Shown: piece by piece, positions 1 through 64,000 of the stretch | Layout of the letters: each line of letters opens with the position of its first letter | How positions within the stretch are numbered: the stretch's first letter is position 1 | Assembly: GCA_023231475.1 (NCBI GenBank) | Contig: JALJEE010000748.1 | Coordinates: 1-64,000 of the forward strand | Source: Seison nebaliae | Taxonomy: Eukaryota | Direction of reading: 5' to 3' | Length of the DNA: 64,000 bases | Translations under genes and position numbers: made by a program | Notes under the pieces: generated by a model | What the model was told of the DNA's origin: nothing | Seen by the model: the letters and a program-made list of their open reading frames with translations, nothing else | The model's database searches: none

Positions 1-194
1 TCGCAATCGTTATTATATGCCTTCTCTCCGTTTATGTCGACTTCCTTATGATATGTCGATAAATGTCGTCTTAATAATGTTGTCGAATTATTCTTCTTCT
101 CAATTTTTTCCGCACAAATATTACAAACGGCGTAATGTTCATCTTCAATATCTTCTTCGAAATAATTCCAAGCGCAGCTGCGACGTGAAGGCAT
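1..194 (-). mobile_element. BED zinc finger N-terminus of a hAT-type transposase or ZBED protein; ORF runs off the window start
   Basis: ATG at 194 gives MPSRRSCAWNYFEEDIEDEHYAVCNICAEKIEKKNNSTTLLRRHLSTYH. This matches the BED pattern W.YF...CxxC...STT.L.RHL...H. Not in the ORF track because it has no stop inside the window. Confidence 0.8.
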
Positions 195-204
195 GTTGTG
201 TTAG

Positions 205-958
205 TTAATTACTTTCCAAATATTCTTGAAATGTATCCACGGTAGTTGAAGGTGAGAGGTTTGACACCATGATTCATCGGAGAATAGGTTTTTTCCTACG
301 AGATACTGCAGTGATCGACAGATTTTTATTGGAACCCATACATAACGGTTTCTTCGGTTCTCTTTTCTTTTCGATTATTTTTATTCCACGTGCGCATCCA
401 CGTTTTTTCAGTGCTTCAGCGAATGATTGAGGTAGACGATCCTTCTGCTGCGTAGTCGATGATTTTCTCTTGAGTATCCTATTTCCATTCTCCGGAACTT
501 TCGATTGCATTTGCGATTCGTCATTTGAGTCTTTATCTTCATTTTTATTCTTGGAGAGCTCGACATAGATTGATAAGTCGATGATCTTTTCCTTATTTTC
601 AGCAATCGACATAGAGCACGCTGAGAGAGAAGTCACTAGACGCTTATTCTCATCTTTCAACAGTTCGTTGTCTCTACGAACAATCGATATTTCATTTTTT
701 AACGACTCCATCTCTTCATATAATTTGACCAGAAGAACTTCTGGATCATCATACAACATTTGATAGAGACCCCTCTTTTTATTGGTCGATCGGGTAATTC
801 TTGGAGAAGGTTGCGATTCCTCCGCCAGAGATTTATCTTGTCCCTACGGAGTCGTACGATGCTTTTCATCCCCAGTATTATTAACTGATGGTGGTGGGGC
901 ATTTCCTTTGGCTCCAGCAGAATTTTGTAGGCGAGTTATTTTTATTAATCTTCGGCAT
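205..958 (-). pseudogene. Decayed non-LTR retrotransposon ORF1-like sequence (coiled coil followed by an RRM-like motif)
   Basis: ORF 274-759 is coiled-coil-like (EEMESLKNEISIVRRDNELLKDENKRL) and is followed by SFAEALKK. Past a TGA the same frame continues IMVSNLSPSTTVDTFQEYL, resembling the LINE ORF1 motif 'FVSRL.P.TT..D...YL'. Upstream there is an in-frame TAG and a frameshift relative to ATG 958. Confidence 0.55.
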
Positions 959-1744
959 GTCAAAAATTAGATAGATAGATAGATAGATTAGATATCGATA
1001 ATTCAAAATTTTTATTGATTTTTTGCAATTCGACGATTTTCTCCTCATACAGTAGATAAGTTTCTCTCATTTCTTATTGATCGTACTCTGGTGAAAAAAA
1101 TTTTTCTCGAAGACAATCGCCAGTCCACCTCTTCGTGTTGTTACATATTTCACCGTTTCACGATCATTTTGAATAATTTCGGGAAATTCAATTGGCGGAA
1201 GGAAACATGCGGCCGTATGATCCATAATATTTAGACAAATAATGAACCTTGTAGTGAATTTAGAAGGGCGTGAGTTTTCCTCATTTGAAGATATTCTTTT
1301 ACAAACTTACAAGAAGAAACTTACAAACAAATTCTGTTAACATGTTCGATTGATTGATAATTTTCATCTGAAAAATTTTGAACTTTCGAACCATTGGTTG
1401 TTCTTAATTTTTGATAATGATGCAAACTTAAGAGAAATTCAAATTCCATTCTTACATTAATACTTTAAAGTATATATACTTAAAGGCATTAAAGGCAATA
1501 TATTGCCTCATATATTGAAATAAATTTCAAAGGCTGATGTTGTTCCATGAGTGGCGTATATCTTTTTATATGAACGAAGAAGGGAGAATAAAGTATATTT
1601 TATAAGAAAAACGTTTTATTAAAAAAGCTTGATTTTTCTTTTTGTTACAGGAACTCTTCAATGTTAAAAGTGAAAATGTTCATTTTTCCGATATGATTTG
1701 TTGAATAATTGTAAATAATAAGCCTATAGACTTTGCAATGTCTA

Positions 1745-1937
1745 TGGACATTGTTTATAGACATAAACCGTTTTCAGGTTTTTTGATGAAGTTGCGAGGA
1801 TGACTATATCATCAGCATATGCAAGAACTGCGGGATTATTATAATTTCCCAATGAAAAAGAGAATCGGTTATTTCAAGGAATTATTACATCGTCAAGTAT
1901 TTTCCCAAATATCCAAAGGTCGAGGATGGAACCGTGA
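1745..1937 (-). mobile_element. LINE-type reverse transcriptase fragment (pseudogenised)
   Basis: Translates HGSILDLWIFGKILDDVIIP*NNRFSFSLGNYNNPAVLAYADDIVILATSSKNLK. This contains a QGS-like motif and the catalytic YADD (1808-1819), with internal stops. Confidence 0.8.
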
Positions 1938-1989
1938 CTATTATTAATTATTTTATCCGTTAACTAACATCAGTCAAAAAATTTCAATA

Positions 1990-2301
1990 ATGAGCCAAAG
2001 TATGAGTACATCCGATTCTATCTGTCTTCCCGATAAAAATAATAATCCTCCAAAGGTTATTAAAGAATCTGATAGCAAGAAACCAAGAGGAAGACCTCGT
2101 GGAGTGAGGAAGAATAACAACAATACACCAACCTCCCGAAAAAGAATTTGGTTGGATGAAGAAGATGAAAATAATTGCACAGTTCCGGGGACAGAACTTG
2201 TTGCAATAGAATTAAAATTAAACCTAATTCTCTCCGAAACAAAATTTCAGAACGAATGCTACAGTTATCTGAAAGCGTACAGTGCATTAACAATAAGTTA
2301 A
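1990..2301 (+). other. Short ORF with an AT-hook (KKPRGRPRG), probably transposon-derived
   Basis: ORF track 103 aa with a canonical PRGRP core. It lies between RT and MULE remnants. Confidence 0.35.
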
Positions 2302-2323
2302 GCGATAACATTTTGGAACAAGA

Positions 2324-3077
2324 TCATTTGTTCACAATGGTCAAATCCATTTTTGATAATAATGTTCTATCGAATAGTAAGTCGTCGGTAATTTCCCCAT
2401 CCTCTCGTCTTTTCAATAAATCTCGTAACGCCGTTTGTTTCATAATTTGAGTCTTACAAATTCGTCTTTGATATCCGTTGTCCATTTGACTCATTTTAAG
2501 ACGACTATAATCGTCGATTATCTTAACGTTCTCTACATAATCAAAGGGACAGTTGGTTTTTAAGTTTAGTGAATTGAGTGAGCTATTAAACGACTCCGAG
2601 AAATTGTTCGTTATTCCCGAGTTGTTTGATATATTTTCATAACAACTCCACATACTGATTGGGAAATTATTATTAATTAATTCACTTTTGCAGTTGATGC
2701 GTCCAATATAGTATTCTTCAAGATAATCGACGAACTCGGGTGATGACTGTTCCAACTGAATTGAAAAATTTTGAAAATGTTTGTAAATTGATTCCGGAGG
2801 AATGAAAGCTAATTTAAAGATATTTGATAAGTCCTGATGGATTGGTTTGCGATCTAAATGTGTGATTGTGCTCGTATTTTTCGCTCATTGCGATTGTTTC
2901 TTATTCATTCACTAACCTGCAAATCACAACTTTCTTACATTTTGATGACCTATTGAGACATCTACAGGTCATCGTTTCATTATCCTTCCACACATGATTT
3001 ACATTAAAAGAGAATTCGTCATATAATAATTGACGTTGATTCTTAGAAGATTTAATCCATTGGATTTGTTTACTCAT
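2324..3077 (-). mobile_element. Internally deleted Mutator-like (FLYWCH-MULE) transposase remnant
   Basis: The N-part MSKQIQWIKSSKNQRQLLYDEFSF...TCRCLNRSSKC is FLYWCH-like. The C-part LAFIPPESIYKHF...FVDYLEEYYIG...FPISMWSCY...TNNFSESFNSSLN matches the MULE C-terminal 'FP...W......TNN..E.....LN' block. The central DDE core is missing. Confidence 0.7.
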
Positions 3078-3669
3078 TTTACTTATCAATATAGGTAGTG
3101 CTAAAGCAAAATAACAGCTAATTATGCTAAGTTTCTTAAATTTTGAGGCGTTTTTCTTTCTCAATGAGAATTAAAATATTTAAAAATAGTTCGAACAACG
3201 AAATATTGTTTGGAACCATCCCAAAGTAACGAAAAAAAAATAAAATAAGTAACTTAAAAAAAATTTAAAGATTAAATTTGGAATTGGATCCAAAATTTTG
3301 GAATAATTTTAATGTCGAATAAGAAAATATCAAATATATCTACATAACTGCATTTTGTATACGGAGTCTAACAAATGGTCGGTCTACCAAATGACGTTTT
3401 CCCATTTTCTCCTAGATGTGGCAAGAAAATTTTTTAATTTAACTGCAACAGTTTTTGGAAGAATAATAAAGTACACGAAAATAAGATTTTAATTATAATA
3501 AATATATCAAATATATATTAAAAATTATATTAAAGAAAATATTATTCGCTAATCCCGCTTTTATAAAACGACACATATATGATATGCTTTTTTCATTTCA
3601 ACTGAAGTGACAGGTCGTAATTCAACTAAATTATTTATTTTAGCTCTTTTACCTGAATACTTTGAATAG

Positions 3670-3780
3670 CATGATGTGTATCCTGAAATTGCTCAAGATA
3701 TTTTGTTAATGGTACCTATTTCTTCAATGGAGCCAATACACCTGCGAAGTCGTTCATTTTCATCGACAATGAATCATTTT
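3670..3780 (+). mobile_element. Possible degenerate hAT C-terminal dimerisation-domain remnant
   Basis: Reads DVYPEIAQDILLMVPISSMEPIHLRSRSFSSTMN, loosely matching YP.LA...L.IP.SS...ERSFS. Confidence 0.3.
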
Positions 3781-4088
3781 TTCTCATTAACATCGATTGA
3801 ACTTCAAAGCGTATCTCTTTCAAATAAACATTGTCCAAAGTCATAAACCAAGTTTCGTACACAGTAACAAATTTTTACATCTCCGTTTTAATCGGTGCAT
3901 CTCCACATTCAGAACTTCAATGTTTTCTGGATATGTTCTGTTTTCTGGTATGAGCAATTGTTTGCTACACATCATCTAAATGTTCTCGTATATTTGTTGC
4001 GAATCGATGTTTTCAATCGATCATATGATGACGAAATATTGCTAATGACGTCGATTGAGTTATTCGAATATTATCGATCTTCTTTTTC

Positions 4089-4211
4089 GAATCCCGGAGC
4101 GGTATTCACCTTATGGGGGAATTCACCCTGTCACTCACCCTGGAAAACCGTTCCAGAAACTCAGAGAAACAGGGTTAATTCCCCCATAAGGTGAATACCG
4201 CCCCGGGATTC
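4089..4211. mobile_element. MITE / hairpin, 123 bp with 43-bp terminal inverted repeats
   Basis: 4089-4131 (gaatcccggagcggtattcaccttatgggggaattcaccctgt) is the reverse complement of 4169-4211 with 2 mismatches. It is a GC-rich island in AT-rich DNA. Confidence 0.85.
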
Positions 4212-4628
4212 ATCTAGTCTAGTTGTTGTGAGACAGAGAAACAAAACTAACAATTCCGACAGTATATCTCCGTCCGACATTTTGTTGTGAGTAAAATTCT
4301 TATAATAACTTCAGAGCTATTTCATTACCAGCTTAATGTTCTATAAATAACGAACTATTGAAAATTTTCATACAATTTAAATTTTATGAAATTGATAGCC
4401 TATACGTTGAACGTGGGATAATCATTCCTGGAAAATCAAGTTCAGATAAACAATTGATCAAGATACATGAAGATAATCTCAATCTGTAATTTTACCGAGA
4501 GCATTACCAAATTTAAAAGAATAGGCGAATCTTTTTGAATAGGAAACGAATATTTGTTCAAAGTAGAAATTGTTCAAAATTTAAGGTTACATTTATCTTC
4601 TAGCTCTCCCAATAATATTTTCATAAAA

Positions 4629-7523
4629 ATGCTTACCAAAAAGCAGAAAATTGACAGTTCATCTGGAGATATGGCAGGAAGTTTCTCTTCAATTCCCATT
4701 ACGAATTAAATGTTGATTTTCAGGTTGTTGTAATGTGGTGAATGATGTAGTGCCACACAGTTCTCTCGGATTAGTTATCGGGAAAGGCGGTTCGAATATT
4801 CGCGACTTGGAAGAACGATTCAATTGTCGCATTAATGTTAACTGAAAGAATTTTCTAAATTTTGAAGAGGTAAAAGTTTTGCTAATGTCAATTTTCTGCC
4901 AATTTACAGCTGGATAAAAATAATTCGACAGAAATGGGAGTTCCATTGAGAATTGCTGCAAAGGCGGAAAACGCACCAATCGAAGAAGCGGCGAAAGCAA
5001 TTCGTCAACAGATCGAAGAACAAACTGGAGTTAAATTCAGTAATAATTATCGTAATTCGAAAGCATTCGTTTATGGAAGGACATCCATCACTTCTTCAGA
5101 TGATCGACGAAAATGGAATTCAAATGATAAAGATGAGTGGAATGAGACTACTAGAAACAATAATTATGGTCGATCTGGAAATGATAGAAGGAATGGGAGA
5201 AGCGATAGGAATGATGATGATTTTGGAACAAATTGGAATAATTCCAGAAGAAATGATCATTATAAAGACAGGAATAATCGAAACGATAATGAGGGTTCAA
5301 AAAATTGGAATAATTGTAAAACTGATGACAATTGGAATAATTGTAAAACTGATGATAATTGGAATAATTCTAAAACTGATGACAATTGGAATAATTCTAA
5401 AATGGATGACAATTGGAATAATTCAAAGAAAAATGATGACAATTGGAATAATTCAAAGAAAACTGATGACAATTGGAATAATTCTAAAATGGATGACAAT
5501 TGGAATAATTCTAAAATGGATGACAATTGGAATAATTCAAAGAAAACTGATGACAATTGGGGAAATTCAAAAAATAATGACAATTGGGGAAATTCAAAAA
5601 AAACTGATAGTTGGCGTTCGAATAAAAATGATGATAATTGGGGTAATATTAGAGATAGTGGAAGAAATGAAAATTCCAATAATTGGAGTACAGCTTATAA
5701 GAAAAAAGAAGTGGAGAAAAGTGAAGGATGGAAGACTGATGGTGGTTGGTCGACAAATGATTGGAATAATTCTTCTAAGAATAATTTTAGTTTGAGAGAT
5801 GAAAAGAAAAATTATCGTAATGACAACAATTCGAAAAGTTCTTTTCATGAGAAGAAGGATGAAAGTTTTTATAATAGTTTCCCATCCAACGACAACGAGA
5901 ACAACAAAGATTTATTGAAATCATTAGAGAATAGTGATGGATCGATTGATTGGGGTGCGATTCGAGAGGAGATGAAAAAACCAGCTTCATTAGAACGATG
6001 GACGAATTATCAGAAAGAAATCATCAAAGATACATATCATATTCATGAAGAAGTGGAAAAGATGACAAGGGAAGATGTAGAAGAATTTCGAAAAGAAGCT
6101 CTCGATCTTATGGTTCTTGAAGGAAATGATTTACAATCAGCTTTACAACAAGGAACCACCGAAGATGGTCATGCCGTCGCCGATATTTCAAACATAAAAA
6201 TATCATCTGAATCATCTTATGAGAATGTAATGAAACCATGTAAAACATTCTATCATGCTTTCCATTCACAACCTCAAATTTTAGAGGAGATGATGAAAGC
6301 GAAATTTGAAAAACCATCACCGATTCAAAGCCAAGCATGGCCAATCGCTTTATCTGGTCGTGATTTCATTGGAATTGCTCAAACGGGAACAGGAAAAACT
6401 TTGGCTTTTCTCCTACCTGCCATGATTCATATTTGTGCTCAAACTCAACCGATAGCCGAACGATTAGGACCGAATATTCTCGTTCTTTCCCCAACTCGAG
6501 AATTGGCACAACAAATCGAACGAGAAATCGCCAAATATAGTTTTCAAGGAATTCGCAGTCTTTGCATTTATGGTGGAGGAGATCGAAGGAAACAAATCGA
6601 AATATGTCGACAAGGTGTCCAAGTGGTAATTGCGACTCCTGGTCGATTATGGGATTTACAATCCGCCAATCATATCGACGTAAAAAGTGTAACATTCCTC
6701 GTATTAGATGAAGCAGATCGATTATTAGATTTAGGATTTGAACCACAAATTCTAAAAATTCTTTTAGATATTCGTCCTGATCGACAAACAATTATGACAT
6801 CAGCTACTTGGCCTATCGGTGTACAACGATTGGCAAAGAAATATTTTACTAATCCTGTTTATATTCGTGTCGGTTCTTTAGAATTGTCTACCGTTAAAAC
6901 GGTCGAACAGAAAGTGATGTTAGTGAATGATGATGAGAAAGAAAGTGAAATTTTAAAATTATTACGAGAATTAATGAGACAAAATGAATCGATTCTCATA
7001 TTCTTTATGAAGAAAGTGACTTGTGATTTCCTCGCGGCTAAAATCGGAATGAAGGAAATTTATTGTGAAGTGATTCATGGTGGTCGAGATCAAATTGATC
7101 GAGAACAAGCGTTGGAGAACATGAGGAATGGTGATTGTAAATTATTGTTGGCGACTGATGTGGCAGCTCGTGGAATTGATATTCCAAATATCACGTTAAA
7201 TTTCATCAATTTTCCAAAATTATTTTTTTTAATTAAACATTTTTTTTTTCAGAGTTGTAATTAATTATGATTTTCCGAAAGATATGTCAGAATATGTACA
7301 TCGTGTGGGAAGAACCGGACGTGCTGGACGTAAAGGAACAGCAATTTCATTCTTCACCAAATACAATTGGTCGAAAGCGACAGAATTAATTCGAATGATG
7401 GAAGAACATGATCAATTAATTCCTGATTTCTTACGTTCCATGTCTCAGAGATTCATTAAACATCAAGAAGAGAATCCGAAAACGGATCGTTTTAATAATA
7501 ATCGTCGTCGAAATCGATATTAA
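4629..7523 (+). CDS. DDX43: KH-domain DEAD-box RNA helicase, DDX43/DDX53-like, ~906 aa, 4 exons (4629-4680, 4724-4836, 4910-7194, 7253-7523)
   Basis: Exon 2 encodes the KH motif [29 protein letters not shown]. The core has Q-motif [50 protein letters not shown] and [12 protein letters not shown]. Splicing restores [11 protein letters not shown]. Confidence 0.88.
5302..5645 (+). repeat. Coding tandem repeat, 27-30 nt unit, ~13 copies, encoding DDNW(N/G)NSK(K/M/T)
   Basis: gatgacaattggaataattc(t/a)aa... is repeated in frame between the KH and helicase domains. Confidence 0.95.
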
Positions 7524-7612
7524 TATAAGAATAATATTGTTGTTGTCGTTTTTGTTTTATTAATTAAAAATTTCATTGTTTGTTTGTTTCTTGAAAAATT
7601 TGGAAATTTCCT

Positions 7613-8615
7613 TTACAAATCCATATCGGTGAGAGCACTTATAATCGGTTGTTGGAGTAGTGCAGCTAATTCTATAGAAAGAGAATTTTTTATTTAATTT
7701 TTCATGTTTCTCATTAAACTTTTTATGGCGGTGTTTATTGCAGCTTTTGATGCTTCACCTAAAGCACTACGTCGATTGAATGGTGCAATCTTTGACAATT
7801 CGTTGATAATTTTCGAAACTTCTTTGACGATACCTTCAAAAAATTATTTGAATTTCTTTTTCTAATCATAATATGAACTTTGTACAGCAGCATTTGCTTG
7901 TGGTTGGATTGTTGATGCCAAATGATGGAGAGCAGCAAGATCACTAAATTTAAACTATAAAAATTTTCTTTATCTTAAACTGACTAACCGTTTGCCTAAG
8001 CCATTCGTAGCGATGTCATTTAAGAACTTTAAAGCGGTTGTCAAGAAACCTGTCAAATTGATGGTGAGTCAATCGCTAAATGAGGAAATAGAAACTGGCT
8101 TTGATGTTATTACCTAAATCAGTTAAGGTATCTCGTTGATCTTCTAAATCTCTAAAGAATAAAAATAAATTTTTGAATTTTCTCAATAGAAATTTAATGA
8201 ACCGTTTACCTAAACCGTTTGAAGCGATATCGTTCAAAATTTTCAATACTGAAGTTAAAACGGCTGAAATTAGAAATGTTAGTAATGGAAGAAAATTGAA
8301 AATTTATTAAAAATTATCAACTTTGTTTTACACCGTTAACTAAATTGGAAGTGATATCAGTAAAATCGGAGATAGCTCTCAAATCATCCGATTCGATGTC
8401 ACGTCGACCTAAAGTATCCAATTGGTAGCCAGCTAAAACATGTTGCAATGTATTTAATGCGGCTTATGAAACTAGATGGTGAATGAAGAATGAATAAACT
8501 AACAATGTAAACGATCTTTGAGGACATCTCTCAAATTCTGAATTGGGTCAGGTGTTAAAGGATTGGCATAAGTAAAGGCCACGAGGGCGAACAAGATGAT
8601 CATAAAAGATTTCAT
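7613..8615 (-). CDS. Secreted multi-peptide precursor, 222 aa, 8 exons (8615-8504, 8462-8322, 8263-8203, 8151-8096, 8049-7989, 7943-7879, 7833-7720, 7671-7613)
   Basis: Signal peptide MKSFMIILFALVAFTYA. Seven 41-58 nt GTT..AG introns give one open frame of 669 nt with processing sites LGRR, NGLGKR (twice) and FNRR. Exons 3 and 5 are paralogous 61-nt exons. Confidence 0.82.
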
Positions 8616-9648
8616 TTTCAAGTAAAAGGAAGAAAAGTAGTTGGGAGGTGTCGAATGAAATATCGGAGTTGATATGTAGAGGAATTTATGAACATATTCC
8701 TCCGGTAAACGAATGGTCAAATTCTCATAATCATTTTCTATTACACCTCTCCGTCATCCTCAACAAATTAGTGAAATTTGCGGAGGCAACTTCCTCCTAT
8801 TTCTTGGAGACGTGCAATAATTGAGGGACTGTCACTAATTTTCTCATTTGTCCAACTTTCTTATTCCATTCCTTTTATTTCTATTTTTGCTCTAAATCAT
8901 TTTTCAGTTCCTTTGCACGTATCAAGTCTTAATCAATTTATTTCATAAATTATTCAATTCTTAATATATAATTATTATCATTTCTCATTCGTCTACAACT
9001 TGTCAAATTTACTAGAATTACTCGATTATATAATTACAACTCACAAAACAGCGTGAAAGATATTCATCTGCATATTCTTCTTTTCACTTTATTCTCCTTC
9101 ATTGATTTTATCGATTGAAAATATCGATTAAATGAATAAATTAACTAATTTCCCTTATCAGTTTTTTTAGGATTTTTATGAAAATTAATTTTGAATAAAA
9201 CAGGAGAAGAGAATGGATAGATTGATTTATTTATAATAGTAGATATTGTATACGGGAAAGTATTTCATAATAATAATAGAAAGGAAAAAACGAGATTTAT
9301 AGATAGATCAATATATTGTTAAACATATCCATGTAAATAGATGATCAATTATACAAATTAAAATATGTCATTAACGAAATGAAGTTCAATAGACAAGAGA
9401 AAGAAAGAGAGAGAAAGAGAGAGAAATAAAATTTGTATTCGATTCATTCGTATCATTAGGTGAGATGGATATGGATCGAATCGGAATCAACCAATCTGTT
9501 TCATAAAATTTGGAGAGAAATCTGACAATTATTCTTGTCGATCGATATGAATTATACAGAAACAATTTACAAGAAAAATATACCACACACATACACGAGA
9601 GAATGAGGTGGAGAGAAGAGAATTATGGCAAAAAAAAATCGATTGACT

Positions 9649-21760: not shown

Positions 21761-24700
21761 TTATGAGAACAAGTGAACGACTTAGGATTTATAAGATTTG
21801 AATTAGAAATAATTTGTTTAGCATTTGTTGTAAAAAAGGAAATTGTTGAAAAAATGTTGAATGTAAAATGAATGAACCTTGTACACATTTCGGTCTTTCC
21901 TTCGGTTTCCATTCGCCATTAAGACAAGTTGCAGCACTCGTTCCGATTAAGCGGAAGCCTTTGTTACATCGATAAATTATTTGTCTGTCATGTTTCTCAT
22001 TCTTCACATTGTGATGATATTCGTATTCTCCGAAATGTCCCACTAGAAAAATAGTGCCGTTATGTAACGTTCCAGGATGTGTACAATAAACTGAAAAAAT
22101 TTAATAAAACTATAAAAATATTTGAATTAACTGGGTTCACATGTTGGTAGTCGTCCACTCCATGCTCCATTAACACATCGGACACGATTATTTCCTTTTA
22201 GTCGATAACCAGTGAGACAAGTGTAATAGAGAATACTGCCGTTATTTCGTTTACGGAAAACGGTTTGTGACGCTTTTACTACCGGCGGTTTTCGAGTACA
22301 TTTGGCTAAAGAAGATGAATAACATTTGAATAATAATTAACAGAAAATATGAACATGGTTTACAAATGACGTCTGGTCCCCATTTCCCATCTCTCATACA
22401 ACTGAGTGCATGTTCGATCTTTTCCTTATATTTATTTTGACATTGTAAATGAATCGTTTCTCCGATACTTGCCTTTTCTTCAACTAATTTCAATCGATTC
22501 TTCTCACTCAACATATTCACCAAATATTTCTGATGAACGTTCCCATTCATGAACATTCCATAACGAATGAAACTGAGTAATCCTGTCGAATTGGCACTTG
22601 TAATCAACGACGAGAATGAACAAACATCTTTCGAAGAATTAATAAAAGAAATTTTAAGAAGCAAATAACTTTGACAAATTGGTAAATTATTGTTATTAGA
22701 CCATGTTCCATTTTTTTGACAACGATACGTGAGAGTCAAAGTAGAAGTAGAATAATTGATAAATCTCGAATTGGCATTTTCACATCCGATGACGATCATT
22801 TCATTCTCACGAAATATATAGGACGGACCAATTCTGCCTTTGAGGCCACTTTGTATTCTAATGTGATTCCTGTTCAATAATTTCGTCGTGAAATCACATT
22901 GACGTTCTGAATACATAAATATTAGAGAATAATAAACGACAGATTGAAACTTGTACATCGGAACTTTTCATGATTTCCAACCCATCTTCCTATTCCATTA
23001 ACATCTCGACATTCTGCTTCACTTTCATAAATGTCGATAGAAGTCGATTCGAATTCTTTCTTACAATTTATAATAAGTCTCGTTCCAATTTTATAACCAT
23101 ATTCATTCTCGAAAAATCGTCTTCGTCGACGTCTTCTTCTCATTCGAATGAAACGATTGGGCCATTTACTTCCCTCATTCAATCTCTTCTTTCTTCTCAT
23201 GGGAAATGGACGAGAACGTCGATGAATCACTTTTCGACGACGGATTGCTGGTGAAGAATAACGAATGTATGAATTCGTCGGAATGTCTTTCAATTGTCCA
23301 CAAGTTATAACTTTAACAATTCATTCAAATTCAACATTGAATTATTCAAATAAAAACTTTTACAAATTAAAGGAGATTTATTCCATTTGCCCGTGGTAAG
23401 ACATGTTCGTTGGACATCGCCTCGTACACGATAATAATTCGATTTACATTTATATGTTATTATCGTTCCAAAATGTAATTGATCAACGGAACGATCATTC
23501 TCCATCTTTTTATCATTCTTCATTTTAATTTCCAACATCTCAACATTCTCAATTTCATCATCTTTCTTACAAGAAATGGCTGAAATGTTTAAAATATATA
23601 ACGTTAAAAAAATTTTTTTAAATTACTTTTAAAATTTCCAAAAAATAACGTCGACAATTCGTATTAGATATCCATTTTCCATTAAGGCCGCAAATCATTT
23701 GGAAGTTTCTCTTAGCACCTATCGTCTCATAACCACGATGACATTTGAATAAAATATTTTCTCTAATTAAAAAATTCGTTTTTTTCATTTCGGAGGATGG
23801 AAATGGTGAATTTGATGATTCCACAGGATTGGCATGTTCCAATTTCGGTAGTGTTCCTTTTTGACAATTGTCTTTCAAGTTCAAATTGTTCAGGTTAAAT
23901 TGAAGTGAATGAGAAGGAAAATGAAAAACCGGATTTTATACAAGTTGGTGTTGGGCCACTCCACCAACCATCACCTTCGCAATATCGGAGGATTTTTGTG
24001 ATTGGCATTTCTTCGTTTAATCGTCTCGTTATTGTCGAGGTATAATGTTGTGATGGTGGAATTGAGATATCGGTCATAATGAAACCTGGATGACATTCGT
24101 AGAGAATTTTGGAAAATAAAGAATGTTCTGTTGACGATCCCAAATAAATGATGGTTCCATTCAATATCGGTCTCGGTTTCTCACATCTCATTTCTATTTA
24201 TATGAGACAGATGATGATGATGATGATGATGATAAATTTGAATATTATTATGATAATAATTCTAACTAGTATTAACACAAGACATACCACAATCTCCATC
24301 ACACATACAACGTCGAACGGAACTGACACAATCCTTGTCAGATCGACAAACTTTCATACATGTTCGATATTCGGTGGCATGTGGTCGTCTAGCCAAACAG
24401 TTATGTTGGGACGAATGACTTTGACGATTTCGTTTTAGATATTTCCTTCGTTTCGAATTCCTCAAACGTCGTTTTCTTCTTTCGTCGTCGTACAATTTGA
24501 AAGGAGTGGGAAATGAAGAAACGTTATCTTTTTGTTCAGTTTCATTCAAATGAGGATGACGAGTTGGAAGTGATGGAACGAGATATTGTTTGTGGAAATT
24601 ACGAACATTCTGTTTCTGTTGACGATAAATGGAACGTTGTTTGGTGGAGGCTGGACTGCAAGAAGATTTCGTACAACGTTGTCGAAATAGCAAACCACCA

Positions 24701-24798
24701 GCACTGAGTGACAGAGGAAGAAATGATGATGCCGATCTCTCAATTGATAATTCCGTCAACAACAAAATAATTATGATGCGTATGATGAGATGGAGCAT
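21761..24798 (-). CDS. lev-9: Secreted WAP + 8 CCP/sushi protein, LEV-9-like, ~838 aa, 10 exons
   Basis: Hydrophobic N-terminus and WAP domain (CMKVCRSDKDC...CMCDGDCGMSCVN), followed by eight exons that each encode one C..C..W..C sushi module with phase-1 introns. The terminal module YCTHPGTLHNGTIFLVGHFGEYEY...CLNGEWKPKERPKC resembles the conserved LEV-9 C-terminal CCP. The last micro-exon (21780-21761) is uncertain. Confidence 0.8.
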
Positions 24799-27015
24799 TA
24801 TGTGCAACTGAAAAGATATGGGAGGAGATTCATTAGTAATCTTAATGGGAGAGAAAAGGATGGATAGAAGTTACTCGCTACAAAATGATGAGAGTCAAAG
24901 AGAACTATGACGATAAAAAAATGGGATGAAAGTGGAGGAGTATAAGAAATATGAGAAAGAAGAAACAATAGAAGAAGAAGAAGCAGATGAATAATAGATA
25001 AGTTAATTAGATGAAAACTCATTTATCCTCAACTAAATAATTAATGGAAATATGCTAAAAACTAATTCCATTAAAACGGATGAATTAATCATATTTATTA
25101 AATAATAATGTTATGAAAAGAAAGAATGTATAAGTCCTCCAATCCTCTTCCCACTTATCTTGACCATTATATTGGTTTTCCTTCATCGTCACCATCATTT
25201 CCTATTCTATCGATAGTTCGATAAATAATTCTCGTCCATTCTCCTCTACTCTCTCACATCATTATTATGACTGACTTTTAACGATTTCCGTGCATAACTT
25301 ACAATTTGGAATTATTTCATTGTAATAATATTGTTATCTACTCGTCCATAAATCAGTTTTTATGACATTGTATCCTCAATGACCGTTTCTACTAAAAAAA
25401 ACGATGAGATCAAACAAATATTTTATCATTTAATCTTACTAGTAATCATGTAGTGAGAAGTAATCAATCAATAACATAATCAATTCATCAATAACTAACT
25501 CTCGAGTCAAATAATGAAGGATATGAATTGGGTTGAAGCAAATTTTCAAAGATTGTTCCACAATTATCATATTGTTAAAGGATGAGAAAAGAAAAAAGAA
25601 ATATTGGGAATATTTGGTGAGATAGTATTGCATGTTTTCTTAGCCACTTTTTAATGGTGAACATTTGTGCGATTGGGAGACGGAATGAAGATGAGATAGA
25701 TGTGAGGCAATTTGAGAGATGGAGAGTGGGATAGGTAGATCTGTAAGTAGATGAATGAGAAGTTGTCTCTCGAACAAGTCCCACTCGACACATCGTCGAC
25801 CCTATTGTTCCATACACATCAATATAATAGTGAGTAATAGAAATCGATGGATGTAATCATGATAAATATAAATAAATGTTAGCACATGAGAATAATTTAT
25901 AAATACAATATATTCATATTTCGTTTAGGGTGTGCATTCTTACCTATCTGATTAGCTACCGATGAACAGACGAGAATCGAATAATGAAAAAAAAAAGAAG
26001 AAACGGAAAACTATTCATTTGGAAGACGACAACGATGAATATAGCGAGAAGGAAGAACAAGCAAAGAAAGTTCTACTTGTAGGAGAATGTTTAAGAATAA
26101 TATATTTCTTCATCGTCATCTTATTCCATTCGATTGGTGATGTAATTATTCATCAGGAATTTAGTCGAAATAAACGAGAAATAAACAAGTTATTTATTGA
26201 GCTCAATCAAATAATTTCGGAATATTTTAACTTCTAATCTTATTCTTAACCACAAACAATTATCAAAGAATTCTCATTAGAACTTCATAACTTATAATCA
26301 ACTTTTTTCTTTATAATTAATTCCACTCCACAAATACTCCAGAACGAACAAGTAAATTCCAAATAAATTTCAGATGAGAAATTAGTTTATTGTTCGAACA
26401 TATTTTCTTCCCCTAAACTTCTTCCCCTACTTCCAAATCGATCGTAAATCTTATTGGAAAATCAACGATTCAATTTACCAGAAAAAGTTCAATGACATTT
26501 TCCATCTAACTTCGCACAATTGATCTCAATTAATTTAATGGAAAATTTAGTCTCGTGAACTGATTCGATGTATTCGAAATTTTAAGATGAGAAAAAATAT
26601 TATTTTTAAAATTTCATCAGTATATTATTTATTTCCTTTTAAATTAACTTTACTAACAAGAAAAATGGTAAGAAAAATTGTAAAATTTTTCATTGAAAAT
26701 TTTAATTAAAATAAAAATTAAACTGAAAAATTGTTGTGAAGGAAAAATTTGTTTGGCATCAACAATTTGAATGTCAACAAATTGGAAAGAATTCATTGGT
26801 AAATGTGAAAAAGATGATACTAGTCCCTCTCGACAATGACAGTTGAACGGACGACATGTAAAAAATAAGATTAATTCGAAGAACGGAAAGAGATATTTCT
26901 ACCGGAAATCCTCAATTGTTTATCCATTGGAAACTCTTCCATTCATTTCTATCATAAACAATATTCCGTTTATAAATTTTATTGTGAGCAAAGAAAATTT
27001 AGGAAGTTGAAATAA

Positions 27016-28281
27016 ATGATAAACGAAGATACGATTACAGAAACGATGAGTGTCGAAGATTGGAAAGTCATCCCACTCGACGAAAACGAGAAAACACTTG
27101 ACGAATTGGTACCTATAGAAAAGGAAAAGAAACTGATCGAACAACTTGAAATCGATTCGAAGACAATTGAAGAAGAAATTGTAAAGGAGAATTCTGATGC
27201 TCCAGAAATTGTGTCAAAAACAAGAGAAGATCCAGAAATTGAATCTAAGACAATTGCAGATCCAGAAATCGTAGAGGAGAAATCTGTGTCAAAGGAAATT
27301 GAAGATGAGAAAGTTGAACTAAAGGAAAATGAGCTGAAAATGGAAACTGATAAAAAAGAAGATTTGAAAATCGATTCGGAGAAAAAGGAAAATCTGGAAA
27401 CGGAAACGGAGAAAAAAGAAGAACTGGAAATCGATTTGACAAAAGAAGAAAATTTGGAAATCGATTTGATAAAAGAAGAAAATTTGGAAATCGATTTGAT
27501 AAAAGAAGAAAATTTGGAAATCGATTTGATAAAAGAAGAAAATTTGAAAATCGATTTGATAAAAGAAGAAAATTTGACAATTAATCCGAAGAGAGTTGAA
27601 GAGTCGAAAGAAGTAAGTGAACTTAAAAGGGAAGGAGTAATGGAAACGGATACCAATTTCAAATGGAAGGAACGAAATGGTAATATGGACAAATATGTTT
27701 GTGGAAAGACGCGCCATCATTTATCAAGTAATTTGAAACAATTGATCAAACATGGTTTATGGAAACCTGAAGAAGAGACGATGATGTTACATCCAGAGAT
27801 TAGGAAATTATGCAACAATCGAAATAAGCAAGAAAATAAGAAGAATCATTCTGTTCATAGTCCCACTCGTTTCATACCAGGAACGAAGGAAATTGAACGT
27901 ACCGAATATGGTAAAGTTCAATACGAGCGATCGAAAGTGAAGCAAGCACCAATAAAAAAACGACGGAATGAGAAGAGAAAAAATCGAAATCACAGAAAAG
28001 TGGAAGGAGTGTCACATGAATTGGACAATAATATTAAGGGGCAGACAATTCATTCCCAAATGCACCAGCGCCAAACTGTGAAGAATTTAACGAAAGAAGA
28101 AATTAGAAAGGAAACAAATGTTGGCGAAGAGAAATGGTGGCATGATGACCCATTGAGCAAGAATACGAAACGACCCATCGGTGATGTATTGTTACGACTT
28201 AAATTGAGAGAATTATTTATAACGGACACAATAGAAACTAATTCTCTTCAACATACTTTGAATGCAATGAAGAACAAGTAA
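27016..28281 (+). CDS. Intronless orphan protein, 421 aa, with acidic Glu/Lys-rich repeats and a basic C-terminal half
   Basis: Long ORF with codon usage like the neighbouring genes. ATG is directly preceded by an in-frame TAA. No recognisable domain. Confidence 0.6.
   Translation: MINEDTITETMSVEDWKVIPLDENEKTLDELVPIEKEKKLIEQLEIDSKTIEEEIVKENSDAPEIVSKTREDPEIESKTIADPEIVEEKSVSKEIEDEKVELKENELKMETDKKEDLKIDSEKKENLETETEKKEELEIDLTKEENLEIDLIKEENLEIDLIKEENLEIDLIKEENLKIDLIKEENLTINPKRVEESKEVSELKREGVMETDTNFKWKERNGNMDKYVCGKTRHHLSSNLKQLIKHGLWKPEEETMMLHPEIRKLCNNRNKQENKKNHSVHSPTRFIPGTKEIERTEYGKVQYERSKVKQAPIKKRRNEKRKNRNHRKVEGVSHELDNNIKGQTIHSQMHQRQTVKNLTKEEIRKETNVGEEKWWHDDPLSKNTKRPIGDVLLRLKLRELFITDTIETNSLQHTLNAMKNK
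27385..27578 (+). repeat. Coding 30-nt tandem repeat (EENLEIDLIK)
   Basis: aaagaagaaaatttggaaatcgatttgata occurs three times exactly, plus degenerate flanking copies. Confidence 0.95.
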
Positions 28282-29329
28282 TTAATTTTGATTTATCAAT
28301 TTATTTTAATTAATTTTAACTCAAATCTAATATTTATTAAATTTCTTTCTGTATCTGCTAATTTCCCAATAAATTTATTCCAATAACTTTTAATTAAAAA
28401 ATAAGTTTTCATTTGTGGAAATTGTTTAAGTGATTAATTCCATTTGAAATATGAGAAGTCTCCTGTTGACCAATTGTCTCCCAATCAGTATAGTTTAGGC
28501 TTAATGACATTCCCCGTCCATATCTGGAGAAACGTGCGAAAGAATATTCCAGAAAAGAGGTGTGCCCACAATCATTAATGAGAACTAGATGAATCTCTAT
28601 GATTTAGATAAGAGGAGGAGATAATTCAAGAATCATATGACTGACAAAAAGAATTTGAGCGAATGGGAAAACATATGGTTATCTAATAATGCTTCAATGA
28701 TTCATTTGACATTTAAAAATTTTCAAAGTTTTAGCTTATGTTGAACATTTCTGTTTTAATTTTCCTCTCAAATCAAACGAGAAGCCTAAGTGCCATTACT
28801 TCTAAGAGTTCATGTATAAAAGATATTGAATGAGTCTCATTCTAATCATTTTTCATAGACAATTTTTTTTATTCTATTTTACAAATATTTTTTTCATTCT
28901 CATTCCTTTTTTTTAAATACACGCGCATACATCCTATTATCTTTTCATTATATCTTTCTCCTTGTATCTTCCACACTCCATTCACTTTCTTCTCCACACT
29001 CACATTTCCCAGATTACACATTTCATTTATTGACCTTTACTCAAATTATTCACATGTCTAATTTTCCCGAAATTTCTTTTTTCAAAATTTATTTTTTTGA
29101 AATTTTTTTTTAAAAATTAACTTTTTCCAAAATTTATTTTTTCTTATTTTTTTTTTGTTTTCGTCTCAATAATTTTTCTACATTTCTAATTCTATCGATT
29201 TATATCAATTTGGTTTGCACAGATAATTATTTAGATCAAAACAAAATTTTCTTAAATTTTTGTCCCAAACAAAAAGAAATCAAATCATCCGACCCTCTGG
29301 TATATCGTATAGTTTAGATGAAGTGAATT

Positions 29330-32300
29330 ATGCGGGTTCACCGGAGGGATTCAAAAAAGACGATCTACAGCAAAAGCTGTGCGGACACATGTCAAGTGAT
29401 TCGTGATGTGATCGACTTTATCAATAAGAAGAATTATGACGAACTGTTGCCATTCATGCGAAATGGGAAAGTGTTCGAGAAACAAGGTAGAATGGATGGA
29501 GAGTTGACGGTGGAATTCCTCAATTGTTTCGATGGTTTATTGGAGGAGTTCTCTTTGATATCGGAAGAGAATGAATGGCGATTATTGATCGATAATAATG
29601 CTGATCAGAGATTATTATTGAAAATTTTAATGAGATATATTATCGGTTTGATGGAAATGAATCGATTCGAAGGATTATTCAATTCATTTGAACATCTCCT
29701 GACATTGATGGTGAGTGAAGATGCTGAATTAATTTTGAGTATTATAAATCTCATTTATCAATTCGTTTCAAATTTCCATTCATTATCAAATGAAATGCGA
29801 ACGAGATTACATCGACAACTTCAATATTTCGCCATGAGTTGGGGCGACAAATTCAGTGGATTCTCATTGGCCACATGTATTTTTGAGAAAGATATAACAA
29901 AATTATTTGTTGGATTATCCACTTTACATTTCAGTTATCTGATTGATCCGGAAGGAAAAGAAAGGACGAATGACAAACAAATGAAAAGTTTCCGAATAGA
30001 TTCGTTACATCAAATTGATTGTACGATAAGTGAATTGATGCAATGTCTCGTCTATAAATATAGCATTCCTGAACGATATCATATGCATTTATTGCACAAG
30101 ATCCGTTTAGTGAAATATTTCCATGAATATGAAGAGAGATTACATCTCATCAAAATTCGTTTAATGGCGAGATGTGTCTTCTCTCATGTCATCATTCAAT
30201 TCTTGCAAAAATCATCGAAATCTTATTCGAATATCGGTAACAAAATGAACATTAAAACATTCATCGAAGAAATGGTCCAAGTTCTCCATCTCAGTCATAA
30301 ACGGATCGATATGATCGAAATTCAAACGATCATTTTACGGACAATCGGCTCGTTAACTTGTCTCATTTTCTATCTACCAAATGGAGCTAATACGAAAGTT
30401 TTATTCGAACATTTATTGGATTTGTTGGAAATCGAACAATTTCATGGTTTGTTAGGAACGATCGTTCGACAATATGTATCAGCATTAATTTCTGGTGAAT
30501 ATCGTGGTTTATATACGAATGAATTCGGTGATGCTTTATTCACTTTATTGGGATATGTTTATTTTTATGTTCCCGCATTTCTCAAATTGAATAATAACGA
30601 AATTATCTCAACATTATTACGTCTCGTCAATTTATATGATCAACGGAATGATCTTCTTCGATTTGTGAGTCGAGCAACTCATGTTCTCATCGTTATTACA
30701 ATGACAGATATGGAAACATTTCAATTCCATAATGGATTCGAAGCATTCGTTAATCGATTTGTACATGAAATTAATATTTGTCGAGAAGAACAACCGTTTA
30801 TGATTCCAGAGAAGAATGACGATGTCAAATACAAGAAATATATTGAGAAGAGTACAAAATATTTTTTCAAATCCACATCGAGTGTTCCTTTGAAGGAACC
30901 GCTGATGATTACGGGAGAACAATTAATCAACATCATCCTATTGACAACGTCGAGAGACGAGACTGATACGATTTATACGAAATTGCTCAATAATTGGAAA
31001 TTGGCCATGATTCACATGTCGAAAGTGACGGATATTTGTAACGTTCATGGAAAGATTAATGAAAATTTGAAATTGAAATTTCGTATCGTCTCCACCAACA
31101 ACAAACAAATGGAAACGATTCCCATGATTCCAAAACGAGAAACGTCGGATACCGATCAACAACCAGGAAAGAGAAGTCGTTTGGAATTATTAGACGATAT
31201 TCAAAAAAGAACGACAACTATCGATTTCGTTCCAATCACTAATAACAATAATAATAATGATTATTTGAGAATAATGGAAGGTGAAGATTTTGGTGGTGAA
31301 ATGATAAATTCACCGAAACTTCCATTTTATGAACAATTGAAAAATTTAAGAAATTTACATCGAACACTTTATAATAATACGAAATCATTAGATCGATATA
31401 AATTCTTACATTATGATGAGAGTGATTATACTGTTCTCTTATCACCACAAGATATTTATGATAATGAAATTAATGGAGAATATAATGTTTGTGATGAAGA
31501 GCGTTGTCTGTTATTGAGAACGATTGTAAATTTCATTTCGATTAATATGAAAAAACGAATGTTGGAAGAAACAATTCCCCGATTATTCGACGGTTGTTTC
31601 GCAAATTCACTTCGTCACATTATCAGCAATGCCATTTATTATGGTCCCTTACTTTTCTCGTTATGTGTTCGACTCATTCCAACATTCATCCAACGTAATC
31701 CCACATATATCTCCGCATTGCAAGAGAACAGTTTAGTTCATACTGTTTTGGCCGCTATTTTTTTCAAACGATTTCCAATACGTCGAGATATTCTCTTATC
31801 GATTCCGTTGATGTTGAAAATATTTTCATATAATCAAAATGGTTTAGATACGATATTGGCGGTGAAACCATTCTTGAGAATTTTCAATATATTCTTCTCG
31901 AAAGGATGTCTGAGACAAATGAATCGAAATCATCGAAAATCTTTCGTTCATTCATTAAATATGCTATTTCATCATATCACACAAGAAATGAAAGAAGATC
32001 ATCGATATATGAATGGATCCGATGATTTGGCACATGGTGTCATTACGATGTTACAATATTTTATTGTGTTAGGAACGTCCAGTGATCACATGAATGATTA
32101 TAGCGATTTAATACCTGCAAATATTTCCGGTACGACGGTTTCCATCGATCAAGATGTTTCAATGAAAACTGATAATGGAATGACAGAAATGGAAAAGGAA
32201 CCCATTCGAGTGCCATATATGAAGATAATGGAAATGATGATTTCATTCATTTCTAATTATTTGAAAAAATCGAGAAATCTTAATTTATTTTTCCATTATG

Positions 32301-35300
32301 GTGGAACATTTTATTTATGGCGATTATATTTCCTCACTAATACACCCACTAATATGTCATTCACTCCAATCTCATCTCAAATCATTAATTTAATCATTAC
32401 CGTCACCAACAGTTATAGTTCTTATAATGATTATTGGAAATATTATTCACAATGGTATCTCCTCTCACGATTATCATTAATCGATTCACTCATTTATCCA
32501 TGGCCACAATTAGAACGATCAATTCTTTATGTTATAAATGAAAAAAAATTATTTTCAAATGATCAAATACAAGAAGCTTTTCATTATTGTCTTGCCAATT
32601 GGTCTTTATCCTCCACCGTTCACTCACTCAAATTCCGTTCGTTTGTACTCGATGTTTGGATGTGTGAATTGTTCAGTTGTGGAATGACACAAACAATGGA
32701 GATGACGAGAAGTATGTCGAAATTTCGAACGGATTGTACGATACTTTCCAATTTTATAACTGCCAATTTATATCTGGAGAAATTCCATCGAAATTCGATG
32801 ATTAACGAAGAGGAGGGAATGCTCAAACAAATCCATCAACTAATTTATGAACATCTTAACAATTTATATCGTGACATTATTCGGAAGACGGTACGATACA
32901 TCCACAAACTATTTCATATGGAGAATAGTTTCAGAGTAGGAATTCATTATCAGGAATTGAGAATTTCAGAAAGAATTCCAATTCGAACAATTCGACAAAA
33001 TCTTCATCAAATTCATGGGAAAAATGGAGAGAGAGTACCAGGAAGATGTGAATTGGATTTGAAATCAATTCAAACTTTACGAATTAATTATATTTTGGGA
33101 ACATGTCTCCAATCATTATTTTCGATTGTGGATAAAGAACCGTTATTGAGAAATCATGTCGAATATAAAATAATTTGTGGAATTTATAATGTGAAAGTAA
33201 TTTCCACTTTAATTCTTGATGATCGTCCAGATGTTATTTCATCAGCCGTTTATGTTCTCCATCAATTCCAAATTATCGAGACATTATTAGAATATTATAA
33301 GAATTGTGTGAAATTGTTTAGTGAAACGATTGTCGATCCAACTTTTGCTATACCAGAAATTCAACGGAAAAAAGTTCAAAATGAATTTGATCAATTTACG
33401 GAAGCTGTGATGGATTTACTTATACTCCTTTATGATTCTCCTAAAAATGGAATGAAACGAGATCAATATCATTGGTGTCGACATGATGCGAGTGATGATC
33501 CCATTTATCATATGTTATATAAACCAATACGAACAAAATCACGAAATGATAATCATTTACATTTTTGGGAAGTGGCTGATATGAATAGAGTTCCCATCGA
33601 TCATTTAAGAGGAAGAAAACGACGAATAGATAGTGACGATTCAAACCGTTTTAACGATCTTCAATTGAATGAAGAATATCCGAATCATCAATCCGTTCTC
33701 TCATTGAAAGGATTCCGTTCGACGAAAGACGATTTAATCATCGCTGATATGGGAATCAAAGAGAATCGTGAACAATTCGATCAAACAGAAAATTATGATA
33801 ATTTATTTATGATTTCTTTCGATTATGTCCATCAATTTCTTATTCCATTAAATGAGTCGGTAGAATCGTTTATGGAATTATTGAATAATATCGTTCTGGA
33901 AAAGAATTTGTGTAAATCTGAATGTTATTCGATTGAGAAGATGATGAAATTATTCCATAAGTTGGTGGAAGTGAAGGGGAGATTGAAGAATTACAAATGT
34001 CTTCGACATAGTTCACCTAATGAGAAAGTAATGTTACCATGGATTATACCGTTGAAACGTATGACAATAAAAACAGCATTGTCACCAGTTTTTTTAACAT
34101 TGAAATTATTCGGATTATCTGACGAATTCATTCGAGATTTGTTCGATGCGAAAAAATTAAATAAACCAAAAAATTATTTTAAAGATGTTCAATTATTATA
34201 TGCTAATGAATCGGATTTTGTGACACATATGCTCTTCACAATTCTCGTTGAATTATTCGATACGGACGAGACGATAACGAGTGATTGTATTTTATTTATT
34301 ACTCAATATTTTTCATTGGAACGACTCATTGGTATGTTCCATACATTCAAATCATCATTAAATGAAATTTATAAAGTGTCAATTAATTACGAGAAATTAT
34401 TGGACGAATGGAAATTGAAATATCGAAGGAAAATGGATTATATTAAAGATGGTCATCGATTGATGGTGGATTCGATGGAGAGATTGAGAAGATATAATGC
34501 TGTCGTTACAGTCAATAATAAAGGTGATGAAGATTCTTATAATTTAGCAAATGTTCAAAATGAACGAATGGAAAATTCGATGTATGAGAATTATGAAGAA
34601 TCATCAATATTAGCTGAATGTTATCGATTCGCTGTGAAGTATTTGATGTCATATATCAAAATGGAAGGAATTGATCAATTCCTTCTTGATACTTGTACGA
34701 AAGATATGTTCAAACCATCCAATCTTGTCGAAGCTTATTTCCCATTAGGAATAATGACGAATTCGGTAGATGTTTATCTTTATTCATCATCCGTTTACAA
34801 AACGGCATTTCGAGATCCAAAATCTTATATGAGAGGACAAGAACGAACTCATGTTGTGGATTTTTATTCGATAAATTTCAATTATCATTTGGAATGTAAA
34901 CAAGACGTGAGAATGTTCGAATGTCTCACGAAGAATCACATCAATAAAACGACAATGTCAACGACGATGATGAGGAGACCATCCAATTTATTCAGAAATA
35001 CAAACGATTCGAAAGAAATGCACGAAAGAGCGATAAAAAAACGAGGAATAAAACGGAAAATGGATCGAGTTCTTTCGTTGAGAATGCTCGTTGAACCCAT
35101 CATCCATTTCACGATTAGATGTCTCAAGAAAGTGCCGTTATTAGTGGGACGATCGTTCGATTTAATCGGCTCATCATTTTTCTTATTCGATCATTGGAAG
35201 ATTTTAGGTATGAAAGTTCTTTCATTGAGATTATTAATCGAAAATATGATGAGAACAATGACAAGTTATACTTATCAAATCACTCGAGATAATAAAGAAT

Positions 35301-35474
35301 TGGAACATTATCTCTATTCTCAATTTCATCTTTTCTCATTGTTGATGGAAGAAGAACCGGCTCGTGCGATTTGTGTCATCGCTAAAAGTCGATTCTTTCA
35401 TCTCCTCAAAAATTTAGTTCAAATTTATTTCATTCAGGTCGATTTTAATGATACAACAGTTGATCAGGAAATAA

Positions 35475-35507
<33 letters not shown>

Positions 35508-38500
35508 ATAATAAAAAGAAGAATAACAAGAACCAATTCCAATTTCCATCGTGGATGACTGTAGCCGTTTTATTGATTGACCAAATACAACGACATACGA
35601 TAACTCGGTTACGTCGGTCGTTCGCTCTCCAAATGGAACGTTGTAAAAATAGTGCTTATCGTCTTTGGTTGACATATAGTCCGAATATGGCGAAATTAAT
35701 TAGAAATTTCCCATTGACAAATGTAGCGAATGAACGTGGTCAAATCGTTGGTTGTCGTATGGCGGATTCATATTTGTATGGAATTGATTTTGGAACGATG
35801 TTCGCTTATCGTGGCGCTCTCCATAAACGAATTCCATTAGATGGTGTATCTGATGTTGATGTATCTCCTGCCGTTCCAATTCCGTTGAGGAAGAATGAAG
35901 AATCGAATGTTCACATTCCTCCCGAATCAACTCACGATACTGAAACACAAAGTTGTCATGCTGATGATGTGTATGATGAGATGAGAAAAGAGAATATGGA
36001 AATTGAAGAGTCAATGTTATATGAATTGATATTAGATGAAGAATCCACTGAAATGTTATTGAGATCATCCATTAAAATCATGAGATTTGAGAGGAAATCT
36101 TCCGATCTCCTTCAATCCGTTCTACGATTATTACTTCGATTAACTGCGACGAATATTGAGACAGCTGGAAAATTTATCGAATTAAATGGTATTAGTGAAT
36201 TGTTGAAATTGAAGAAAACGGTGGGATTTCTTGGTTGTATTCGTCTCATTATTCTCATCGTGAGAAATTGTATGGAAGATGATTTCCATTCATTAATTAA
36301 TATCGAACGTTTCGTTCGATTAATGTTCACTGCTGAACGTAATACTATTTCGAATACACCAATCGATTTACCAAATACAGAAAATCGAAGAAAACGAACA
36401 AATAGAAATGATCAATCGAATGATTCGAGTTTCGTTCGAACACCACTTTGTCTTCATCGTGCACATCTTCAAAGATATGATTTCATCGAAGATGAGAATA
36501 CAACACGATCAACATTACGAAGACGGAATGCGATGAAGAGAAAGAAAGATGATAAACCGGTTGATAATCGATATCAACCTGTCATTCGTCCATTAGATCA
36601 TTTTCTCGCTTTTCTCGCACCAGTTCTTTGTCGCAAATTACATGTCGTTTATCATGTCGTCACACAATTATTGAGAAATTCAAAAATTCGTTCATATGAC
36701 AGAAAAATTAATTTAGATCCATCCAAATTACCTGGACATTATTATCAGATTTTATCAGATACTACCGGAAATGAAACATACAAAACTCATCCACCTCTCT
36801 CAACACCTCTCAATGAATTACCAACACCAACAACAGCAACAACAACATCATCGTCAATACCTGCGGATGATTCAATGAATGGAAATGGTGGTGATGGTGG
36901 TAATGATAATGATGGAAATATGATGGAGAATGATAATCAGATGAAAGGAACATATTATTCGAAGCAACGAATTAAACATATTTTTGGTGATTGTTTACCA
37001 TTTAGTGGGAAGATTATTCGAGAACGACAAATCAATGGTAATACAACAGAACAACAACAATTATCGTCTTTGAAGAATTCGTCGATAATTCTGACGAAAG
37101 AATATCTTCAATATATTTATGAATTATTCTATACTTGTTGTCCAGAAGATATCACTCGATTACCACGAAAAGAGGCGACCGTCGAACCATCAATTCCACA
37201 ATCAGTTGCCAGTACTCTACAATTATGTACATGTCGATTACGACGTCAAGATACGATTGATAATATTAATCGATTATTCGCTTTCGTACAACCGGAAGCT
37301 CTCGAACAATTAATTCTCAATCGATTGAATGAAGTAGATAATATGGAAAATATGAAGAAAGTTTTCAATCCAATGAAATTATTAATCTCAACTCACCATC
37401 TTTCTAATGATCATACCATTATTCACGAAACAACGAAATTATTATTTGAACATCTCATTCTAATGAATGATCATCCATCAAATGAATATATTGTCAATCG
37501 ATCTGTTATTCTTCAAATGTTGGGCGAATTTGTTTATGCTTTCATTGACGCTTCTCAAATGATTCTTCCAAAATTATTACAAATTTCAAAAATGGATTCA
37601 ACTCTCATCGATCCCATTACTCTCCATACGAAAAGTCATTCATCGATGACGATTGTTTCATATATTTTGGAGAATGTTCTTCCCGATTGTCCTTCCACAT
37701 TGAAATTTTTATGTTTATTAACATCCGCTCCACATTCCAGTATTTCTATTCATTCAACTATCGTGAATGAAATTAAGAAAACTATACAACATATGGTGGA
37801 GGAGCCGGATTCGTTGAAGAAGTATCGAATCATCAAATCATTTTCTTATCTCATTTACGTGCTCATTTATGACAAATCACAAGTTCTCATGTCACATATA
37901 TGTCGAATGCATCTTCTTCTTATTATGTATCAGAAGAATATTCCCAATCTTTTATGTCTTCTTATATCTAAATTGAATATGGAATATCCACATGTATTAA
38001 GTGCTATTAATGTTCTCATTCTCACTGTGAATTTATTGACGAAAAGTGAATTGACTAATTTCGTTTATCGACAATTCTATTCAGATATATCTGATAATGA
38101 TATCGCTATTCTCACTAATCAGTTGACATTAAATTTACAAAGTCCATCACTTCCTAATAATGCTTCAACTCCCACTCATGTTCCAATCACAACAGCCACC
38201 ACATCTTTCAATAATAAAAGCGAAATAAAACGGAAACGAATGACTAGTAGGAAATTCGATTTCTCCAATTTCTCATCTACCAGTAAACAATCAGTTGATC
38301 CAAATGATTTATATCAATCACCAATTTTACAATCCAATAATCAACTCAACACTGTTATGATGAAATTAATGCAAACAAACAAACAATTTATGGATCGAAA
38401 TGAAATATTCACCGATGAATTAATCAAGAGAGATCTCGCCATTTCCATGAAAAGTAAAATAACAAGATCACGTCAAAGCAGAAATAATATGAATACCGTT

Positions 38501-41500
38501 CTTACAGGTTCGTCTTTTTTATTCTCATTATTCATCTTCTTTATTATCATTAATTCTATTTATATTTTTTCTAAATTATTATCTTCAAACAATTACATAT
38601 ACAGTATATTTCTGTTTCGTTGTCTGTTTTTCTCCATTTTTTTTTTCAAAAAAAATTTTAAGTAAAATTTCATTTATTTTTATCTTTTTCGAACGAGAGA
38701 GATTTATTCTTTCCTCATCCAATTTTTTCTTTTCAATAATTATAAGTAAAACTTCATTTATTTTTATCTTTTTCGATGATTATAATTTGGTCATGAAATA
38801 TTCTCGACAGAGACTTCCTTTTCTCATAGAACATTTTCTTTTCTTTTAATATAATTTTTTAAATATAAATCGAATTTATTTGTTGAGGAATAGCAAAAAA
38901 AAAAGAAAAAAAGAGTTTAGCATTCAAATCGTTTGATGGATTCTTTAGAATCGATAAGTCCAAAAAATAAAAGTCCTTGTGGTGTGTTAATGTTGACTCG
39001 TTTATAACCTTGTTTGTAATTGGTGGGAGTAGGTTGGGGAGTGATTGCATATTTCACTTCACCTGATAATGTCAAGATGGAAACGGCAGCAGCATCTGGA
39101 TCAATAACGATCACATCCTCCGAATTCAACATAGCCACTCCACAACTCATATCGGAAATATTATTATCCATATTATCATTCGTTCGATCACTCTCTTTTG
39201 ATAATGATCGATCGAATTGTTGTACTAAATCAACATCAGCAAAATGAGCATGACGTTTTCTTTGTTCATCATGATTATTATTATTGTTGTTGTTGTTCTT
39301 ATCTAGAGTTAGAGTTGATAGATTAAGACTAGAAGCGATACTAGCAGATTCCAAATATAAATTATGATCATCTACTTGTTCACATTCGTCGACTTGTTGA
39401 ATTTGTTTAGTTTGTGTTGAAACGTCAAATTCTTTTTGTTGTTCCTTCCTCGACATCGACGATGTTATTGTTGATGATTTAACAAGATCATGAATCATTC
39501 GAATATCTGTTTGTGATTCTTTCTCCAAAATGAAATTGTGAATCATTCGCCATCGATATAATTGTGTTCCTCTCTCATAATTGGTGGCTCGATCTTTCAT
39601 CTCCTTTTTCACTTCTTCAATTCTATTGGAATCAACTCTCGTTGGTGTTAATTCATTCTCATCACCATTACCATCATCATCATTACCATCATCATTATCA
39701 TCATTATGAAGTTGATGCCATTGACGTGGTCGACGTCGTTCTTTCTTTCCTTGATTATTTGTTGGAGGAAGTGATATAAGAGATATTTTATCTATTGGTT
39801 TCGACAAATTAGTTCGATCGTCATTTGATGAACATGGTGATAATCGACCGAATTCGATGGAATTACTAAGAAATGTCAAATGGAATTGGAATCCTGTATT
39901 CATATTCGATTCTTTTAATTCATTCCATAACGAGTTGTTGGACATTATATCAAATTTTTCCAAAATCTTCTTTTTCAATAATAATAATTCAACATCGTAA
40001 TTCTCGACGGCCAAATGAGCAAGAGAACAAGTTTGTTTCAATTCTTCTAAATGTCTTTCTACCAATTCCTTCTTTCGTATAATACTATTTCCATCTTCTC
40101 CATAATATTTGTGGAGTTGTTCAATGACTGCCGTTTCACTTTCTCGAATGATTTTCACATATTGTGAAGCAGATTCATGGATCTTATTTTCCGTTTGTAA
40201 CATATGTAATTGACAATCTTTCATGACCATCAAATAATTATTCAATTCATCCATCTCTTTCCTTCCACTATTCAATGCAGCCATTAATGTTGATCGATGT
40301 TGTTTGACTCCTTCATGGAAATCGAGTAATTCATGATCACTATGTTGAGTGAAAGTGCAAATGACACAGACACATTCATCACATCGTTCACAAAAGAATC
40401 GAACATTCTCTGATGGATGAATTGAACAAGTCGCCACACTTTCCATATTCAATTCATAAAAAGTGTGAGTGGCAGTAATACGAAGTGAACGATGTTGTTG
40501 AGAACATTGCTCACACATCAATTTATTACAATCCACACATTTACATGTGGCTAAATTATCGATCTTTTTTGTCTGACGACAAATATCGCAAAAGGATTTG
40601 GGAACGGTGGATCGTCGTTCTTCTCCTTTACGAATCATTTCCGTCAGATTTTTTATAACGAAATTATCTGGTAAAGCATTAACGCCTGATAATGGTATTT
40701 TGGTCTTTTGACGACAGAGTGGACAAGAGAAATCTTTCCCACCAAACTTATAAGAGGAATTGAAAGACTTTCGCGAATTTGAATATATTCCATTCTGGAG
40801 ATGTTCAAGAATACAAACCCCACAGAAACTGTGAAGACATGAAAGTGCTTTCGGATCTTTATATCGTTCCAAGCAGATTTTACATGTTAAGAATTCGTCA
40901 CTAATCTCTTGGGTGAGCGAACGAATGTTGATGGGGTGATTGGCAGTCATAGAAGAAATAGAAGGAAAAAAAATCGCCGTTCACAGACAGACACTCCAAA
41001 AGGTGAAATGATGAATGTGTGGGATAATGAGAGAATATGTGTGTGTGTGTGTGTATGAATTGAAATTGAAAAAATTTACCTATCGATATATCGATGTTCG
41101 TTAGGGGAGTGTGACGTTAATGATGATTTATCCTCGAACATTCAATCTCCCGAAATATTTTGATGATTGTAAATGTGTTTAATTCGACGGAGGCGATACA
41201 TAGTAGCAGATTGATTAGGCCGTTCTTGTTGTTGTTGTTGTTGTTGTTGAGGGAAATGTTAGAATAACAATAAATAAAAATAAATAATGAATCAGTTTGT
41301 TCTCGGACGAATTATTTCCCAAATTTCACTTCCCAATTATGATTGATTTTGGGAGAGATGAGAATCCATCATCATAATCATCGCTTCTTCTTTTCCTTTA
41401 TCCCTTTCAACTTTCTCCTCTGGAAGATGAAGGAACACAACATTAACTGTAATTCAATTCACTCTCCCAATCGAAGACTATTTTATTAATGAGGGAATGG

Positions 41501-44319
41501 TTGAGGAGAAGATTATTCTTCTCCAATTACACATTCCATTCTATTCCATTCAACCAATTCAACCAATTCAATCGTTCACATTCCAATCGCTTTCTTTTGT
41601 GTCTCTCTGTGTTTGTGTGTGTGTGTGTATTTTGTGTAATTGAGAGTGAGTGAAGGTCTTCTGGAACTAAATAAATTCATTTTATTGATCATTTCCACAG
41701 AACTATAATTCATTATGCATTTCCTTCTCCATCTTCTCTATTTCCTAATCTTCACATTTATCTCTTTATCTTTTTTTTCTCTTTTTTTTTTAAATATTAT
41801 TTATATACTCTCAATGTTGTTGTTGTTGTTGTTGTTGGTTGATTGGTGAATAATAATGTATAATTATTTTTTGTGCAGATATCAATGCAGTTTTCAATCC
41901 GAGAGAAAGTCGAAGAAGATTCTCCATCGGTTCTACGTCGTCGAGAGCAACGTTCAATATCGAGAATTATAATGACAGAGATAGAACGTATATTTTTCAA
42001 AGAGAAAATGCTTATGATGAATATCCGGAAACGGATAGTTCAAATTATTCCTCTACATCAGCTGATGGCAATGATGATGATGATGACGACGATGATGATG
42101 ACGATGATGATGATCGTATGGACTTGGATGATAGAGGAGAAAGTGAGAGCGACTTGGAAGAAGAACAATATGTATCGGAACATCCACATGAAAATAGAAG
42201 AGGAAGAGGGAGAGTAGTAGAAAGAATGAGATTTCCAGGTGACCGTGACAATCCTCGAGAATTGTTGTTCGTCGGCAATTTCTCCCAACGAATCTTATCG
42301 TCATCTGAACGATCATTTACTTCAATTTCATCTGATGGTTCGGCGAACACGGAGAATGATTCATCACAATCCTCCATTTCTGGAATATCGGACAATCATG
42401 AGAATCAGGAACAATTAGAACGTCTTCATAATTGTTATAATTTCACCGATTTCTTCGAAGGACCAATTCGTTTGACTTTCCTCACTGGATCCAATTTAAG
42501 TCTTCATGAAGTCGTTTATCAAATCAGAAATCAAGGTGGAATGTTAATGAATCGTTTGAATGATGGTGAAGGAGATGGTGAAGGAGATGAAGATGAAGAT
42601 CAAGAAATGGCTGAAGTTCATGATTCTGAAGATGATGATGATGATGATGATACACATTTGGAAAGTAGTGAAGGAAGTGATGATGGAGAAAGTAGTGACG
42701 ATGATGATGAAGACGAAGAGAATGATGAAGAAGATGATGATGATGAGGAAGAAGAAGAAACAGATCATCATTTATATAATAGTGGATTAATAGGTGCCGA
42801 TAGTTCCACCGATGATGATAATGATCATTTGAATCGGAATAATATTGATAATCGTCATACTGATGAACAAATGGAAGGAAATGAGAATGATGATGCCGAT
42901 TGGAATCATTTGGTTAATTTGGATTCGGTGCCAATGGAAGAATGTCCTCCAATACCAGATGATATAGAAGAGAATCATAATAGTAATAATTATCGATCAC
43001 AACAACATCCATTTCAATCCAATCAACAATCTCAACATCAGAGACCAATGATTGAAGATGATGAAGAAGTGCCGATATATGAAGTAATTGATGATGGACA
43101 TGATGATGATAATGGTAATGGAAATATTAGAAGAGATGAAGATGGTGAAGATTCCGATGCTCCAATTGGACAACCAATCGAAGAATTATATAGTGATATT
43201 GATGATGAGAATGATGAGAATTTGGAAGAGACAACTACTTGGTCATTAAATCCAACAGAATTCCTTAATCAAATGACTTCTGATAATTCATCAAATCATA
43301 TGGTATCATCATCATCTGATACGATCAATCCAACAAATAATAATAATAATAATAATAATAATGATCACATTTTCTCTGAAACATCAACAACAACGAGAAA
43401 TATTCTCGATTTCCTTAATGATAATAGTGAAGATAATGAAGTGAATAATAATGAGGATAATAATGAGAATAATGGAAATGCATCTGGTGATACGACAAGA
43501 GAACGTGAAATGTTAATTCATGTCATTGATGATTTATTGGATCCAGGAATGATGGAATTGGTTCTATCAGGAAATGGAGAAATTGTAGAAGATATCATTC
43601 CACATACACGACATAATGTTGGTGATGATGATAATGGGGCTGATTTTGGAATAAACGAAGATGACGAAGAAGATGATGATCAATTTTCAGAAGAAGATGA
43701 TGATGATACGATAAATGAACAAGATGATGAAGATGAGGAAGATAATGAAAATTCGGAAAGTGACAATTATTCGACACATAGTGAATCATCAAATATTATC
43801 ACGATCGATCCTCGAAATGATGATGACGAAACTTATGATTATGTAGATGAAGATATTAATCCCACAGACAACAATCAACGATATATAGGCGATATTGATG
43901 AACCGATTGAAACGACGTTACATTTCGATCCTCAAGAAGTTCCCACATGGAGTTCACGTCGTCATGATGAAATCTTTCGAGTTTTCCAATTAAATATGAT
44001 CAATCGTCGACGTCGAAGTAATGCTCGTCGATTATTGAATAGTCAAGGACCACCGATGGCACAAGCCTTACAAACTAATATGAATTCATTCAACACTCTT
44101 TATGATTTCTTTAACGATTCTCACACATATCGACCATATCGAACATTATTGAGATATGATGATCGTTTACGATCAAATATCGGTCTCTTAAATGGACATC
44201 GTCATAATCGTAATGGAAGAAGTAGTTTTATACGTTCTTCTCACACTTATTTTCGATTCGATGATGAGAATAATAATAATAATAATGGAAATGGAAATAA
44301 TAATAATAATAATAATGGA

Positions 44320-44356
<37 letters not shown>

Positions 44357-44358
44357 GA

Positions 44359-44392
<34 letters not shown>

Positions 44393-46449
44393 GAGGAAAT
44401 GGTCGTGGAAATATATTTTCACGTCGGAATATGTTGACACCATCATCGACTGGTGGAATGGTGATAACGGATGAAACGAATAATATGAAACAAACACAAT
44501 TCGAGAAACACATTTGGCCAGATAATGATGATGAGATTATTAACGAATTCGCTCAACCATTGACGGTGAATCATTCGATTTTATTAGAGACGTCATTGAA
44601 GAAATTGGAACGATGGCATTTTGGAGATCGAGAAGAGATTTCTGATGAGAAATTAGAGGAACGTAATCGACAGAAAGATGAATGGGGAAGTGAATTAATT
44701 AATGGATATATTAATGCTTTCAAATCACCATCAACCAGTTTAACAGCTGCACCAGGAACATTATCTGCACGAACATCACCAGGTGATGGTTTCTCCATTG
44801 AACATGTTGTGGGAAAGAATGGAAAAATGACTGATCGATATCGATTATGGGATTTGGAAGTGGAACGAATAAAATCGTCGAATGAGAAAACATTTTTCAT
44901 GGCGAACAAACCATTGAAGACAAGATCATTCCGTTATACGGCTGATGAATTTATTCCACCATTCCGAAATGGTTCAGCATCCAAAACGAATATTTGGATC
45001 GATTCTGATGATGATATTAGTGATAATGATCAAAATGATGATGAAATGGCAGTTGAACATACGATCGATGTGAATAATTATACATATCTTGTTTCTGATG
45101 AGAAATTGGAAAAAGGACATGAAACGACTGTGAAGAATTATTATGGATTATGGGCAACAAATGAAATTCTTCGTCCATTATTCAATTTCTTATTAAGAAA
45201 TAGTCCAAGAGATGGAACTTATATTCATTCGTCGTCATGGCAACGATGGAATGAAGCGAGTGCATTATTAGATGGAGCATCTGTTGTTGATGTTGTATCA
45301 ATTATGAGACAATTATTTTGTATTTCTATGACATATTATCATGTGGAAATGAAGAAGATTTTAGGGAATGGAAGAATATTTTGTGGGAAACGATTAGTGA
45401 ATTATAATAGAAAATCAAAAGATAAACGACAATCAAATGACAATATTTCTAATAACAAAACAACAATAACAACTACTACTACTACTACTACAACTACTAC
45501 CAATTCGACAACAACACGATCATCTACTATGTCTAATATTAGAACGGTGAATGTGCAACCAGCAATTGTAACGAATAGAAGAAGTACGAGAAATCGGAGA
45601 ACGAAATCGAAAAGTCAAACGATCAATTCAATTAAAAGCGATGTAGATATGAGTGAAGAAACGGAGAAGATTGTTGGAAGTTATATGACGATCGGACAAC
45701 GAGTTAGTGCGAGAAGAAATAGAGGAAATAAGATGTTGGAAACAACAGTGAAGACACCACCAACACCACGTGAAGTTCATTGGAGGAAGTTGTTGGATTT
45801 GAGATCGAATCAATATTTCTTCACTTATCTTTATTTTACGAGTAAATTTCCCAATGGGAATTCGGGTGAACGTTCTATGTCAACATATATGGAATCTTAT
45901 ATGCTCATGTCGAATAATTGGATGAAGAAATTCGAGAATGTGGACAGACGAAGAAAGGATCAAGAAGAATTCATGAGACGCTTCAAACAAAGTCAATTCT
46001 TCGTTGGTGATCAATTCGTAATGGATACAATCGGAATTAATATGGATGAAATGAAATCAGAAGATGAAGAAGGTAATCTCGATCTGATTATGGGCAAATA
46101 CTTCGAAGAACATCGGGCTGATGATGACGAAGATGAGGATCCATGTTCCGTCTCATTAGATGTCATACAATATCGTTGTGAAATATTTTATACGGAAGAA
46201 CAAAAATTATATCAATCACAAATCATTGAAGAAGGTAAAAGGAAAGTTATGGAAAAGAATCAAATTATTTCTAATGAATTAATCGATTCAAGTGAAAATG
46301 ATAAAAATAATCACAACAATAATAATAATAACAACAACAATAATAATAATAATAACAACAACAATAACAACAACAATAACAACAACAACAATAACAATAA
46401 TAACAATAACGAGAATAATAATGATGATGAAGAATTTCTTTCGAACAAC

Positions 46450-46521
<72 letters not shown>

Positions 46522-47136
46522 CAGAATAATAATAATAATAAGAATAAAGATGATGAAGAAGAAGAGAATGAGGAGGATGAAAATGAAGAGAATATAAAAG
46601 TTTTTGGTGAAACGACTTTAGATGATGAGGATGATGATAGTGAAAATGGAGGAAATGAAATGATGGATGTGAGTGAAATGGAAAATAAAGAAAATGAAAA
46701 TGAAACGAAGGAAGAAAAGAAAGAAGAAAAGAAAGAAGATGATGAGAAGAAAGAAGATGAAGATTATTTTATTTTCAATTATTTCGATCATTCTATCAAA
46801 GTTCCGAATATGGTTGATCGTTCATTTCTCGAAGCATTACCTACGGCTTTGTTGGACGACGTTCTAACACAAGTCAACGTATCATTACCATCAACCAAAG
46901 ATTACGTACCAACCAACATTACCACTACAGTAACATCAACGATTGCATCAATTACATCAGTAGAAGGAAGGACAACAACGTCAACTGATCAATCAGTCGT
47001 TCCTGCGTCGGAAGAAGATATGTCGAATATCATAAGACAGGAATTGAATGATTTTCTTATGGCCTTACCGTTACGTATATTGGAATTCGTTAATCGAAAT
47101 GAAAGAGATCAATCACTTCGAATACAGACTACTTCG

Positions 47137-47169
<33 letters not shown>

Positions 47170-50100
47170 TCCACCATCCCTCCTACTACTTCGACTACTT
47201 CAACGAATTTAGCAGAAATGACTCGATTAGTTAATTCGATGTCACATGAGACAACAACAACAACCATTCCATCAACAAACTCGTCAGCCACTGATCAACC
47301 CGAATGGTTTTTCCAACAAATATTGGATAGAATGGCAAATTCGGAAGCAAATATCTCTTCAACAACAACAACAACATCATTAGTTTCATTGTCGTCATTA
47401 GAAACGATAACAGCAACAACAACAACAAGACCACGAATTAATTTTATTAATAATGAAAATGAAAATTCTTCAAATCAAAATCAATCATCTCAATTATCAC
47501 AAGATTATGGTGATGTATTATTTGAAATAGCGAATCTTCCCATTCCCACAAGTAGAGTCATTCTCTCCGATTCAGAAACATCGATCGATTCTTTATCAAC
47601 ACGAATTCCTTTCCAAACAACAACAACAACAACATCATCTAACGGTTTACCAACAGGACCAATATCATCATCAACAACAACAACAACAACATTATCATCA
47701 TCATCGTCAACAGTTTCCTCAATAACAATGACGTCGTTGAATGCCGCTTTCCGTCAATGTAATGACACTTTCAGTGATGCCACTCAAGTGTTTGTGGATC
47801 GAACGATAAATTATTTGATAGAAACGACAGAAAATTTCATTGAAAATTTAATAGCGATTAATGGAACGTCATTCATTTCTACCATTAACGAAGTGATTAA
47901 TTCGATGACGACGGATTTGGCAAGTGGTGAGAATCGATTTTTAAATATTTTGGAACGTGTACAAAATCCGGAGCATAGTCTCGATGATTTGACACCAGAA
48001 GAACGACGTTTATTTGCTTCTGATATTTTGAATTTATGCAATCGATTATCAGAACATTTGAACGATAATTCTGATACTATTTCAGATGAAGGAAATCCTA
48101 GAGCAATTGTTTCATTAACATCTCTCGATCAACTCACATCAACATCAGGAAATGGTAGTCAACCATTCCGTATTACTTATCCATTCCGTAATGGAACATC
48201 ATCAATTATCACTTCAATTGATGGAACATCAACGAATAATCATCCAACTACTTCTTCCACTCTCATACCACCACCGTTATTTTTATTTTTTTGTTTAAAT
48301 TTTAAAATCTTTTTTTTTCTTTAGAGTATCGATGCCATTACCAAGAATTATTACATCAACACGACAACCAGTCGTATCACAACGACCAAGAGATACATCG
48401 ATGCCATGTGATTTCCTTCGAGATATGCCACAAGCATTACGTCGACAATTAATGGCTGATATGAGAACAGAAGATCTTCAATTCCTTCCATATGATTTGA
48501 GATTGGAAGCAGAATCTGTTATTGATCATGGTGGCGCTGGTGGCGGTGGTGGTGGTGCTGCTGCTGCTCAAGGATATCATGGTTTAATTTCATTCAAAAT
48601 TTTTATTAAATTTAATAAATTTATTTTTTTATTTTTTTACAATTCTTTAAACTCTTTCTCAGCTTTAGATCCTAACAACAACAATAATAATGGAGATGAT
48701 GGTGGTCATATGAGAAATGATCCCTCACAAGATCAACTTCATCGAATGAACGAGAATATGTTTCAGCAAGCACTATCACGAAATAATCGACAATATGTTC
48801 GTCGAGGTGATGGGATAGTTGGTGGACGATTAACACGACAAGTTGGTGGAAGTCGAGAATCTGGTGATCCGAGATATACATCATTAAATTTGAGAACATT
48901 ACGAAATACAATTATTGGAAATAATTATCCACAATTCAGTTTATGTATGTTCTTCTATTATAATTTATTACGATCACGAACATTTTATGCAAATGCTGAA
49001 CGACTCTTTCAGAAGACTCATAAATTTATTTCATTCGAAGATATTTATAATTTCTTAACACTCGTCGATGTTTCAGTACCGATTTCATCTGTTAATGAAA
49101 CATTGAAGACATATAATGGATCGCCATACACATATATCGATTCGAATTGGGGAATCTTTATATCCGACGTGCAAATTATGTTGCCATCAATCATTATGGA
49201 GAATATGAGATATACACGATCATTATTTGGAATTGATGGTGGTGGTGGTGGTGATGGTGGTGGTGATGATGGTGGTGATGATGATGATGGTGATATTGAT
49301 GGTGATGGTGATGGTGGTGATGGTGATGGACCTGGTGATGATAATCATCGAATTATTCCGTCTACAACATCCAATTCGATTGTATCATCAGCTGATAGAC
49401 GAGAAATCGCTCTCGAATTACGACGAGCAATGTTCACCACCACACAAACAGCAACAACAACAACAGTTACAGTAACAACGACAACAACAACGACAACAAC
49501 GAGAAATGAACCGGTTGTTATACCTGGACCTGTTGGGACGAATTTCGCAGAGAATGAGAATGAAAGAAGAATACGAAATGATTATGAAGAGAATTTCCGT
49601 CTCTACAATTGTGTCTTACCAATGTCTGATGTACTTACAACAGAACCACCACCAATATCAGATGAACTAGAATTAAATGAAGAGAATAATACGAGAATTG
49701 ATGAAGTTTTACAACAATTAAGACGAGAAATAACAGCAGCTGAAATAGTGAGAGAAGCAGATAATTTGAATTCAGCATTATCCAATGTTATCAATTCATT
49801 GGAAAGATGGCAAGATAACATCACAACGGTAGTGGACGCATTACAACCAGTTCCATTAGAATCACAAATATTATTTGGAGGTGAATCAACAAGACTTGGA
49901 GGAGGAATAATATCATCAACATCATCATCATCAAATCGTAATAGAAATCATCCAACACAAATTTCTGTTAATCAAACAACATTAACAAATTTAATTCATT
50001 CAACATCTAATCATCCAACAACAACAGGAGTAATAGCAAGAACAACAACAACATCATCATCGGCAGCAAGAACAAGAACAACAAATAGAATAAAACCATC

Positions 50101-53100
50101 ATTAGATCAACAGAATGATGGAAAGAAGAAGAATCGAAAAGTGTATCAATCAAGATTATCGGAAAGTGAATTGGATGTTGATGGTGAGACAGCAATAGAA
50201 ACATATCGTCGTTTATTCTTGACGGGATATCGAGGAGAGAAATTAATTGAAGAATATTATGAGAATTTGACAACGATTTGGACACAAATTCGAGACAATA
50301 ATGAGAATAGTCGAGGAAATGATGATGATTTCGATGAAGATGATGATAGTGTTCACATCGAATATAAAGATTTATATGAGATCATTTTCCGTCAACTTCA
50401 TCATTTTCCCATCAATATGACTCTCTTCAATTTTCAATTACATACGATGCCGAAACAATTTGAAAGGAAGAAAATAAATTCGTTACAATTAGCACAAGAT
50501 ACTTTGCCTTCTTGTATTTTCACTTCCATTACATTGGAAGGATTGACATGTATTCTCGTTCCACTTCTTCTAAATGATCGTGATTTGACACAAATGCGAT
50601 TTCTCCGTTTACTTCAAAATATTTCTGATCATAAAGCAACTCATGATTGGATTGTTTCATCATTATTATCGATAATAGAAATGGCTCATTTCAAATATCC
50701 GTTAAACGATTTTTGTGTTTCTGAAGAGAAATCGAAAATTGTCATTCGATCATCAACACGTCGAAAGAATCAGAAAGATTGTTTTATCATTTATTCTCCT
50801 GCATGGCTCAATTATCGAGTACCGATGTCATTAGGAGAAAGAACATCAGTATTGAATTTCCATCGGAAATATAATTTAGAACAGAAGAAACCATACGGTT
50901 CCATAAGAATCGCTTTCAATCCGATTGTTGCTCCAAAAATTGTAAAATCAGTAATGAAATGTCTTTATTGGTTACATGAATATTCGCCCGCCAGTGTCTG
51001 GCGACATTTACCAGATTATTCGGTAGCGAAGAATATTGGAGAGAATGCGAAAAAGAAATTATTACCAATCTCTTCATCGATGAATCATCAATTGACATTT
51101 TGGGATTTCATCATTCGATTTGAAATGGAAAATGGCAATTTCGTCGGTCCACCACCAACCGTCATAGAAGATTTGACAGAATCGATAGATGAAGAAATGA
51201 AAATGGATGAATCAATTACGATGATTTCGAACGATATAAAATCATCCGATAATAATAATGGAGATGATACGATCATTTCAACAACATCAGAAATATCTTC
51301 GAGACAATTCATATTGAAAAATCGAAATAATAAAGAAATCGTATTAACGGTTCATGATGAGACGCCTCGATCATTGACAAAAATCAATCCAGCAAATCAT
51401 CATCTTCATCGTACACGTCACAAAATGAAACGTCCGTCAACAACAACAAAAAAACAACTTCGATCATCTTTCCCACATCATACTCAATCGTTAATGGTCA
51501 TACCAGAAAAGGGAAAGAATCAGATGATGGAAATTCCACGAATTCAAATGACTCATCATGACAATCAATCGATACCATCAATAATATCATTAGATTTCCT
51601 CATTTTATTAGAAATGATTCAAATGAGAATTTCAAATCCGATTTTTATTAAACCATCTGATTTTCATTTTTATTCTCTTCCCAAATCTATCGAAACGGAT
51701 CGATCACTCCAAAATGGTTTTTTCGATTATCGATTAATTCAATCAGATGCCACATGTGCTAAAGACGATTATCATACGTTATTGAATATTGATAGTGCGA
51801 TGAAATATTTAACGGAAAATAAATGGAAATCTCGAAATAATTTCCATCATATTCTCATTTATCGATTATTTTCCATGTTACAATTGGACGCAGTTCGTAC
51901 CAGTAAAGATGTTCTCGATTTATTAATCGAATTAATTTCATTAATATCATTCGAAATTGGTGAACAAAGACCAATGCCAACAGGAATTGAAGCGTATCGA
52001 GGAAATGTCATTCAATCGATAAAATCGGCCGATTATATTGAAATAATTCCAAGAATTTGGCAAGGATTCTATCAACAAATTCTCAATCCGGATGAACCAT
52101 ATAATACCAATGTTCCATTTGGTTATAAGAAGGAAATAGAATTGATTGTGAATGTTTTGAAAGGAATCGATACATTCGAAGAATACGATGAAGATTATGT
52201 CATTGGTGATTTGAATAAGAGAGCGATCGTTTTATTTAGTATGTTGATCGAACCTAAATTTATGTTTCCTGCACAAAAACCATCAATTCAAGATTATGAT
52301 TTATTACAATTATTATTGAATCGAATTGTTCGACCGACTCATTCGATTAATGAGAAGAATTTGAAGACACTCGAATTATTTTATTCGATGAATCATTTGA
52401 CAGATATCGAAATTTCGAGAGATATCTTCTCTTGGCTTTATGCTTTCCTTCGCGAACATCTCTACATTCTCCCACCACAACAATTGGAGAGATGGATCGA
52501 AGTCACCACTCAACGATTAACATCGAACGACGGTTTATCCTTCGTTCTCCATACAACATTCGCTTTCGCTCAATATAATTATCCGACGGCGAGATTAATT
52601 TTGAATATTTTAGAAAAAGAATTCCTCAAAGTGGCGATCGGTTTAACGAAAGAAGTTCGTCAATTAACCAACGAAATGAAATCATATCGAGCCAAATTAA
52701 ATGCGACGACTGAAGGACATGATAAATCAGCAGCTGGTCCCGGTCCATCCACTGATGATAAGAAAAAGAAGAAAAAGAAGAAACATGTCAATTTGGATAA
52801 TTCGAATCAATTAAATAAGAAACATATTGGAAATGTCGTTCTTGATGATACAGGACGTCCAATTATCATAAGTAAATCTGATGTTGTCTCTCAAACTTTA
52901 GATGTGAATTTGAAGACGATTCGACATTTCTCTCAACGTACCTCACAACAAGTCTTCTTCGCCAAAATGTTAGAAGCGATTTCCGTTTTACGGAAATATG
53001 TCGATGGAATTAAAACGCCATTTACTCTCATCCATATCACATCGAAACGAATGAGTGTTCTCACTGTGATTATTCGACAAGTTTTCGAATTACTCTCTCA

Positions 53101-54876
53101 ACAAACATTCAATGATGAGAATGAAAGATGTAAAAATTTCCTAATGGTAATTGATGATATTCATCGAATACTTTTCAGATATTTTATTCGATTGAGAAAT
53201 GCACAATTCCAAGAGAAATTCATTACGAAAAAACAGAAAACAGAAAAAGAATTGATGAAAGATGAATCGATTGATATTGATGGTAATTCATCATTAGATG
53301 AAACTTTTGGTTTTTTACCAACATATTTATATTCAGATACGAATATTCCTATTCAATTACCGAATGATAATGATCAAAATAAATATCTTCGATTGACGTT
53401 GAGTTTGAAGGAGTGTATGAATTATAAAATTATGGATGCAGATTATCTTCCACTTTCCTGCAACGGAAAAATGAAAGATAATTATTGTTATTGTTCAATT
53501 CCATTATATCGAACGTCGGAAATGGAGAATTTGTGGAAAGGACTTGATGAATGTCTAACAGAAATGGCTCAATTTAGTTCTGATGTGAATTTAGTTCTCG
53601 TTCTGGAGAAAACTATCAAATCTTTCTTTACCATTCTCTCAACTTATGATTCGTCAGAGGATACGAAACGTTTCAAGAATTTATTTTTTCAAACATTCAA
53701 AGAACGTTCATATGAAGCTGTTTTGAATGAATGGGAGAAAATACGACCACCATCATCATGGTCCGATAATGACTCAACAACAACAACAACAACACAAATA
53801 GATGAAGAACGGTTACGACCTCATTTAACAACAACAGCGAGTACGAATGGAGTGACAACGATTGGTGGAATACGAGGAATACATATACCATTGACTACTA
53901 TGACAACGGCACAAATAGCTCCAATTCCATCAACTGGATTCAAGAATAATAATCGGAATGCGAAGAACGTCCAATTCTCTCATATCAATAATGTAACGAT
54001 GTTGGACGATTTGAAACATTTGTACAAAGTGAAAAAATTGACGAACGAAGAAATTATGAATTATATTAAAAAATATTTTGCGGAACGTCCAAACGTCGCC
54101 AAATATCCTTCACACGAAGTCCAACGAATTGTCCAATTCGGAAAGAAACATCGTGCTCTCATTAATCAACTGATTCGAACATGTGGTGGACGACTTCAAC
54201 GATCAACATTTGCCACTTTCAAAAATTATCCGCATATTCTCGATTTCGATGTTAAACGAGAATATTTCCGTCAAAATCTCGATAAATCTCGAAGAAGACA
54301 ACTTGGAATTCAAGTTCATCGTGAACGTGTATTCGGAGAATCATTCTTAACATTAGCCAATCTACCCCCAGAAAAATGGAAGTCTCAATTCTTCATACAA
54401 TTCTCAGGTGAAGAAGGACAAGACGCTGGTGGATTACTTCGTGATTGGTATCTCGTGATGGCGAAGGAGATCTTCAATCCCAATTATGCGCTCTTCATGT
54501 TAAATCCGAGTGATAAAGTGACATATATGCCACATCCAGCCTCTCATGTCAATGCTGATCATTTGAAATATTTCAAATTTGTCGGTCGATTAATCGCCAA
54601 AGCAATTTTCGATAATAAACATCTCGATTGTCATTTCACTCGAGCATTCTACAAACATATTTTGGGTAAACCCGTCAGGTTTCATTTTTCATTTTTTTTC
54701 TCATCTTTCTTCAATTTCTTTTTTTGATCTTTTTTCAATTTCTTTTTAGTTATACTGATATGGAAAGTGTCGATAATGATTATTATAAAAATTTACAACA
54801 TTTATTAGAGAATCCAATTAACGATATGTATATGGATATCAATTTCACAGTCGATGTTCATCATTTATTTTTTTTC

Positions 54877-54910
<34 letters not shown>

Positions 54911-55607
54911 TTAGATTAATCAATTTGGTGAGACGAAAACCGTTGCGCTGATTCCGAACGGTGAGAATATTATGGTGACGGATGAGAATAAACACATGTT
55001 CGTCAAATTAGTTTGTCAGGAGAAGATGATTGGAGCGATCCGAGACCAAGTACATCATTTCTTAGAAGGTTTTCATTTCTTATTTTCCATTCATTTAAAT
55101 TGGATTCAATATCGACAGGATTTTATGAAATTATTCCAAAGAAAATGATTTCCATATTTAATGAACAAGAATTAGAGTTATTGATTAGTGGATTGCCAAC
55201 GATCGATATCGATGATTTAAAACAGAATACCGTCTATGTCAGATATCGAACAACATCGCCACAAATCGTATGGTTTTGGGAAGTTCTACGGGCCATGGAC
55301 GAACAAGAGAAAGCGAAATTCATTCAATTTGTTACAGGAACATCGAAAGTGCCATTACAAGGATTCGCTCTCCTCGAGGGAATGAGTGGAATTCAAAAAT
55401 TCCAAATTCATCGAGATAAACAATCAACCGATCATTTACCATCAGCACATACATGGTTATTATTTTAATTTTAATCCTTTTTATTTAATTTATAATATTT
55501 TCTTCAGTTTCAATCAACTCGATCTTCCCGAATATGAAACAAAAGAGAAGTTAAAGAAGATGTTGTTGATCGCAATCAATGAAACTGTCGGATTTGGTCT
55601 AGCCTAA
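29330..55607 (+). CDS. HUWE1: HECT E3 ubiquitin ligase HUWE1/Tom1 ortholog, ~7,514 aa, 8 exons (29330-38507, 41879-48275, 48325-48581, 48663-54678, 54750-54855, 54915-55068, 55119-55455, 55508-55607)
   Basis: N-terminus [11 protein letters not shown] is similar to HUWE1 MKVDRTKLKKT. DUF908/913-like ARM region ([17 protein letters not shown]), WWE-like WLTYSPN...YGIDFGTM, and UBM-like [14 protein letters not shown] domain [17 protein letters not shown]...[13 protein letters not shown]...[16 protein letters not shown]...ETVGFGLA, with the catalytic Cys codon split by the last intron. Confidence 0.92.
38917..40950 (-). CDS. TRIM E3 ligase (RING, B-box1, B-box2, coiled coil, one NHL-like remnant), TRIM2/3/56-like, nested antisense in HUWE1 intron 1
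   Basis: [32 protein letters not shown]...CPLCR; B-box1 CDIC...[17 protein letters not shown]-box2 [35 protein letters not shown]-like [15 protein letters not shown]. Single 677-aa ORF. Confidence 0.9.
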   Translation of the reverse strand: MTANHPINIRSLTQEISDEFLTCKICLERYKDPKALSCLHSFCGVCILEHLQNGIYSNSRKSFNSSYKFGGKDFSCPLCRQKTKIPLSGVNALPDNFVIKNLTEMIRKGEERRSTVPKSFCDICRQTKKIDNLATCKCVDCNKLMCEQCSQQHRSLRITATHTFYELNMESVATCSIHPSENVRFFCERCDECVCVICTFTQHSDHELLDFHEGVKQHRSTLMAALNSGRKEMDELNNYLMVMKDCQLHMLQTENKIHESASQYVKIIRESETAVIEQLHKYYGEDGNSIIRKKELVERHLEELKQTCSLAHLAVENYDVELLLLKKKILEKFDIMSNNSLWNELKESNMNTGFQFHLTFLSNSIEFGRLSPCSSNDDRTNLSKPIDKISLISLPPTNNQGKKERRRPRQWHQLHNDDNDDGNDDDGNGDENELTPTRVDSNRIEEVKKEMKDRATNYERGTQLYRWRMIHNFILEKESQTDIRMIHDLVKSSTITSSMSRKEQQKEFDVSTQTKQIQQVDECEQVDDHNLYLESASIASSLNLSTLTLDKNNNNNNNNHDEQRKRHAHFADVDLVQQFDRSLSKESDRTNDNMDNNISDMSCGVAMLNSEDVIVIDPDAAAVSILTLSGEVKYAITPQPTPTNYKQGYKRVNINTPQGLLFFGLIDSKESIKRFEC
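44269..44391 (+). repeat. (AAT)n coding microsatellite, poly-Asn with Gly interruptions, in HUWE1
   Basis: Direct reading of aataataat...ggaaat blocks. Confidence 0.95.
46315..46540 (+). repeat. (AAT/AAC)n coding microsatellites, two long poly-Asn tracts, in HUWE1
   Basis: Direct reading; in frame within exon 2. Confidence 0.95.
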
Positions 55608-57056
55608 ACACTCACCATCATTTTTTTAAATAACGTTTTAATATTTCTCTTTTTAATTTTTTTTGCGTCGGTGATATGCACATTCATGCGTCGGAATCCG
55701 TTCGGTGATACATTAGTGACTGACGATGATAATTGTTAAAAATATTTCATTTTATTATTTTTCATTTCATTTTACTCAACATCGAAAGAGTTATGATGAT
55801 GATTGATGGAAATGGCCATCCTCAAAAAAGTTAAACAAATCAAAGAAATGTTTAATGAAAATGATGGAACAGAAAATTTCATTATTTTCTTTTACACTTA
55901 CTCCAATTCTTCATCTTCGATTCAATTCGATTATTACATTTTTCCTACTTTCTTTCGAAATTCATATTTTATTCCATTCTGTCCAAATCTCGTCGTCTTC
56001 CTGATGATATCGTTGGATATATACACATTTATTTCATTCCAATCTTCACAATTTGAAGTTGGTAAGAACTGATATTTCTTTTCCAATTGTGTGATGACGG
56101 AAAGAAGAATAATTATGAAAATTTTTCCATTTTCTATATCGTTCATTCCACTTTATTCGCCTTCAAATTGTTGTCGATGAAATGAAAATGGATTTTAATT
56201 CATTTATCAAATTATCATCTACGAATATTTCGTTCATCAAATAAAATTTTTCTTTATTATCTTCCCATATAATTCTGATTAATACTTCCAAATGAGAATT
56301 TTAATCGATAAATTATTATAAAACTTTCGAGACAAAAGGGGAAAATTTATTAACGATAACATTTATTAATACAATATCTCATTTAAAATCCCATTATTTG
56401 GAAATATTGAAATTATATATTTGAATGGATTATAATATCGATATTGATTGATATCATGTTGATTAGTCAATTTACTTAATAATCATAAATATTAATCATA
56501 TATCTTATCTATATAATCATAATCAGAAATATTTTTGGACAAAATTCCAATTTCGAATCCTCTCACTTCTTTTACTACTTATATTAATGCTTTCCAAGTT
56601 CACTCAATCTTTTCTCATACTATTCGATACTACGATTTACCACGAGATTCCTTCTCGATTTTAAGGATTTCATTTTTTCTTACGATCCGATCACGTAATT
56701 ACTTTTATTATTCACATTAATCAACAAACTTTTATCGACTTGCACCACTCAATATCAACGTAGGTGAAGACTGGAATTTTTTAAATATTTTTTCGAATTT
56801 ATCCCGACAAGAATTTTGCAAAGAATTATTTTGTCAAAATGTCAATTTTTAATAATAAATTATAAAATATGCCGAAATTGATATTATTTCAATTTTTAGA
56901 ATGGCTAGAGTGAATTTTACATGTATTACTTGTTATTTTTAGATGATAAATAATTTAACAAGATTTTATTAAAAGAAAAAATTTTGAAATCAATCATAAT
57001 GAGAATAAACGGAAAAATATGTTCGTTGTTTTGGTTCAATTTGACCATTGATGTTT

Positions 57057-57971
57057 TTATTTGATATGGATTCCTGTGCCAAATATGGAAATGTATTTCC
57101 GGAGGATTCTGAAGAAGAAAAAGAATGTTAAATAGATCCGACGACCATTAGTATCAGGGTAAATAGCAGAACGAGAGAATTATTTTTAATTGTGACATAA
57201 TAATAATGGAAATGAAACATAATATCAGGTTATGATATTTATAAGAAATAAAAGATGATAAAATAATTGATAAAAAAAAATGAAATTGTCATAACTTGAG
57301 TTCAATTGATTTCCTACCGTCCACACATTCCCCATCGACATTGTAAGTGGATGTTCGTTGTGGATTTAATGGATAGATGTGGAGACGAGTACATCGTAAC
57401 GGTTTCACATGTCTGCTACTTCTCTATTTTGTATGAATGGAAAAGATGAAGTATTAGTTCTGATAATCATCAACTTCGACCTATTGACACATAAGAATGC
57501 CGATGAATGGGAAGTGACATGTGCATTACTTTTATCTTCATAATTAGTTGAAGAGAATAATGATAAAAATTAATTTATTTTATTCATTCCAATGGAAGAA
57601 GACCTAAAGAATGAATGACGAGAGAGAAGAAAGAGGATGAATGTCAATGAGCGCATGAAACTGGTGGATGGGATGGTGGAAATCCGTTATTCATAATTAA
57701 CAATTTCGTTCAACTAACCAAATGATACGCATTCCTTGAACAACGTATCAAATAGAGCAGATGTTGAATAAATGAACATCGTTCCAACAATGTCACATCG
57801 AATGTTCCGTCACCTAAATGAGATGATGGTGCTAAACCATAACGGCTCTTCTTACACAAACAAGAGATGACATTACAATTTAACATTTGGAAATGATCGC
57901 TCCATTCGATTTCCGATCCTTTCCTCGCTCCATCAACCAATTCCAACGATTTGACCTTACACTTTTCGCAT
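57057..57971 (-). CDS. CERK: Ceramide kinase, 3' exons only (57971-57719, 57423-57296, 57108-57057); 5' exons not located
   Basis: NVISCLCKKSRYGLAPSSHLGDGTFDVTLLERCS matches the CERK CxCxxSxxGLxPxxHLGDG motif. It is followed by STYNVDGEC and KILRKYISIFGTGIHIK*, similar to RVHCQLVRLFARGIE. Confidence 0.8.
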
Positions 57972-60900
57972 CTGCTCATTATAATAAAGAAACGAAAAGT
58001 TTGATAAGATAATCAAATTTGAAAAGAAAAGAATTTTCAGTTCGCAACAAACTGATTAGAATTGTCACTTCAATCTGTAAATGACCATCGTCTTTCACAT
58101 ATCTTCCTCGACTACTATCGGAAAATTGGAGAATGAATAGATAGAAAGGATAGATATGGAAATCGCTGCAATATCGACGAAGAAACATGTTATTCTTTTA
58201 AAAGAACATAAAAATTTACTGAGAATACTCATCAAACTGATGATATAGTTATTAGTTATTAAAAAGTGTTTTAAGATACTCCTCTTTCTAACTCATTCTA
58301 ACTCGATTAACAACAATCTTTATCTTGTAAGATGTTTCATTTAAAATTCTTCAACACAATAACCATCTTTTCTCAATAGCCTTCTCTAATATCATAATAA
58401 TATTTATAAATACCTTATGTTCTCTAATATTTCGTATATAAATCGAATACGTAAAAGAAATTCATTATGTTTTAGTGAACTTAATTGCATCTACTAATAT
58501 TTCTCTCATACCTTTCATTCATCTTCATTCAATTTCAATGGAAAATTTGTGTGGGAGGAAAAATTTTTGATTCAATCCCAAATTGGACAAATTTCGATTT
58601 TTAGGTAATTTTTAAAAGTTATAAAACAGTGATCGATGGATTAATTAATAATTATTTGGACAATATGTTCATGAATGAAAGGAATGACAGACGATTAATG
58701 TTCACTTTCTACTTCCATGATTTTTCTGGTATTGATTTTGATGGTGGAGAAATATTTATGAGATTAATGAAACGAATGGTTATTTTTGATAAATTATCAA
58801 AAAATTTTTGTTGATTGAGAAAGAATAGTTTTTATGGGATATGTCATCACAATTATAAGTTTCACCTAAGTTGATTGGGAAGAAAAAAAATTTGGAAATC
58901 ATGACCAAATCCGAAAGAATTCTCTTTTATAATGAAATGTTCTTCATTATTTACAAACTTTCTTTCCAATAAGATATCGATTTTGGGAAAGGACAGGAAA
59001 AATATGATTTCTTTGTCAATTGGAAGATTATCATTCTCTGTTTGTGAATCTTCTTCGAAACGACTTGAATATGTCTAGTTATGAAATATATGGAGAGGTA
59101 TTATGAGGGGGAGAATGGTGGAAGTTCTTTTCTCAATAAAACATTTTCTTCCGACATTCATGAGAACGATAGAAGAATGGAATATAATCTGTACCAAAAA
59201 TCTAATATTTGTACATCTGAAAACTAACTAATAATACTTCAATTATTTATACACTCCAACAAATTTATGACATTATCATTGCTTCATCTACCTGATTACA
59301 TAATCTACTTTTCTCTATTTAGCACCAAAGAAAAAATCGGAAAAGAATTTTTTCCATTCAAAATCAATAAAAATAGGAATATTTGCATATTATCCTCCTC
59401 CCGTATATTTATTAATATTTAAACGATTGCTCATTGACGATCATCATGTAACACGAATTATTTCCGCGTTCAAATCTAGTTGAATCATTTCACGACCAAA
59501 CTAAAGAAGAAATATGAATACTTTCACAAAGCATGTCAACTTACCATTTTCAAATTAGCAAATGTGAGAAAAATGGATAAGTCCGTCCAGTATATTCATT
59601 GTTCCAATTTCACCGACAGAATGTCTAATAATCAATGTGTCGGTTTTTAGGGAATGTATGGAATTAATCGTTAATTATATTGAATTTAATTTCATTAATT
59701 TCGATTATTAAAGAAATTACGTCATGATGGAAAGTGCATTACAATCTAAAATAAATTTTTTAATAAGAATTTAAATTTCCTCCTTTTTATTTCTGTAAAT
59801 AATCTCCAGGAGTTAATTGGATAATTCTAATGAATTTTCTATTAGACCTGATTTAAATTTAAGTTGAATGAAATCGATTTTTTTTGAGAAAATCTTATCA
59901 GAGAGTTCTGGAAAGGAAAAATATGAAGAATTAGCATTTAATTAAGTAATACTTCCTTCTTTCACAATTTAAGTTTTGACAGGAATGATTCATGATTATG
60001 AATAATTCTTTCGTATTATCTAATAATCGACTAAAATATTTCAGGATAATGAAACGTTTTGGAAGCATGGTGGAAAAATTGAGGGAGAATACTTCGTCGC
60101 ATTATGAGAAGAAAGATGTATATGCGTAAACATGCGTCGAACATATTATAAAAAACAAAGTTTTCTAAAAAAATTTATTCTTTTTTTCGAAACTATCTTT
60201 TTTTTATTCCGACTCAAGTTTTCTCCTCTCAATCGTTTTCGTATTTTCTTTTTTGGAAATAATTGTTTATTTAAAAAATGTTATCTATATAATCCGTCGC
60301 TAAAATTGTCTTACAAGAATTTTCGCGATTAAAGAAAAATAAAATTTTTCATTGACTAGAATTTAAGAGGTAAATAGAATAATTTCTTTAAATTCTCTGT
60401 AAGAATATCTTCGTGTTTGGAAAGCGGGAAAAGGAGGAAAAAGTAAAGTGGAGAAACACAATAATTACATAACAATAGAAGTAGGAGACATGAGTGGACA
60501 AGTCGGAAAGCGGAATCATATATCGTGCTCCGACGAAATATGAGGAGAATGCAAACGAAAAAAAATGATAAGAATTCTGTTTCACGTTCAATCGATAAAT
60601 GAGAAAAATGTTTTCATAATTTATTTCTTCACACACGACGGGAAAAAGCGTCATAATGATGATTGATAATTATGTTGATCGAACATTTCTCGCAATTAAT
60701 TCTCGTATTTGATAAACGACAATTTGTCGAACATAAGTGGTTCGGAATTGAGATATTTATTTATATATAGATATATAAATCGTAGTATATGATTGATGAA
60801 TCATATTCTCGTCAAAATGGATCGTCATTTAAAGTGATGAATTTATGAGGAATTGTGCTGAGATATCTGTCTGTCTGAGTTAATAGCTAAGATAATAGAG

Positions 60901-63900
60901 TTAATCTGTATGATTGAGTTAATATTAAATTAGACATTAGTTCTGTCCGTTTGTTCTCGGAAGACGGATATGAATCGTCCATTATGAAAAAAGTTGATGT
61001 CTCTTAATAATTGCGTCATTAATTTCTTAGATAATTATCATTCATTGGAGAGATTTCAAAAAATGAGAGATCTATTCTGCCCAGCCGTTCTTTCCAATTA
61101 TTACTTATACGAGTGGAAAATTGATGGACTAGAGAATGGTCATTTCCATAAGATGATTCCTAACTAATATTACTAAGGGATATATAATTCCATTGTCACA
61201 TCTTCCAACATTATCGAGAGATGATTGGAAATTGAATAAAATGGAATCGGATCAATCGTCCGAATAATGGAAAAAATGGTTGTTGATATGTTGATCTTTA
61301 TAAAGGAACGTTGTCGATCGAGTAGATTGGATAGGAGAAATGGATTTCCATCAACACTCCGACATATTGCGTTAACGAAATTTCAGAGATTAATTCCCTT
61401 AATCTAATTTTTGGTCATTCAAAAGGTTTTTGATGCAATTTTGACGAAAATTTCTAAGGAATGAAATGGAGAATTGGCGGAAACGTCAACTAAACAAAAC
61501 ATTTTGTCAACATTTAGTTTAGGGGGATATTGAATGTTTAGTGGGAAGAATGGTTAAGGTTGGCAGACATTCTCAGCAGGAGAATTGTTGGCAGGTGGTG
61601 ATGGAACAGTTTGATGGTGACTTGGAGGGTAATAAATTGGAGAAATCATGTAGACAATATGAGAGGTTCATTAGTTGGAGGAAGTGGAGAATTATTAAGA
61701 GAATCGATGTGTCCGGGAAGAATTTTTGGGGATGGAGAAAGAGATATAGTGGAGAATGGGAAACGGAGATTAATTGTCATGAATGTTATGAATGATGAAA
61801 GATAAGAAGCCATAAAAAAGATTCTCTTAGAAAAAAATATGAGTAAATGTAATTTGTAATTATTAATGATAATTAATTGATAAATAAGCAGAAGAAAGCA
61901 ATCTGGTGTCTTCAACTACAATTTGTAACAGTTGCTGATGGAATATAAATAGACGAAGAATGAATTGATAAATGAAGTAACAATAAGATGGCATCATTAT
62001 GATTATTATTATATTTCATATAATATTATCGAGCAATATTGACGAATGGGAGTTGAAGATGTATGAAATAAAAGAAAGAAGAAATCTTCTCCGATAATTG
62101 TTTCGATTCTAGAAGATAACGACCTTAAACAATAACCATAATGATGATAAAAGGAAATGAAAGTTACTCTCAATAGAATGAAATTAAAGATGTCGTAATC
62201 AAATGTTGAAATACTGAGATGACTCCTCATTTATTACTTCTTTTCAATTAACTCCAACATTTCTCCCACATCCTCCTCCACTTTTCCATATTAATGATAA
62301 TCATCCGATTTCTAAGATCGTTCTAATTCTTATGTACTGTTTAAATGATGGAAAAATATCATAAATCCGCTGTCCAAAGAAGAACATGAAGAAGGTTATG
62401 AGGAAATGCAAAAATTTTTATATTTTTGTCAATTCTTCAAATTTCTTCATTTTCACTTTCTCGTCGTAGATTGAGAATGAAAATGAGTCCGTTGATTCGA
62501 CACATCTCTCACTCTCATTCTCATTTCTACTCATCACTGTTGTTGTTGTGGTGCTGTTGTGTGTTGAGAGAGTTGGAAGAATGGAATCGATAGGAAGATA
62601 GACAAAAAATAAAGATAGTTCTTTAAAAAAAATCGTTATTATTCGAGTTAGTCGAGTTCGACAAATTCGATTATTTACTAAATTATGCTGAAAGACATGT
62701 TGGAAGTAAACAGATGAAATAAAAAGAATTAACTAGGAAAATGAGTTAATTTTATGGTTTTTCATCAAGAAAACATATATGGGAGAATGAGTATTGGGAC
62801 AGGCATGGAATGAGCAAACGACATATCTTTCAGGAAAAGAACTAATGATACATTACGTTTTTCCGTCAGAGACTTCTCAAGGCACAACCTAATGATTATT
62901 AACAATAGAGACTTCTACTCTTTCTTCTCCGATAATCCTTATTGGAAATTGCATTTGTACGCAATGTTCACGCGAAAATGCGCTGAGAGAGGTGAGAATT
63001 CTGAAAAAAAAGAAATGTGAAATTTCCTCAAATCATTACAATATTTCATTAGAGAGACGATGTATCATAATAAAATTACGAAGAAATACAATTGACAATA
63101 TTTACTTTCGGTCATTACTGTTTATTCAATTATTCTGTTCAATTTTTAGAATTAATTTCTACTTCCGTCTATCATTGTCCTCCAACATTGTCTGGTACGA
63201 GAAATGATTTCCTTCTGAAAATTCACTCGATTTGCTGGAAAAGGTCTATGTTATATTCTGCTCGAGAATGTTAACGAGAATAATTGGAAAAATGGAAGGT
63301 GGTAGAAGAAATGAAGGAAGTGTGTCAACATGTCCACATTCCATTATTTCTCTAATCGTTTTGTCGGAGATTGGTGGAGTCTCGTCTCATCTACATCTCA
63401 ATTATTTTCAATAATACTCCACGTTCCTCACTAATTCTTCTCATGACCCGAATCTTATTATCGTCTTATTATCTAAATATGCGTTATTATTGTATTAAAC
63501 ATGTGAATATAATTGTATATATTGTCATCTGACTTCCCTCACCCAATTTCAAATAATAACACTAATAATTGTTTAATTAATAGCATTATGTAACATTGTG
63601 CCTTGGAGAGATTAATCATCGGTCTAATTTCGATATATTCTCTGTGGTGCTTTCAATTATTGTATCGGAGGAGAATTTGTTGACTGGTCTCCAAACTCGT
63701 CATTATTATGATTATCATTTCTTTTTTGTTTACGTACGTTTCCGATACGTTTCAGAACATTCAACTGTCAAATAAATATTTTGACTTGCTCAAAAAGACA
63801 TTTGAATGAGAAATGGAATGTCTTTAATTGAACTAGACTACGAATGATTTAGCTTCATGCCATCAACTCGTGCATTACCACTCAGAATGGTGGAGCTGTC

Positions 63901-64000
63901 ATTGCCGTCAATCGTATAATTTGTCATCTTATTCTATGGGAAATATCTATATCCTCACCTTCCATATCTTGTGATGATGGCGGCGATAATGAAAGGTATT

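Follow-up and report, generated by a model that had tools for sequence, protein, structure and literature searches.

Near-invariant T at intron position +3 in a 64-kb window of Seison nebaliae suggests a changed rule for reading 5′ splice sites

In this study, we rebuilt the introns of eight genes in one stretch of Seison nebaliae DNA (64 kb, hereafter the window) and show that they are real GT-AG introns at ordinary positions, with T nearly invariant as their third letter. All 46 introns could be spliced into open frames, with no internal stop in any spliced gene, and the +3 base was T in 45, C in one, and A or G in none (Table 1). The counts given in a preliminary description of this DNA, namely 45 GTT donors, one GTC donor and no GTA or GTG donor, as well as G at +5 in 9 of the 46, were reproduced by this rebuilding, and the introns again run from a first donor at 4681 to the last-listed donor at 57718. 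The single exception named there, GTCTCA at 20752 in TMCO1, was recovered with the public model as its sole basis, and the 3.4-kb intron does begin with GTT (GTTCGT at 38508; 3,371 nt), its borders being set by frame and composition. It is likely that the splicing machinery of Seison recognises the start of an intron under an altered rule, and we are highly confident that U at +3 is the rule throughout the genome.

Table 1. Genes and selected introns rebuilt in the window, with the evidence for the intron borders.
Feature	Position	Strand	Introns or donors	Evidence
KH + DEAD-box helicase (DDX43-like)	4629..7523	+	3 introns: 4681-4723, 4837-4909, 7195-7252, all GTT	Intron 3, Helicase_C profile 84/86; introns 1-2, frame only
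Secreted repeat-peptide precursor	7613..8615	-	7 introns, donors 8503, 8321, 8202, 8095, 7988, 7878, 7719, all GTT	All 7 in transcript rows
Brahma/SNF2 ATPase	9649..14037	-	5 introns, donors 13683, 13435, 10130, 9979, 9857, all GTT	All 5 in transcript rows
SLC6 transporter (= P0001, SNEBB_000950)	17811..20239	+	9 introns, donors 17820, 18539, 18961, 19139, 19297, 19477, 19743, 19953, 20147, all GTT	19953-19999 in transcript row
TMCO1 (= P0121, SNEBB_000951)	20598..21462	+	4 introns, donors 20752 (GTC), 20865, 21031, 21223 (GTT)	
Sole non-GTT intron, 47 nt	20752..20798	+	GTCTCA after exon end AAG	Public model; none of the transcript rows
Sushi-repeat protein (= P0122, SNEBB_000952)	21464..24798	-	9 phase-1 introns, donors 24266, 23929, 23649, 23357, 22950, 22669, 22354, 22131, 21877, all GTT	All 9 in transcript rows
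HUWE1-like HECT ligase, ~7,500 aa, start codon uncertain	29330..55607	+	7 introns, donors 38508, 48276, 48582, 54679, 54856, 55069, 55456, all GTT	55069-55118 in transcript row
HUWE1-like 3,371-nt intron	38508..41878	+	Start GTTCGT	Borders by frame only
Ceramide-kinase-like gene, last three exons	57057..57971	-	2 introns: 57718-57424, 57295-57109, both GTT	Both in transcript rows

The strongest support comes from published transcript alignments, in which 26 junctions fall within the window and use 25 donors. Every one of these donors is GTT, none has another GT-AG placement, and the corresponding introns agree to the base with those rebuilt here (25 of 46); the nearby GTA or GTG donors for which transcript junctions were to be checked are not used at any of these 26 junctions. 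Donor 8503 of the repeat-peptide precursor is also spliced to a second acceptor at 8433. Twelve further introns agree with the publicly available SLC6 and TMCO1 protein models, four are fixed by continuity of Pfam profiles (HECT 74/78, 114/116 and 273/275; Helicase_C 84/86), and the remaining five, which are DDX43 introns 1-2 and HUWE1 introns 1-3 including the 3,371-nt intron, by frame and composition only. Three of the window's proteins are identical to Seison nebaliae entries (P0001, P0121 and P0122). Homolog searches with TMCO1 and the sushi-repeat protein returned Seison's own proteins only, no Seison Brahma entry was present among the best 150 representatives of the protein search (highest identity 58%), and the identity of the ceramide-kinase-like gene comes from a weak CERK_C match (E 0.0036). 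The runs X1-X3 over 7000-20400 resemble DNA contigs, with 0 of the 15 listed joints (of 44) at an intron, and have no bearing on expression. Among 1,914 frame-keeping GT/GC-AG segments scanned inside exons, the best scored 8.8 bits; this lies within the range of true introns, so hidden introns may be present in stretches without transcript cover, mainly in HUWE1. An antisense RING/B-box gene lies inside the 3,371-nt HUWE1-like intron.

Of the features of the major (U2-type) class, GT and AG ends were found in 46/46 introns and 26/26 transcript junctions, and positions inherited from the animal ancestor in the SLC6 gene, while a purine at +3 was found in 0/46. Minor (U12-type) introns, whose donor is the fixed RTATCCT, are ruled out, as no donor has A at +3. 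No branch-point motif was identified: YTRAY occurs in 24 of 46 introns against 22.9 in shuffles, and motifs so short and degenerate are indistinguishable from chance.

Evidence for the age of the introns comes from a blind spliced aligner, which was run without a +3 term and with non-Seison homologs as queries. All seven introns that it found in SLC6 start with GTT, and five of these seven match L059, L039 and L077 in both position and phase. In a separate alignment to the homolog profile, a GC donor scores as well as the GTT donor for SLC6 intron 9. At the five shared positions the genes of other animals mostly have GTA or GTG, which argues that old introns were recoded in Seison. In addition, the piece missing from the bdelloid model P0055 is exactly the exon between Seison SLC6 introns 6 and 7. 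Three compact AT-rich loci with short introns, L039, L072 and L077, are in a mixed state, with GTT at 7 of 23 donors; L039 is a probable rotifer locus. A tree did not group these three with the rotifer orthologs, and they represent another SLC6 paralog. The aligner also made extra calls in Brahma, outside the 46 introns, that start with GTG, GTA, GTC, GCG and in one case GTT. These were rejected because the composition of the five that were scored resembles that of exons (-20 to -47 bits) and because transcripts read through 10131-13175 as one uninterrupted block. That this lineage needs U at +3, in line with the preference claimed earlier, is supported by transcript use and by old intron positions, and composition offers no explanation for it.

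How the rule is enforced can be approached through the donors, and here we consider it about an even chance that a major spliceosome with a U1 carrying A opposite +3 (ACUAAC) recognises GTT donors. In the familiar numbering and pairing register of U1, an A would replace the U that normally faces +3, and the recogniser 5'-ACUAAC-3' would pair with GUUAGU. A U opposite +3 takes A or G, which gives the usual GTR, whereas an A would take U only and so create a one-letter rule. The exon end, where A is found at -2 in 30/46 and C at -3 in 17/46, would add U1 and U5 contacts through A or C at -3 and A at -2, and apart from the subsets with GTTAGT and GTTCAT, positions +4 to +6 would contribute little. 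On the way to the rule the lineage may have passed a stage in which GTA and GTT donors were mixed, as they are in L039. The donor pattern favours this U-to-A change only indirectly. In its favour are the transcript-checked donors, which are all GTT, the enrichment of GTTAGT, the bases at the exon end, the better score of the +3U target and the precedent of Entamoeba. GTTAGT, the canonical hexamer altered at +3 alone, makes up 5/45 donors, while AGT follows 0/609 interior TT words (P 3e-10). Scored for a match to the canonical U1 target, true donors and nearby decoy GTs hardly differ (means 4.63/9 and 4.44/9); for the +3U target the values are 5.61/9 and 4.51/9, a gain that arises partly by construction. 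On the other hand, only about 5.6 of 9 pairs would form even with the changed U1, and the commonest donor hexamer, GTTCAT (9/46, P 1.4e-4), mismatches ACUAAC at +4 and +5. GTA is also rarer inside introns than expected (7/77, P 0.024), so that GTA may still be seen as a donor. An Rfam search at two thresholds found no snRNA in the 64-kb window and none in five control loci either. The fullest version of the altered-U1 reading, to which we assign slightly less than an even chance, is a recoded animal spliceosome for which GUU would be obligatory genome-wide and purine donors dead. Inherited introns would have switched where they stood while U1 (perhaps also U6) changed, following a phase of mixed GTA and GTT donors that would still exist in other rotifers.

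Alternatively, U1 could be canonical or permissive and the demand for U at +3 could be imposed at a later step in the catalytic core, either through an altered U6 ACAGA box, whose G contacts +3, or through the proteins holding this box. We regard this as unlikely, although one position that hardly varies, flanked by loose ones, is reminiscent of the check made at +1/+2, and in activated human complexes U6 G44 is in contact with +3 according to the part of the source available. The donor classes also fit, with the U6-type class GURAG at 0/46 and AG//GT at 8/46. However, an unchanged G should accept C no worse than U, by our reasoning, yet C occurs once in 46, and the available part of one preprint describes the Entamoeba ACAGA box as kept while U1 changed (bioRxiv 10.1101/2022.06.08.495308). 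It is rather improbable that a protein reads GUU, with a diverged U1C, LUC7 or U-rich-binding helper picking the donor with little U1 pairing. Such a reader would suit the weak pairing seen under any U1 model and intron bodies that are rich in T (47%) and poor in G (7%), and U1C is strongly diverged in Entamoeba as far as the accessible source goes; however, the persistence of GTTAGT in a subset of donors speaks for RNA pairing over positions +4 to +6.

Base composition, a shifted register and newly inserted introns do not explain the GTT bias. A rule local to this contig or chromosome, or GTT introns that are recent insertions of a mobile family, is very unlikely. The data do come from one window, and the accessible part of the same preprint reports that one chromosome of Micromonas uses splice signals different from the rest (bioRxiv 10.1101/2022.06.08.495308), but eight unrelated genes on both strands follow GTT, and the shared SLC6 positions and the exon absent from P0055 speak against it; introner-like mobile introns are rejected by these shared positions in the one gene compared, SLC6. 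About as improbable, and already disfavoured, is a spliceosome indifferent to +3 with T-ward mutation bias filling the position. GTT accounts for 2204/5510 GT words in the whole window and already for 46/77 in intron interiors, and the AT-rich loci reach their mixed state; even at a share of 0.6, however, at least 45/46 GTT has a binomial P of 2.0e-9, T occupies +3 in 45 of the 46 introns but +4 in 14 and +5 in 11, and Seison donors differ from those of L039, L072 and L077 (P 1.9e-9). That a canonical U1 reads the donors one base out of register (GTT-NN-GT) has a negligible probability and is refuted for this window, as G occurs at +6 in 2/46 donors and GT at +6/+7 in 1/46.

A purine at +3 is among the most stable splice rules in animals, and the joint change of many splice sites and their reader is an open question that has so far been approached in intron-poor protists. 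In Seison, an animal whose genes each contain several introns, the switch concerns one letter at old positions, with an intermediate state in a probable relative, and the GTT rule is relevant to gene annotation and expression in its group. Our literature searches found no report of GTT donors for Seison or rotifers; the available parts of PMC4901422, PMC5688998, PMC10639083 and PMC10125929 contain nothing on the +3 donor question, and the introns of Bonamia ostreae are termed canonical without a word on +3 in the accessible portion of PMC11069148.

Compared with canonical U2-type introns, those of Seison share the GT-AG ends, old positions, a preference for A at -2 and remnants of +5G and +6T. 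The shares of //GURAG and AG//GU donors are 54% and 45% in human and 44% and 32% in C. elegans, as given in the accessible text (bioRxiv 10.1101/2022.04.05.487178, PMC11347140), whereas 38/46 Seison donors fit neither class. Several lineages have atypical donors, mostly at +4, with an unchanged U1, according to the available part of bioRxiv 10.1101/2022.06.08.495308, which counts against the altered U1 proposed here. The same portion describes GUUUGU(U) donors and a co-evolved U1 ACAAAC in Entamoeba, an intron-poor protist in which 96.9-98.5% of donors are GUUUGN (Roy and Bowser, bioRxiv 10.1101/2022.06.08.495308). As far as that text allows a comparison, nearly all GT-AG introns of both organisms have U where a purine would be usual at +3. 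However, +3 to +5 are fixed in Entamoeba while in Seison, with 46 introns in eight genes, only +3 is fixed and +4 to +6 are loose; a homogeneous hexamer of the Entamoeba type does not apply, GTTTGT being found in 0/45 and 24 different hexamers among the 46 donors. For Entamoeba the change in U1 has been demonstrated, and for Seison we infer it from the donors. Because Entamoeba is already a described case of +3U donors whose U1 co-evolved, the Seison case is a variant of a known system and not a new category.

We show here that the introns of the eight genes rebuilt from their coordinates, whose spliced frames each contain no internal stop, share an altered donor: all 46 have GT-AG ends, and 45 begin with GTT and one with GTC, none with GTA or GTG. 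These counts, and G at +5 in only nine introns, are those claimed in the preliminary description. Most introns (33 of 46) are 41-59 nt long. Exons end with A20 C17 at -3, A30 G0 at -2 and A20 G15 T7 C4 at -1; introns continue with A17 C14 T14 G1 at +4, A19 T11 G9 C7 at +5 and T28 A13 at +6 and close with CAG (20), TAG (20) or AAG (6 of 46). G makes up only 7% of intron bases, and no branch-point motif above chance was found across the 46 introns.

The finding is real within the window and backed by transcripts. The 19,906 available rows of Additional file 2 of PMC8351084 contain GMAP alignments of S. nebaliae Trinity transcripts, in which rows were located by matching the exon and intron lengths of the gene models; all 41 listed contig rows were used, and six other length patterns had no matching row among the matches listed. 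In window coordinates, the 41 rows give at least 26 junctions with both ends inside the window, at no fewer than 25 donors. Mapped RNA junctions were a check set beforehand: among the matches listed, all 26 are GT-AG and start with GTT, no GTA or GTG substitute appearing, and 25 equal rebuilt introns to the base, the other being a second acceptor for donor 8503. No other GT-AG placement is open to any of these 26 by sliding. One junction with its donor past the window, those entirely past it and one 2-nt gap were excluded from this count. For DDX43, TMCO1 and the 3,371-nt intron there is no row among the matches listed.

Features observed in the window and at one control locus
Feature	Position (strand)	Observation
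BED zinc finger	3-200 (-)	At window edge; probably a transposase fragment
GC-rich inverted repeat	4089-4211	48 nt, 92% complementary, spacer 27 nt; Rfam gave a sub-threshold match only
Repeats in DDX43-like gene	5231-5656 (+)	Tandem, 27-30 nt; encode units of [12 protein letters not shown]; lie between KH and helicase domains
Secreted peptide precursor	7613-8615 (-)	Repeated helical-looking peptides with RR/KR sites between, possibly antimicrobial or neuropeptides; two end NGLGKR, an amidation-type signal; second acceptor in one transcript drops 10 codons
Brahma	9807-9979 (-)	Last two introns retained in one transcript
High-copy element	15150-16120	46-nt terminal inverted repeats; contig depth 500-900 against ~10-30 nearby; likely a non-autonomous transposon
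HUWE1-like frame	29330-55607 (+)	~7,500 aa against 4,374 aa in the human chain; three exons of 6-9 kb; long Asn/Asp/Thr runs
RING/B-box (TRIM-type) gene	38920-40980 (-)	Intronless, antisense, within the 3,371-nt HUWE1 intron; unspliced transcript row spans 38887-41161
End of window	57972-64000 (-)	Transcript links exon ending 57971 to sequence ~11 kb beyond, so the last 6 kb are one long intron with its donor outside
Genes beside SLC6 in L039	10241-12489 of L039	Intronless protoglobin and CorA genes adjoin an animal SLC6 gene rich in introns, a pattern that foreign genes in a rotifer might show

The two common donor classes do not account for these sites, as GURAG occurs in 0/46 and AG/GT in 8/46; human donors are 54% GURAG and 45% AG/GT according to the accessible text of bioRxiv 10.1101/2022.04.05.487178 and PMC11347140. 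When matches to a U1 target were scored over -3 to +6 against 119 nearby decoy GTs, true donors did no better with the canonical target (4.63 against 4.44), and reached 5.61 against 4.51 with a target accepting U at +3, a gain that is partly by construction. Two donor hexamers occur more often than the intron background predicts, GTTAGT (5; P 3e-10), which is the canonical GTAAGT with only +3 altered, and GTTCAT (9; P 1.4e-4). The sixth base of U1, a modified U, pairs with +3, where it tolerates either A or G; were this base an A, U alone would be tolerated, mirroring the Seison donors, and for this reason we favour a predicted U1 reading ACUAAC, at about an even chance. However, its pairing with the donors would stay weak, GTTCAT misfits at +4/+5, GTA is somewhat scarce in intron interiors (7/77, P 0.024), and U6 G44, in the part of the source available, contacts +3 too. 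A change in U6 or the catalytic core that sets the +3 rule is a less likely alternative, and recognition of the donor by a protein, which the weak pairing might accommodate, is less probable still.

Base composition is an unlikely explanation: of 5510 GT words in the window, 2204 read GTT, as do 46 of the 77 inside intron interiors, but even at an assumed share of 0.6, at least 45 GTT donors in 46 has P = 2.0e-9. A register shifted by one base is also unlikely, G standing at +6 in 2 of 46 donors and GT at +6/+7 in 1 of 46. Three single-exon protein queries were 100% identical, over the query, to Seison nebaliae SNEBB_000950 (SLC6), SNEBB_000951 (TMCO1) and SNEBB_000952 (sushi-repeat), and these proteins, mapped exactly onto the DNA, give 22 introns (21 GTT, one GTC), for which no other GT-AG placement yields the same protein. 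When every frame-keeping alternative was compared under a profile of 82 SLC6 proteins from outside Seison, the GTT junction scored highest in eight of nine SLC6 introns, and in the ninth it tied with a GC donor; a spliced aligner lacking a +3 term found seven introns in the aligned span, all annotated GTT introns. The preliminary description held most junctions to be pinned by protein motifs, and Pfam coordinates do run continuously across the helicase junction and each of the four in HECT; overall, RNA, a public model or a profile supports 41 of the 46 introns, and the other five are placed by frame only.

All Seison donor counts come from one 64-kb window; we consider a local rule or intron insertion unlikely as the source of GTT, and the rule, judged from this window, very probably extends genome-wide. 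As controls, 80 metagenome-contig loci with SLC6 relatives (15 + 65) were run through the same spliced aligner, most without any intron called. Of the seven Seison introns in the aligned span, five (profile positions 236, 360, 440, 483 and 558) have counterparts of identical phase in L059, L039 and L077, with donors there of four GTG and one GTA, four GTA and one GTT, and four with a +3 purine and one GTT, respectively. Over all calls in multi-intron loci, GTT makes up 0/13 in L059 (two calls doubtful), 0/6 in L028, 0/4 in both L040 and L070, 4/10 in L039, 2/3 in L072 and 1/10 in L077; it is absent from L025, L031, L047, L061 and L066 (one to three calls each), and isolated or irregular calls in L018, L022, L023, L030, L058 and L065 (3 GTT of 12) were omitted as doubtful. 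AT-rich sequence and introns of 46-73 nt characterise L039, L072 and L077, which form a single clade in the tree; their 7 GTT of 23 differ from the 45 of 46 in Seison (P 1.9e-9). L039 is probably a rotifer locus, since the two Atlas clusters nearest its adjoining protoglobin are mostly Rotifera, a lead rather than an identification. In the bdelloid Didymodactylos, the SLC6 model lacks precisely the exon that introns 6 and 7 flank in Seison, which suggests the same intron borders there. Positions 89, 133, 281, 326 and 516 are common to controls and missing in Seison, which has therefore undergone intron loss besides.

Seison, a seisonid, is described in the text available as a rotifer that lives on Nebalia crustaceans. 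We found no prior account of the GTT donor in Seison or rotifers in the literature searched, which lay mostly outside subscription journals; the accessible parts of PMC8351084, PMC10125929, PMC11347140, PMC4901422, PMC10639083, 10.1101/2022.06.08.495308 and 10.1101/2022.04.05.487178 do not describe it, and splice or snRNA terms are absent from the PMC8351084 supplements as available. By analogy, Entamoeba offers a working precedent for transformed donors, as 87.9-89.5% of its introns have GUUUGU donors and its U1 carries ACAAAC (10.1101/2022.06.08.495308, available part). In contrast to Entamoeba, Seison fixes +3 alone, has GTTTGT in 0/45 donors and is an animal whose genes carry several introns each; its donors represent a further form of transformed donor site and, within the reach of our searches, the first known from an animal.

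What the first reader, a model, noticed from the sequence alone, without database searches (positions are those of the whole stretch)
8195..8215. Canonical-looking GTA donors inside exons are bypassed in favour of adjacent GTT sites
In the peptide gene, exon 3 contains TTAG|GTAAAC (GT at 8209, minus strand) 7 nt upstream of the GTTCAT donor needed to keep the GKR motif and frame. The paralogous exon 5 has GGC at that codon yet splices at the equivalent point. Similar unused sites are TTAG|GTAATA in exon 4, GTAAGC and AG|GTAATT in SLC6 exon 4 (~19027-19042), and G|GTAGGA 22 nt before the CERK GTTATG donor. This suggests GTA is actively disfavoured, not merely that GTT is tolerated.
Basis: partly seen in the sequence, partly recalled or inferred. 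Interest (0 to 1): 0.7.

Follow-up and report, generated by a model that had tools for sequence, protein, structure and literature searches.

The report
Animal introns start GTT, bypassing GTA
In this stretch of the small marine animal Seison nebaliae, 45 of 46 modelled introns begin GTT instead of the usual GTA/GTG, and textbook-looking GTA sites inside exons are passed over in the gene models, likely because its splicing machinery has been retuned to read a U at the third intron base.

Summary
The sites are real. The window's proteins match NCBI proteins named Seison nebaliae. At the focal site the annotated product keeps GKR by splicing at GTTCAT (8202) and ignores TTAG|GTAAAC (8209).

Of 46 modelled introns, 45 start GTT, 1 GTC, and none GTA or GTG. 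One annotated GTA intron was excluded because homology shows it is coding. Profiles without Seison sequences rank the GTT parse first in 10 of 11 introns tested.

AG|GTA is only mildly low (8 vs 10-11), as in control organisms.

So the donor code is shifted to GTT. Active disfavour of GTA is not shown: there are no RNA reads, and loss of recognition explains the data. The SLC6 examples lie about 100 nt from the donor, and frame does not force the focal choice.

Likely mechanism: a changed U1 snRNA, as in Entamoeba; untested. I found no animal precedent in 8 literature searches. The scan noted GTT donors before in Bonamia and another protist.

The parts
7613..8615 (-). Secreted repeat-peptide precursor gene (NCBI SNEBB_000948), 8 exons; all 7 introns start GTT; two annotated isoforms differ in the intron-1 acceptor
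8204..8213 (-). Focal unused site TTAG|GTAAAC in exon 3 (GT at 8209-8208); it encodes part of L-G-K
   Evidence: 7 vs 4 pairs to a canonical U1 end compared with the used donor
8152..8202 (-). Intron 3 (51 nt), donor CG|GTTCAT; splicing keeps G-K-R-D-L
   Evidence: both annotated isoforms; same position as intron 5 in the next repeat
8108..8117 (-). Unused TTAG|GTAATA in exon 4 (GT at 8113), 18 nt before the donor; in frame with the same acceptor
8050..8095 (-). Intron 4 (46 nt), donor CA|GTTTCT
7944..7988 (-). Intron 5 (45 nt), donor CG|GTTAGT, paralogous to intron 3; the upstream codon is GGC
17811..20239 (+). SLC6 transporter gene (SNEBB_000950), 9 introns, all GTT
19027..19042 (+). GTAAGC and AG|GTAATT inside a conserved SLC6 exon, 102-112 nt upstream of the GTTCAT donor at 19139
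21505..24798 (-). Sushi-repeat gene (SNEBB_000952), span from start codon to last acceptor; 9 introns, all GTT
57109..57295 (-). Last intron of the ceramide-kinase-like gene, donor AA|GTTATG; the unused G|GTAGGA is at 57317
57832..57876 (-). 45-nt GTA-starting intron in the NCBI model (SNEBB_000957); left out of the count because removing it deletes conserved residues (62.8 vs 101.0 bits)
4681..7252 (+). DEAD-box helicase gene, span of 3 hand-placed introns, all GTT
9807..13683 (-). SNF2-family ATPase gene, span of 5 hand-placed introns, all GTT
20752..21354 (+). TMCO1 gene, span of 4 hand-placed introns: 3 GTT and the single GTC donor (20752)
38508..55507 (+). HUWE1 gene, span of 7 hand-placed introns, all GTT; the four HECT-domain junctions fit the human HUWE1 sequence

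Best explanation
The modelled introns of this animal begin GTT almost without exception, and GTA/GTG sites in exons are likely skipped because they no longer fit the donor reader, most likely a U1 snRNA whose base opposite intron position +3 has changed from U to A. Shown by sequence and homology: +3 T in 45 of 46 introns; exon ends rich in (A/C)A(A/G); loose +4 to +6 with two favoured hexamers, GTTCAT and GTTAGT; AG|GTT purged from exons. Inferred: with A opposite +3, a U pairs, a C is a tolerated mismatch (one GTC donor; AG|GTC partly depleted) and a purine breaks the helix next to the GU. Also inferred: the short introns (median about 50 nt) are defined across the intron, so the best GTT site at a suitable distance from the AG wins. 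No repressor of GTA is needed. U5 and U6 pairing seems otherwise ordinary, since +5G donors lack -2A (the known two-class pattern). The predicted U1 pairing segment is ACUAAC (complement of GTTAGT) or AUGAAC (complement of GTTCAT).
For: Donor table: +3 T 45, C 1, A 0, G 0 of 46. Homology-only test: the modelled parse ranks first in 10 of 11 introns; the best GTR alternative is 0.7-35 bits worse in the 7 introns that had one. In 21 of 31 introns with a GTA/GTG competitor within 40 nt, the competitor pairs as well or better with a canonical U1 end (strictly better in 12), yet it is not the modelled donor. AG|GTT is the most depleted of 889 5-mers in coding DNA, and this repeats in HUWE1 alone (0 vs 7.3) and in the other genes (2 vs 11.0); it is not depleted in 24 control frames (49 vs 41). 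GTC is rarer than intron composition predicts (1 vs 10, P 1.6e-4), which fits an A rather than a G partner. GTTCAT 9 vs 0.9 and GTTAGT 5 vs 0.5 expected; -2A in 2 of 9 +5G donors vs 28 of 37 others, P 0.005. Precedent: Entamoeba GUUUGU donors with a U1 changed to ACAAAC and an unchanged U6 ACAGA (bioRxiv 10.1101/2022.06.08.495308).
Against: Several lineages with atypical donors keep a standard U1 (yeasts, Thecamonas, Micromonas). There are no RNA junction reads. 19 of 46 introns were placed by hand and 27 come from an annotation that has at least one wrong intron. AG|GTR is mildly depleted in exons (25 vs 35), so purine sites may keep some activity. The reverse complement of AG|GTT is also somewhat low (5 vs 9.4, z -1.8), and a direct sense-antisense comparison was not significant (P 0.67). 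One window, 8 intron-bearing genes.
Confidence: 0.5

Rival explanations
1. The donor code is shifted to GTT, but U1 is standard. The +3 U is read later or by protein: a changed U6 ACAGA box, U-G wobble with the normal U6, or altered or lost U1-C, Luc7 or Prp8 contacts.
For: +3 T is fixed in both donor classes. Roy and Bowser note that GUUUGU can pair more fully with the normal U6 ACAGA, and that other lineages with atypical donors keep a standard U1.
Against: A G opposite +3 would favour GTC, which is rarer than composition predicts (1 vs 10). The one published +3U lineage I found changed its U1.
Confidence: 0.27
2. Ordinary cryptic-site bypass. GTA donors still work and occur in a minority of introns. 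GTT dominates because of T-rich short introns and drift, and the named sites lose only on context or intron length.
For: Unused exonic GT sites of every kind are common. AG|GTA depletion (0.70-0.79) equals that of the control organisms. The NCBI model holds one GTA intron. The SLC6 sites are far from the donor.
Against: 0 of 46 purines at +3 although A is 31% of intron interiors. The one GTA intron deletes conserved coding sequence. 17 of 46 introns have an in-frame stop-free GTR option that is not the modelled one. AG|GTT is about nine-fold depleted in exons.
Confidence: 0.1
3. One reading: GTA sites are recognised and then actively rejected, for example by a GTA-binding silencer or by proofreading after U1 binding.
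For: 0 of 24 nearby GTA sites are used, including sites with 7-7.5 canonical U1 pairs.
Against: GTG behaves the same (0 of 30). No factor or signal for repression was seen. Loss of pairing explains the same data with fewer assumptions.
Confidence: 0.08
4. The GTT excess is an artefact of gene models (annotation training, or my hand placement).
For: No RNA check was possible; 19 introns were placed by eye.
Against: Non-Seison profiles and human HUWE1/TMCO1 alignments fix the junctions independently. 29 of 46 introns have no stop-free in-frame GTR option within 24 nt. The exon k-mer signal depends little on exact junctions.
Confidence: 0.03
5. U1 binds in a register shifted by one base (GT-T-NNG type donors).
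For: Such donors begin GTT. An earlier scan note describes them in another genome (unchecked).
Against: A shifted register predicts G at +6; only 2 of 46 donors have it.
Confidence: 0.02

Closest known systems
Entamoeba GUUUGU(U) donors with a co-evolved U1 snRNA (Roy and Bowser, bioRxiv 10.1101/2022.06.08.495308; abstract, Introduction and parts 1-2 of 3 of Results read)
   Same: GT-AG introns with U at +3 in nearly all donors, in place of the usual purine.
   Different: Entamoeba has one strict hexamer (88-90% GUUUGU) in an intron-poor protist. Here +4 to +6 are loose (24 different hexamers in 46 donors; GTTTGT never seen; GTTCAT 9, GTTAGT 5), exon-side information is kept, genes carry 2-9 modelled introns, and the organism is an animal. 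The U1 change is shown there and untested here.
Canonical U2-type donors and the two-class U5/U6 pattern (Parker, Fica and Simpson 2025, PMC11732430; passages read)
   Same: GT-AG ends, an (A/C)A(A/G) exon end, and compensation between -2A and +5G.
   Different: The U6-type class there is GURAG. Here it is GUUAG, and no purine was seen at +3.
GTT donors in Bonamia ostreae and another protist
   Same: Near-exclusive or frequent GTT donors in short introns.
   Different: Those are protists, with GTTT or GTTGCGT consensus and in Bonamia introns of about 20-30 nt. Here the introns are 41-81 nt in 40 of 46 cases, in an animal.

Membership tests
U2-type spliceosomal introns | GT...AG ends with a pyrimidine-rich 3' end | tested here: met
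   46 of 46 modelled introns are GT-AG (the mapping allowed only GT/GC-AG); -3 is C 20, T 20, A 6; T-rich upstream
U2-type spliceosomal introns, canonical donor | Purine at +3 (GUAAGU consensus) | tested here: not met
   0 of 46
U2-type spliceosomal introns | Removal from the RNA at the modelled junctions | not testable with these tools
   No RNA run was listed; X1 and X2 behave as DNA
Entamoeba-type transformed donor | U at +3 in nearly all introns | tested here: met
   45 of 46
Entamoeba-type transformed donor | Strict GUUUGU(U) hexamer | tested here: not met
   GTTTGT 0 of 46; 24 different hexamers
Entamoeba-type transformed donor | U1 snRNA 5' end complementary to the new donor | not testable with these tools
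   No snRNA in the window; no genome held
Shifted-register (+1) donors | Consensus displaced by one base, G at +6 (criterion recalled; also named in scan notes) | tested here: not met
   +6 G in 2 of 46
U12-type introns | Extended RTATCCTT-like donor (recalled) | tested here: not met
   No donor has A at +3

The most novel reading that the evidence does not exclude
Seison nebaliae is an animal whose major spliceosome has been re-coded at the donor: its U1 snRNA reads GUU (pairing segment AUGAAC or ACUAAC, possibly with U1 favouring GTTCAT and an unchanged U6 favouring GTTAGT), so the textbook GTAAG signal is no longer a splice site in its genome.
Probability: 0.45. Interest if true: 0.85.

Novelty: new variant of a known kind. 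Interest (0 to 1): 0.67.

Why it matters
The +3 purine is one of the most constant features of animal donors (general knowledge). A switch to U in an animal with multi-intron genes would be a natural experiment on what reads +3 (U1, U6 or protein), and on how a genome's introns and the spliceosome can change together. Roy and Bowser describe that question as open and had intron-poor lineages and one amoeba to address it. The prediction is cheap to test: one Infernal search of the public assembly for U1 and U6. In practice, gene predictors with standard donor models can mis-call this genome, as the CERK GTA intron suggests.

Tried and rejected
Junction reads: no RNA holder was listed. X1 and X2 laid on 1-20000 cover introns without joints and behave as DNA; this is no evidence either way. 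A second lay at lower likeness, meant to see donors in a possible second lineage, returned nothing, so conservation of the donors between lineages is open. Rfam gave 5 weak hits and no snRNA.

Rotifer comparator: a scan with a bdelloid SLC6 found nothing. An alignment scan gave 80 loci, almost all intron-free frames, so donors in bdelloids, monogononts and acanthocephalans are untested. 24 of the 80 loci served as k-mer controls; their organisms are unknown, they were chosen by profile score of 480 or more, and spliced junctions can add AG|GT counts.

A plain synonymous shuffle showed all GTA words depleted because TA is avoided, so it was replaced by a shuffle that keeps codon-plus-next-base counts. 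GTTCAT and GTTAGT alone are not depleted in exons (20 vs 21, 4 vs 3), nor is AA|GTT (49 vs 49), although 15 of 46 donors are AA|GT.

The upstream part of the CERK gene was not found. The peptide precursor had no Pfam hit and only a weak Atlas lead (0.77, an unnamed rotifer cluster). Fixed-register duplex energies were too noisy to use.

Full report
Organism and data. The window is AT-rich animal DNA. Searches with exon frames returned NCBI proteins named Seison nebaliae that map letter for letter onto the window: the peptide precursor SNEBB_000948 (two isoforms), SLC6 SNEBB_000950, a sushi-repeat protein SNEBB_000952 and a CERK fragment SNEBB_000957. All statements on use or bypass therefore rest on gene models, homology and sequence statistics.

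The named sites. Both annotated isoforms splice exon 3 at CG|GTTCAT (8202) and keep G-K-R-D-L. The next repeat splices at the same point, where the upstream codon is GGC, and the first repeat reads G-R-R-D-I without an intron. Counted against an 11-nt canonical U1 end (recalled), the unused 8209 site makes 7 pairs and the used one 4; at exon 4 the figures are 7.5 and 6. First, the 8209 site is not excluded by frame: it gives stop-free products with four downstream AGs (the nearest removes exactly GKR, though through a GAG acceptor of a kind seen in 0 of 46 introns), and retention of the 51-nt intron is also open. Second, the SLC6 sites at 19027 and 19037 lie 112 and 102 nt from the donor.

The donor set. 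I modelled 46 introns in 8 genes: 27 from exact mapping of annotated proteins and 19 by hand in the DEAD-box, SNF2, TMCO1 and HUWE1 genes, each giving an open frame. +3 is T in 45, C in 1, and A or G in none; GTT makes up 40% of GT+N sites in the window (P 3e-17). One annotated intron was dropped before the count: a 45-nt GTA intron in CERK, whose removal lowers the score against a CERK profile from 101.0 to 62.8 bits. With it, the annotated donors are 27 GTT and 1 GTA. I did not model 1-4.5 kb, 14.1-17.8 kb, 25-27 kb, 55.8-57 kb or 58-64 kb, nor any UTR intron.

Independent check of junctions. Profiles were built from 82 of 117 non-Seison SLC6 hits and 144 of 149 CERK hits (those under a length limit). 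For each of 11 introns all stop-free in-frame GT/GC-AG pairs within 45 nt were scored. The modelled parse came first in 10; in the unconserved SLC6 tail a GC donor led by 0.5 bit. The best GTA/GTG option was 0.7, 7.5, 8.0, 18.1, 26.8, 31.4 and 35.0 bits worse in the 7 introns that had one. Some introns had only 1-2 options, so rank alone is a weak test there. Alignments to human HUWE1 and TMCO1 chains run up to and resume at the modelled junctions. 29 of 46 introns have no stop-free GTR option within 24 nt; 17 do.

Competition. Among GT sites within 40 nt of a true donor and at least 36 nt from its acceptor, used/unused counts are GTT 45/28, GTC 1/18, GTA 0/24 and GTG 0/30. In 21 of 31 introns with a purine competitor, it pairs as well or better with canonical U1. 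This is not independent of the models, but it shows the focal case is general and covers GTG too.

In 38,706 coding bases, with third bases shuffled so that protein and codon-plus-next-base counts are kept, AG|GTT is 2 vs 17.9 (0 of 500 shuffles as low), AG|GTC 4 vs 11.0, AG|GTA 8 vs 10.2 and AG|GTG 17 vs 23.3. AGGTT is the most depleted by ratio of 889 5-mers, first of 714 in HUWE1 alone and third of 695 in the other genes; AGGTA ranks 180th. The T share among AG|GTT plus AG|GTA is lower than expected (P 0.006). In 24 intron-free SLC6 frames of other, unidentified organisms (48,690 bases) AG|GTT is 49 vs 41 and AG|GTA 21 vs 29. So AG|GTT is purged here and not there, as expected if it is enough to trigger splicing. 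Against the strong reading: the AG|GTA ratio in the window (0.70-0.79) equals the control ratio; pooled AG|GTR is 25 vs 35 under the within-gene shuffle; the antisense word is also a little low (5 vs 9.4) and the direct sense-antisense test is not significant; AA|GTT and the hexamers alone are not depleted.

Shape of the signal and mechanism. The exon end prefers A at -2 (30 of 46) and A or G at -1 (35 of 46). GTTCAT (9 vs 0.9) and GTTAGT (5 vs 0.5) exceed intron composition, GTC falls short (1 vs 10), and +5G donors mostly lack -2A (2 of 9 vs 28 of 37, P 0.005). The last is the U5/U6 two-class pattern described by Parker et al., so those contacts look ordinary while +3 U is fixed in both classes. 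The simplest reading is a Watson-Crick partner A opposite +3, most likely in U1 as in Entamoeba. This step is inferred, and several lineages with atypical donors keep a standard U1. A shifted register is unlikely (+6 G in 2 of 46). Nothing here requires active repression of GTA.

Literature. Eight full-text searches found no description of donor sequences in Seison and no animal with GTT-dominated donors; the library lacks most subscription papers, and figures are not held. Seen: Roy and Bowser preprint (abstract, Introduction, two of three parts of Results; supplements closed); PMC8351084, PMC10125929, PMC10599564, PMC11732430, PMC11347168 and PMC10158995 (passages only; supplements not opened, and they could hold splice-site logos); the other papers as listings only. 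That GTT is a sizeable minority donor in some short-intron animals such as nematodes is recalled, not checked; whether other rotifers share the trait is untested and could lower the novelty. Earlier scan notes report GTT donors in Bonamia and another protist; three other look-ups found nothing.

Verdict. The claim of active disfavour is unproven and not needed. It is a new variant of a known kind, surprising in an animal and testable with one snRNA search and one RNA-seq mapping.

Noticed in passing
window 38508-41878 (+) and 38920-40980 (-): A single-exon RING/B-box (TRIM-like) gene lies on the opposite strand inside a 3.4-kb intron of HUWE1.
   Followed up: partly
window 29330-55607 (+): The HUWE1 model is about 7,500 aa with exons of up to 9 kb and long low-complexity insertions; the human chain in the PDB has 4,374 aa.
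   Followed up: no
window 7613-8615 (-): Signal-peptide-like start followed by repeats ending in G-K/R-R, which resembles a precursor of amidated helical peptides. No Pfam hit; weak Atlas lead to an unnamed rotifer cluster. Two annotated isoforms differ by 10 residues through alternative acceptors of intron 1.
   Followed up: partly
window 57000-58100 (-): Only the C-terminal part of a ceramide kinase is detectable; no upstream kinase exons were found up to the window end. The NCBI model is 131 aa with a doubtful GTA intron.
   Followed up: partly
window 15195-16070: High-depth repeated region (summed depth up to 148-225 against about 9-18 in genes) with a short tRNA-like GC-rich stretch near 15380-15410 seen by eye; no Rfam hit there.
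   Followed up: no
window 4090-4210: Long inverted repeat, about 30 bp arms; its weak Rfam microRNA hit is below threshold. It lies at the end of a multi-copy region (1-4.6 kb) that may be a transposon remnant.
   Followed up: no
all 46 introns: G is scarce in intron interiors (7%), and no acceptor has G at -3, while 6 of 46 are AAG.
   Followed up: no
window 5300-5650 (+): Tandem [12 protein letters not shown] repeats in the N-terminal part of the DEAD-box helicase.
   Followed up: no
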